Shown: positions 1-64,000 of the stretch, piece after piece
Layout: the number at the start of each line of letters is the position of its first letter
How positions within the stretch are numbered: position 1 is the stretch's first letter
Source: Macrostomum hystrix
Taxonomy: Eukaryota; Animalia; Platyhelminthes
DNA: 64,000 bases
Direction: 5' to 3'
NCBI GenBank assembly: GCA_950097015.1
Contig: CATNEN010000027.1
Location: 1-64,000 of the forward strand
The notes under the pieces: generated by a model
What the model was told of the DNA's origin: nothing
Databases searched by the model: none
The model's input: the letters and a program-made list of their open reading frames with translations, nothing else
Made by a program: the position numbers and the translations under genes

Positions 1-3000
1 AAGTACTCAGAAATTCGCCAGTTCCACAAGGTCAGCGATGGTCGATGCGGTTGTGTGTGGAAGCAGCGGTCGCTAACATACCGAATCTGTAAGTGCCGAA
101 AGCCAGGGCATTCAACTCGTTGTTTGAACAACCGTGTACTGCGCTTTGAGAAAATCAGCTTCCACAGCGTTGCTGGAAAACGTACTTGCCGGCGTGACAT
201 AAAGCGTCATGACAAACCAGTTCATTGTAAGGCTCCATTCAGTCGACCAAGCGCATGCAAGCGGTGTGGCTTCGCTGTGCGGCATTACGTCTACAAGCAC
301 ATCAACTGCAAGTGCGTTGCACAACTACTGCGAGTGCAACCACTGAAATGCTGCTGCCCAAAACATGTCACTAAACACTCATGCGACGCTAGCCGTCACC
401 TGAAAGTGGCAATCACTACCAGCTACATTCTGCGTCATCACGCATGCCATCGTAAACGAATAGTTCGAACTCAGCGAGTCCGCTGTGGACGAAAAGCTCC
501 TGAATATAGCGTTTCCAATTGTTACAAGGGCTTCAGAAAAGTTACTAAGACAGTGCACTACGCTGTCGCATGCGGATGCAAAGCCAGGGTAACGCAACAC
601 AAACAGCGTTGCTCTTGTTCGAAGGCGAGGATTTACCATCGCGGAAAGTGTGGTCGCTGGTTCGCTCTTGACACTTGGCTAGCCTACAAGCTACAGCCCA
701 CAGGAAAGAATATCCCTGGAACGAACAAGCCACAGATGAAATGCGTGAAGTACGTCAGTCACCGGCAAAAGCGTCGTTGTCGCTGCCCGAAGGGTTATAG
801 AAAGCGTATATGTAAGTCCCATAATCTTGAGGTTTTCGTGACTGTTACATACCAACTGCGTGGCAACAGTTGCGAGCGAAAACGTAATGAGCACAAAAAC
901 CGGCTGCCATGCTCTACAAACTCACGATTGGTGCGCGTTGAAACCGAACCTCGAAAATGTAGCAAACACAACGGCTTTATTCAAGTTCTAAAGTACATTT
1001 ACGTGCAAGCGAAGAACTGCAAATGTGTTTATTCACTTAAGAAGCGAAAGCGCGTCTGTGACTGCCTGAGAAAATACGGTCGGAAGAAACAGACCCGCTG
1101 CGTTGGTAGCAACCGATTGGTGACGACCACCACATGGTGGGTGCCCAAGGGCGATGGTTGCACGCGACGCTCTCACGACTCGGTATTCATTGTCAACTGC
1201 AAGGGCGGATGGGAAAAGCGTGGCAATTGTGAGCGCAATGGTTTGCGTACCTATTGGTTATATCAAAGGCGCGCTAGTCGTTGCCGCTGCGTATTGCAGC
1301 TAGTGCGACGTGTTGCTGTACCGTGCAGGTAAGAGTATGATCAGATTTGGATATTTGTCTTCGCCTTACGAATTACTACGAACGTATTTTATCTCCACGC
1401 ATTTCAGGTGCCGAAAGTCGGTCGCTACAAAGCGTTGCCTTTCCAATCATTGGGTAACGGTCACAGAAAACTGGCGTCTAGTAGGAAAGAAACTGAAAGT
1501 ACGCTGTCAGCTAGAAAAGCACGTTCGTAAGCACCGGGTTCCGTGTGCTGTCGGTCACTCCGTTGAGCGCTCGGGTTGCAATTATCAGGGTATTCGACAC
1601 TTTACAACAACAGTTAGAACCCTCAAAAACTGTCACTGTCTTAAGCGCGTGACCCGACGCAACTGTCGATGCCGCTGTCGCAAGCCTACAATTAAGCGCT
1701 ATTGTAGCAGCGGCCGTATTTGGGTGACAGTTAAAGCGAAGTCGACTCTTCACAAGTGCGTGTGCTACAGAGACAGAAGTGTCTCTCGTCAGTCAGTGCG
1801 TTGTAAGAAGACGCATCGAAGCAAGGGTCATTGTACCAGAGGTCGTGATGGAGACAAGTACCGAAAGCTGACTGAGACTAAGTGGTTAGTACGTCGCTGC
1901 AAGTGTCAACGCAAGCACAAGGTTCACCATCAACTCTGTGGTTGCGACAAGCGTCGCCAAGTTAAGCGCAAGTGCGAAGCTGGCTTTATCAAGGTTTTGA
2001 AAGTCACCGAGCGACAATTAGTTCGTGGCCAATGTCGTCGAATTCAAGTAGTCTTACAGCGGGAACGAGTACGCTGTGGTGGTGTGAAGGTAAAGCGAGT
2101 TTGCCACAAAAAGTCAGGCGTCCTTAGCATCTTCGTCACGAAGACATACGTCAAGAAGTGCCATTGCTTTAGCAAAGTAACACGTCACTTGCGCCGTTGT
2201 GGTAAGCCCTTTTCGGACTTTTCATATTAGAATTCTCGATCGCATAATTTGATGGACTGAATATACGCAGTGTAATTTCATTTCTAGGCTGTCATAATGG
2301 AAGCAAACTTGTGTCTACTGGAAGCTGCAACAAAAAGTCTTGCCGTCAGAAACTTCTGTTTAAAAAACAAGTTCTGAAAGACGAGAGTTGCATCTGGAAG
2401 AGTTATCACAAACATCGTGTATGCTGTTGCAAAGGTTATGCGCGTCGAGTTAAATGCATCTACAAACAGGGATACCTTGTTACGACTGTCACTAAGCGGG
2501 TTCTAAAACACTGGCATTGTATCAAGGTAGTGACAAAGAACAGCAAGAAAGTTAGTAAGTAATAATTAAGTAGATTGCTGCGAACCATTGTTATAACCTT
2601 CAGTTTGGCATATAACATATGGCCTAAAAATTTTTCAGAGTGCAAAAGAAACCCTACGGTCCGCAAGCAAAAGCTCTCTAATGGAGTTCTTAAGGTGGTC
2701 AGTTGCTGGGTTGTCCGTCAAGGCTGCGGCTGTGCTAAGCGTTGCAAGACAGTATTCCGAAAATATAGTGAGTAAATAGCGATGCTTTGAATCTTAGTCT
2801 GCAGGATTTTACGATTATTCTGCTCTGATTCTACTCTCAGTTACTATTCTACGCTTCAAAAATATTTCAGAATGCAACAAGCCAATCCGACGACTTGTAT
2901 GCAAGTGCAAAAATGGGCGCTGCCACCAACACACGTACATCACAGTATGGCATCTATCGCATGGTCGATGCCTCAGACAAACGCGTTGCACTGACAAACC

Positions 3001-6000
3001 AATCTACTGCAAGCCAAGCACTTCTTCTCGAACGCACTGCAACAAGCGAACAAGGTACGGCTTCTATTACGTGGAGACGACTGTGTCTTGGTACCAGAAG
3101 TCCTGCAAGTGCCACAGAAGAATCCGAACTAGGTCAGTGGTCTGCAGCTGCTTTAAGCCAGAGAAAAATACCTACTGCGAACGAGGCCACATCGTCACAG
3201 TGAATGTGTCTTATCAATTGAGCCGCGGCAAGTGTGAGAAGGCTGTAAGACGTCGATCTTATGCTGTCAAATGCAAAAACGCTTGGCGGCTGTCACACCA
3301 CACATCAGGCAGCCCAATCTTCTACAAAGTTTATGAGCGCTTCGTGCTATCTGGATGCAGATGTGTCCGACAAACCAGACGCGAGCCTTGTCACTCTCGG
3401 TGTCGCGGCTGCACTCTCACGTACAAATGCGAGCATGGCAAAAATCTTATAGCCGTGAAAGTTTGCTGGCGTTTGGTTGGCTGTCGCTGTGTCAGTTACA
3501 GTAGAGTCACACGTAAACGAGTGCATTGTCCAAGGACGACAAGACGCAGCCACTGTCACAACTGCAAGCGTACAGACTTTACAAAAGAATACAGCGTTCA
3601 CAATTGTAAGTGTCACTTCAAAACATGGTCGAAAAAGAGCATGTGCTGCTGCCCTAAGCCTACCAGCGTAAAAGCTTGCATCCGTGGTACGGTGCGCACT
3701 AGAAGACTCACGCATAAGCTCAAAAACGGCCGCTGCTACTCCAATACACATGACTCATACAGACCTGTGAACTGCTCACGTCGCGTATCCAAAGCTATAG
3801 AAGGCAAGTGCCAGCAGGGAAAGCAGAAGTACAGCGTTCACTTCTGGGTGAAAATCGGCTGTCGCTGCGTGCGTCGTGTGCGCTTCGAATACCGCAAGTG
3901 TGCTTGCGCTCACAAGGCTGTTGAGCTTTACCTTGTTGTAGACCTTTTCGGCAAGGACAGGCGCGGATACAAGGAAAGAGTAGCTAACTTCCTACGGACT
4001 GTATGCAAGTACTTTGAGCAGACGTCAGCCAGAGTTCGTACAACTCTGGTTTCTTATAACTGGAGCGTGCACGTGCAAAAACTTAAGCATGTGAAGTACC
4101 TGCCGTTTAAAGCATTCACAAAGAGCAGTACGAACCTCTGCGCAGCCCTTGGTGAAGTGAACAAACGTCTACATACCCGGTCTCAGTCGGGTGTCGAGAA
4201 GATTGTTGTGGTCATTACATGTGGCAATCATATTAAACGACGCAAGACAGTTGAACTGGCGGACAAGATCAAGCGCAAGGCCAGCCTGTTTGTTGTTGGA
4301 TTCCAGCCAATCCCCAAATCAGGTCGCTATATCAAGTGGTTAGCCTCTAAGCCAACCAAGCTGCACTATATGGAGCTAGGCTTTTACCGCAAGTAAGCGA
4401 GACTGCCTCTTAATTATTTTTACACTTTTATCTACTGCAATGTATTGAGTAAATTCTTCACCTTGGATAAATTTGCAGGTATCGCTTTTCCGCGACACGT
4501 CTGTTTGAGAGGATTTGCAAAAAGGCCTGTGATAAGCCAGTCCTTCGACACTCCGTATGCCAAAAGCAAAACTGCCGTAGAGTTTACACTCGCATCACAT
4601 TCCATCTCGATACGCGCACTAAAAAATGTGTCCGCCGATCCAGCAGCTGGTGGAAGCTGTGCTGCTGCGTTCATCGCGACAGTAGCCACAAGGAGTGCCA
4701 CAAAAACCGGTTGTTCAAAGTTTTTATCACCTACAAATTCCGCAACCACGCGTGTCATCGGCGCGTTCAGAGACATGACATTTCTTCTCACGTCTATGCG
4801 TCTTGCCAGCCTCGCCAGGCGATTCGTCATGGACCGTGTCGCAGAGACGGTTGGAGGAAAGAGACAACTGAAACTCGACACGTTTCGGGTTGCCGCTGTC
4901 GACTTGCCCGCCGACACCGCCTTATTCGGTGTCGTTGTCCGAAACCTTATTTGCGCAGCGTCTGCATTAGAGGCGATAGCGTGCAAAACTGCCGCTACAC
5001 CTACACTCTCACGCCGTCTGCTTGCATCTTACACCGAAACTGTTACACAACTCGCGTGATTTGCAACCGTCGCCAGAATTTCAAGGGCAAATGCGATCGT
5101 TTCAGCTGCAACAGAAGCATGGGAAGCGTATGGTACACAGTGCAGAACTGCCGCTGCGTGCGCCATTCTCACGCATGGAAAGTGACTTGCTGTGAGTTCA
5201 TTGTAATCATCACTGATCTCAGATTTGATTTGTCTAATTGTATGAATTATTATTCCAGCAAAACTTAACACCCCATTCCAGGCTGTAAGAGACAGTACAA
5301 GAAGGTTCGCTACTGTGACAAGCGTCGTCACGAACACGTTGAGGTACAGTCCTGGCTTGAATTCCGTGGATCTGGTTGTCGTCGGGTGTCTCGCAAAATT
5401 GTTCGTCCTGTCCACTGTCCTGGATGGCGAGTGGAGCGCCTCAAGTGCATCGCAAAACGAGACGGCTACTACCAAACAAAACTGGAGCATCATTGGAAGA
5501 AGAGAGACTGCAGCTGCGTCAAGAGCACACAGTCACGCCAGGAGCTCTGCCGATGCAGACGTGGCTATACAGTGAAGCAGTGCCGCTCTGGCTCCTGGGT
5601 TTTCTTACACCACTGGTGGCAGAAGGATGGTAATAGATGCGTCCATCGCACTCGAGTAAACTCACGTCAGCGTGTGACCTGCAGCTCCAAACGCCACAAC
5701 AAAGTTGGCCCCTGTCGTCACGTGAAGTCGGATGGTAAATATGCGCAGGTTGTGCAGACGTGGCAGCGACGTGTTGGCTGTGGTTGCCAGACAGTCGGCA
5801 CCACCTTCTTCAAGCTGTGTGCCTGTCCAAAATCCTACAAGCGACTCAGTTGTCATGGCAATTATCGAAAGGTTACAACAGTATACCGCTATATCTTGAA
5901 AGGAAAGCGCTGTGAGCTTCGCAAGTTCCCAAGCTACAAGTTGATCCATTGTCCAAAGGCTTACACAAAGGTTTCGAAGTGTCAAGGAAAGACGCAAGCA

Positions 6001-7631
6001 GTCACGGTTGTTCTGCATAAGGTCAGCCGATGCAAATGTTTATCAAAGGTCTACAAACGTTTTGTTCGATGCAAGTCTAAGTGCAGAGATCTGCTGCCAA
6101 CAGGAATTTGCAAAAAGTGGGCTGCTTCAACCAAAATCCACCTGTGTGACAAGTATCCTTACTTCGCCAAGCATCTGTGTGCGATGACTTGTCATCGATG
6201 CTACAGTAAGTACTAACATTTTTACCTCTTTACTTTTACACAAGAAAGAGGGTGCTTTTAAGCTTTTAAAGAAGTATAAACTCTTATTGATACCAAACTT
6301 TCCCAAAAAGATGTACTTTTTTTCGAAAAAAATATCCACAGCTTGTCCGAAAACGCGAGTTGTGTACGCCGGAAATTTCTGTCTCAGCAAGCAGTCTAAA
6401 TTCAGAAATGACTTTATCTTAGCCAAGCGCTCCTCTTTCGACATTTGCTTGCGCAGCTGCCGCCACAATCGAAAATGCCGAGCTTTCGACTACGATCACT
6501 CGTCTCGCAAATGCACCCTGCTGCGTTTGAACCGCAACGGTCTTTTGCTGCGGTTCCCATCGCTAAGGCTGCGCAAAACTCCAGATTGTATCCTGTTCGA
6601 ACGCGTCTGTCCTACAAAGTGCCCCTTCCGTAGCGTCCTGAAACAGTACAAATGTAAGTGCATCAAATTCGGCAAGGACCGCGTGTGCTACCGAGCAGCA
6701 GCAGTTGCTACCTGGAAGCGTGACCGCAGTGGAAAATGCACTAGACAGGTTCACAAACTGGAAGTGCCTTGTCGCAAGTGCGAAGACAGGCGAGCCTTCT
6801 GCAAGAAGTCCAAATGCTCCAAGCCTCTGGTGCGCCATCTCTGTAACTATACCTGCGGCGTTTGCAAGCGTCAGCCGAGGCGCTACCACCGTCACACTCG
6901 CTGCTCCAAGTCCAACTGGCGCAAAGATATTCGAGCCGACATCTACTATGACAAGAAGCTGCATTTGTGGCGCGTCCGAGTCACAATCAACCGCCAGCGA
7001 TGCGTCCAATGCCCCGTTGGCTCCTACCGACTCATTGGAGCGTGCAAGAACGGCAAAAGGAAGCTGACTAAGATTGTTGCCCGCTACGTTCACGAAAAGT
7101 GCCGCATTAGCTCACACACCACATTGGCAAGCTGCAAGGACTGCAGCCTCGCCACCAAGAAGCAGGTTTACAAGTGCCAACTAAGCGGCAAGCGCTGGAT
7201 CCGCAAGGTTGTCACCCAATACACCGTCCGCCTGCACGGCCACTGCGTTGTTCGCCGCAGCCTTGCCATATTCTCCTGCTCGCCAAAGTGTTCGCGCGAT
7301 CGGACCAGCGTGTCACCGTGCAAGTGCGGCAAGCGAATCCGTTGCGTGCAATACTACATCACCTATCCTGGCTCGCATGTGTGCGTACCAAAGAGCTACA
7401 CTGCCAGCGAGAAGTGTGTCTCCAAGAGCGGTGAGTCACTTTCTTCAACTTCATAGTTTTTCTACGTCAAAATTACTGAAACAAGACTTCATGCAAATAT
7501 CACCTCTGATTTTTACACTTTCAGATTGTCGTGACAAAATCCGGCCCATAGACTGCCTGTTCGTGAAGAAGACCAAAATGTGCCGGTCGATGCGAACATT
7601 GTGCGCCAAAACATGCGGCTACTGCAAGTAG
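1..7631 (+). CDS. Second, inverted copy of the giant Cys/Lys/Arg-rich protein gene (last 9 exons, ~2,290 aa visible, 5' part outside the window)
   Basis: Exons 1-1328, 1408-2201, 2288-2554, 2639-2767, 2871-4392, 4479-5191, 5282-6205, 6342-7430, 7525-7631. The frame is open from base 1 (KYSEIRQFHKVSDGRCGCVW...). The ORF track mirrors the 11.7-19.3 kb region. Confidence 0.88.
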
Positions 7632-7696
7632 TATAAGCTCTGAAACTGAAAATCATCGTGACTGGATATATTTGTTTAACTTCAATTGAATTTTTC

Positions 7697-7733
7697 AATA
7701 AAACGGAGACTGAATTGATTGAACCAAAATAAA
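7697..7733 (+). terminator. Polyadenylation signals (AATAAA at 7697 and 7728) of the + copy, mirrored at ~11578-11614 on the minus strand
   Basis: Two AATAAA hexamers 66-100 nt after the stop codon, followed by T/GT-rich sequence. Confidence 0.55.
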
Positions 7734-7929
7734 AATGTTTCTGTCTTGTGGTGGAAAAGTTGGATTGCTATACCAATCTTAATTTATTTTCTTTACGTTT
7801 TCTACTTGTTGTTACTATGTTGCTGTATTCGATTATATTTGATGGCTGAAGGATTTCGATTGGCCAGATGGTTTGTGGATGGTTGAGTGTTAAATTTATA
7901 GAATGGCAGTTAGATTCTTAGGGGGTAGA

Positions 7930-8139
7930 AAGATTGGTAGGCGGGTAGGTACATTGGTAAGAGGGTAGGCCCATTGTTAGGTGGGAAGGTACATTGTTAA
8001 GAGGGTAGGTACATTGGTAGGAAGGTAGGAACATTGGTAAGAGGATAGGCACATTGGTAGGTGGGTAGGTACATTGTTAAAAGGGTCGGTGCATTGGTAG
8101 GAGGTTAGGTACATTGGTAAGAGAGTAGTGCATTGGTAG
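7930..8139 (+). repeat. 20-bp minisatellite family (CATTGGTAGGAGGGTAGGTA-like), degenerate, containing the inverted-repeat breakpoint
   Basis: Repeated CATTGGTA/CATTGTTA units. Same family as the 33945-34800 array. Short tracts recur at ~8484-8522 (+), 9396-9500 (-) and 11319-11380 (-). Confidence 0.85.
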
Positions 8140-8483
8140 GCTGTAAATTTGTCGACGTTAAAGACCAGATGCATGATCAGTTCATGTTTGGACTCTACAG
8201 CAAGGAAATTCTGAGGAAACTGCTGGAGGAGAAGATCGAAGATCTAACGTGGGAGAAGGTTACGACCGTGGCGGCAGCATGTGAAGCTGTGAAGCGTGGT
8301 GAGAAAGACATGACTGGATCCAGAGTCCTGCAAGCTCGAATGACTAGAGGAGGACAGCAGCGTTCGGTGTAAGCGCGAAAGGAGTCTAAGCCAGACGGAA
8401 AGCACCAAAGACAGATGACGTGCTTTTGCTGTGGGAAACCCGGTCACGCAAAGAGTGATCTTTGCGTAGGTGGTGGTCTCACG
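8140..8483 (+). mobile_element. gag: Ty3/Gypsy-type gag fragment (degenerate)
   Basis: GCKFVDVKDQMHDQFMFGLYSKEILRKLLEEKIEDLTWEKVTTVAAACE resembles Gypsy gag. A zinc knuckle CFCCGKPGHAKSDLC lies at 8421-8465. Interrupted by a stop and a frameshift. Confidence 0.75.
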
Positions 8484-8522
8484 CATTGGTAATTGGGTTG
8501 GTTCATTGGTAGGAGGGTTGGA

Positions 8523-9170
8523 ATGACAGGTGACCGACCTCGCCGCAACGGTAGCACGTGACGCCGCTGCGTTGTTGTGGATTCGAAGGGCCAGTCTGGC
8601 CTACTCGCACCTCGGGTCGTGCCACTTTAGTCGACTACGCTCGGTTTCTTTCCATGCGTTGGATTTACTCCTCCATCGACTTCACCTGATGATGCAGCTG
8701 GCGCAGCTCCTCTTCTTTGTCCAGAGTGGTGGCCGGTGCCTCTGCAGCCAGAACATTCAGTCCGGCTCTGGGTCTCGTTCTAGACTGCGCAGATGATGCC
8801 CTCTGCGCGGCTTCCAGCTGTCGTACTGTCCGAATGGCCTCTGTGAAGTCATTCTCTGCTTTATCATTCGCCTGTAAGAAGCGATTGCCTTGCCACCTTC
8901 CTGTTTTGCTTTATGGAACTCATATCTGCTGGCTATGACGGATTTCTCGCCTTTTATCTCCAGCTTCAGCAGCTTTGCCAACTCGTCGTATGATTTCTTC
9001 TCGACTTCGTCCGGTAGCGTTGCGTCCACCATCAGGTTAAAAGTCCGCTTGCCGACGAGAGCAAGAAACGCGTCGCGCTTTGTATAATCCTTCCAGCCGT
9101 TCAGCTTCGCACATATTTCGAATCGCTGAATCCAACGTCTTGGTTCTTCAGCATCTTCCAGAGGGTCCAT
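8523..9170 (-). mobile_element. gag: Ty3/Gypsy gag fragment, internally deleted or chimeric
   Basis: MDPLEDAEEPRRWIQRFEICAKLNG...FLALVGKRTFNLMVD...SVIASRYEFHKAKQEGG is a gag N-terminus. It then jumps to a C-terminal segment with the knuckle CYRCGEVGH (8530-8556). Confidence 0.8.
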
Positions 9171-9191
9171 CGTTGGAATCCTCGTCGCTAT

Positions 9192-9395
9192 TGTTAGCCC
9201 TTCCGGTAATCACATGATGATGGAGACCGAAGTTCGCTTTAGTGCATACACGTCGCCATTAGCGCACAATTTTATTTTTGCTGCTCAAGCCTCATTTCAG
9301 GTCTTGGCTTGTTTGCCTCAATCTCTCTCACTCTATAGCATTCCAAGTAACGCCCATAGACATCACTTGGCGCATATGCACAACCGTGCCCCACA
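9192..9395 (-). mobile_element. Complete 204-bp LTR with adjacent primer-binding site
   Basis: Minus strand starts TGTGGGG and ends GGGCTAACA, with an internal AATAAA. It is followed by TAGCGACGAG (PBS-like, cf. TGGCGACGAG) and then the gag ATG at 9170. Confidence 0.75.
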
Positions 9396-9500
9396 CTACC
9401 AATGAACCAACCCTCCAACCATTGAACCAACCCACCTACCAATGAACTAACCCTCCTACCAATGTACCTACCCTCCTACCAATTTACCAACCTTCCTAGC

Positions 9501-11318
9501 ACCAATATCGGCACTGTCAATCTCCAGACTGGAACTTCTAGGGGCTCTGATTTTGGCTCGCCTGATGGGCCACGTATCTCAGCAGTATCCTAACGTCTGT
9601 AGACACTTTTGGACAGACAGCATGAACACGCTACACTGGATCAGGAATGAGAACAAGCAAAGGAAGCTCTTTGTGCAAAATAGGGTCAGTGAGATCCGAC
9701 GACTTTCATCACCGTCTGAGTGGCATCACGTTGCGGGCGATGACAATCCGGCCGATTTGCTGTCACGAGGATGTCTGCCCGAGAAACTTCAAAGTGATGA
9801 CAAATGGCTTCGAGGACCAGAATTTCTGACTTCTGTTGATCTACCAAAGATACTGAAACGACAGAAAAAGGAGCTGTCCCTTGCTGTCACTTGCGTTGCA
9901 CCAGCCCTCAATGTCAGCCCTCAATTATTCGTCTCTTCAACAGCAGAACATCCAAATACGATTGACACATCATTATTATCTATTGAAGCAGTTATTGATC
10001 CATCTCAGTTTTCGAGTTGAAAGAAGTTGATTCGAGTTTCAGCCTGGGTTCGACGGTTTATCAGCAATGTCCGCGCTTCACTCAATCAAGAGGAAAGTTG
10101 CATGCTACCATCGATCACAGCAAATGAGTGGCGTGATTCCGAACGTATCTGGCTTCTGGCTTCTATCTGTTCTGACGTCACCAGACCCAGAAATCGACCA
10201 CTTACGTCACCAGACCACAGCTACATCGGTCAATCGAAATTTGAACCTCTTCTTGGACGATAATGGCCTCCTTCGCTGCCGAGGTCGCCTGTCCACCGCC
10301 TTTCATTTCGAGACTAACAATCCAATTCTATTACCGCGTCATACTCAAATCGAACAGCTGATCATTGCTCACTGTCACGAAGCCGTTTGCCATGGTGGAG
10401 TTGGAGACACACTCAGTAAGATCCGAGAAAAATACTGGGTACTAAAAGGTCGTCAGCGTGTAAAACAGGAACTAAAGCACTGCGTCATCTGCAAGAAAGT
10501 CCAAGGTCTTCCCTTTTCCGTGGCCAAGACTCCGCCTCTACCTGGCTTTCGTCTGTCTGACATCCGTGCGTTTCAGACTGTCGGCCTCGATCTTGCAGGA
10601 CCACTGTATTATCGTACGCATAATGCTCAAGAAGGACTGAAGGCATACATCCTGTTGTTCACCTGCTCCTCAACCCGAGCCATACATTTAGAGACTCTCT
10701 CTGACATGACGTCACCTCAATTTATCAACGGTCTGCGCCGCTTCGTTGCCAGGAGAGGTCTCCCTTCGATAATCAGTGACAACGCTCGAACTTTCACTTC
10801 CGCAGCTAAGCTCCTCGACATCCGTGTCAACGACGAGATACAAAACTTCTGCAATTCCAGAGGTATATCTTGGTCCGTCATCCCTGCCAAAGCTCCTTGG
10901 TGGGGTGGCTTCTGGGAGCGCTTGATCAAATCCGCCAAGCTCGCGCTTCGAAAAACACAAAATCCCTCACTGTTAACGTTGGACCAGCTGTCAACTGTGA
11001 TCATTGAAGTCGAAGCGATCATTAACAGCCGTCCTCTGCTGTATGTCCCATCAGACGACATTGAAGAAATAATTACTCCGTCGCATTTTCTGACTCTTCG
11101 AAGACTCACAAAAGAACCTGGTTCACCGAATGAAGTCGTACTGCCACTCCCTAAACGTTTTAGCTTGCATCGCGCGGCTCTGATCGAGTCACTTCTGGAA
11201 AGTCTGGAGAGACGTCTACGCTACAGCGTTAAGAGAGCGATCTGCAACCGTCTGCAAGGGTTCTCGTGAACCGGTGGTCGGCGAAGTGGTCCTTGTAGAA
11301 GGTGAACGTCACCAGAAC
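9501..11318 (+). mobile_element. pol: Bel/Pao LTR retrotransposon pol fragment (RNase H-like region, integrase, start of the C-terminal domain), pseudogenised
   Basis: SISRLELLGA...WTDS...LHWI...FVQNRVSEI...WHHVAGDDNPADLLSRG is typical of Pao. HHCC zinc finger HCHEAVCHGG...CVICKK. Integrase core GLDLAGP...SDNARTF...WWGGFWERLI. Stop at 10018-10020 and frameshifts near 10150 and 11200. Confidence 0.92.
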
Positions 11319-11679
11319 GTACCTTCCCACCTAACAATGGGCCTACCCTCTTACCAATGTACCTACCCGCCTACCAATCTTTCTACCCCCTAAGAATCTA
11401 ACTGCCATTCTATAAATTTAACACTCAACCATCCACAAACCATCTGGCCAATCGAAATCCTTCAGCCATCAAATATAATCGAATACAGCAACATAGTAAC
11501 AACAAGTAGAAAACGTAAAGAAAATAAATTAAGATTGGTATAGCAATCCAACTTTTCCACCACAAGACAGAAACATTTTTATTTTGGTTCAATCAATTCA
11601 GTCTCCGTTTTATTGAAAAATTCAATTGAAGTTAAACAAATATATCCAGTCACGATGATTTTCAGTTTCAGAGCTTATA

Positions 11680-14600
11680 CTACTTGCAGTAGCCGCATGT
11701 TTTGGCGCACAATGTTCGCATCGACCGGCACATTTTGGTCTTCTTCACGAACAGGCAGTCTATGGGCCGGATTTTGTCACGACAATCTGAAAGTGTAAAA
11801 ATCAGAGGTGATATTTGCATGAAGTCTTGTTTCAGTAATTTTGACGTAGAAAAACTATGAAGTTGAAGAAAGTGACTCACCGCTCTTGGAGACACACTTC
11901 TCGCTGGCAGTGTAGCTCTTTGGTACGCACACATGCGAGCCAGGATAGGTGATGTAGTATTGCACGCAACGGATTCGCTTGCCGCACTTGCACGGTGACA
12001 CGCTGGTCCGATCGCGCGAACACTTTGGCGAGCAGGAGAATATGGCAAGGCTGCGGCGAACAACGCAGTGGCCGTGCAGGCGGACGGTGTATTGGGTGAC
12101 AACCTTGCGGATCCAGCGCTTGCCGCTTAGTTGGCACTTGTAAACCTGCTTCTTGGTGGCGAGGCTGCAGTCCTTGCAGCTTGCCAATGTGGTGTGTGAG
12201 CTAATGCGGCACTTTTCGTGAACGTAGCGGGCAACAATCTTAGTCAGCTTCCTTTTGCCGTTCTTGCACGCTCCAATGAGTCGGTAGGAGCCAACGGGGC
12301 ATTGGACGCATCGCTGGCGGTTGATTGTGACTCGGACGCGCCACAAATGCAGCTTCTTGTCATAGTAGATGTCGGCTCGAATATCTTTGCGCCAGTTGGA
12401 CTTGGAGCAGCGAGTGTGACGGTGGTAGCGCCTCGGCTGACGCTTGCAAACGCCGCAGGTATAGTTACAGAGATGGCGCACCAGAGGCTTGGAGCATTTG
12501 GACTTCTTGCAGAAGGCTCGCCTGTCTTCGCACTTGCGACAAGGCACTTCCAGTTTGTGAACCTGTCTAGTGCATTTTCCACTGCGGTCACGCTTCCAGG
12601 TAGCAACTGCTGCTGCTCGGTAGCACACGCGGTCCTTGCCGAATTTGATGCACTTACATTTGTACTGTTTCAGGACGCTACGGAAGGGGCACTTTGTAGG
12701 ACAGACGCGTTCGAACAGGATACAATCTGGAGTTTTGCGCAGCCTTAGCGATGGGAACCGCAGCAAAAGACCGTTGCGGTTCAAACGCAGCAGGGTGCAT
12801 TTGCGAGACGAGTGATCGTAGTCGAAAGCTCGGCATTTTCGATTGTGGCGGCAGCTGCGCAAGCAAATGTCGAAAGAGGAGCGCTTGGCTAAGATAAAGT
12901 CATTTCTGAATTTAGACTGCTTGCTGAGACAGAAATTTCCGGCGTACACAACTCGCGTTTTCGGACAAGCTGTGGATATTTTTTTCGAAAAAAAGTACAT
13001 CTTTTTGGGAAAGTTTGGTATCAATAAGAGTTTATACTTCTTTAAAAGCTTAAAAGCACCCTCTTTCTTGTGTAAAAGTAAAGAGGTAAAAATGTTAGTA
13101 CTTACTGTAGCATCGATGACAAGTCATCGCACACAGATGCTTGGCGAAGTAAGGATACTTGTCACACAGGTGGATTTTGGTTGAAGCAGCCCACTTTTTG
13201 CAAATTCCTGTTGGCAGCAGATCTCTGCACTTAGACTTGCATCGAACAAAACGTTTGTAGACCTTTGATAAACATTTGCATCGGCTGACCTTATGCAGAA
13301 CAACCGTGACTGCTTGCGTCTTTCCTTGACACTTCGAAACCTTTGTGTAAGCCTTTGGACAATGGATCAACTTGTAGCTTGGGAACTTGCGAAGCTCACA
13401 GCGCTTTCCTTTCAAGATATAGCGGTATACTGTTGTAACCTTTCGATAATTGCCATGACAACTGAGTCGCTTGTAGGATTTTGGACAGGCACACAGCTTG
13501 AAGAAGGTGGTGCCGACTGTCTGGCAACCACAGCCAACACGTCGCTGCCACGTCTGCACAACCTGCGCATATTTACCATCCGACTTCACGTGACGACAGG
13601 GGCCAACTTTGTTGTGGCGTTTGGAGCTGCAGGTCACACGCTGACGTGAGTTTACTCGAGTGCGATGGACGCATCTATTACCATCCTTCTGCCACCAGTG
13701 GTGTAAGAAAACCCAGGAGCCAGAGCGGCACTGCTTCACTGTATAGCCACGTCTGCATCGGCAGAGCTCCTGGCGTGACTGTGTGCTCTTGACGCAGCTG
13801 CAGTCTCTCTTCTTCCAATGATGCTCCAGTTTTGTTTGGTAGTAGCCGTCTCGTTTTGCGATGCACTTGAGGCGCTCCACTCGCCATCCAGGACAGTGGA
13901 CAGGACGAACAATTTTGCGAGACACCCGACGACAACCAGATCCACGGAATTCAAGCCAGGACTGTACCTCAACGTGTTCGTGACGACGCTTGTCACAGTA
14001 GCGAACCTTCTTGTACTGTCTCTTACAGCCTGGAATGGGGTGTTAAGTTTTGCTGGAATAATAATTCATACAATTAGACAAATCAAATCTGAGATCAGTG
14101 ATGATTACAATGAACTCACAGCAAGTCACTTTCCATGCGTGAGAATGGCGCACGCAGCGGCAGTTCTGCACTGTGTACCATACGCTTCCCATGCTTCTGT
14201 TGCAGCTGAAACGATCGCATTTGCCCTTGAAATTCTGGCGACGGTTGCAAATCACGCGAGTTGTGTAACAGTTTCGGTGTAAGATGCAAGCAGACGGCGT
14301 GAGAGTGTAGGTGTAGCGGCAGTTTTGCACGCTATCGCCTCTAATGCAGACGCTGCGCAAATAAGGTTTCGGACAACGACACCGAATAAGGCGGTGTCGG
14401 CGGGCAAGTCGACAGCGGCAACCCGAAACGTGTCGAGTTTCAGTTGTCTCTTTCCTCCAACCGTCTCTGCGACACGGTCCATGACGAATCGCCTGGCGAG
14501 GCTGGCAAGACGCATAGACGTGAGAAGAAATGTCATGTCTCTGAACGCGCCGATGACACGCGTGGTTGCGGAATTTGTAGGTGATAAAAACTTTGAACAA

Positions 14601-17600
14601 CCGGTTTTTGTGGCACTCCTTGTGGCTACTGTCGCGATGAACGCAGCAGCACAGCTTCCACCAGCTGCTGGATCGGCGGACACATTTTTTAGTGCGCGTA
14701 TCGAGATGGAATGTGATGCGAGTGTAAACTCTACGGCAGTTTTGCTTTTGGCATACGGAGTGTCGAAGGACTGGCTTATCACAGGCCTTTTTGCAAATCC
14801 TCTCAAACAGACGTGTCGCGGAAAAGCGATACCTGCAAATTTATCCAAGGTGAAGAATTTACTCAATACATTGCAGTAGATAAAAGTGTAAAAATAATTA
14901 AGAGGCAGTCTCGCTTACTTGCGGTAAAAGCCTAGCTCCATATAGTGCAGCTTGGTTGGCTTAGAGGCTAACCACTTGATATAGCGACCTGATTTGGGGA
15001 TTGGCTGGAATCCAACAACAAACAGGCTGGCCTTGCGCTTGATCTTGTCCGCCAGTTCAACTGTCTTGCGTCGTTTAATATGATTGCCACATGTAATGAC
15101 CACAACAATCTTCTCGACACCCGACTGAGACCGGGTATGTAGACGTTTGTTCACTTCACCAAGGGCTGCGCAGAGGTTCGTACTGCTCTTTGTGAATGCT
15201 TTAAACGGCAGGTACTTCACATGCTTAAGTTTTTGCACGTGCACGCTCCAGTTATAAGAAACCAGAGTTGTACGAACTCTGGCTGACGTCTGCTCAAAGT
15301 ACTTGCATACAGTCCGTAGGAAGTTAGCTACTCTTTCCTTGTATCCGCGCCTGTCCTTGCCGAAAAGGTCTACAACAAGGTAAAGCTCAACAGCCTTGTG
15401 AGCGCAAGCACACTTGCGGTATTCGAAGCGCACACGACGCACGCAGCGACAGCCGATTTTCACCCAGAAGTGAACGCTGTACTTCTGCTTTCCCTGCTGG
15501 CACTTGCCTTCTATAGCTTTGGATACGCGACGTGAGCAGTTCACAGGTCTGTATGAGTCATGTGTATTGGAGTAGCAGCGGCCGTTTTTGAGCTTATGCG
15601 TGAGTCTTCTAGTGCGCACCGTACCACGGATGCAAGCTTTTACGCTGGTAGGCTTAGGGCAGCAGCACATGCTCTTTTTCGACCATGTTTTGAAGTGACA
15701 CTTACAATTGTGAACGCTGTATTCTTTTGTAAAGTCTGTACGCTTGCAGTTGTGACAGTGGCTGCGTCTTGTCGTCCTTGGACAATGCACTCGTTTACGT
15801 GTGACTCTACTGTAACTGACACAGCGACAGCCAACCAAACGCCAGCAAACTTTCACGGCTATAAGATTTTTGCCATGCTCGCATTTGTACGTGAGAGTGC
15901 AGCCGCGACACCGAGAGTGACAAGGCTCGCGTCTGGTTTGTCGGACACATCTGCATCCAGATAGCACGAAGCGCTCATAAACTTTGTAGAAGATTGGGCT
16001 GCCTGATGTGTGGTGTGACAGCCGCCAAGCGTTTTTGCATTTGACAGCATAAGATCGACGTCTTACAGCCTTCTCACACTTGCCGCGGCTCAATTGATAA
16101 GACACATTCACTGTGACGATGTGGCCTCGTTCGCAGTAGGTATTTTTCTCTGGCTTAAAGCAGCTGCAGACCACTGACCTAGTTCGGATTCTTCTGTGGC
16201 ACTTGCAGGACTTCTGGTACCAAGACACAGTCGTCTCCACGTAATAGAAGCCGTACCTTGTTCGCTTGTTGCAGTGCGTTCGAGAAGAAGTGCTTGGCTT
16301 GCAGTAGATTGGTTTGTCAGTGCAACGCGTTTGTCTGAGGCATCGACCATGCGATAGATGCCATACTGTGATGTACGTGTGTTGGTGGCAGCGCCCATTT
16401 TTGCACTTGCATACAAGTCGTCGGATTGGCTTGTTGCATTCTGAAATATTTTTGAAGCGTAGAATAGTAACTGAGAGTAGAATCAGAGCAGAATAATCGT
16501 AAAATCCTGCAGACTAAGATTCAAAGCATCGCTATTTACTCACTATATTTTCGGAATACTGTCTTGCAACGCTTAGCACAGCCGCAGCCTTGACGGACAA
16601 CCCAGCAACTGACCACCTTAAGAACTCCATTAGAGAGCTTTTGCTTGCGGACCGTAGGGTTTCTTTTGCACTCTGAAAAATTTTTAGGCCATATGTTATA
16701 TGCCAAACTGAAGGTTATAACAATGGTTCGCAGCAATCTACTTAATTATTACTTACTAACTTTCTTGCTGTTCTTTGTCACTACCTTGATACAATGCCAG
16801 TGTTTTAGAACCCGCTTAGTGACAGTCGTAACAAGGTATCCCTGTTTGTAGATGCATTTAACTCGACGCGCATAACCTTTGCAACAGCATACACGATGTT
16901 TGTGATAACTCTTCCAGATGCAACTCTCGTCTTTCAGAACTTGTTTTTTAAACAGAAGTTTCTGACGGCAAGACTTTTTGTTGCAGCTTCCAGTAGACAC
17001 AAGTTTGCTTCCATTATGACAGCCTAGAAATGAAATTACACTGCGTATATTCAGTCCATCAAATTATGCGATCGAGAATTCTAATATGAAAAGTCCGAAA
17101 AGGGCTTACCACAACGGCGCAAGTGACGTGTTACTTTGCTAAAGCAATGGCACTTCTTGACGTATGTCTTCGTGACGAAGATGCTAAGGACGCCTGACTT
17201 TTTGTGGCAAACTCGCTTTACCTTCACACCACCACAGCGTACTCGTTCCCGCTGTAAGACTACTTGAATTCGACGACATTGGCCACGAACTAATTGTCGC
17301 TCGGTGACTTTCAAAACCTTGATAAAGCCAGCTTCGCACTTGCGCTTAACTTGGCGACGCTTGTCGCAACCACAGAGTTGATGGTGAACCTTGTGCTTGC
17401 GTTGACACTTGCAGCGACGTACTAACCACTTAGTCTCAGTCAGCTTTCGGTACTTGTCTCCATCACGACCTCTGGTACAATGACCCTTGCTTCGATGCGT
17501 CTTCTTACAACGCACTGACTGACGAGAGACACTTCTGTCTCTGTAGCACACGCACTTGTGAAGAGTCGACTTCGCTTTAACTGTCACCCAAATACGGCCG

Positions 17601-20600
17601 CTGCTACAATAGCGCTTAATTGTAGGCTTGCGACAGCGGCATCGACAGTTGCGTCGGGTCACGCGCTTAAGACAGTGACAGTTTTTGAGGGTTCTAACTG
17701 TTGTTGTAAAGTGTCGAATACCCTGATAATTGCAACCCGAGCGCTCAACGGAGTGACCGACAGCACACGGAACCCGGTGCTTACGAACGTGCTTTTCTAG
17801 CTGACAGCGTACTTTCAGTTTCTTTCCTACTAGACGCCAGTTTTCTGTGACCGTTACCCAATGATTGGAAAGGCAACGCTTTGTAGCGACCGACTTTCGG
17901 CACCTGAAATGCGTGGAGATAAAATACGTTCGTAGTAATTCGTAAGGCGAAGACAAATATCCAAATCTGATCATACTCTTACCTGCACGGTACAGCAACA
18001 CGTCGCACTAGCTGCAATACGCAGCGGCAACGACTAGCGCGCCTTTGATATAACCAATAGGTACGCAAACCATTGCGCTCACAATTGCCACGCTTTTCCC
18101 ATCCGCCCTTGCAGTTGACAATGAATACCGAGTCGTGAGAGCGTCGCGTGCAACCATCGCCCTTGGGCACCCACCATGTGGTGGTCGTCACCAATCGGTT
18201 GCTACCAACGCAGCGGGTCTGTTTCTTCCGACCGTATTTTCTCAGGCAGTCACAGACGCGCTTTCGCTTCTTAAGTGAATAAACACATTTGCAGTTCTTC
18301 GCTTGCACGTAAATGTACTTTAGAACTTGAATAAAGCCGTTGTGTTTGCTACATTTTCGAGGTTCGGTTTCAACGCGCACCAATCGTGAGTTTGTAGAGC
18401 ATGGCAGCCGGTTTTTGTGCTCATTACGTTTTCGCTCGCAACTGTTGCCACGCAGTTGGTATGTAACAGTCACGAAAACCTCAAGATTATGGGACTTACA
18501 TATACGCTTTCTATAACCCTTCGGGCAGCGACAACGACGCTTTTGCCGGTGACTGACGTACTTCACGCATTTCATCTGTGGCTTGTTCGTTCCAGGGATA
18601 TTCTTTCCTGTGGGCTGTAGCTTGTAGGCTAGCCAAGTGTCAAGAGCGAACCAGCGACCACACTTTCCGCGATGGTAAATCCTCGCCTTCGAACAAGAGC
18701 AACGCTGCTTGTGTTGCGTTACCCTGGCTTTGCATCCGCATGCGACAGCGTAGTGCACTGTCTTAGTAACTTTTCTGAAGCCCTTGTAACAATTGGAAAC
18801 GCTATATTCAGGAGCTTTTCGTCCACAGCGGACTCGCTGAGTTCGAACTATTCGTTTACGATGGCATGCGTGATGACGCAGAATGTAGCTGGTAGTGATT
18901 GCCACTTTCAGGTGACGGCTAGCGTCGCATGAGTGTTTAGTGACATGTTTTGGGCAGCAGCATTTCAGTGGTTGCACTCGCAGTAGTTGTGCAACGCACT
19001 TGCAGTTGATGTGCTTGTAGACGTAATGCCGCACAGCGAAGCCACACCGCTTGCATGCGCTTGGTCGACTGAATGGAGCCTTACAATGAACTGGTTTGTC
19101 ATGACGCTTTATGTCACGCCGGCAAGTACGTTTTCCAGCAACGCTGTGGAAGCTGATTTTCTCAAAGCGCAGTACACGGTTGTTCAAACAACGAGTTGAA
19201 TGCCCTGGCTTTCGGCACTTACAGATTCGGTATGTTAGCGACCGCTGCTTCCACACACAACCGCATCGGACCATCGCTGACCTTGTGGAACTGGCGAATT
19301 TCTGAGTACTTGTCTCCCTCGCGGTTCAGTTTGCACTTTCCGTTGTTAGTCTTTGATCCGACACAGTCTGCAAAATTGAAAGTGGTACTTGTTACAAGTT
19401 TTGCATTAAGGCTTTATGTTCAAAGTCATTTGCCGTGAACAAGACAAAAGTCGAAAAGATGACTTCTTTTTACTTACGAATCTTTCGCTCAACATTGGCC
19501 ACTTTTCGCACGCATTGACCTCGAACCAGCTTATAATAGACCGTGGTGAAAAGCTTCACGGAGCCGCGTACGCAACGAACAGACTTGCGCGTGCTATATT
19601 TCTTTATCAGGTGACAGATGCATGGCACCCAGCGGATCGTGTGCCGGCGCTCGCAACGACATTTATTGTTTACCTTCCACTCGGTTAGAAGCTTCTGGTA
19701 GCCACGATGCTTACTTCCGTATGCTGTGACACAGCTACCCCGGACGATCCGGCTTCTGTGACGCCCGTCGCAGTCTACGGGTAAAGATGCAATCGGAGCA
19801 TGGTTTTTTGTTAAATAGTGCTGCTATAATTTCGCAGATTTAGCAGATATAATAGTTGTCATTCACTTACAAACAGGTTTTGCGATATTTTTTATCGATC
19901 TAACGCAACGTTCCCCACGTTGCTTGTAAATGAAAAAAGTTGTGACATATGCGCCGTGCTTGCACACAGTTTGTGAATTATTTCGTTTGTGACAGTCACA
20001 GTCGGCTCGTCTGGGGTGCACGCTTCTTACACAGGTGCACCTGTTCTTGTCAAGCCGCCAAATGTAGCGCTTTATGATGCGGCTGAAGTGTATGCAGCGA
20101 CCTCGCGCTTCTTTGTGCACAGGACACGTGTGTGGCCGTCTTCTGCAGCGCTGGATCTTCAAACAGCGCTGTCGACGGAACTGGAGCTGGTAGCTGATGT
20201 GGCAGGTCTTCCAGTGGCCGCGTCGATCGCAGACGGTGAACTGGCTACCCTTCAAGCAAGCGCATAAGTAAGTAAACCTACGTACTTGACGGATGCAGGC
20301 TCGATTCTTCAGTATGAAATACGTCAGCGTCTTTACTCGGTACCTATTGAGACACCCGCTCCATCGAACCTGTTGCGGTGGACAACCTGTTTGTTGCAAA
20401 AGAAAGAACCTTGTATAAAAATGTGCACCGCTGGGACTATCCAGAAGATATTAAGCATAGAACTATCACTTACTGCATTTGCCTCTCCAGCGCTTCTGTT
20501 TCTTTACACAACCGCAACCGACTCTGTGCCAAACCGACTCAGTTTTGCTCCAATGTCCGGACCGTCTGTTGCAATTCTCTATTAATTTTCGCCTGGGACA

Positions 20601-23600
20601 TCTGACACTCACATATCTAAATTGGGTTGAAGCAACAACCTTTTTCTGAGACACAACTACTCGACCATCTCGATCTTTTAGGAGTGGTTTGCTTGGCACC
20701 AGTCGGTATGTGGTTGTCTTCCACACCCAACGACCGTTGTGAGCATCGCAGTAGTGGCTTTTGTGAACATTAGGTGTGCAGCAGCGCTGTAAGCCCGACT
20801 GGCGGTAGTGATGAATGCGGCAAGAGCGAACGTAGCATTGACTGAGAGCCACTTGCCGCCAGCACTTCGCGCATCCGTAATAGTGGATCTGAGCCTTATT
20901 GCTTCTGCACGCAACTGGTCGTCGCTTCTCAGTTCTAGTGAGATGGCAGACTGAACCCTTTTGTTTGTACGTGTACCATACGGTGACGTAATAGCGACCG
21001 CTGCGGCTGCACTTGGTGCTTTCTGAGTTACGCTTGCAGCGACAAAGCTTTGTGACCTTTCTTTGTCTGGGTACGCACTTGCAGCCCTGACGCGCCTTCC
21101 ATGTCAGTAGGTACTCTGTGTACCAGCCGTGATGCTTGGCGATGCCGCATTTGGTAGAAAGTCTTGTGACATGCTTGAAGCTTGAACAGTGTACAGGCTT
21201 GTATGATGTGTGGCTGTCATAACTGCAGCTTTTGGCATTGCAGCAGGAGTGAAACGAATTTTCAATGACAACAATGGCGCCCCTCTTGTGATCACAGTAG
21301 CGACGTTTGTACGACTTTTCGCTGCACTCTGAAAATGATTTTTCGAATTATGATAATGAGCAGACTTAACATATCGACTTTGAGAAATAAAAAAAACTGC
21401 AGTGTAAAACTGTGTACTCACTGCACGCAAAGACTTTCCGAGTCGTCCTTCGCTTGCACTTGCAATGCACTGGCTCGTATGTAGTGGTGATTCGAGTCCT
21501 ACGGAAGTTCTTGCACTTTGTCCAGCTAATACTCTTTCCTTTGCATTGTACAGCTTCAGGTGATGCTGAAGTCTTAAGGATGCACTCTCTACGTCCATGG
21601 TGTTTGCCTAGGTGCCAAGATTTTGTCACGGTTATGATCGCATCACCATCAGGCGAGCAGACGCTCTTTTCATCCGACTTGCGGCAGCGACAAGGCTCCC
21701 AGTATAGCAAGTGGCGAATCGGTTTGCATTCCAACTCGTCACCAACAAGCACCAACTTGTACCTGATGTGGAATACTCGCCGCTTGGATTTTCCCCCGCA
21801 CTTCTCGGCCTTTTTCAATGAATGCCTGCATTTACAGAGCACGTGCTTCACCTTTCGCTGCTTCACACATCGGCAATGATGGCGCTTATAGCTGATAATT
21901 TCAATTTTCTGTTTTCGCGTTGTCATGTTGCACGTGAAGCGCTTGATTGAGTGTTTTGGACACGGGATGCTTTTGGGCGTAATGTGTTGCTTCTTAAGAC
22001 ACTTGCCATTGCAAAGAGTCCAGGATTCGCATACTTTCTCGAGCACGCCTGCCTTGCACTGGACGAATTCGCGAGGCTTGGGACAGCAGCAGCGCTTTGT
22101 GCGCACAGTATGCTTACGCAACCGACACTTGCAGCCGCGCACGTGATAGTACCAAGTGTCGTACTTGCGAATGCAGCCCTTGCACTTCCCACGCTTGGAT
22201 CTCTTTCTCTTGCACGAGACAACTTGCTGCTTGTGACGAACAGTCTTCGTGCAGACACCGTCGCATAACTTGTATTTTACGTTCTCCAGCAGCCAGTGGT
22301 CTCCGAGGCAGCGCTTCTTGTAGCTCGGCTTTGGACAGCAGCAGCGCACACGGTGGGAGCGGGTTTTGCGAAGGCAGTGGCAGCGGTGCATGAAGTAGTA
22401 ATGAGAATGCTTAAATCCGCTGCATCCCTTGCAAGTGCGAGTTACCCAGCGACTCTTCGGACAGACAAGATGCTGCGTCAATCGCTTCACCATGCGAATG
22501 CAGCGGTTTTCACGGATCGAAAGCTTCCAGTACGTGTCCACCGTAATCCTCTTTCTGTTGTCCTGGCAGAAAGTTCTTCGATGACCTCTCGGACAGCCTG
22601 AACAATGCGGCAGAAATATGCTCGGATTCAAACGCATCAGAGTTATTTAAATAAGAGAACAATGTGGCTAATTGCTATTTTACTTACTGCAAACATAATT
22701 TTTCTGAGTCACGTGTTTTCGACATTTACAAAGATGATGCACCTTGGTATAGTTGGCACAGAATTTCACCTTGTAGCCTGTTTTAGTGTTGCATTTTCCG
22801 AAATGGCAGCTGTTTCTTGGACACACTGAAAACAGAAAGAACGGAAGCTACTGTGCACTTATTGTTCAAGAAAAATATGGTTATTGCAAAGAATACAAAC
22901 CTAGTCTAGACACTACACTCTCAGAGTGTCGCTTGACGCATGTTCTGCTATGAGCGAGGAACACAGTCCATGTGTGCAGCTTCTTGATGGCACCGGAACG
23001 TCGATCACAGAAAGTTTTGTAAGTCGGTCTGTTGTGGCAGCAGCAACGCAGAGGAGTTACTCGTTGATGACGTTGACATTTAAACTTGTCGTTCTTTCCA
23101 TGCGAAGTGAACCATACTTTTACAACATTCAGGTGACAAGTAGCCTTGTTACATTTGCCTCTCTTTTCACTTGGATTCATACATCCTAAAAGTAATGTTT
23201 AACAAAAAATGATTTAGTTAAAGTTGATTGACAAATTCGATGCTATAATTTGATAATAATTGTCAACGAAACCTACGGCACAAAACTCGTCTCATCGACC
23301 TGCGATAGAGAACGCAGCCGCAGTTGGCGATTTTCCTGTGGTGCACGTACACAGTCGCATGTCGAGTTAGCTTATTACAGCGAGACCACTTCTCTGTTGT
23401 GCGGCAGTTATGCACGGCATGCAACAGTTGCTTCTTCACGTGACTGACACACTCTCGGTGACGGTTAAGGATTCTTGTGGTTGTATAGCGATACAGGAAG
23501 CGGTTTTTTTCGCATCTGGTGTTATGGTACACTGACGGTCGGCAGCAGCAGGTGCGTTGCGTCTCTCTCCAAGTGCTTTCGCATCGGCAGCGGTTCACTC

Positions 23601-26600
23601 TTACTGTCTCATGCTTGATGCATTGACGGCAAGTGTGCGTGTTACAACCGAGAACTCTGGTGACCCCTCTGCGACAATGAACTGTTTTTCGCGTTTCCTT
23701 CACATTTCGCTCGCAGCGACCATGCCGCAAATGCCAGCTAGTGTGATACCAGACCTTGAATCTATTATTTTGACAGACAGGGTCGGATGTACTGGGCCGA
23801 GGACAGCAGCAGACGCGGTAACCATAGTCCTCGCGTTTTTTGCATCCGCAGTTCTTAAGCGAATAACTGACGTACGTAATGCGCTGCCGGCAAGATGCTC
23901 GGTTGCATTTAGCAACACTCTTATCAGGTCGTGGACACCTAACACACGAGCTCGCTTGACTATTGTGCGCAACACACACTCGTCGCTTGCTGTTGTATGT
24001 GTATCTTGTCGCCCTCTTGACCCAACAGTTTCTCTCGCAGCGCACATTGTGATGAGGTCGCTTATTGCAGCAGCAAGGTCTTACATAACGATTGCGAATT
24101 ATACGTTGGCAGCGGCAGTGCGGTCTGACGACAACGCTCACAATCGTGTGTACAGGCTGGAGACACTTGACGCGGTCGCATCTAGAGCAGATTTAATTGT
24201 TTAGGGTCACCGGTTTGATCCCTTATATCCTTTGTGTTAAGACAAATATTAATCGATTGCACTACTCACCTTCCTATTTTGATTTCAGGTCTCTGATCGC
24301 AGCTCCAACGGCGCAGATGACGCTGACTAGTGCGTCGAACACACTTCCAGTTGTGCAGCTGATAAAAGATGCGCTTCTCGTATATGCTGCTGAGCTTGCA
24401 GAATCTTTCGAATCGAGGTTTAGTCAGACAACAGCAGGTGCGCTTCTTGCCAGTAAGACTTTGCCTTTTCTGACAGAGGCACCGCTTGGCCGCATAGTAT
24501 GTAACCTAGAGATCGCAAGAGCGAAACCGTTCGAACTTTGAAGTACATGGTAGTGAAATAGCAATCTGTATTTATAGTCAATAAGCCAGAAAAATATGTA
24601 CCTGTTGTTGACTATGGCAAGAGCGAGGATTGCACTTAAGCCACTTGTATGTTTTTCTTGAGGAACAGTGCACCCTTTCGCGCCGTCTCGTGACCCATTT
24701 ACGGCAGCCGCAGCCACGTCCGGTTAGCGGGGCGTGGTGCGTAAACACTCTCTCCCATTCGTCATCACGAGCGCAGTAGCGATTGTTGGATCCCTTGGCG
24801 CAGCAGCAAGGGCAGCGACGCCTCTTGACGACAGCGAAGTAGCAGGCGCATTTGCTCGGTTGCAATCGCTGCTCCAGTGTATAGTGATAGCGGTGACAGC
24901 CGTGACAGCTGGTGAAGCGGTCCCGCAGCACGCGACGGCAATGGACCCGTTGGCTGTGCTTCACAACCTTCTTGTAACAGCGCGCGTTTCTTAGAATGAA
25001 CCGCACCGACTCGGTGACCCAGTGACCGGTCTTGCAATAGCGGCGCTTGTAACCCTTCGGGCAGCGGCAGCGAATGTGCCGAGTAATATAGCGCTTGGTC
25101 TTACACCTGTGATGCTTCATGTCCCAGCGACGAATTTCAATCACCTCACGGCGAGTGTATCCATTTCGCGGACACTTATACTGTCGGATCACTCTCTTAC
25201 AGTCTGAAAGGCAATTGTTCGATTTTTACACTGACGATAAAGACAATGCGGATCGCAAAAACTATCATCAACAATTAAATTTGCTTACGGCAGTTTCGCT
25301 TCTTCTTCAACTCCCTGCGCACACATTTGCAGTCCTTACGAACGTAATAAACTTTGGTCTCAACGTAGTACTTGTTCTTGATACACTTGCTGTTGACGTA
25401 TTTTGCCTTGATGCGACACACTAACACGGGTGGGTTTCTTCATGTAGTTATACACGCATGTTACACTTATCAGTAATTTTATAAAGCAATTCAACTCACA
25501 AACTCTATGACTGGTGCTTCTCTTTCGTGTCACGCAAACGCCTTTACGGTTGCTCCACTTTCTTGTTATCAGAACACTGACAATCTTGCCTTGCACCTTT
25601 TTGCAATAGCGCTGACGCTCGATTCGCTTTCCATAGCAGCCGCACTTCACATGGTAGCGTTTAACAAGCCTGACGCAGCGGCAGTTCCTCTTCACTGAGT
25701 AGTGTTTCAGCAACAGCTGCTTGTGCCTGGCTTCATCGCAGTTGCGCTTCTCCACATAGGCTTTGGGGCAGCGGAAGCTGCGATAGGACTTCCTGGAACG
25801 CTTGACGCACTTGCCAAGCACCAGCACGTAGTAGAATCGCTCCTTGCCCTTCAGATTTCTGCGCTTGTCGCAGAAAGGCCTAACAGTTTTCTTTACTCGC
25901 TTGTTTTCTCGGTGACAATCTGCAAAGAAGCATTGATTTACTCAGGTTACTCCGGTGTGCGCACACATACCTTTTTAACAGTACAAAGACCACGAGCTAT
26001 TTCAGATACCCACCCTATCTACTTTGCACCCGCATTCGTATTACAGCGAATATTATCGACATGATTTACTCACTGCATCTGTGACGCTTGTCGTGCACCG
26101 ACCAGACTAAAACACAATTGCACTTCTTTGGCCGCATGTAGCCGAAATAGACTATCTTCACTCCAGTCTTGCGATTGCACACTGTCTTCGCGCGGATGCT
26201 GCTGGAGCAGCTCACTCGGTTTCTCTCCGTGCGACTCCTCTTCAGGCAGTGTCCGTTCGACAGGACCCAGTAGGTGATTTTCTTTTCGAACGCGTTCAGC
26301 CTGGGATTGCAGTAGCTTCGACCAGCTACCGGCTTAGGGCATTCTGAAGATTTTATTAAATATTGATTAACGTTTTAGTGTACGGTTGATTCAAGCCTTC
26401 TCGAAGTTTCGGTATGTGAGTTTAAGAAAAATAGATGAAGGTTTCAGCAGTGGTCACTCACTGCAGCGAAGACGCTTGGATGACTTTCGGAGCAGGCACT
26501 TGCAGCCCTTCTGCTGATACCACTGCTTGTAGTGAGTAATGACGCCGGAATGCTTGTTGCAGTGCTTCCAGACTTTGACAGCGCGACTACAACGGACTGG

Positions 26601-29600
26601 AACGCGGCGATCGCGCACGTGACGAACACATCGAGTGCAGCCGTGCAGGCTCCAGGTGACATGGCGCGTGACTTGATCTCGCTTCACTGCGTCACAAAAG
26701 TAACTCTTGCTCGGCTTGTAGCAGTATTTCCTGCAAGTTCGCTTAGTAATGCGAACACGGCATTTGCAGTTCGAGACGTACCAGTGGTAGGTGGCCAAGT
26801 AGTAGTAGCCCACCTTCGGGTGGCCAACCTTCTTAGTCTCAGTTTTCTTCAGGCAGCGCACTCGCTTGCTGCTAGAATCGAACACGCGGTGGCACTTGTG
26901 TGACCTGAGCACATAGTAGCTGACCTGCTGCATCTGGAAGTGATTGTCCTTGCACCAGTTCTTAACCCGCCTCTCGGGCCGGCAGCAGCAACGGAAGTTC
27001 AGTCGCTTAAAAATGTGCTCGCGGCAGCTCTTGCCATAAGCCTTGTAATAGTAAAACTCCTTCGAGAATGAGCATTGCCGACCGCAGTTCTTGGAGGTGC
27101 AGCCCCTCGGACACCTCGTCAATCTGGTGTATTTTCCGCCTCGGCAGCCGCACATCTCCTTTACTGTCCTCGTCGCGCGCTCGCAGACGCAGCTGCCCAA
27201 GCGTCGCCGGTAAAAGTGGAACTCAACGCGCCTGTAACGGACATTGCCAAACAGGATGTGGCACGGACCTGGCACTCGCTTCACGTCACGTCTGCACTCT
27301 GAAGTTGAGAACAAATTTTTAAGTGTGAGAGTCGTTTGAACTGCTTATTGAAACTGAGAATCACCATAAGTCACAAGCCGAACTTACTGATATTAACCCT
27401 TCTCGACGAGACTTTCTTTATGCAATTGTTGCCTTGCTTCACAAACCAGTGCTTGATGAAGATTCGGCTCCCCTTGCGTCCATCGCACTTTACATTCTGA
27501 TAACCTTTCGGGCAGGCGATTCTAATCTTGTGCACTTTTACCTTTCTGTGGCACTTGTAGCGAATCAGAACGTAGGTGACAATGATAAGCTTCTTCCAGT
27601 AACGATCGACACGAACAGTTCTTTTTGATCCAGGTGGACAGCCTAAATCAAGTTGAGAATAGTAAAAGACATTGACATCTATATGACATTTAAACTGCAA
27701 AATCTTTATGACATTTGTAGCCTAGTGGTTAAAGCGTCGGACTCACGACTTAATGGTCTGGGGTTCGATTCCCGACTACACTCAAATAATTTGTATCCTT
27801 TAGCAAGACACTTAACTCTGGATTGCTTCAGTTCACCCAGCTGTTAAATGAATACGAGCTACCAGCATTAGCTAGTGTAAGTGAGTGCGAGTGTGGCGGC
27901 CCCCCAGTCCATGGACTGAACAGCCGAATGCAGCCTTCAGATGCATCGCACAATTAGGTCAGGTGTAATAAGAAAAGAGACAGGAATTTCGCAGAAACTA
28001 CTTACAGCATTTGCCCACTGGTGCAGTTTGTGAATTCTTCGTGCACTTGCAGCCTCGCAAGTGAAAGTAGCTGACATGCTTGTATGCCTTGCATGTTGAT
28101 CTTTGACACGTTTCCCAACTCTTATAGTTCCGCTTGCATTTAATGTACCGCCTGGACTTGTGGTGATAGCGCCAGCAGACACCGCCTTTCAGCTTCCAGC
28201 TAGTTGTCTCAGTTAGGAAGTGGTCTCCCTTGCAAACAGTACCCGACCTGGGCTTGCTGCAGCGGCACATGACCTTCCTGGTGCGAACTAGCCGAGACAG
28301 GCAGCGGCAGTTGTGGGCATAGCGCTGGTAAGTCTTCTGGATGATGTAGTCGCGTTGGTGAGTGCACTTTCCAGTGTGGTAGGTGCCGCCGCATTCTGAA
28401 GTGAATTTCCGAGTGACAATTCTAGCAAAACAATCTCAGCTGTTCATTCGAAATTGTAGTTTTGCTCAATAGACGCAAACTTACTAAGTTTCTGCAGCAC
28501 CCTCTTGTTGGTCACCAGAGCGCATTGTGTACAATGCTTGACAGCCGTGTAAGTTTTGGTGATTCTCACTTTGAGAATGTGGCGCATGCAGCTGGTATAC
28601 GAGACGCTCTTCTGCTTGCCGACTGGTGGGCAATGGCACTTGCGACTCGCCGAGAGCGCAGTGCGAACACACCTGTGCTTGCCATGCTTCTCTCTGTACT
28701 GCAACAGTCGCTTGCCAGTCTGGACACCTTTGCAAAAGTTGCACTTACTCCAGGTGATCTTGGACATGTAGCGACAGGCTGAAATTATTCATTAGTAAAA
28801 AACTCATCCAATATATTTGTGGCAGGGCTGTGGGCATACAAACGCACACAGATGCTGTACGCAAGCACACGCTCACACAGGTGTGTACATCTGCCCTGAC
28901 TTTCTCATCGTCATGCAGTGTAGGCCTTGTAGTGCCTTTGAGGTTGGCCCTCGAGAGCGTAAATTTCATGACAAGCCCCACAAGAATTCTCTCCACAGCT
29001 GAGCCCCAAATGAATGTGGCCTCACCGCGGAATCGAGCTCGCGGACCTTGGTGCGACAGACAAACGTGTTAGACCACAATCCCATTCGACGAAATGAGTA
29101 AGCTAAATGAATCAGGACAGCAAAATGAGACTTACATCCGCACGGATAATATCGAGTCAATGTGCTCTTTCTGCATCTGCCTTTCGAGTCCGCGTACCAG
29201 CGCAGAGCTGTGACCGCCTTGTTCTTGTACTTGTAGGAGCACTTCGAGCTGACTGTGCGCTTCGGTGGGCAGCCTGAAGTATTAGCACAGGCGGAAAATT
29301 GTTCGTAAGTTGTCAATAGGTTGCTTTTTCATTGACGAAAAGAGTCTCAGAGATTTTGTGTACACTCACCGCATTTTTTGGGCTCACATGTGGCCTTGCA
29401 CATGACCCGGTAAAACTTCTTTTGGCATTTACCCTGCGTCTTAATCTTTTCGCACAGCAGTGTGCTAATCTGGTTGCGGCATCGCGGTGTGCACATGCCG
29501 CAGGTGAGCCGACAGAAGCGCCCCATGACTTCCGGGTATCTTCTGCACCGGCCTTGGGCCTTCCAGCTGCGGCACTTGCTGTGGGAAACTCGGTCGATGC

Positions 29601-31472
29601 ACAGCTTGGCCAAGCACTCGCAATGCTTCGGCTTGACGCATTTGCTGCCGTCAAGCACGTAGCCTTTGTTGCAGCGACATCCCTCCGCCTGAGGCAGCTT
29701 GTAGCAGCGTCGTGGAGTGCCAAAGAAATGATTGTCGCAGGTCTTCGGGCAGGGATTGGCTTTGCGACTAAAGTGCTGATGCTGGCCACACTTCATAACT
29801 GCAAGTGGTCAGTAAAATCGAAGCGCATTTCGCAACGGAAGTTAAATTTGCAATATTTGAACTAAACATTAACTCCAAAGAAACTCACGGCAGCCGCTCT
29901 TGTGCCTCCAGGCCAACGGACGGTGGTGCCGGGCGCAGCGTCTTGAGTGCAGGTAGAAATTGGCGCACAGGGCTTTCTTCTGCAGGTCCGGCCGGTACCG
30001 CTGGCTGCAATAGTCGATCATGCAGGGCTCAAGTACTTCAGTGTTGGAGCAGCTGCCGCGGCCGTTAATCACTTTCCTGCAGGCTCCTTCTGCCTCTCGC
30101 CTCTCGTCTCCATGGTGGCATTTGAGCGCACTTGTTTCCTTTCGGCAGTCGCGAATCCAGCCTTTGCGCTTCCACAGTTTGTAGGCGTGGCTCAGCTGGC
30201 CGAACTTGTCGTCATGCCGGATTCCGTTGCAGTTGCCGGCCAGGCCGCTCAGCCGGCCGCGATAGGCGCCACCGAAGCGGAAGGTGCCAGTGAACAAGCC
30301 GTCGAAGGTGACCCAGAAGTCGCAGCGCTTGCTCACCAGGACGAGGTCTTCACCGGAGTAAAAGGCTCGAATCCCGTGCTCGCTGTACGGCAAGTTCACC
30401 GGCTTGCCGTTTTCCTGCGAGTGCGGCCGAATTATTCGATGTGATTTTCGTCCATGTTTTGGTGAAAAGAGAAGTCAGTAAAAGCCTATACAATTTCCTC
30501 GCTGGCTACAGTATCGACTGTCGCCAAATGGTGCGTTAGAACCACTCGGTAAGTGATATGTACAGCTAGAGACAACAACAACAGTCTGTTTCGTAAGTTT
30601 TTAAATACAATTAAGCTCAGACACTCAGGGATGAGTGGCAGGCTGGGTTAACGCGTTTGCGTCTTGCACCAAGGTCCTTGAGCTCGATTTCGCGGCGAGG
30701 CCACATTCATTTGGGGCGCAGCCGCGGAGAGAAAGCTGGGGGCTTGTCGTGCAATTTACGCCCTTGAGGGCCAACCTCCACGGCACAATGAGAGTGTACA
30801 CTGCCTGACGATGAGAAAGTCAGGGCAGTTGTACACACCTGTGTGAGTGTGAGCCTGCGTACTGTATCTGTGAGCGTGTGTACTCAGGAGTCAGGGGAAA
30901 GGGCAGAATTGCCTCCTCGCTGGCTGTTGGTCTAGTGTCACTAAATGGTGTGCCATTGCCCGCAGCCCTCCTGCAATTGCTATCATTATTATTGTTTTTA
31001 TTAAGCTCAGATACTCACCAGCAAGCGCCGTCCACTCAGCAGTTTGAACACCTTGCCGTTAATTACAGCTGTCAGTTTCCGCAACTGCGACAGCTTGTGG
31101 CGGCGATCGTGATGGTGCCCGTGCTTGGACTTGGCGCAGCCGAATGTGGCAAACAGCTCCAGGCGGCAAAGCTGAAGCTGTGATCGAGCCAGCAGGAACT
31201 GGCAACCTCGTGAGTATGTGCTCACATGACCACCATCGAACTGGTAGATGTGGCCATTGGCACCGCCGACACTGCCATAGCATTCTGTACAGTTAATGAG
31301 CAAAGAAACTTTTATTATACTGTCGCGTTCAAGCAGTAAGACAGCATAATTCACATTGAAATGCTGAAACAAAAGTCGAAGGCTTACCCTGCCTAGCGTG
31401 GCCTAATCTCGTTTGTTCGGCCAGTAGGGCCAGTAGTATGAGTACTGCAGCGATGCTCGGAGACCAACCCAT
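11680..31472 (-). CDS. Giant secreted Cys/Lys/Arg-rich multidomain protein (~5,326 aa, 30 exons): SP-vWD-C8-TIL-ShKTx2-(Cys repeats)-vWA-(Cys repeats)-ShKT-PAN-ShKT-(Cys repeats)-ShKT. This copy carries a +1 frameshift at 19268/19269
   Basis: Exons traced by hand (all GT-AG): 31388-31472, 31019-31284, 29889-30414, 29370-29798, 29136-29273, 28485-28778, 28006-28395, 27388-27642, 26462-27298, 26074-26343, 25500-25919, 25289-25420, 24602-25203, 24270-24505, 23277-24181, 22901-23185, 22688-22825, 21422-22597, 20474-21328, 19871-20386, 19478-19774, 17983-19367, 17110-17903, 16757-17023, 16544-16672, 14919-16440, 14120-14832, 13106-14029, 11881-12969, 11680-11786. All phases join, giving 15,981 nt once the extra base is removed. 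The N-terminus MGWSPSIAAVLILLALLAEQTRLGHA is a signal peptide. Confidence 0.85.
12700..12969 (-). other. PAN/Apple domain (mirror ~6342-6610, +). ShKT domains flank it at the end of exon 28 and in exon 29, and another forms exon 30
   Basis: CPKTRVVYAGNFCL...SFDICLRSCRHNRKCRAFDYDHSSRKCTLL...DCILFERVC. ShKT motifs CRDLLPTGICKKW...HLCAMTCHRC, CEDRRAFCKKSKC...HLCNYTCGVC and CRDKIRPIDC...TLCAKTCGYC. Confidence 0.75.
14919..15394 (-). other. vWA domain with degenerate MIDAS (mirror copy 3917-4392, +)
   Basis: ELYLVVDLFGK...RTTLVSYN...STNLCAALGEV...KIVVVITCG...SLFVVGF...LASKP follows the vWA strand/helix pattern. Confidence 0.75.
27717..27945 (+). mobile_element. tRNA-derived SINE with a CORE-like central domain (in intron 7 of the giant gene)
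   Basis: A box TAGCCTAGTGG and B box GGTTCGATTCC, followed by TCCTTTAGCAAGACACTTAAC...CACCCAGCTGTTAAATG. The 3' motif CCCCCAGTCCATGGACTGAACAGC recurs inverted at ~46487-46510. Confidence 0.7.
28810..29075 (-). mobile_element. SINE family 2 copy (intron 5 of the giant gene)
   Basis: Shares GTGTGTACATCTGCCCTGACTTTCTCATCGTC, GAGGTTGGCCCTC and CCCCAAATGAATGTGGCCTC with the 30628-30999 copy, in opposite orientation. Confidence 0.75.
29370..29798 (-). other. TIL domain plus two ShKT domains (exon 4)
   Basis: TIL: CGQHQHFSRKANPCPKTCDN...CYKLPQAEGCRCNKGYVLDGSKCVKPKHC. ShKT: CIDRVSHSKCRSWKAQGRCRRYPEVMGRFCRLTCGMC and CRNQISTLLCEKIKTQGKCQKKFYRVMCKATC. Confidence 0.82.
29889..31284 (-). other. vWD domain followed by C8 domain of the giant protein (exons 2-3)
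   Basis: CYGSVGGANGHIYQFDGGHVSTYSRGCQFLLA...ENGKPVNLPY...FDG...GRLSGLAGNCNG matches the vWD pattern. ACRKVI...CMIDYC...ALCANFYLHSRRCA...WRHKSGC matches C8. Confidence 0.8.
30628..30999 (+). mobile_element. SINE family 2, full length, with an 18-bp target-site duplication
   Basis: Degenerate A and B boxes (TGGCAGGCTGG, GAGCTCGATTT) and an (ATT)n-like tail. Flanked by ATTAAGCTCAGA(C/T)ACTCA at 30610-30627 and 31000-31017. Homologous to the copies at 28810 and 39615. Confidence 0.75.
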
Positions 31473-31530
31473 TGTGAGTCTGTCGCCGAGGAGTCCCTGA
31501 CTTGAGTCTTGGGGGCCGATTTCCCAGTTC

Positions 31531-31538
31531 CTTTTATG
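31531..31538 (-). promoter_or_regulatory. Possible TATA-like box (CATAAAAG) of the giant gene
   Basis: On the minus strand GTGCATAAAAGG lies ~60 nt upstream of the ATG at 31472, with a pyrimidine-A initiator-like motif ~30 nt downstream of it. Confidence 0.35.
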
Positions 31539-32203
31539 CACCAAGTTTTGCTCGACCACCTGGCCAAGCGAATCAACAAAATATTGCTGACATCGAAAGA
31601 ACAAGAACCGCTGGTTTGCGCCGCCACACCATTTGATCTCATGGCTGCGCGCTCATTCCCAAAGCAATATGCCGGCTTCTTGCGAATCCCAGTTTTCCTA
31701 AGCAAGCCAACAGCTGTCAGTCAGCAAGTTTTCCAATTCAATCTCAGCAGTTTTTCTGACCCAATTACTGGATGATTTTGTTTCCAGTGTCGTCTGTTTT
31801 CAAATTCGACTTGTTTTTCCCCTTTTGAGCAGCCGTCAGCTGCTATTCTAATTCGATAAGGTCATAAACTCCAAATTGAATTGTTTATAGATAGATTGTG
31901 CTACATTGAAATCGGCGTTTATTCCTCAAACTAACTCACATTTACCTAAATCGGACTTAATTATGAAACAGTCGCTGATCAATTCTACACAAATCGACTA
32001 ACGAGTTTACATTTATGTCTACTCGAATCTGGTTGGTTCTGATTCTACTCAAGACCAGTCAGATTTATTCTACTCAAATCTACTCACCAGTCTCTGATTG
32101 ATTGTAACCAAATATACTTATCTATATTTACTGAATTATACTCAAATAATTAACTCACTAGTCAGTATTGAATTATAATTACCTAATCTACTCAGCAAAT
32201 ATA

Positions 32204-33515
32204 GCGGCACCCTGAATGTTCAGAGGATAACAGAGGCACCTTGAAGGATTAGGGGATAACAGCGGCACCCTGAAGGATTAGGGGATAACAGCGGCACCCT
32301 GAAGAATTAGGGGATAACAGCGGCACCCTGAAGCATCGGAGGAATACAGCGGCACAATAAAGGATCGGAGGATAACAGCGGCACCCTGAAGGATTAGGGG
32401 ATAACAGCGGCACCCTGAAGGATTAAGGGATAACAGCGGCACCCTGTAGGATTAAGGGATAACAGCGGCACCCTGAAGAATTAGGGGATAACAGTGGCAC
32501 CCTGAAGGATCGGAGGATAACAGCGGCACCCTGAAGGATTAGGGGATAACAGCGGCACCCTGAATGTTTAGAGGATAGCAGAGGCACCCTGAAGGATTAG
32601 GGGATAACAGCGGCACCCTGAATGTTTAGAGGATAGCAGAGGCACCCTGAAGGATTAGGGGATAACAGCGGCACCCTGAATGTTTAGAGGATAGCAGAGG
32701 CACCCTGAAGGATTAGGGGATAACAGCGGCACCCTGAAGCATCGGAGGAATACAGCGGCACAATAAAGGATCGGAGGATAACAGCGGCACCCTGAAGGAT
32801 TAAGGGATAACAGCGGCACCCTGTAGGATTAAGGGATAACAGCGGCACCCTGAAGAATTAGGGGATAACAGCGGCACCCTGAAGGATTAGGGGATAACAG
32901 CGGCACCCTGAATGTTTAGAGGATAGCAGAGGCACCCTGAAGGATTAGGGGATAACAGCGGCACCCTGAATGTTTAGAGGATAGCAGAGGCACCCTGAAG
33001 GATTAGGGGATAACAGCGGCACCCTGAAGCATCGGAGGAATACAGCGGCACAATAAAGGATCGGAGGATAACAGCGGCATTCTGAAGGATTAAGGGATAA
33101 CAGCGGCACCCTGTAGGATTAAGGGATAACAGCGGCACCCTGAAGAATTAGGGGATAACAGCGGCACCCTGAAGGATTAGGGGATAACAGCGGCACCCTG
33201 AATGTTTAGAGGATAGCAGAGGCACCCTGAAGGATTAGGGGATAACAGTGGCACCCTGAATGTTTAGAGGATAGCAGAGGCACCCTGAAGGATTAGGGGA
33301 TAACAGCGGCACCCTGAAGGATCGGAGGATAACAGCGGCACCCTGAAGGATCGGAGGATAACAGCGGCACCCTGAAGGATCTGAGGATAACAGCGGCACC
33401 CTGAAGGATCGGAGGATAACAGCGGCACCCTGAAGGATCGGAGGATAACAGCGGCACCCTGAAGGAACGGAGGATAACAGCGGCACCCTGAAGGATCGGA
33501 GGATAACAGTGGCAC
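32204..33515. repeat. 29-bp minisatellite (GATAACAGCGGCACCCTGAAGGATTAGGG) with higher-order blocks
   Basis: About 45 units. A diagnostic variant (AAGCATCGGAGGAATAC...CACAATAAAGG) recurs at 32331, 32737 and 33027, spacings of 14 and 10 units. Confidence 0.95.
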
Positions 33516-33827
33516 CGTGTATACACTGTAAAATATACCGTATCACCGTATTGTATCATTGACAGGATTTAGATTAAATCTTATGACTTGACCTAATATA
33601 CACAGGGACGCAGATTGAATCTTTTGCTCAAAGCCTTACATGCGGTTTCCACTGGCATTATAGTCACAGTCCACGATATTACTTTCAGAGGGGTACGAAA
33701 ACGAGGAAGGAAGGAAGGAGGAAGGAAATAGGAAGGAACGGGGAGGAACGGGATGTTAAAAGTGAAGATCGAGGGAAACAAAAATAACCGGCTCAGATTG
33801 GCACTCCATTCCATTCTTTCCTCCATG

Positions 33828-33944
33828 GCCAAGACCCGAAATGAGGCTTGAGCAGCAAAAATAAAATTGTGTGCTAATAGCTACGTGTAGGCACTAAAGC
33901 GAACATCGGTCTCCATCATCTTGTGATTAGCGGAAGGGCTAACA
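33828..33944 (+). mobile_element. Partial solo LTR (3' half) of the same family as 9192-9395
   Basis: GCCAAGACCCGAAATGAGGCTTGAGCAGCAAAAATAAAATTG...GGAAGGGCTAACA matches the reverse complement of ~9192-9308 with a few mismatches. Confidence 0.85.
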
Positions 33945-34800
33945 GGTAGGAGAGTTGGTACATTGGTAGGAGAGTTGGTACATTGGTAGGAGGGTTGGTA
34001 CATTGGTAGGAGGGTTGGTACATTGGTAGGAGGGTAGGTACATTGGTAGGAGGGTAGGTACATTGGTAGGAGGGTTGGTACATTGGTAGGAGGGTAGGTA
34101 CATTGGTAGGAGGGTTGGTACATTGGTCGGAGGGTAGGTACATTGGTAGGAGGGTAGGTACATTGGTAGGAGGGTAGGTACATTGGTAGGAGGGTTGGTA
34201 CATTGGTAGGAGGGTTGGTACATTGGTCGGAGGGTAGGTACATTGGTAGGAGGGTAGGTACATTGGTAGGAGGGTAGGTACATTGGTAGGAGGGTTGGTA
34301 CATTGGTAGGAGGGTTGGTACATTGGTAGGAGGGTTGGTACATTGGTAGGAGGGTTGGTACATTGGTAGGAGGGTTGGTACATTGGTAGGAGGGTTGGTA
34401 CATTGGTAGGAGGGTAGGTACATTGGTAGGAGGGTAGGTACATTGGTAGGAGGGTTGGTACATTGGTAGGAGGGTAGGTACATTGGTAGGAGGGTTGGTA
34501 CATTGGTAGGAGGGTTGGTACATTGGTAGGAGGGTAGGTACATTGGTAGGAGGGTTGGTACATTGGTAGGAGGGTTGGTACATTGGTAGGAGGGTAGGTA
34601 CATTGGTAGGAGGGTAGGTACATTGGTAGGAGGGTAGGTACATTGGTAGGAGGGTTGGTACCTTGGTAGGAGGGTTGGTACATTGGTAGGAGGGTTGGTA
34701 CATTGGTAGGAGGGTAGGTACATTGGTAGGAGGGTAGGTACATTGGTAGGAGGGTTGGTACATTGGTAGGAGGGTAGGTACATTGGTAGGGGGTAGGTAC
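33945..34800. repeat. 20-bp minisatellite (CATTGGTAGGAGGGT(T/A)GGTA), ~43 homogeneous units
   Basis: Directly visible tandem array with two alternating variants. Confidence 0.97.
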
Positions 34801-35481
34801 AAAATAACACAACAATCATAGTCCGTTGGTTCATAAAACTTTAATTTAAACTGTATTACGAAAAGTTCTGTGTCGTATAAAATTCTACAGAGTTAGCTGC
34901 AGATGGGCTATGAGAGAAAAACTGCCAGACCTTTTCGTAGGCATAGTGAATGGTAGAAAATATGAATAATAACTGCAGAATATTAAAAGAGAAAATTGAA
35001 CCCAGACTGCAGCGAGAGAGGCAGACTATTTGAACTAGGCCATGTTTGCCAGCGAGATGAAAATTTTATAGAAAAAAACTTAATCATGGGGAGTGAGTGA
35101 GGGCTGGCTGGGCTGGGGGAGGGTGAGGAAGCACGGACCAGCTGGCAAGGCAATGAGGGCCGTGTGCTCACGGTAACTGGGCAGGTGAAGGAGCAGATTC
35201 TGACTGGGTGGCTGATTCAGGCCAGCTCCACCCCAGTACCTGCATTCAATTCTCCTTCTTCTGTTCACCAGCCTGTGCTCTCTTCCCTCACCGCCCTCCC
35301 CTAGCAGCCCACGGTAACCAATGGCAACTGTTTGAGTCGCATATTAGAACCGGCAGTGCTTTCTGTGTCGCCCCGTATAGCCACCTGCAGGTTCAGAGTC
35401 AGCTCTTAGCTCAGTGACGCAAAGGACAAAAGGCGGAAGCAACTGTGCAGACTATATTGTGACTACAGGCTGAGTTTTGCA

Positions 35482-36332
35482 ATGTCCGACTTCTCAAAAG
35501 ACAAGTCGTTCGGCGTTGTAGATCCTCACAATGTCCAGGAGCTGACCAACCATGTAAGTTGAGTATTGGTCGTACTGTTAAAAAGTTATTCGGAACACGA
35601 AAACAGTTCCTTTTTTGTGGCAGAAAAAATCAATGACGACTATAACCTTGTTAAATGAATTTATGAATTTATGTGAACGATAATGGCATTAATTCGATCG
35701 AAAATGGATTCCCCTAGATCGATAAGGTATTCTCCTAGATCGATAAGGGATTCCCCTAGATCGATAAGGTATTCTCCTAGATCGATAAGGGATTCCCCTA
35801 GATCGATAAGGGATTTCCCTAGATCGATAAGGGATTCTCCTAGATCGAAAAGGTATTCTCCTAAATCGATAAGGTATTCTCCTAGATCGATAAGAGATTC
35901 CCCTATATCGATAAGGGATTCCCCTAAATCGATAAGGGATTCTCCTAGATCGATAAGGGACTGCCTCAATCGCTATAGAATTCCACCGATTGATAGAAAA
36001 ATTTCGGAATTATCTCGATCGTTATGGGAATTCTCTTACTCAAAGTGGGAATTCAAAGAAGGGATCCTATAAATATGCCCAGCAGTCAACGATGCGAAAT
36101 CTGCATTCCTAGTAGCTCGCTAAAGCCTGATAAGGAATACGCATAAAAATTTTAATTGCAATCAACGTTCCCGCAGCTGCAGTCGATGCTGCAGGGCATG
36201 TCGGACAGTTTCGGTCACACCAGCGATCGCATCACCGGCCGAATCGACGAGATGGGCCGGCGCATCGACGAGCTGGAGCGCAGCGTCGCCGACCTCATGA
36301 CCCAGGCCGGAGTCGAGGACTTCCGCGCCTAG
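35482..36332 (+). CDS. HSBP1: Heat shock factor-binding protein 1 (75 aa, exons 35482-35553 and 36177-36332)
   Basis: MSDFSKDKSFGVVDPHNVQELTNH|LQSMLQGMSDSFGHTSDRITGRIDEMGRRIDELERSVADLMTQAGVE matches the HSBP1 signature (DP..VQ.LT...RID.M..RID.LE...ADLMTQAGVE). Phase-0 GT-AG intron. Confidence 0.92.
35700..35960. repeat. 21-bp minisatellite (TCCCCTAGATCGATAAGGGAT) in the HSBP1 intron
   Basis: About 12 units, each quasi-palindromic around ATCGAT. Confidence 0.9.
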
Positions 36333-39300
36333 ACTGTCAATGAGGCGTAGACAGGCTGATCTGTGATTGTTTATAATGAGATTGACTTTGTGTGTTTCTA
36401 CTGACCATTTAATCCCACGTGTTCTATTCTTTTAGGGTATTTAGAATCGTATCTCCTTCATAAATAGAAAATTTCTGCTTCGCATTGCAAAGTTCAGCGA
36501 AAATCAATGTGGCTTTTGCATCAGATTCAGTAACCAGTTAAAATTGATTTTTTATAACGAATCTTCCTAAACTGCAGCATTCCATGAAAAAGCCATTGTA
36601 GAGTTTCTTCTTACGGGATGCACTTTAAAATTCTCTCGATTTGGGAATCCCTCAGTTGATGGGGTATCTCCTCCATGGAGTATTGCTCTAATCTATGGCA
36701 AATTCCCTCCATGGCAATTCCCTGGATTGGGATTACCTCCTTGGGGATTCCCTCGATGGGGATTCCCAGCATTAGGATTCTCTCAAGGGGGATTCTCTAC
36801 TAGATTTTGATTCCCCGTCAGATTTCTTCAATGGCTGATTGCCTGGAATAGTTGCTCGAGTAAAATTAAGTTGCTCGAGGGGACAATATCATTCGCGATT
36901 TATCAACTTTAAATGAATCAGTCGCAGATTTTTTCCAGTTATAAGAGGATCTGAACCATTTTCAACCTCAAAAATTAGTATTCCCAAAAAAACTTCTGAA
37001 GTTGGATTGAAAAAAACTGCTTTAGCGTTTCCTCATTTCTATAATCACAAGCACGCAATATTTTCTAAGGCTGGCATCCTTCACAACTCAAACAAACATT
37101 TCTTTTCGCAAATCTTTCTATGTTCTATAATCTAGCACAATCCGTTAAGTTTTAAGTCCATAAATAAGGGACTCTGTTTCTAGGTAGTTAGTTAAATTGA
37201 CTATGTAGATTTTGTAACTTAAAGTGCATTCATTCAAAAAAGTATAAATTTGTTAAATCAAAGTGACGACTGTATTTTAATCCGTGCACTTCGAAATATA
37301 ATTATTTTGTTTTTCCATCGTCATCGATCATAAATTTGCTGTCCGAAAAATAATATTCAATAACTCATTCTTTATGAATTAACGACAAGAGTTAACGTTT
37401 CTATGCTTATGTTTACCTGCTATAAAAATGATTGTTGATGCAGACTGCTGCAAATTCAGCTAGCAGTCTGCAGCGTCAACAAAAGATTGAAAGCTGAAAG
37501 CAAATAATTGCGAACATACGGTTTCATAATAATATGGACATAACTCGTATGTGTGAACTGTGCTTTCGGCTGCATGGAAACTGGGGTGCTCTATGCAAGC
37601 TTTGGTGACCCAAAACCACGTTTTAGATGCACACAAATATTAAATTACATCAGGCGTCTTCTGTGCTGACGTGTAAACCATAAATGCACATTTCATTAAT
37701 TGGCTATCTAAAGAAGCATTGCTTTTTTGACATCGCTGAGTTTTATTGATTATGAAACTGTATTGTCAAAAGTCTAAACTCTAGCACTGAGAATCTTCTG
37801 TGTCACGAAAAAAATTAGGCCTTCAAGCATGGTAATTTGAATCCAGTAGCAAAAAATACATTTCTTTTTAGATTAGCGCTATCGCCAGCGGCCGCGTAAG
37901 CCTTGAGCTTTGGATTTCAAGATTTATATTTTTGGATCTTGTATATAATTTACTGCTTAATTGAACGCAACGAAACGGTTGATTAAAACAAAAAAGCAAC
38001 AGCAAATGCATTAAACATAAACTAAATTTTACAAAAAGGTTTCATCTGTTTAGTTTTTCACAAAAAATTAATATAGAGCAGAGTCATTTTACCTTCTGAC
38101 TAGTAAGTAGCCACTCAACTGTTGATTTGATTTTACTACGGCAAACCTTTTTGGTAAAATTATTATTCATTAAAATGGTGAATGGCAATTTATACATCTG
38201 TGTTACCCAGTGACTGATATGCATATTAGTTTTACTAGATAGCATTGGCATACCATAAATTATACACACATTTGATTATTTTTCAGGTTACATAATTCTT
38301 GTTTGTCATTGACTCCGTTGAGCTAATTGAACATTGTTAACTTGCATAAATTGTTTTAGTCCATTCATTCGGTATTCACTAGTCTGATTGGAATGATAAC
38401 CAAACACACACGTAAATGTCTATTATGTTAATATCCAAGAACTGTTTTAAGACATATACAGTTTTAATCAATTGATTTATACTTCCTTTTGTTTATTTTG
38501 GTGTTAATTTTTCTGTTTTGCATGCCATTTAATTATCACTAATCCATATATCATGTCTGTAAAAAGTTTAGCTAAGCTTATCTAGTTAAAAGTTTAGCTA
38601 GTTAAGCTAAAGTTTAACATTTATACATTTAGCTAAGCTCAAAAAGTGTTTAAATTATGTCTTTTATAAGGCACCCTGTTTGGACTAATTAATAACTTTC
38701 AAGTAGTTAAATATGAACATATTGATAAATATGTGTATCACATTTTTATGTAGGCCTACTCCAGATATTTTCACATTGTCTCACTTAGCTTTCACTCGAC
38801 CTGGGTTGTTGATACCAATGATGCAACCAGGAACAATTGGAAAATGAAGTTCATAAAAACTCATAATAATTTGTGTTCATTTGCTTTTTCAACTGTTAAA
38901 TGAAAACAATGTTCTATCTTTATGGCACAAGTTAAAAAGAAAACATTTATAAAATTTTATGCCTAGGGCCTATGTTTAATATTAAGTTCTGTTTTAAATC
39001 ATTTAATATATATTATTTGGAAGACTTAAGGTAAAATTGGTCTACTGCTAGCTAGACTTTACTGTTTAGCATATTTTTTCTTTTTAACTAACTGAATATG
39101 CTTCTCCATATTGCACTGTAGAAATATTCGAAATGAAAAAAGCTGACTTTTATGTTTAATTTGAGCTATTAATGTACGAGAAATATAATTTAACAGTTCT
39201 CTCTACTAATGCCTTAATGAAAACTCCCGTTCATCTCATTTAAATAATATGTTCAAAATTACCTATTGAGCTACTGCTAGTAGCATAGTGTAAATGTAAG

Positions 39301-39614
39301 AAATTATAAGAATTATTAAACAATTTGTCAGATGTTTCATTATTTTCGATTGCGTATGTTTTGTGAGAGGAATTTATATTTGATCAGGTGCTAAGAAAGT
39401 TATATATTTAGTTTTTGCACGTTTCTTTTATAAATTTAGATGAAATTTAGGCTTTAGTTTAAACTAGAACTATAATAACTCACTATTTTCTTGGCTACGC
39501 TTTTTATTTTTCAAAATTAAAGTTCTTATGCAGTATAAATTGACGTCTTCATTCCCCGAATCCCAGACCCTCAGGTTAACTATCTGAATAATAGTCATAA
39601 TTGCAGGAGGGCTC

Positions 39615-39935
39615 TGGGCAGTGGCACATCATTTGGTGACACTAGACCCACAGCCAGCTAAGGAGGCAATTCCGCCCATTTCGCTGACTCCTGAGCACAC
39701 ACGCACGCAGATACCTTACTCAGGTATACGCTCACACAGGGTGTGTACATCTGCCCTGACTGTCTCATCGTCAGGCAGTTCAGGCAGTGTACACTTTCAC
39801 TGTGCCTTGGAGGTTGGCCCTCAGGGGCGTAAATTGCACGAAAAGCCTCCAAACCTTCTCGCCTCGGAATCGAGCTCAGATTGGAACGAGAGGCAAACGC
39901 GTCAACCGCTCTGCCACTTACCCCCCCCCAATAGA
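39615..39935 (-). mobile_element. SINE family 2 copy
   Basis: Shares GTGACACTAGACC, GTGTGTACATCTGCCCTGAC and GGAGGTTGGCCCTCAGGGGCGTAAATTGCACGA with the other two copies. Confidence 0.75.
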
Positions 39936-40034
39936 TTAGCTGACTTCTTCACTCCCCGAATCCTAGATCCTCAGATGGATTAACTTGATCCGTATTCCCT
40001 TGAAAAAAAAACTGTTTTTATCGCTAAATTTCAG

Positions 40035-43000
40035 AGGCAGCAACAGCAGCAGCGGCCAGAGTCAGGTAGGCCTCTAGTTGGCGGCCAGCGCGGCAAATCC
40101 AAGGAGGCTGAGAACACGGACACCGCCGAACTCAGCTACATTGACTGCGGCGTCAGTCGCCTCCTGGATTTGCCGTTGCACCACGGTCTGACTGTGCTAA
40201 ACTGTCACTGCAACCGCATCGAGAACCTAGCCGGTCTGGAGCGGGCGCCCAACCTGCACCATCTGGACTTGTCCTCGAATCGCATCGGCCGAATCTCTGG
40301 CCTGGACTCGTTGGGGAGTTTGAGAACTCTAAACTTGGCTGGCAACCGTCTGGTTCGTGTCGAAGGCCTGGCCGGGCTGCACTCGCTGGTCCGGCTGAAC
40401 CTGTCCTACAATGCCATCCGGGATGTTGTCGGATTTAGCGATATGCGTGGCCCGGCCTACCGACTCACCTGCGTTGAGCTGCATGGCAACCAGGTGAGCT
40501 TTTCACACTGCTGTTGCTAGTAGTACCGTAAAACCATACTGGGTTTTGACTAACTTTAACACATTTTACTATTCTCTCTCCTCCCGTCTCCTCCACTCCC
40601 TTCTCCACTCTCTCCTCCACTCCCTTCTCCACTCTCTCCTCACTCTCTCCTCCCCTCTTTCCTCCACTCTCTACTTCACTCCCTCCTCCACTCTCTCCTA
40701 CCCTCTTTCCTCACCTCTTTCCTCCACTTCCTCCTCCACTCCCTTCTCCACTCTCTCCTCCACTGTCTCCTCCAATCTCTTCTCCACTCTCTCCTCACTC
40801 TCTCCTCCCCTCTTTCTTCCACTCTCTCCTTCACTCCCTCCTCCACTCTCTCCTACCCTCTTTCCTCTCCTCTTTCCTCCACTTCCTCCTCCACTCCCTT
40901 CTCCACTCTCTCCTCCACTCCCTTCTCCACTCTCTCCTCACTCTCTCCTCCCCTCTTTCCTCCACTCTCTCCTTCACTCCCTCCTCCACTCTCTCCTACC
41001 CTCTTTCCTCACCTCTTACCTCCACTTCCTCCTCCACTCCCTTCTCCACTCTCTCCTCACTCTCTCCTCCCCTCTTTCCTCCACTCTCTCCTCCACTCTC
41101 TCCTCCCCTCTTTCCTCCACTCTCTCCTTCACTCCCTCCTCCACTCCCTTCTCCACTCTCTCCTCACTCTCTCCTACCCTCTTTCCTCACCTCTTTCCTC
41201 CACTCCCTTCTCCCCTCTCTCCTCCGCTCTCTCCTCCACTCCCTCCTCCGCTCTCTCCCACCCCCTCTCTCTTTCACTCTCTCCTCCACTCTCTCCTCCC
41301 CTCTTTCCTCCACTCTCTCCTTCACTCTCTCCTCCACTCCCTCCTCCACTCTCTCCTACCCTCTTTCCTCACCTCTTTCCTCCACTCCTTTCTCCACTTC
41401 CTCCTCCACTCCCTTCTCCCCTCTCTCCTCCACTCTCTCCTCCACTCCCTCCTCCACTCTCTCCCACCCCCTCTCTCTTTCACTCTCTCTTCCGCTCTCT
41501 CCTCCGCTCTCTTCTCCACTCTCTCCTCCCCTCTCTTTTCCACTCTCTTCTCCACCCTTTCTTCTCTCCTTTTCTCCACATCAAAATTTAGTGTTTCAAA
41601 AACATTTTATCAGAACTTGTAGCTTCGCAAAGCTGACTATCTAGAATTAATAAACAATAAATTCAAATTGATTCTTACTGTCTGTCGCCGCTACGACGCA
41701 TGCCTTGATTAATTTACTGGCTAAAAATATCCAATTGACATCGATCTATCTAGACTGAGCGAAAATGCATTTTTAAGAGCTGCTTCTAGATTACCTTCGA
41801 CGCAGGTGTCTACAATTGGAGGTGTAAAAAAGACTGAATTTCCTTTTTCCTGAGTAGACTCAGTGTCTAATTGGCTCCGCGGGAGCACCTGAGCCTGTAG
41901 CTGCTAGTGGGATCAATACATTCTAAGGTTCAGCTGCATTTTTTACTTAATGATGCGTTTATTTTGGTCAAGACCTGCGTAACCGACTCTTGGGACATTT
42001 TGATGAGCGCACGCACTGGATAACCCTCCTCTCTACTCACCTTTGTCATTCTTCCCCCTCTCTCGTCTCAGCTCCTCTTTGCTCCTCCATTCTCCCCTCT
42101 TCTCTTCTTCCTACTCCCCTTTTTCCTCCTCTCCTTTGTTCTCTTTCTCCTCCTCTCCATTCTTTCCTTTCTCCTGCCCCTTCTAACCTCGCTTCTCCAC
42201 TTCTCCCCTTTTTCATTCTCTTCCTACCCTGACCATTTCTCTCCCTTTCTGTGGCACTCTTCTCTCTTCTGTCCCTTTTCCCTGTCTCTCTCTCTTCTTG
42301 TATTTAAACTTAATTATAATTTCCGGCCTTTATAAACTGAACTCAACAACCCGCAGATTCGCACCGTGTCCCAGCTGACCAAGTCTCTCCGTCAGTGCCG
42401 CAATCTGCGCCACCTGACCCTCAGCCTGGCCTCCGCCGATAATACCGCCTGTCGCCTAAGAGATTATCGACGCCAGGTGCTGACTGGCCTGCCGCAGCTG
42501 GACTCACTCGACCAGTTGGACCGGCAGGGCAATCGCGCAGCCGTTGAAGTACTCGCCGACGTGCCCGGCTTGGAAGAATTCCTAGAATTTCTCGGCTCCT
42601 CGTCGGCGGCTACCGAAAACGAAGGCGAGGCGACGGCGAGGCGAGGATTGCCGACGCCAAAAATCGATGCGGCCTATAAGCGATTTCGCGTTCGCCGTCC
42701 GGCCGATGACGACGACAACAACGAAGTTGAAGACAAGAGCGAAGACGCCGAGGTTGATGATAAAACTGAGGGCGAGGGCGAGAAAGCTTATCGGGAACGA
42801 TTGGAGCAACTGGAGAGACGACTGGATCAGCTGACGGCCGCGGCCGGACCAGCTCCCACCGACGGTATGGGGGCCGCCAATCAGTGTGGAGGCTTGGGGC
42901 CCAGGCTTGACACATAATTTCACTCCCTCTGTCACCCTATTTTCACTTCATCTGTCACCCTACTTTCACTCCATCTGTCACCCTACTTTCACCTTCGTCT

Positions 43001-46000
43001 GTCACCCTACTTTCACTCCATCTGTCACTCTACCTTCACTCCCTGTCACCATAATTTCACTCCCTCTGTCACCCTACTTTCATTCCGTCTGTCACCCTGC
43101 TTCCACTCCCTCTGGCACCCTACTTTCACCTTCGTCTGTCACCCTACTTTCATTCCGTCTGTCTCCCTACTTCCACTCCGTCTGACACCCTACTTTCACT
43201 CCCTCTATCTCCCTACTTTCACCTTCGTCTGTCACCCTGCTTTCACTCCCTCTGTCACTCTACCTTCACTCCCTGTCACCATACTTTCACTCCCTCAGTG
43301 ACCCTACCTTCACTTTATCTATCAGTTTTGATTTTCTTTAAAAACAGAATTATAGTGAAATTCCGTTAATATTATATTAAGGCATGTAGTGCAAATGATA
43401 CGATGATAGTAGTAAATAATAATTTACTTCGATACACCATGTACTTTTCTGATTCTTGGATTAGACAATTTCAAATCAAATAAGCAAATTAACCTATCCG
43501 ATTTCTGTTTTAATTTGCAGCTGAAAGCAACAACAAGCGAAAAGAGGACAGACTGGCTGCAGTCAGAGATCCTCACAATGCACTGGCGAACAATTCTGAG
43601 TGAGTGCTTGATTGATATTATTCTATTCTTATTCGTTCAGGATTATGCCTTAGAGTATTGCCTAGAAATTAGCTCAATCAAGGGGCAATGGAAATATGGC
43701 ATCTAAAAGCTATGAACTTCTTCTGTGTTTATAAAAACGTGAAATTTGTCACGAACAATCACCGGTATACGGAGACACGAAAAAATTGTTTGAACGACTT
43801 TTACTTTTATAGGCGGCAATTTTGTTGCAGAAAAATATAAACAAACAGGTGCAGGCAGTTAGATTGATACTGGTGGAGAATCTGAGTCCGCGTGTTGGTG
43901 ATCTAGAAGCCACTGCTGCTGCTGCTGCTGCTGTTGATAATTATGACAACAGCAATGTCCTCTTCCGTTCAGAATCACTGCTGGCGCTTTCAGTCTTGTT
44001 GATTCTGGGCTGTGGGTGAATCTGCGGCTGCCGTGCAGCGGGCTCGGACAGCCATTATTTGGACTGTGGCTGCCATGCAGCGGGCTCGGACAGCCATTAT
44101 TTGGACTGTGGCTGCCATGCAGCGGGCTCGGACAGCCATTATTTGGACTGTGGCTGCCGTGCATCGGGCTCGGACAGCCATTAATTGGACTGTGGCTGCC
44201 GTGCAGTGGGCTCGGACAGCCATTAATTGGACTGTGGCTGCCGTGCATCGGGCTCGGACAGCCATTAATTGGACTGTGGCTGCCGTGCAGCGGGCTCGGA
44301 CAGCCATTAATTGGACTGTGGCTGCCGAGCAATGGGCTCCGGCTTCTATCTAGATTGCACAGGGCGATATTGCTGCCTCTGGCGCCGCCAACTTCGGGCC
44401 TGCCGCCGGCGCCGCCGCCGCCGCCGCTGCGACCGCAGCACAATGTGAGACGCAATTCTCGTCTAAATCTCTGCCCAAAGAAGCAATAGAGAATAAAATT
44501 TACCGACGAATTGACCACAACCATGAATTGGGCCACAATGTAGAATGCCTGCTGCCAGTAGACCGTGGGCTTCGGCGGAGCTCCCAGCGCCACGGCTGCG
44601 ACATTGTCGATGAGCGGGAAGGTCTGACAGACAACAAACACGGCCACAACTCCAACTAGCATGCGGCTGATGCTGCGATCGCGTTCCAGTCGCTTCAGCT
44701 GCTGACTGGAGTGCCTGCAGGGTCCTCCCGGCGTCAACGGCCTTCGCTTCTGCTGCTGCTGTTGCTCCTGAGTTGCTCGACGAGTTGACCGACGGATAGT
44801 ATAGATTAGTACAATGTTAGACACGGCGATGAGGGTTAGGGGCAGGACGTACATGAACAGAGTGTACATGAGTCCGCTATAGATGCCCCGATACCAGCAG
44901 TTGTCCATGAGTGTCCAGGCCGGATAGCTCATGGAATCTGTGCCATTGCTGGCGTTATTCTGCACTTTGTCACTAATAAAAAAGTGCATTTTCTCAAAGC
45001 CGCGCGGCACATTGTAGACTAGCGAGAATAGCAGAATTGCCAGCAGTCGGCGCCAGGCACGCCTGCGATTGCCGGTGCCTGCGGCGGTTGCCGACCTCAG
45101 TGGGAACCTGGCCGATAGGCAGCGTTCCACAGTGAAACAGGCCGTCACGTACATGCCGCACATGTGAATGAACAGCGACAGCGGATACAGAATCTTAATA
45201 AGGGTGGAGTTCGGCCTAGTCAGGCTGGCGAATTTGCCGGACACCATTGGCAAACCCATGCACACGTCAAACAGCAGCAATACCACTGTATCCAGGCAGC
45301 CTTGAGCCGCCAGGTACAGAGCAGTGGATGAGTACATCCTGCGCGAGCACAGTACTCGGATGCTTAGCGCGTTGCCAGTCATGCCGAGCAGACTTAAGCC
45401 TGTTCCGACGTAGCCCCACAGGTGCAGTTGAAGGCTCACTAGCTGCTGCTGCTGCGGTTGCTGGGCAGTATTGTTCCAGTCCATGTCGAGTGATATTGCT
45501 ATAGTGATATAGTGATTCATAGTGATTTCGTTTAGCACTGCTGCTTCATATATCTATCTACTCTACAGATGTAGCCCACCCACCCCAGCCCAACCCAGCC
45601 AGCCAATGGGAGGAGAGTATTCGACTGCCACCAGGTTAGTAAGCTTGTAGGCTTATCTAGTTGGGTTGGGAGTGCGAGATTTGCCTATTGAAATTCGCCT
45701 TCCGAAAATTGTTTACCGAATTTCGCCTACCGAAAATTGTTTGCCTAAGTTTCCTTGCCGAATAATTCTGTGAAATTAATTCTCTTATAAAACGCAAAGT
45801 TTGGCAATGCTAGCTACTCGTACAAGCATCATAGACCCAAAAACAGCCTTTGAAAACTAAATTTCTACTAAAATAGCCACAGTCGCTGCAGTCCACTCAT
45901 ACTTACACAAATATCCTCTAGGTTTGTCTCACAGTCTCTCAAATTACCAATCCACGTCTTGCCCGATGTGTTCAAGTCGCGATCTAAAAATTACTAGCAT

Positions 46001-46071
46001 TAGGAAAAATCTATCTTTGAAGCCCTCTCATCTCTGTTGTCTTTGCGTTTCTGGGAAGGATTTGTGTGTGT

Positions 46072-46108
<37 letters not shown>

Positions 46109-49100
46109 TGTGTGTGACCCTGTTCTTGTTGCATTACCAAGCCGAAGTTAACAAGGCAAATTGGAAGGCTCGAAGACTTCACGCCCACTAGACTTACCTG
46201 TCAATAGTTGCTTTCTGTCAAGCTTTCCAAGCCTATTATTTTTAACTGCTTGCTTCTTAAAAGAAGCGGGTAAATGCGTGGATATTGGGGTCAGAATCGG
46301 GAATGGTCAGGTGCAAAAAGGTACAAAGTCGCACAAAGATATCCACTTTCATGTACGTGTCTTTAAGGGCCCAAAGGATCGAGTTTTTTTTACCTGAAAT
46401 TGCGCTTCTATTTTCTTTTTCTTCTGTCGCTGCTAATTCTCCCCTATTCTATTTTTACAGCTATAGATAGAGCATTCGAAAGCCAGCTGTTCAGTCCATG
46501 GACTGGGGGGGCTGTCATACCCACCAAAATTTGTATCCCAGCTAATGCTTTATTAATAGGTGCCATTATAATAACTAGTTGCATGCGCGTATTGTCCAAG
46601 GAGCGTAGGAACATGTTTTTTCATTTTTTAAATTTCAGAAGTACGTGTGTCTGCACTTCCATTTTTAGCATTTTATAAGGGCGCCTATTTCTTTTTAATC
46701 CCCACTGCTCTTGTCTGTCAAGCCTGTCACATTTCTGTCTCGAAAGTCACAACAAGCTTCATGACACTCAGCCAAGCCATTTGACTTGCACTTCACACTT
46801 ATCTGTATCTCACATTTCATTTTCACTGACTGTCTCGCTACATCTCCATGAGACTGTCACTGACTGTCTCCCTACATTTCCATGAGACTGTCACTGACTG
46901 CCTCCCTACATCTCCACGAGACTGTCACTGACTGTCTCCCTACATTTCCATGAGACTGCCACTGACTGTCTCCCTACATCTCCATGAGACTGCCACTGAA
47001 TGTCTCCCTACATCTCCATGAGACTGTCACTGACTGTCTCCCTACATCTCCATGAGACTGTCACTGACTGTCTCCCTACATCTCCATGAGACTGTCACTG
47101 ACTGTCTCCCTACATCTCCATGAGACTGTCACTGACTGTCTCCCTACTTCTCCATGAGACTGTCACTGACTGTCTCCCTACATCTCCATGAGACTGTCAC
47201 TGACTGTCTCCCTACTTCTCCATGAGACTGTCACTGGCTGTCTCCCTACATCTCCATGAGACTGTCACTGACTGTCTCCCTACATCTCCATGAGACTGTC
47301 ACTGACTGTCTCCCTACTTCTCCATGAGACTGTCACTGGCTGTCTCCCTACATCTCCATGAGACTGTCACTGACTGTCTCCCTACATCTCCATGAGACTG
47401 TCACTGACTGTCTCCCTACTTCTCCATGAGACTGCCACTGACTGTCTCCCTGCATCTTCTTGAGACTATGACTGAGACCCTAAATCTCTGTTTTCCAACA
47501 GGCGCGGACAAAAGTCGCATGCGACAAGAAAGGACAATAAGGGAGACAGTTCCTCCGCCGCTGGCCCAGCTGCCGCTGCCACAGCTTCCTGTGCCAATCT
47601 GACAGTGGCCGGACAGGCCGCAGGTCCTAAGAAGGCGGACGGCCTCACCTACGGAGTGAGTAGGCTTGCTTTGAGAACTCTGGTCATGTTTCGATTAGAA
47701 ACGGAAGTCTAAGAAAGACATTTATTGTGTAGACACTAATTATTGTCTTTGTCCACAATCTCTCCTCTCTGTCGCCTATCACTGATTGGTGATTCCCATC
47801 CCCTAGCTCTGGTCTCTATCCCCTTAGCTCTGGTCTCTATCCCCTTAGCTCTGGTCTCTATCCCCTTAGCTCTGGTCTCTATCCCCTTAGCTCTAGTCTC
47901 TATCCCCTTAGCTCTGGTCTCTATCCCCTTAGCTCTGGTCTCTATCCCCTTAGCTCTAGTCTCTATCCCCTTAGCTCTAGTCTCTATCCCCTTAGCTCTA
48001 GTCTCTATCCCCTTAGCTCTAGTCTCTATCCCCTTAGCTCTAGTCTCTATCCCCTTAGCTCTGGTCTCTATCCCCTTAGCTCTAGTCTCTATCCCCTTAG
48101 CTCTAGTCTCTATCCCCTTAGCTCTGGTCTCTATCCCCTTAGCTCTAGTCTCTATCCCCTTAGCTCTAGTCTCTATCCCCTTAGCTCTAGTCTCTATCCC
48201 CTTAGCTCTGGTCTCTATCCCCTTAGCTCTAGTCTCTATCCCCTATCTGTATCCATAGGTCCTGTTTGTCCTTTGTTCATTGTATGTATTGTCCTATTAA
48301 TAATTTAGTGTTTATGTATATATATCTACTTCTGATCCAGTTTACCCACTGTCCAACTATTTTTACATCAGCATTAGTGCAGTTACAATATTAGTTGTTT
48401 TGCATCTCAGCTTCTCAGCTCGGACACTCTCAGGCAGATAATTATGCCTATTAAGTTAAAGCTTTTTACCTTGAAATCTGTGTGAGGTTGTTTTTACCTT
48501 GCCATCATTAACGACTTGTCTTATTGTTCAGCTGTAGTAAAAAACTCGCTATCTAGCTAGCACTGCCTCACAGCCTTTAATTATACGCTTAGCAACTGAT
48601 TTGAATTGGCGCCTAGGCTAGGCCCGGTCACGTGCAAACCTGCGGCCTTGAAATTGTACACCTTCGCTGAGCTTTTGATGTGTGTGTGAGGGTGTGTGGG
48701 TGTGTTATAAATCCAAGCTGAGATATTTTTAATTCCTGTTTAATTCCCTTCTAGCTTTTGGTTTTCTCTTAACATTCTTCATGACCAAGAAATGGCTTCT
48801 TGAGAGAAAAATACTTTGTGAAATTTCTGATTGCGCCCGTGAAGTCCTATCAAAACTGGACCAGCCATGAAACATTTTAATTAAATAATTATAGATCAAC
48901 AGATATTTTCCAATAGACTGAAAGCAACTCGACTGCTGTGCGGGCCTAAATTTGATTTCAGACTGAAAACTTTCATGCCTCGCTGAAAAAAACTTTTACT
49001 AGTCTGTAATCAGAGTACAGAACTTGCTGTAATTTACAGAGAAAATTATCGGCTAGCTAACTCCCACACCATTGTAACTACAGATGCGCCGCGCAATAGC

Positions 49101-52100
49101 AGCGGTCGGCTGCGCATCTGCATTGCCTGATTGGGGCGGGTTTTGTCCATAATTATTATTACTCTGAATCCCAAACTCAAGTGGATCGGACATCCCAAAA
49201 GATGCCACGCCCATAGTGAAATGTGCCTAATCCCAACGCCTGCAGGAGCTGCTGCGCGAGCTGGACCAGGAGCGGGAGCGCCGCTGGAAGAGCGAGGCGG
49301 CCTGTCGCCGCCTGGCCGAGCACGCCCAGCTGCTGCAGGCGCAGAGTCGCGAAGATGCCGCGGTTCGTTCAGCCGCAGTCGACGCAGCCGAGAAGTTGAA
49401 ATCGACGGCGGCTGACGAACGCGAAATGCGCGAAGCCGCCGAGGCGCGCGCCGTCAAGGCCGAGTCGGCTGGCGCCGCGTCGGAGGCGGCCCGAGTCGAA
49501 GCCGAGCGGCGCGCCGAGGAACTTCGCGCCGAGCTGGACCGACTGCGACGCTCCACCGGTGGCGAAGAGCGACGCCGAGCCCAGGCGGCGGCCGGCGCTG
49601 AGGCCCGCGCCGCTCGCGCCGAAGCCGAAGCGGCAACTCTGCGCAGTCAGGCGGAGCGTCAGGCGGAGTCCCTGCGTCAGGCCGAGCACCTCCTGGCCGA
49701 ACGGGAGCGCGAATTTCAGCGCCAGCTGGCCGGTTGCTACCGCCTGGGCAGTCCGGAGCTCGAATCTCTGGTTGCCAAGGAGACGGAACGGGAGCGCCGA
49801 TGCGCCGCACAGGCAATTCGACGCCTCGATGAGCGTCTGGCCGAGGCTGGCGAGCGGTACCGCGCCTTGGAGGACGAGTTCCGGCTGGCGCTGCGGCTGC
49901 AGGCGCAGTCGGAGGACCGGCTGCAGCGTCAGGCGACGGAGGCCACCGATGAGGCGGCCGGACTGCGCGAGCTGTACCAGGCTGCCAAGAGCCGCGATGC
50001 CGACAGGGAGAGACTTGTGGCCGAGCTGTCACAGGTTGGTTTTCGCCTGACTAGTCTCACTTCTCTCCTGATCCCACATCCCATCTGATCCCACATCCCA
50101 TCTGATCCCACATCCCATCTTATCCCACATCTCATCTGATCCCACATCCCATCTGATCCCACATCCCATCTGATCCCACATCCCATCTGATCCCACATCC
50201 CATCTGATCCCACATCTCATCTGATCCCACATCTCATCTGATCCGACATCCCATATTATCCCACACCCCATCTTATCCCACATCTCATCTTATCCCACAT
50301 CCCATCTTATCCCATATCCCATATTATCCCACACCCCATCTTATCCCACATCTTATCTTATCCCACATCCCATCTGATCCCACATCCCATCTTATCCCAT
50401 ATCCCATATTATCCCACACCCCATCTTATCCCACATCTCATCTTATCCCACATCCCATCGGATCCTACATCCCATCTTATCCCATATCCCATATTATCCC
50501 ACACCCCATCTTATCCCACATCTCATCTTATCCCACATCCCATCTGATCCCACATCCCATCTTATCCCATATCCCATATTATCCCACACCCCATCTTATC
50601 CCACATCTCATCTTATCCCACATCCCATCTGATCCTACATCCCATCTTATCCCATATCCCATATTATCCCACACCCCATCTTATCCCACATCTCATCTTA
50701 TCCCACATCCCATCTGATCCCACATCCCATCTTATCCCATATCCCATATTATCCCACACCCCATCTTATCCCACATCTCATCTTATCCCACATCCCATCT
50801 GATCCTACATCCCATCTGATCCCACATCCCATCTTATCCCACATCCCATCTTATCCCACATCCCATCTTATCCCACATCTCATCTGATCCCACATCCCAT
50901 CTGATCCCACATCCCATCTGATCCCACATCCTATCTTATCCCAAAACCCATCGTATCCCACATCCCATCTTATCCCACATCCCATCTGATCCCACATCCC
51001 ATCTTATCCCACTTCTTATCTGATCCCACATCCTATCTGATCCCACATCCCATCTTATCCCACATCCCATCTGATCCCACATCTCATCTTATCCCACATC
51101 CCATCTGATCCCACATCCCATCTTATCCCATATCCCATATTATCCCACACCCCATCTTATCCCACATCTCATCTTATCCCACATCCCATCTGATCCCACA
51201 TCCCATCTTATCCCACTTCTTATCTGATCCCACATCCTATCTGATCCCACATCCCATCTTATCCCACATCCCATCTGATCCCACATCTCATCTTATCCCA
51301 CATCCCATCTGATCCCACATCCCATCTTATCCCATATCCCATATTATCCCACACCCCATCTTATCCCACATCTCATCTTATCCCACATCCCATCTGATCC
51401 TACATCCCATCTGATCCCACATCCCATCTTATCCCACATCCCATCTGATCCCACATCCCATCTTATCCCACATCTCATCTGATCCCACATCCCATCTGAT
51501 CCCACATCCCATCTGATCCCACATCCCATCTTATCCCACTTCTTATCTGATCCCACATCCTATCTGATCCCACATCCCATCTTATCCCACATCCCATCTG
51601 ATCCCACATCCCATCTTATCCCACATCCCATCTTATCCCACATCCTATCTTATCCCAAATGCCATCTTATCCCACATCCCATCTTATCCCACATCCCATC
51701 TTATCCCACATCCCATCTGATCCCACATCCCATCTTATCCCACATCCCATCTTATCCCACATCCCATCTATCCCACACCCCATCTTATCCCACATCTCAT
51801 CTTATCCCACATCCCATCTTTTCCCACATCTCATCTGATCCCACATCCCATCTGATCCCACATCCCATCTTATCCCACATCCCATCTTATCCCATCTTAC
51901 CCCTCAACCTAATCAATCTTACACTACATTCGAGCTGGGGTCACAATGTGGATCTCTCTGCAAACCAATCCTTTGTTTTTGTCCGTCTGTCTCTATCGGA
52001 CTTTTGTCTGGTTGTTTATTAGCAATCACAACATTTCTGCTTGTTCTTTTGCCAACGGCTGCTAATTACAGCAATTAAACCCGCCAGGAGTCATTTATTA

Positions 52101-54897
52101 GTCTAGTCTTGGCAACAGCGGGTTACAGTAGTTTTTTCTAGCAGAAACATGCCTCTGTTAAACCGTTTAGTCTCCTATGCGACTTCACTGCCTTATAGTT
52201 GTCTGTCTTTAGTTGCTTTTTTGTCAAATGTCCGTTTGACTAACAGGGCTCTGTATTCACATTTTTGTAGCAGAAATGCTTATCTGCTCTCCATTTCAAA
52301 TCGAATTTCAGCTGGCCAAGGAGCAGAAAGCTAAGCTGGAGAATGTTGCTAAACTGCGGCTTGAGGAGGGCAGAGCTCAGAAGGTGAGACGCAGCTACCT
52401 TTAAAAATAAGAACTCTTATTTTTAAGATATGAGTTCAAGAGTCCAACTCCTGCTCTCAATTCTTCCCAAAACATTAAAAAAATCTTCCTAAATTTCCCC
52501 CCAGAAAGCTGGAAAAAATCTCCCCACTTTTCCCCTATTCTCCCCAAAAACTGATAAAATCTCTCCCCACTCCGAATTCTCCCAAACCAACCAGTAGAAT
52601 CTCTCCCCACTCCAAATTCTCCCAAACCAACCAGTAGAATCTCTCCCCACTCCAAATTCTCCCAAACCAACCAGTAGAATCTCTCCCCACTCCAAATTCT
52701 CCCAAACCAACCAGTAGAATCTCTCCCCACTCCAAATTCTCCCAAACCAACCAGTAGAATCTCTCCCCACTCCAAATTCTCCCAAACCAACCAGTAGAAT
52801 CTCTCCCCACTCCAAATTCTCCCAAACCAACCAGTAGAATCTCTCCCCACTCCAAATTCTCCCAAACCAACCAGTAGAATCTCTCCCCACTCCAAATTCT
52901 CCCAAACCAACCAGTAGAATCTCTCCCCACTCCAAATTCTCCCCCAACCAGTAGAATCTCTCCCCACTCCAAATTCTCCCAAACCAACCAGTAGAATCTC
53001 TCCCCACTCCAAATTCTCCCAAACCAACCAGTAGAATCTCTCCCTACTCTAAATTCTCCCAAACCAACCAGTAGAATCTCTCCCAACTCCAAATTCTCCC
53101 AAACCAACCAGTAGAACCTCTCCCCACTCCAAATTCTCCCCCAACCAGTAGAATCTCTCCCCACTCCAAATTCTCCCCCAACCAGTAGAACCTCTCTCCA
53201 CTCCAAATTCTCCCCCAACCAGTAGAATCTCTCCCCACTCCAAATTCTCCCCCAACCAGTAGAATCTCTCCCCACTCCAAATTCTCCCAAACCAACCAGT
53301 AGAATCTCTCCCTACTCCAAATTCTCCCCCAACCAGTAGAATCTCTCCCCACTCCAAATTCTCCCAAACCAACCAGTAGAATCTCTCCCCACTCCAAATT
53401 CTCCCAAACCAACCAGTAGAATCTCTCCCTACTCTAAATTCTCCCAAACCAACCAGTAGAATCTCTCCCCACTCTAATTTCTCCCTTAACTACAGAATCT
53501 GCCTTTACTCCAAATACTCCCCAACTGAAGAATCCCACTCTGCTCTCTATTATCCCAAATCCTATTGAGCCTCTTTGCCAGGCACATGCTCAGACCTGTT
53601 AAAATCCCCCACCAGGCTCGCGAGCAGAAGCAGGAGGAGCAGCTGGAGGAAGCGCGCCGTCGTCTGGCCGACATGGACTCGTTGCGCAAGGAGAACAAGC
53701 GACTGACCGCCCAGCTGGCAGCCCAGGATTCGCTCATTGAAGGCCTTCGAGCCGAGAAGCGGCTGTGGGCTGACGAGCTGGCCCAGCAGGGCAGCGCGCT
53801 GGCGCAGGACCGCGGCCGCCTGGAGAGCCGGGTCGAGCTGCTGCAGTCCGAGGTGGCCTCGCTGAAGCGCCAGCTAGAGCACGAGACAGACTCGCTGAAG
53901 ATCAAGACGAAGGTGGCCGAGGACCTGCTTGACACTGTGCGCAAGATGAAGGACAGCCTGGCGGAGAAGGATGCGGCAGTGCGGCGAGTTCAGGAGGAGT
54001 CCATCGAGCGGGTGCGCGTGCTGGAGGAGCAGCTGCAACTGGAGACAGAAAGCCGGAGGGATGCTGAGGTACGCACCTGGGATGTCAGGACTGGGATTTT
54101 TCTTGTTGGGGAGAATTAGGAGCGGAGAACTGATTTTACTGTTTTGGTTAAAAATTGGGATTTGGGAAGATTTTCTTCTGGTTAGAGGAGAATCATGATT
54201 AGCTTCATATTCTTCTGGTTTGGGGAGGTGAGAATTGGGAATGGGGAAATATTCTTATGTTTAAGGGAGAATGGGGAGTAGGGAGATATTTTTCTATTTA
54301 TGGGAGAATCGCGATTGGGAAGAGATTCTGCTGGTTGGGGAAGCATTTAGAGCAGGTAAGAGTTATTTCTCCCGCACGGGCCCGCAGGAGCAGGCCAAGG
54401 CGCTGTCGGAACGCAAGGAGGAGCTGAAGCAGGAGGTGGAGGAGCTGACTGAGCGATGCCAGCGGGCGGAGCGCAGTGCTGCACAGCTGACTGCTCGATG
54501 GCGCGACAAGTCGGAGCAGATCGACCGGATGGAGTCGCAGGTTGAGCAGCTCAGGGCCGAATTTGAGCGTCGTGAAGCGGAACTTCGGGCCGAGCGCGAC
54601 AAAGCTGCGGCGGCCGCGGCGGCTGCTACGGAGCAATTGCGCAACGCCGACGATGCATTCCGAGCCCAGCTGGACGCTCAGCAGACGGGGCACAGGCGCC
54701 AGACGGAACAGCTGGAGAGGCAGCTGGCCAAGGCTCGATCGGATGCGGAGACCCGAGTAGCAGATGTTGAAGAAGAGATGCGTCAATTGCTGCGCGATAC
54801 GGAGGGCCAGAAGCAGAGATTGGAGGCCAAAGTTAGGCAGCTGACTGCGGCCTTCAACCAAGTGGCGCAAGATTTGGCGGAGTCAGCTTTGCGATGA
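40035..54897 (+). CDS. LRRCC1: Leucine-rich repeat and coiled-coil domain-containing centrosomal protein 1 (~1,007 aa visible, start codon not located)
   Basis: Exons 40035-40493, 42357-42864, 43521-43599, 47502-47655, 49246-50034, 52312-52383, 53616-54068, 54388-54897 join in frame (3,024 nt). LRRs LNCHCNRIENLAGL...LHHLDLSSNRIGRISGL...LNLSYNAI...VELHGNQ, an LRR cap (YRRQVLTGLPQLDSLD) and coiled-coil ELDQERERRWKSE match LRRCC1/CLERC. The two small middle exons are the least certain. Confidence 0.85.
40560..41580. repeat. CT-rich polypyrimidine low-complexity tract (LRRCC1 intron)
   Basis: Degenerate CTCCTCCACTCT units. A second CT-rich patch lies at ~42020-42300. Confidence 0.9.
42915..43320. 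repeat. Degenerate ~22-bp repeat (TCACTCCCTCTGTCACCCTACT-like)
   Basis: Visible recurring TCTGTCACCCTACTTTCAC units. Confidence 0.85.
43859..45520 (-). CDS. Intronless rhodopsin-class peptide GPCR (FMRFamide/sex-peptide-receptor-like), nested antisense in an LRRCC1 intron
   Basis: Seven hydrophobic segments with GNALSIRVL, YLAAQGCLD, TVERCLSARFP, YNVPRGFE, FVVCQTFP and NSSVNFILYC..FR. First ATG at 45520, alternative at 45484. Confidence 0.9.
   Translation of the reverse strand: MNHYITIAISLDMDWNNTAQQPQQQQLVSLQLHLWGYVGTGLSLLGMTGNALSIRVLCSRRMYSSTALYLAAQGCLDTVVLLLFDVCMGLPMVSGKFASLTRPNSTLIKILYPLSLFIHMCGMYVTACFTVERCLSARFPLRSATAAGTGNRRRAWRRLLAILLFSLVYNVPRGFEKMHFFISDKVQNNASNGTDSMSYPAWTLMDNCWYRGIYSGLMYTLFMYVLPLTLIAVSNIVLIYTIRRSTRRATQEQQQQQKRRPLTPGGPCRHSSQQLKRLERDRSISRMLVGVVAVFVVCQTFPLIDNVAAVALGAPPKPTVYWQQAFYIVAQFMVVVNSSVNFILYCFFGQRFRRELRLTLCCGRSGGGGGAGGRPEVGGARGSNIALCNLDRSRSPLLGSHSPINGCPSPLHGSHSPINGCPSPMHGSHSPINGCPSPLHGSHSPINGCPSPMHGSHSPNNGCPSPLHGSHSPNNGCPSPLHGSHSPNNGCPSPLHGSRRFTHSPESTRLKAPAVILNGRGHCCCHNYQQQQQQQQWLLDHQHADSDSPPVSI
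44030..44325 (-). repeat. 42-bp coding tandem repeat x7 (SHSP(I/N)NGCPSP(L/M)HG) in the GPCR C-terminal tail
   Basis: In frame within the receptor ORF, 7 x 14 aa. Confidence 0.9.
46065..46115. repeat. (TG)n microsatellite
   Basis: Direct read. Confidence 0.95.
46475..46545 (-). mobile_element. 3' fragment of the same SINE family as 27717-27945
   Basis: The reverse complement reads GCATTAGCT...CCCCCCCAGTCCATGGACTGAACAGC, matching 27866-27924. Confidence 0.6.
46825..47470. repeat. 34-bp minisatellite (CCTACATCTCCATGAGACTGTCACTGACTGTCTC)
   Basis: About 18 units, ending ~30 nt before the acceptor at 47501. Confidence 0.95.
47790..48245. repeat. 21-bp minisatellite (TCCCCTTAGCTCT(G/A)GTCTCTA)
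   Basis: About 21 units. It produces the spurious (LALVSIP)n ORF. Confidence 0.95.
50070..51900. repeat. 17-bp minisatellite (TCT(G/T)ATCCCACATCCCA), ~105 units
   Basis: Direct read. The same family occurs inverted at 55697-56215. Confidence 0.95.
52540..53480. repeat. 40-bp minisatellite (AATCTCTCCCCACTCCAAATTCTCCCAAACCAACCAGTAG, with shorter variants)
   Basis: Period of 40 is visible at 52621-52920. Confidence 0.95.
54080..54360. repeat. Degenerate inverted copy of the 40-bp minisatellite family
   Basis: GGGAGAATGGGGAGTAGGGAGATATT and GGGAAGAGATTCTGCTGGTTGGGG resemble the reverse complement of the 52540-53480 unit. Confidence 0.6.
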
Positions 54898-54990
54898 TTA
54901 TTTTTGGCTGATAGTGTTTGCATGAAAATGTGATTTTAAACTAAAGATATGCACTTTAGGCACTGGTGCTTTGATGTGGTTAATGTGCGC

Positions 54991-55253
54991 TAGCCAATCA
55001 GCATTTAAATATTGAACGTAGAGAAATGGTGGCCGGCAGTGTACGTTATCGATCAGATCAGGGACAGAGACGCTAGCCAATCAGCGTTCAAATATTGAAG
55101 GGTAGAGAAACGGTGGCCGGCGGTGTACATTATCAATCAGATCAGGGACAGAGACGCTAGCCAATCAGTATTCAAATATTGAAGGTAGAGAAATGGTGGC
55201 CGGCAGTGTACATTATCGATCAGATCAGGGACAGAGACGCTAGCCAATCAGCG
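54991..55253. repeat. ~83-bp tandem repeat x3 (plus a partial fourth) downstream of the LRRCC1 stop
   Basis: TAGCCAATCAG starts at 54991, 55074, 55158 and 55241. Confidence 0.9.
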
Positions 55254-55696
55254 TTCTAGGATTGAGGATTGTGTTTTAAGTAATGTTTTAACATGGCTTT
55301 AGAAGCACATTTTTTGTCATTTGGCTGTGCTTCTAGCAGCATTCTCAACTCAAAATTGGGCTAGTGCTGTTTAGTTGGTCAGGCGCACATTGTATTCATA
55401 AAAAAGCTGTGCTTTGTAAATCCTGTAAATCCAATATGAATAGCATTATAATTGCTAGCCAATTGTCTAGATGTTTATTAAACTCATGCTAGGCTTTACT
55501 AAAAGGTAAATTTTTTATTCGCATGCTCAGAGTTTTTAAAGTGGCCACAAAGCCGTGAATCATTCGAACAGCCGGTCTGTTCTCATTAATTCAGCATTGT
55601 GCTTTGATTGTTTTACATATTAATACAAGTAATAAAAACTGCACGATAAAAACATATTGAATTTGTGAATTCTGCTTCTCGGTGGGGGTAGCCCGA

Positions 55697-56215
55697 TGGG
55701 ATCCGATGGAATGTGGGATCGGGTGGGAGGTGGGATCAGATGGGATGTGGGATCGGGTGGGATCATGTGGGATGTGGGGATCGGGTGGGATGTAGGATCG
55801 GGTGGGATGTGGGATCGGGTGGGATGTGGGGATCGGGTGGGATGTGGGATCAGGTGGGATGTGGGATTGGGTGGGATGTGGGATCAGGTGGGATGTGGGA
55901 TCGGGTGGGATGTGGGATCAGGTGGGATGTGGGATCAGTTAGGATGTGGGATCAGGTGGGGTGAGGGATCAGGTGGGATATGGGATCACGTGGTATGTCG
56001 GATCAGGTGGGATATGGGATCAGGTGGGATGTGGGATCAGGTGGGATGTGGGATCAGGTGGGATGTGGGATCAGGTGGGATGTGGGATCAGGTGGGATGT
56101 GGGATCGGGTGGGATATGGGATCGGGTGGGATGTGGGATCAGGTGGGATGTGTGATCGTGTGGGATGTGAGATGTGGGACCAGATAATTTGTCGAATTGG
56201 ATGAACGCTAGGATG
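55697..56215. repeat. 17-bp minisatellite family, G-rich orientation (GATGTGGGATC(A/G)GGTGG)
   Basis: Reverse-complement relative of the 50070-51900 array, more diverged. Confidence 0.9.
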
Positions 56216-56700
56216 AAATGTGGGATCAGATGGGAATAATTATTAGCATTGAGGATCAGAGAATTGTTGAGATCGGGTTAAAAGACCGCATCTTCGGCCA
56301 CTTGAATATCGGTCAGATGAATTGAAGTGCCACCAAGACGGGCAGTGTTGTCTTCAACTTGACTGCTCTCAGACTCAGCTGATAATGATTTGCAGTATTG
56401 TTTTTTGAGTCGACCTTGTTTTATTAACTCGATCGGTTCTGGCCTCCCTGGTGAATGGCTACTATTTTATCATAGATGGCGTTATTTTAAAAATAACAGC
56501 AAAATATTTGGCCAGTAAGTTATTGGGATTTTAAAGGTAACTAAATACGCTGTTTGCAATCGCCTGCGCTGTACAGGTTTGAGTACAGGTAACAGAGATT
56601 TGATTAAAGAGTCTTTCAACGCAACTCCTGGTACAGAAGTGTGGAAATTGCGAATGCGCATTCAGTGCCCAGCTGAGGATTGCTCTAGATCTGCGTTGCT

Positions 56701-57402
56701 TCAAAAGAACTGGAACGACCTCGACTGCTGCGACGGCGGCTGCTGCGGCGCCTGTTGCGAGAAGCACAGCGGGTCCTGGCACCACTGGCTGCCGACTCCG
56801 GCGCCGCCGCTGCCATCGAAAGCCGACATCGAGCTGTCTCTAGCATTCTGCGAGGAGAAGAAGCCGTCCAAGTCGAAGTCGATCGGGTCTGACTCCAGTC
56901 CGGCGACGCTTTCGCTGAAGCCGCCGCCGAAGCCGCCGCTGAAGCTGCCGCTCGGATTCGGAACGCAGCAGCCGAAGTCGCTGCCCGACATGAACATTCT
57001 GCTGTCATTGCCGGCCCCAGCTTCGCTTAGCAGAAAGTTGTTCGGCATCGAATAAGTCGCGCCCTCGTCCGCCGGAGTCTCCATCTCTTCGCCGAGGTCC
57101 CAGCTGACGCCGCCGCTAACGCCTTCTGTTGGACTTGGAAAGGCCCAGGGTCGTGCTTGATCGTAGCCGCAGCAGTTAGCCATGGGGTCAGTCCAGCTGT
57201 TGTTGGTGCCGCCTACTCCAACGCTGTCCATATCGCAGCAGTCGCTGACGCAGCTATTCCTGTCGTTGCCACGAGCCGAGCCCCACGCCAATCCACTGCC
57301 TCGGCCAACGGAATTCATGGCAGGCCAGTTGCCCGCAAGATCGGACCACGCAGCCTCCATGCCGGTGATGCTTGAGCGAGAAGCCATCCAAGCGTCATCC
57401 AT
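56701..57402 (-). CDS. Uncharacterised 233-aa Ser/Gly/Asp-rich, likely disordered protein (single ORF)
   Basis: ATG-initiated ORF with strong G/C third-position bias, like the neighbouring real exons. Not repeat-derived. No recognisable domain. Confidence 0.5.
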   Translation of the reverse strand: MDDAWMASRSSITGMEAAWSDLAGNWPAMNSVGRGSGLAWGSARGNDRNSCVSDCCDMDSVGVGGTNNSWTDPMANCCGYDQARPWAFPSPTEGVSGGVSWDLGEEMETPADEGATYSMPNNFLLSEAGAGNDSRMFMSGSDFGCCVPNPSGSFSGGFGGGFSESVAGLESDPIDFDLDGFFSSQNARDSSMSAFDGSGGAGVGSQWCQDPLCFSQQAPQQPPSQQSRSFQFF

Positions 57403-57864
57403 TCCGCGGAATATAGGCGCTAATTAATCAGCTTCCTTAGACTAACCTAATTCTCTACTGCTTTAGGGCTGCGGCAATCATGGCTCTCTCTATCTCTGTC
57501 GATAGCGATTCGATTCCTAGTCTATGGCTCCGAGGGGCCAGCTGAAAAGTACGCGCGGAACAGGAGATAAGCCAAAGGGCCACATTCAAAAGAAATTTGG
57601 TAGCCGATTTAGTCTATGGCCTGGATTGTTGTAATTGGGCTATTTTTAACCCTTATTTCACATTCTAATGTGATTAACGAGACTAGCAAGCCCTGAGAAG
57701 GCTTGCCATAAATAGCCCCCCCCCCGAAAACTGGGGAACAAGAATTTCCTAACAAAGCAACACGAGACTGTAGATTCCAACTGAAGGGGATAATCTGACG
57801 AAGGAAAATTTTCCTGCGTAGGAGAAAATTTCGATTGGAATAACAGTGGGTGGCGTTATCTGCC

Positions 57865-60030
57865 GCTCTCTACTGCCTCCCTACTGCTCTCTCCCCCTCC
57901 CTGCCGCTCTCTCCACTCTCTGACGCTCTCTCCCCTCTCTGGCGCTCTCTCGCCTCTCTGGCGCTCATCTCTCCCTTCTCTGGCGCTCTCTCCCCTCTCT
58001 GACGCTCATCTCTCCCTTCTCTGGCGCTCATCTCTCCCCTCTCTAGCGCTCTCTCCCCTCTCTGCCGCTGTCTCCCCTCTCTGGCGCTCATCTCTCCCTT
58101 CTCTGGCGCTCTCTCCCCTCTCTGACGCTCTCTCCCCTCTCTGGCGCTCATCTCTCCCTTCTCTGGCGCTCATCTCTCCCTTCTCTGGCGCTCATCTCTC
58201 CCTTCTCTGGCGCTCATCTCTCCCTTCTCTGGCGCTCTCTCCCCTCTCTGGCGCTCTCTCCCCTCTCTGACGCTCATCTCTCCCCTCTCTAGCGCTCTCT
58301 CCCCTCTCTGCCGCTGTCTCCCCTCTGTGGCGCTCATCTCTCCCTTCTCTGGCGCTCATCTCTCCCTTCTCTGGCGCTCATCTCTCCCTTCTCTGGCGCT
58401 CATCTCTCCCTTCTCTGGCGCTCATCTCTCCCTTCTCTGGCGCTCATCTCTCCCTTCTCTGGCGCTCATCTCTCCCTTCTCTGGCGCTCTCTCCCCTCTC
58501 TGGCGCTCTCTCCCCTCTCTGGCGCTCATCTCTCCCCTCTCTGACGCTCATCTCTCCCTTCTCTGGCGCTCATCTCTCCCCTCTCTAGCGCTCTCTCCCC
58601 TCTCTGCCGCTGTCTCCCCTCTCTGGCGCTCATCTCTCCCTTCTCTGGCGCTCTCTCCCCTCTCTGACGCTCTCTCCCCTCTCTGGCGCTCATCTCTCCC
58701 TTCTCTGGCGCTCATCTCTCCCTTCTCTGGCGCTCATCTCTCCCTTCTCTGGCGCTCATCTCTCCCTTCTCTGGCGCTCATCTCTCCCCTCTCTAGCGCT
58801 CTCTCCCCTCTCTGCCGCTGTCTCCCCTCTCTGGCGCTCATCTCTCCCTTCTCTGGCGCTCATCTCTCCCTTCTCTGGCGCTCACCTCTCCCTTCTCTGG
58901 CGCTCATCTCTCCCTTCTCTGGCGCTCATCTCTCCCTTCTCTGGCGCTCATCTCTCCCTTCTCTGGCGCTCATCTCTCCCTTCTCTGGCGCTCATCTCTC
59001 CCTTCTCTGGCGCTCTCTCCCCTCTCTGGCGCTCTCTCCCCTCTCTGACGCTCATCTCTCCCCTCTCTAGCGCTCTCTCCCCTCTCTGCCGCTGTCTCCC
59101 CTCTCTGGCGCTCATCTCTCCCCTCTCTGACGCTCATCTCTCCCTTCTCTGGCGCTCATCTCTCCCCTCTCTAGCGCTCTCTCCCCTCTCTGCCGCTGTC
59201 TCCCCTCTCTGGCGCTCATCTCTCCCTTCTCTGGCGCTCTCTCCCCTCTCTGACGCTCTCTCCCCTCTCTGGCGCTCATCTCTCCCTTCTCTGGCGCTCA
59301 TCTCTCCCTTCTCTGGCGCTCATCTCTCCCTTCTCTGGCGCTCATCTCTCCCTTCTCTGGCGCTCATCTCTCCCTTCTCTGGCGCTCATCTCTCCCCTCT
59401 CTAGCGCTCTCTCCCCTCTCTGCCGCTGTCTCCCCTCTGTGGCGCTCATCTCTCCCTTCTCTGGCGCTCATCTCTCCCTTCTCTGGCGCTCATCTCTCCC
59501 TTCTCTGGCGCTCATCTCTCCCTTCTCTGGCGCTCTCTCCCCTCTCTGGCGCTCTCTCCCCTCTCTGACGCTCATCTCTCCCCTCTCTAGCGCTCTTTCC
59601 CCTCTCTGCCGCTGTCTCCCCTCTCTGGCGCTCATCTCTCCCTTCTCTGGCGCTCATCTCTCCCTTCTCTGGCGCTCATTTCTCCCTTCTCTGGCGCTCA
59701 TCTCTCCCTTCTCTGGCGCTCATCTCTCCCTTCTCTGGCGCTCATCTCTCCCTTCTCTGGCGCTCTCTCCCCTCTCTGGCGCTCTCTCCCCTCTCTGACG
59801 CTCATCTCTCCCCTCTCTAGCGCTCTCTCCCCTCTCTGCCGCTGTCTCCCCTCTCTGGCGCTCATCTCTCCCTTCTCTGGCGCTCATCTCTCCCCTCTCT
59901 GGCGCTCTCTCCCCCTCTCTGCCGCTCTCTCCTCCTCTCTGGCGGTCTCTCCCCTCTCTGGCGGTCTCTCCCCTCTCTGGCGGTCTCTCCCCTCTCTGGC
60001 GGTCTCTCCCCTCTCTGGCGGTCTCTCCTT
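57865..60030. repeat. ~22-bp minisatellite (CTGGCGCTCATCTCTCCCTTCT, with 19-21-bp variants)
   Basis: Direct read, ~2.1 kb, with recurring variant blocks. Confidence 0.95.
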
Positions 60031-60584
60031 CCACTCCGTTATCTCCCTTATCAATCGCATTATCTCGCCCATCCATTCTCTTAAATCTCCCCTATCCGCT
60101 CTGTTATCTCTCCGGATAGCAGCTTGCAAGCTTCTATTCCAGGAAATTGAATTGCTCAGCGCATTGGCTATTGGCTATTAATTAGTGTAATTGCATATTA
60201 GTAAATTTGCTATGCGATGTTGAAACTCTTAACTGATCAGCCGAACGCAACAAAGATTGATGGATAAGAAGTAATCAGAAAATCGCTTCATTTAACAGAA
60301 TTTGATCAGGAATATTATTGAACAGACTAATCAGAAAAACTGCTAATTTTGACTGCTAATACGAGCTCGTATATCGCACTGATAAGGATTCAGAATGCAG
60401 ACTCCATTATTACAACTAGCAAGTAAAATTGCCTGGATAATAAAAAACATACGAGCTATTAGCTAATTATACTTACTTCTTATTCTTGCGTGTTTAGAAA
60501 CCATCTGATTATGGAAGTGGGCCGTACGTAGATCAAAAGTAAAGTTCTTTCTAAAGTACTAACTTTGTTAAAACCTCACTCCTT

Positions 60585-61480
60585 TGCCCCACCTCACTCC
60601 CTAGCCCAACCTCACTCCCTAGCCCCAACTCACTCCCTAGCCCCATATCACTCCCTAGCCCCATCTCACTCCCTAGCCCCATCTCACTCCCTAGCCCCAA
60701 CTCACTCCCTAGCCCCAACTCACTCCCTAGCCCCACATCACTCCCTAGCCCCAACTCACTCCCTAGCCCCAACTCACTCCCTAGCCCCATCTCACTCCCT
60801 AGCCCCAACTCACTCCCTAGCCCCAACTCACTCCCTAGCCCCAACTCACTCCCTAGCCCCAACTCACTCCCTAGCCCCATCTCACTCCCTAGCCCCAACT
60901 CACTCCCTAGCCCCAACTCACTCCCTAGCCCCAACTCACTCCCTAGCCCCACATCACTCCCTAGCCCCAACTCACTCCCTAGCCCCAACTCACTCCCTAG
61001 CCCCAACTCACTCCCTAGCCCCAACTCACTCCCTAGCCCCAACTCACTCCCTAGCCCCACATCACTCCCTAGCCCAACCTCACTCCCTAGCCCCAACTCA
61101 CTCCCTAGCCCCAACTCACTCCCTAGCCCCAACTCACTCCCTAGCCCCAACTCACTCCCTAGCCCCAACTCACTCCCTAGCCCCAACTCACTCCCTAGCC
61201 CCAACTCACTCCCTAGCCCCAACTCACTCCCTAGCCCCACATCACTCCCTAGCCCAACCTCACTCCCTAGCCCCAACTCACTCCCTAGCCCCACATCACT
61301 CCCTAGCCCCAACTCACTCCCTAGCCCCACCTCACTCCCTAGCCCCACATCAATCCCTAGCCCCACCTCACTCCCTAGCCCCACATTACTCCCTAGCCCC
61401 AACTCACTCCCTAGCCCCAACTCACTCCCTAGCCCTAACTCAATCCCTAGCCCCACTTCACTCCCTAGCCCCACCTCACT
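60585..61480. repeat. 18-bp minisatellite (CACTCCCTAGCCCCAACT)
   Basis: About 49 units. It produces the spurious (GLGSEL)n and (HSLAPT)n ORFs. Confidence 0.96.
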
Positions 61481-61519
61481 GGAGTCTCAATTTTTAGGAA
61501 GTTTTGGATAGTTCCTATT

Positions 61520-61810
61520 CCCTCATTCCCAGATCCTCAGTGCGGAATCCTATTTCCCCATTCCCAGATCCTCAGTGCGGAATCCCATTCCCTGATTCAC
61601 AGATCCTCAGTGCGGAATCCTATTCCCTGATTCCCAGATCCTCAGTGCGGAATCCCATTCCCTGATTCCCAGATCCTCAGTGCGGAATCCTATTCCCTGA
61701 TTCCCAGATCCTCAGTGCGGAATCCCATTCCCTGATTCCCAGATCCTCAGTGCGGAATCTCATTCCCTGATTCCCAGATCCTCAGTGCGGAATCCCATTT
61801 CCTCATTTTC
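61520..61810. repeat. 35-bp minisatellite (CCCAGATCCTCAGTGCGGAATCCCATTCCCTGATT)
   Basis: About 8 units. Confidence 0.93.
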
Positions 61811-62792
61811 AGTTCTATCCCATTTTGTTCGCTTTTCCTAAATTTCATTTTTTTTTTAAGCGCAGATGCTAGCAAAGGTGTGTTTATCTACAATGTAAAC
61901 GCTTACTAGTAAGACACGTGTTGTAGATTATCGTAAATTGAGTAATTGAACACATTTCTCTAAACCACGAAGTCAAGCTGACGAAATTCATTATTGAAGG
62001 TCGTCTTTTTCTCATAAGAGAATAATTTCACTCGTGCCACAATGCGCTTTCAGATTAGTCAGTACAATGGCAATGCCTATTGCTCTATGAACCTTCATCT
62101 TCAAAGCTGAGGTCATGGACCCAATGACCCCATAACTAAGGTCTCCCAAAATTCATTACAATGGCCCCGTCTCGGATTCGATTACGTAAAGACAGGATTT
62201 TTCCGATCCGTGTCCCAAAGTTTCCGACGAGATATGCCACCCCTCTTTCCCCAAAATTTTAGGGAGAAATTCTCGCTGGGAATTGCGGGAGTAGGGGATG
62301 CCAAAACCCGTGTGACCCGACACTGACCTGGTGGGGACACCCGTAGGGATGTGGCGAATCTAGAGAGAATGGGAGACAAGCTCTGGGAGCCCCTCTTAAA
62401 GACCCCTCAAAAATTATTTCTTTCTTTCTCTGGGCTAGTTCAACTCCGTGACGTCATATGGGCTGGAGTCTGGGGTCGAGAGCTAAAAATAGATTTCCTA
62501 TCGCGGAGAGTTTTTCAACAGAAGCTAACCCCCCCTGACCAATGGGGTTGGCGGCGAGGCAGAAGGGACCCTGGCAGTGGTTGTCCAACCAACGCAAGGG
62601 CCGGAGGGCACTTGGGCGACGCACCGCTAGTCTCACTGGGGTCTGGGTTCGTGACCCGGGGGCGAGGCGAGGTCACGTGGTGGTCAGCTCCAGTTTTTGC
62701 GGATATAAATAAAAGCCCGATTAAAAAAAACGGAGATCTTAAAATCATTGCGACTCATCAAAGAAGACAACTCTTGAACGGAGCACTCCAAA

Positions 62793-63477
62793 ATGAACTG
62801 CAAGTGGATTCCCTACTCAGAGGTAAGTGGATTTCATTCTGTTTATTTGTCAGTCAAAGGACAGATCACGTGGTTTCAAGTAGCTTATAGGGAGAGGTCA
62901 GGAGTTCGATTCTCAGCCTCTAGGCTAGCGATTTGCCATTGTGGGCTTCGTGGAATTCCTATTTCTAAACGATTTCAGGTTTTCGAGGCAAACATCGCGA
63001 CTTGCTCCCTGGCTGCGACCTCCGTGATTCTGCTGGCGATTCTGTGGCAAAGCACTCGCAGCCGATCTTCGTCAACCGACGATCGTCGACTTCGCCAGCC
63101 GCCGGGCTGTCTGGGCCTGCCGCTGCTTGGCGAGACTTTGCACTTTCTGAGGCTGGGCATGCGCGGCTTCTACGAGTCCAGACACGCCACTTTCGGCGAC
63201 GTGTTCAAGACCCGCCTGTGGGGCCTGCCGCTAGTTAGGGTCCGGGGCGCGGCCAACATCGCCACCCTGACTGGCCGTGGGCTCGAACCCGCGCTGCCCC
63301 CGGCGGCCAGGCGAATCCTTGGCGACTCCTGCGGCCTGGTGACAGCGCGGGGTTTGGCGCACGACCGGCTGAAGAGGCGACTGGCGCCGTATTTTAGCGC
63401 AAGATTCTTGGCCGGCTACGCCGACGATATCGGCGGGGCGATTCGGCGACACCTGGGCGACTGGGCGAAACAGCCGA
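62793..63477 (+). CDS. CYP26: Cytochrome P450, CYP26-like (first two exons, 62793-62822 and 62979-~63477; gene continues beyond the window)
   Basis: A membrane anchor, then PPGCLGLPLLGETLHFL...RHATFGDVFKTRLWGLPLVRVRGAANI, closely paralleling the CYP26 N-terminus (PPG.MG.P..GETLH.L...YG.VFKT.L.G.P..RV.GA.N). Heme-binding region not in the window. Confidence 0.65.
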
Positions 63478-63534
63478 GTTAGTAAAAAACATTGGGATAT
63501 TCTTAATCGTTAGGGCCGATTAAGAGTATCAGAG

Positions 63535-63990
63535 GGGTGGATAAAGAGAATCGATGGGGCGGATAGAAAGAATTGGATGGGGTGGATGGAGCAGATAGAT
63601 AGAGTTGAAGGGGCGGATAGATAGAGTTGAAGGGGCGGATAGATAGAGTTGAAGGGGCGGATAGATAGAGTTGAAGGGGCGGATAGATAGAGTTGAAGGG
63701 GTGGATAGAGAGGATCGAAGGGGGCGGATAGAGAAGATCGAAGGGGGCGGATAGAGAAAATCGAAGGGAGCGGATAGAGAGGATCGAAGGGGGCGGATAG
63801 AGAAAATCGAAGGGGTGGATAGAGAGAATCGAAGGGGTGGATAGAGAGAATCGAAGGGGTGGATAGAGAGAATCGAAGGGGTGGATAGAGAGAATCGAAG
63901 GGGTGGATAGAGAGAATCGAAGGGGGCGGATAGAGAGAATCGAAGGGGGCGGATAGAGAGAATCGAAGAGGTGGATAGAGAGAATCTATG
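63535..63990. repeat. 22-bp minisatellite (ATAGAGAGAATCGAAGGGGTGG) in the P450 intron
   Basis: Direct read. Confidence 0.92.
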
Positions 63991-64000
63991 CATATTCTCA

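What the first reader, a model, noticed from the sequence alone, without database searches (positions are those of the whole stretch)
11680..31472. Giant (~5,300 aa) secreted polycationic, disulfide-rich protein built mostly from an unnamed alternating two-module Cys repeat
Seen: 30 exons splice into one frame. Most of it alternates module A (C-P-K-x(4-7)-C...V/T-x-W/Y-x-L-x(3-4)-C-x(~11)-V-x-C) with module B (C-x(3-5)-G...C-x-C-x(~10)-C-x-C), for example CPKHVTKHSCDASRHLKVAITTSYILRHHACHRKRIVRTQRVRC|GRKAPEYSVSNCYKGFRKVTKTVHYAVACGCKARVTQHKQRCSC. I estimate 40-50 pairs of ~85-90 aa. Lys, Arg and His are abundant and acidic residues scarce. Established: vWD-C8-TIL is the polymerisation unit of gel-forming mucins and VWF, and the Macrostomum adhesive protein Mlig-ap1 is also huge, K/R-rich and carries these domains. 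Inference: this is a non-glycosylated, disulfide-locked cationic fibre, glue or secretory-granule scaffold, for example an adhesive, rhabdite, cement or antimicrobial coat protein. I do not recognise the repeat as a named Pfam family.
Basis: partly seen in the sequence, partly recalled or inferred. Interest (0 to 1): 0.85.

Follow-up and report, generated by a model that had tools for sequence, protein, structure and literature searches.

The report
Giant flatworm protein, new cysteine repeat
A Macrostomum flatworm transcribes one 30-exon gene into a 16-kb mRNA for a 5,326-residue secreted, very basic protein built from about 45 copies of an undescribed 86-residue cysteine domain; similar giant proteins occur in tapeworms, flukes and schistosomes, and none has been studied.

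Summary
On the minus strand, 30 GT-AG exons (CDS 31472-11680) give a 5,326-aa protein: signal peptide, VWD-C8-TIL, ShK domains, about 44 significant 86-88-aa Cys repeats, a VWA, more repeats, PAN, and a C-terminal ShK. It has 9.8% Cys, 30% K+R+H, 4.6% D+E and net charge +1086.

Spliced contigs from four runs confirm all seven junctions tested. One contig is 16,109 nt, which fits the full model.

The assembly carries one extra C at 19269. The transcripts and the mirrored copy in the window lack it.

The repeat has no Pfam or PDB relative. AlphaFold2 gives an all-beta model at pLDDT 97. Its A and B halves are homologous.

A search of 1.84 billion cluster representatives finds only 90 hits, and every named one is a flatworm protein. 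They include collinear 5,275-5,604-aa proteins of Echinococcus and Schistosoma, none with a curated name.

It is not Mlig-ap1. The architecture differs.

Function is inferred. My best reading is a disulfide-stapled extracellular rod or scaffold that binds polyanions and may multimerise through its D assembly. Tissue is unknown. Orthologues in parasites argue against a role limited to adhesive organs or rhabdites.

The scan's first stage noted a likely paralogue elsewhere in this genome (s1-337224).

The parts
11562..31479 (-). Approximate transcript span (about 16.1 kb mRNA after splicing)
   Evidence: The spliced contig of run X2 is 16,109 nt. Its offsets at 17109 and 22827 fit the model with about 118 nt of 3'UTR and 5-7 nt of 5'UTR. 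The X4 contig ends about 14 nt upstream of the ATG (with exon sums). The ends are inferred by arithmetic, not seen directly.
11680..31472 (-). CDS in 30 exons: 31472-31388, 31284-31019, 30414-29889, 29798-29370, 29273-29136, 28778-28485, 28395-28006, 27642-27388, 27298-26462, 26343-26074, 25919-25500, 25420-25289, 25203-24602, 24505-24270, 24181-23277, 23185-22901, 22825-22688, 22597-21422, 21328-20474, 20386-19871, 19774-19478, 19367-17983, 17903-17110, 17023-16757, 16672-16544, 16440-14919, 14832-14120, 14029-13106, 12969-11881, 11786-11680
   Evidence: All introns are GT..AG and the frame is open apart from the break at 19269. Seven junctions are confirmed by RNA contigs. The first 1,515 aa are collinear with the M. 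lignano orthologue, with no gap at 11 of the 12 junctions there; a 2-aa insertion in M. lignano sits at junction 1.
31388..31472 (-). Exon 1: start codon and signal-peptide-like leader
   Evidence: This is the only segment of the protein with a 19-aa Kyte-Doolittle mean above 1.5. The leader is conserved in M. lignano P0017. No signal-peptide predictor was available.
30208..31284 (-). VWD domain (exon 2 plus the start of exon 3, with a 604-nt intron between)
   Evidence: Pfam VWD scores 23.8 bits against a cut-off of 22.9 on exon 3. Exon 2 carries the start of the domain by alignment with paralogues.
29893..30120 (-). C8-like segment (eight cysteines between VWD and TIL)
   Evidence: Assigned by position and cysteine count. 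Pfam C8 is not detected here, but it is detected in paralogue P0097. The orthologue model is helical here and aligns with D assemblies.
29620..29790 (-). TIL domain
   Evidence: Pfam TIL 32.7 bits, cut-off 24.5.
29371..29601 (-). Two ShK-type domains
   Evidence: Pfam ShK scores 28.8 bits (cut-off 20.9) for the first. The second is assigned by cysteine pattern and a weak Crisp hit, and it is conserved in paralogues.
15404..29273 (-). Repeat array I: about 39 significant 86-88-aa units, each an A and a B half-module
   Evidence: Self-HMM. No Pfam family reaches its curated cut-off in any exon of the array.
21828..22343 (-). A-B-A-B segment that was modelled
   Evidence: AlphaFold2 with a 92-row alignment: mean pLDDT 97.0, pTM 0.67, twelve beta strands, three per half-module.
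19269..19269 (-). One extra C in the assembly, which breaks the frame in exon 22
   Evidence: It is left out in the contigs of X10, X4 and X2 (table 4) and is absent from the mirrored copy.
14942..15379 (-). VWA domain, with DLFGK in place of the DxSxS MIDAS motif
   Evidence: Pfam VWA 31.9 bits, cut-off 23.8. The motif was read.
13227..14832 (-). Repeat array II: five significant units and one partial unit
   Evidence: Self-HMM.
12701..12901 (-). PAN/Apple domain
   Evidence: Pfam PAN_1 30.8 bits, cut-off 21.4.
11683..11784 (-). C-terminal ShK domain, followed by stop codon TAG at 11682-11680
   Evidence: Pfam ShK 23.5 bits, cut-off 20.9. The same terminal ShK ends the Echinococcus, Hymenolepis, Schistosoma and Paragonimus proteins.
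11579..11614 (-). Two AATAAA signals (11614-11609 and 11584-11579)
   Evidence: Read from the sequence. The second fits a transcript end near 11562 (arithmetic).
1..7995 (+). Inverted copy of the gene's 3' third (mirror of 11316-19311), cut by the window edge
   Evidence: An inverted repeat of 7,953 nt at 100 %. It continues to position 1 with a single 1-nt difference.

Best explanation
Shown.
This is one real, transcribed 30-exon gene of a Macrostomum flatworm. It encodes a 5,326-residue secretory-pathway protein. The order of parts is: signal peptide; one VWF/mucin-type D assembly (VWD-C8-TIL); two ShK domains; about 39 units of an undescribed 86-residue domain with 8 conserved cysteines; a MIDAS-less VWA; five more units; a ShK-like segment; PAN; degenerate units; and a C-terminal ShK.

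Each unit is two homologous half-modules, A and B, of about 43 residues. Each half is predicted as a three-stranded beta meander. Introns sit at the module borders.

The protein belongs to a family found only in flatworms. Collinear 5,275-5,604-aa counterparts exist in cestodes and schistosomes.

Inferred.
The units stack into a long, disulfide-stapled, largely single-layer beta rod. In Macrostomum each unit carries about +19 net charge. I think it is an extracellular structural scaffold (matrix, surface coat or stored secretion). The basic beta faces would bind polyanions such as sulfated glycans. VWA, PAN and ShK would dock it to other matrix components. The Macrostomum-specific D assembly would let it form multimers in the secretory pathway. 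Tissue and partners are unknown.
For: Gene and transcript:
- GT-AG model with one open frame.
- Seven of seven junctions tested are in spliced contigs of four runs, with contigs of 16,109 and 12,159 nt whose offsets fit the model.
- The first 1,515 aa are collinear with the M. lignano orthologue.

Secreted type:
- Hydrophobic segments occur only at the N-terminus.

Domains:
- Pfam VWD, TIL, ShK, VWA and PAN_1 above their cut-offs.
- D-assembly fold of the orthologue, E 1e-18 to VWF, MUC5AC and MUC2.

Repeat:
- 44 significant units.
- pLDDT 97 all-beta model. Independent AFDB models of flatworm relatives superpose at TM 0.66-0.74.
- A and B are homologous: hhalign probability 93.9 %, E 1.6e-7.
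- 20 of the 22 introns in the array lie at a unit border or an A/B border.
- Cysteine co-loss supports pairs C3-C32, C45-C75 and C59-C87.

Family:
- 90 hits among 1.84 billion representatives, and every named one is Platyhelminthes.
- The same VWA...PAN...ShK-COOH tail is seen in Echinococcus, and VWA plus terminal ShK in Schistosoma.
- Unit order is partly collinear with Echinococcus: Spearman 0.45, p 0.0025.

Charge:
- +9 to +26 per unit.
Against: - No expression site, partner or phenotype was obtained. The function is inference from composition and domains.
- The extreme positive charge is not conserved. Net charge is +155 to +188 in cestodes and +511 in Schistosoma. Polyanion binding may therefore be a Macrostomum speciality rather than the family's core job.
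- Only one D assembly is present and no CTCK, so multimerisation is unproven.
- I had no coordinates of the model. Rod geometry and the disulfide map are indirect, and the C12-C73 pair rests on five informative units.
- The assembled copy has a frameshifting extra C, so this particular copy might be inactive.
Confidence: 0.6

Rival explanations
1. It is a component of the duo-gland temporary adhesive. It would act as a cohesive polycation like Mlig-ap1, released from adhesive gland cells and neutralised by an anionic releasing factor.
For: It is huge, K/R-rich and Cys-rich, with vWD-C8-TIL. Mlig-ap1 is described in similar terms (PMC6410801). Transcripts are present in whole-worm libraries.
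Against: The architecture differs from Mlig-ap1, ap2 and ap3 as published. There is no C-lectin, EGF array, low-complexity KR region or TSP-1. Collinear orthologues exist in cestodes and schistosomes, which to my knowledge have no duo-gland organs. The published screens for adhesive-organ transcripts, as read here, describe no protein of this layout.
Confidence: 0.08
2. It is an epidermal or gland secretion: rhabdite or mucus matrix, or an antimicrobial cationic surface coat. It would be stored condensed in granules and expand or bind microbes on release.
For: It has a polycationic, disulfide-rich, secreted composition. The D assembly is the module used to pack VWF and mucins in granules. ShK and PAN are common in surface-coat and apical-matrix proteins of other invertebrates (my own knowledge).
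Against: To my knowledge Neodermata lack rhabdites, yet they keep the orthologue, without the D assembly and with far lower charge. No tissue evidence was obtained.
Confidence: 0.15
3. It is a reproductive structural secretion, such as eggshell, cement-gland or Mehlis-gland-type material, or an ejaculate component. Reproductive ducts are shared by free-living and parasitic flatworms.
For: Conservation across all flatworm groups sampled would fit an organ system common to all. The disulfide-rich, basic composition suits a hardened coat.
Against: No tissue evidence was obtained. It is not enriched in Tyr or Gly, as I would expect of tanned eggshell precursors (the expectation is my own knowledge).
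Confidence: 0.12
4. The copy in the finding's coordinates is a broken duplicate. The extra C at 19269 is real, and the transcripts come from the mirrored copy or another locus.
For: The assembly has CC where three transcript contigs and the mirrored arm have C. The 3' third of the gene lies in a palindrome.
Against: The two arms are otherwise 100 % identical over about 19.3 kb combined. That pattern suits a consensus error or an assembly fold-back better than an old pseudogene. No other stop or shift occurs in 16 kb of coding sequence.
Confidence: 0.2

Closest known systems
Uncharacterised flatworm giants: Echinococcus granulosus EUB62272.1 (auto-named 'Collagen alpha-3(VI) chain', 5,275 aa), Schistosoma curassoni unnamed product (5,604 aa), Hymenolepis diminuta A0A158QEB2, and M. 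lignano fragments PAA59660.1, PAA60779.1 and A0A1I8FT25
   Same: They share the repeat unit, with 35-42 units each, and a similar total length. They share the tail order repeats-VWA-repeats-(PAN)-terminal ShK. They align end to end with the window protein. The M. lignano fragments are 54-67 % identical and look like direct orthologues.
   Different: The neodermatan proteins go from the signal peptide straight into repeats, with no VWD-C8-TIL. They keep a DxSxS-type MIDAS motif in the VWA. They are far less basic. The database names I saw are automatic or generic, and the accession searches I could run found no paper.
Mlig-ap1, the cohesive adhesive protein of Macrostomum lignano (Wunderer et al. 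2019, PMC6410801)
   Same: Same genus and similar size (5,407 aa). It is secreted, very basic, Cys-rich in part, and contains vWD-C8-TIL.
   Different: Mlig-ap1 has low-complexity KR regions at both ends and a central C-lectin, vWD-C8-TIL and 17-EGF core. Here the basic residues sit inside folded Cys modules and the D assembly is N-terminal. VWA, PAN and ShK are present, and no lectin or EGF array is found. Direct sequence comparison with MH586844 was not possible.
Gel-forming mucins and von Willebrand factor
   Same: The N-terminal D assembly has the same fold. Both are large secreted disulfide-rich proteins.
   Different: There is one D assembly instead of D1-D2-D'D3. There is no PTS region (at most 32 % P/T/S in any 50 aa). 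No CTCK is detected, and the protein ends in ShK. The GDPH motif is replaced by GANGH in this gene, although paralogues keep it.
Tandem thrombospondin type-1 repeat arrays (ADAMTS, semaphorin-5) and midkine/pleiotrophin
   Same: They are strings of small three-stranded, disulfide-stapled beta modules. Midkine and pleiotrophin are basic heparin binders (my own knowledge). These are the weak top leads of the Swiss-Prot fold search and of the language-model search.
   Different: No significant match was found (E 0.05 or worse, TM below 0.25). There is no Pfam TSP_1 or PTN_MK hit in 92 double units. The consensus has no WxxW motif.
G5-E repeat rods of bacterial surface proteins (SasG/Aap type)
   Same: Both are elongated, flat, three-stranded beta modules in tandem. 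G5 appears as a weak structural analogue in three searches.
   Different: G5 rods are bacterial and cysteine-free. The matches are only Z 3.6-3.8 or TM 0.34. This is an analogy of shape only.

Membership tests
Flatworm giant-repeat protein family (unnamed) | Tandem 86-aa units with conserved cysteines at profile positions 1, 3, 12, 32, 45, 54/56, 73 and 75 | tested here: met
   44 significant units in the window protein. The same profile finds 14-42 units in the largest flatworm hits. Cysteine frequencies over 425 units are.
Flatworm giant-repeat protein family (unnamed) | Tail order VWA ... PAN ... C-terminal ShK, about 1,100 aa from VWA to the end | tested here: met
   Window protein. Echinococcus P0002 has VWA, a weak PAN_4 and a terminal ShK. 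Schistosoma P0111 has VWA and a terminal ShK.
VWF/mucin D assembly | VWD, C8 and TIL in this order, with the D-assembly fold | tested here: met
   VWD and TIL score above the Pfam cut-offs. C8 is assigned only by position and cysteine count. The model of the 66 %-identical orthologue region matches VWF D1 and D'D3, MUC5AC, MUC5B, MUC2 and FCGBP at E 1e-18 to 1e-13 over about 350 columns.
Gel-forming mucin / VWF polymer | Several N-terminal D assemblies (D1-D2-D'D3) | tested here: not met
   Only one VWD was found in the whole protein.
Gel-forming mucin / VWF polymer | C-terminal cystine knot for tail-to-tail dimers | tested here: not met
   No Pfam Cys_knot hit was found and the protein ends in ShK. 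The PROSITE CTCK profile could not be run.
Gel-forming mucin / VWF polymer | Long Pro/Thr/Ser-rich O-glycosylated region | tested here: not met
   The maximum P+T+S content is 32 % in any 50 aa.
Mlig-ap1-type cohesive adhesive protein | Low-complexity Lys/Arg-rich regions at both ends, and a central C-type lectin, vWD-C8-TIL and about 17 EGF modules (PMC6410801) | tested here: not met
   No Lectin_C or EGF array in any exon. The basic residues lie inside Cys modules. The D assembly is N-terminal.
Mlig-ap1-type cohesive adhesive protein | Expression in adhesive gland cells, presence in footprints, and loss of adhesion on RNAi | not testable with these tools
   No tissue-resolved data were reachable.
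Cystine-knot (CTCK) domain | CxGxC and CxC motifs forming the knot ring, with a Pfam or PROSITE match | tested here: not met
   No Pfam Cys_knot hit in 19 + 92 unit sequences. The consensus has no CxGxC. By co-loss, the CxC at positions 73/75 pairs with cysteines 33 residues apart, C12 and C45. No CTCK structure appears among the fold matches. Caveat: some AFDB relatives are auto-named 'CTCK domain-containing', and that profile was not testable.
Thrombospondin type-1 repeat | WxxW and RxR layers, the six-Cys TSR pattern, and a Pfam TSP_1 match | tested here: not met
   No TSP_1 hit at E up to 1 in 92 double units. There is no WxxW in the consensus. Fold matches to TSR arrays are not significant.

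The most novel reading that the evidence does not exclude
The 86-residue unit is a new extracellular domain fold specific to Platyhelminthes. About 100 half-modules would build a disulfide-stapled beta rod that is a core structural component of all flatworms, for example of the sub-tegumental or apical matrix. It has been kept at about 5,300-5,600 residues since before free-living and parasitic lineages split. It would then be a previously unnoticed flatworm-specific extracellular protein shared by the major human and veterinary flatworm parasites.
Probability: 0.3. Interest if true: 0.8.

Novelty: new variant of a known kind. Interest (0 to 1): 0.6.

Why it matters
Giant modular secreted proteins with a D assembly are a known kind. 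This one consists almost entirely of a domain with no Pfam model, no solved relative and no significant fold match, yet it is predicted with very high confidence.

The family appears confined to flatworms. Within the phylum it is conserved in size and layout from a free-living Macrostomum to Echinococcus, Taenia, Hymenolepis, Schistosoma and Paragonimus, and the database names there are automatic or generic.

That gives three openings. One is a tractable structural question: what is this fold, and how does a 100-module rod behave? The second is a genetic entry point, because RNAi is used in Macrostomum (PMC6410801) and, to my knowledge, in schistosomes. The third is a conserved, extracellular, phylum-restricted protein of important parasites.

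In Macrostomum the charge is extreme, about +19 per unit. This makes it a natural example of a folded, rather than disordered, polycation, which is relevant to work on bioadhesives and coacervates.

Tried and rejected
- Automatic best-score splice picking chose many wrong long introns. I replaced it with shortest canonical GTRAGT...YAG pairs and hand checks.
- Identity with Mlig-ap1: rejected on architecture.
- Pfam on every exon, on 19 units and on 92 double units: nothing for the repeat. A lone DUF7830 hit (20.3 bits, below the 27.5 cut-off) in one unit was not seen in any other unit.
- PDB sequence search with the unit profile: nothing below E 1.
- Fold searches of the A-B-A-B model. Foldseek against PDB: no E below 0.001. 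VIA wide: best Z 4.4, generic beta meanders. ESM Atlas shape search: best TM 0.45. Swiss-Prot models: TSR arrays at E 0.05 or worse. The language-model search gave only weak TSP1 and PTN_MK leads, scores 0.58-0.62.
- Literature searches by M. lignano, Echinococcus, Taenia and Hymenolepis identifiers and by database names: no paper. Searches on Macrostomum secretions, rhabdites and single-cell atlases gave no lead.
- I could not obtain the S. mansoni gene identifier, so schistosome atlases could not be consulted.
- Sample accessions for two unnamed hits did not reveal the organism.
- ARAGORN on the gene region: no tRNA. Rfam on the window: nothing.
- Model coordinates are not exposed by the tools. 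Disulfide pairs were therefore inferred from co-loss of cysteines only.
Full report
**What is there**

The coding strand is the minus strand. Stop-free blocks rich in Cys, Lys, Arg and His cover almost all of 31300-11680. I joined them with short canonical introns.

This gives a 30-exon model: ATG at 31472, TAG at 11682-11680, and 29 GT..AG introns, of which 24 are phase 1. Most introns are 75-154 nt and three are 357-604 nt. AATAAA signals follow the stop.

The product is 5,326 aa and about 630 kDa. Its composition is R 13.3, K 11.7, C 9.8, H 5.0 and D+E 4.6 %, with 524 cysteines, net charge +1086, computed pI 10.3 and only 9 N-glycosylation sequons.

The only hydrophobic stretch is the N-terminal leader. 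No 50-aa window exceeds 32 % Pro/Thr/Ser.

**RNA evidence**

I laid contigs of four public runs on 17000-22900. All seven predicted junctions in that stretch are present as clean skips with CT..AC ends on the plus strand, which is GT..AG on the gene strand.

Two runs that the index guessed to be DNA (X2) or left unclassified (X4) in fact hold spliced contigs, of 16,109 nt and 12,159 nt. Their offsets fit my exon sums. There are 4,751 coding nt below 17110, which leaves about 118 nt of 3'UTR. There are 6,070 coding nt above 22825, which leaves 5-16 nt of 5'UTR in both contigs.

This is strong, though arithmetic, support for one roughly 16.1-kb mRNA.

The first 1,515 residues also align with an M. 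lignano protein (P0017, PAA59660.1) at 66.5 % identity. There is no gap at 11 of the 12 junctions in that region. The only junction-adjacent gap is a 2-aa insertion in M. lignano at junction 1.

**A flaw in the assembled copy**

The transcripts use the acceptor at 19367. In the assembly one extra C at 19269 then shifts the frame.

All three contigs that cover this place leave one letter out (table 4). The mirrored copy of the gene's 3' third, at window 1-7995, also lacks the C. That copy is otherwise identical to the gene.

I read the break with X in my own scripts. It is either a consensus error or a mark of an inactive arm of a very young, or artefactual, palindrome.

**Named domains**

Pfam finds these above their curated cut-offs:
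- VWD, 23.8 bits
- TIL, 32.7 bits
- ShK, 28.8 bits, and 23.5 bits at the very C-terminus
- VWA, 31.9 bits
- PAN_1, 30.8 bits

An eight-cysteine segment lies between VWD and TIL.

I modelled the corresponding region of the M. lignano orthologue (pLDDT 68, pTM 0.60). It matches VWF D1 and D'D3, MUC5AC, MUC5B, MUC2 and FCGBP D assemblies at E 1e-18 to 1e-13 over about 350 columns. The D assembly is therefore real.

The VWA has DLFGK where a MIDAS motif would be. Every other exon was scanned, and no family reached its cut-off.

**The repeat**

An HMM iterated on the protein itself finds 44 significant units of about 88 aa, plus several partial ones. Units share 20-30 % identity, with invariant cysteines. 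The array is therefore old, not a recent tandem amplification.

The consensus pattern is CxC-P-K-P, x4-5, C, a beta stretch ending Y-x-L, C, about 11 residues, V-x-C, then C, a second beta stretch, CxC, about 10 residues, and the next CxC.

The two halves are homologous to each other: hhalign probability 93.9 %, E 1.6e-7, collinear over 41 columns.

Twenty-two introns fall inside the array. Fourteen lie in the codon between the two cysteines of the unit-border CxC, and six lie at the A/B border. All twenty are phase 1. This is the signature of module duplication by symmetrical exons.

Co-loss of cysteines across 425 units from the whole family supports these pairs:
- C3-C32, phi 0.81
- C45-C75, phi 0.80
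- an optional C59-C87, phi 0.91
- C12-C73, on few informative cases
- C54/56-C86, weakly

**Fold**

I modelled an A-B-A-B segment (21828-22343) with AlphaFold2, using 92 aligned double units from the window and its relatives. The model has mean pLDDT 97.0 and pTM 0.67, with twelve strands, three per half-module.

AFDB cluster models of flatworm relatives superpose at TM 0.66-0.74. Outside the family nothing convincing appears:
- Foldseek against PDB: no hit below E 0.001.
- VIA wide: best Z 4.4, generic 40-residue meanders.
- ESM Atlas: best TM 0.45.
- Swiss-Prot models: tandem TSR arrays of ADAMTS and semaphorin-5 at E 0.05 or worse.

The unit profile finds no solved relative by sequence. No Pfam family is shared by more than one of 19 single or 92 double units.

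Weak, recurring resemblances are to TSR and midkine-type modules and to bacterial G5 rods. These are leads about shape, not membership.

**Family and distribution**

The unit profile was scored against 1.84 billion cluster representatives. It gave 90 hits at E 0.001 or better, 24 of them below 1e-30.

Every hit that carries an organism name is a flatworm protein. The species are Macrostomum lignano (several paralogues of 3,700-4,100 aa, plus orthologue fragments), the monogenean Cichlidogyrus, the cestodes Echinococcus, Taenia, Hydatigera, Hymenolepis, Anoplocephala and Sparganum, and the trematodes Schistosoma, Trichobilharzia, Heterobilharzia, Paragonimus, Echinostoma and Calicophoron.

The Echinococcus protein is 5,275 aa and is auto-named a collagen VI chain because of its VWA. 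It aligns with residues 400-5326 of the window protein in one piece. It has VWA about 1,100 residues from the end, a weak PAN and a terminal ShK. Unit-by-unit best matches are partly collinear with it: Spearman 0.45, p 0.0025. Schistosoma proteins of 5,604 aa have the same VWA and terminal ShK.

The neodermatan proteins start with a signal peptide followed directly by repeats. They keep a DxSxS-type motif in the VWA. Their net charge is +155 to +511, against +1086 here. The cysteine scaffold is therefore the conserved part. The D assembly and the extreme charge are features of Macrostomum. Paralogues keep GDPH in their VWD, whereas this gene has GANGH.

**Organism**

An earlier follow-up in this scan calls the genome a Macrostomum flatworm. 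My results agree at genus level. The best matches are M. lignano proteins at 54-67 % identity. This suggests another Macrostomum species, but the library holds only one representative per 50 %-identity cluster, so it is not proof.

**What it is not**

Mlig-ap1 is described with low-complexity KR regions at both ends and a central C-lectin, vWD-C8-TIL and 17-EGF core. Mlig-ap2 and the polyclad and proseriate adhesive proteins have other layouts again. None matches this protein.

It is not a gel-forming mucin either. It has one D assembly, no PTS region and no CTCK by Pfam.

**How it most likely works**

The following is inference. A leader, an even number of cysteines (524), tandem beta modules with four to five disulfides per 86 residues, and adhesive-type end domains point to an extracellular structural protein.

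Three-stranded modules with hardly any hydrophobic core, rich in Thr, Val, Tyr, Lys and Arg, would form a long, stiff, largely single-layer beta rod. In Macrostomum each unit carries +9 to +26 net charge. The rod should therefore bind sulfated glycans or other polyanions along its whole length. The D assembly could add pH-dependent multimerisation in granules, as in VWF and mucins.

Orthologues in parasites lack the D assembly and most of the charge. I therefore place the ancestral role in a matrix or coat common to all flatworms, with the adhesive, rhabdite and reproductive readings as less likely rivals. None of these could be tested here.

**Verdict**

The protein is a new variant of a known kind: a modular secreted giant built from an undescribed, flatworm-restricted domain.

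Noticed in passing
window 1-7995 (+) and 11316-19311 (-): The 3' third of the gene lies in a tail-to-tail palindrome. The arms are identical except for one C (19269). The left arm runs off the window edge. This is either a very recent duplication or an assembly fold-back.
   Followed up: partly
window 7996-11315: The palindrome spacer holds a retroelement integrase ORF (10067-11269, +) with Pfam Integrase_H2C2 and rve.
   Followed up: partly
window 32203-64000: About 30 kb is made of many unrelated minisatellite arrays (periods 12-42 nt, up to 107 copies), with strong GC and AT skews. It starts about 730 bp upstream of the gene's ATG.
   Followed up: no
window 27643-28005 (intron 7): The 363-nt intron contains a string resembling a tRNA T-arm on the opposite strand, perhaps a SINE remnant. 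ARAGORN finds no tRNA.
   Followed up: partly
P0097, P0020, P0003, P0037 (alignment A4): Paralogues of the giant gene keep the GDPH motif in their VWD. From my own knowledge, this motif is an autocleavage site in some VWD proteins. This gene and its M. lignano orthologue have GANGH instead.
   Followed up: no
P0002, P0111 versus the window protein: Cestode and schistosome orthologues keep a DxSxS-like motif in the VWA and lack the D assembly. Net charge falls from +1086 in Macrostomum to +155 to +511.
   Followed up: partly
run X11: A sediment metatranscriptome holds 15 % of the sampled words of the gene. The animal, and this transcript, can therefore be picked up in environmental RNA.
   Followed up: no
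window 11680-31472, plus strand: Many 60-215-aa ORFs antisense to the gene are Ala/Ser/Thr/Leu-rich. They look like by-products of the Lys/Arg/Cys codon bias of the coding strand. I saw no evidence that they are genes.
   Followed up: no
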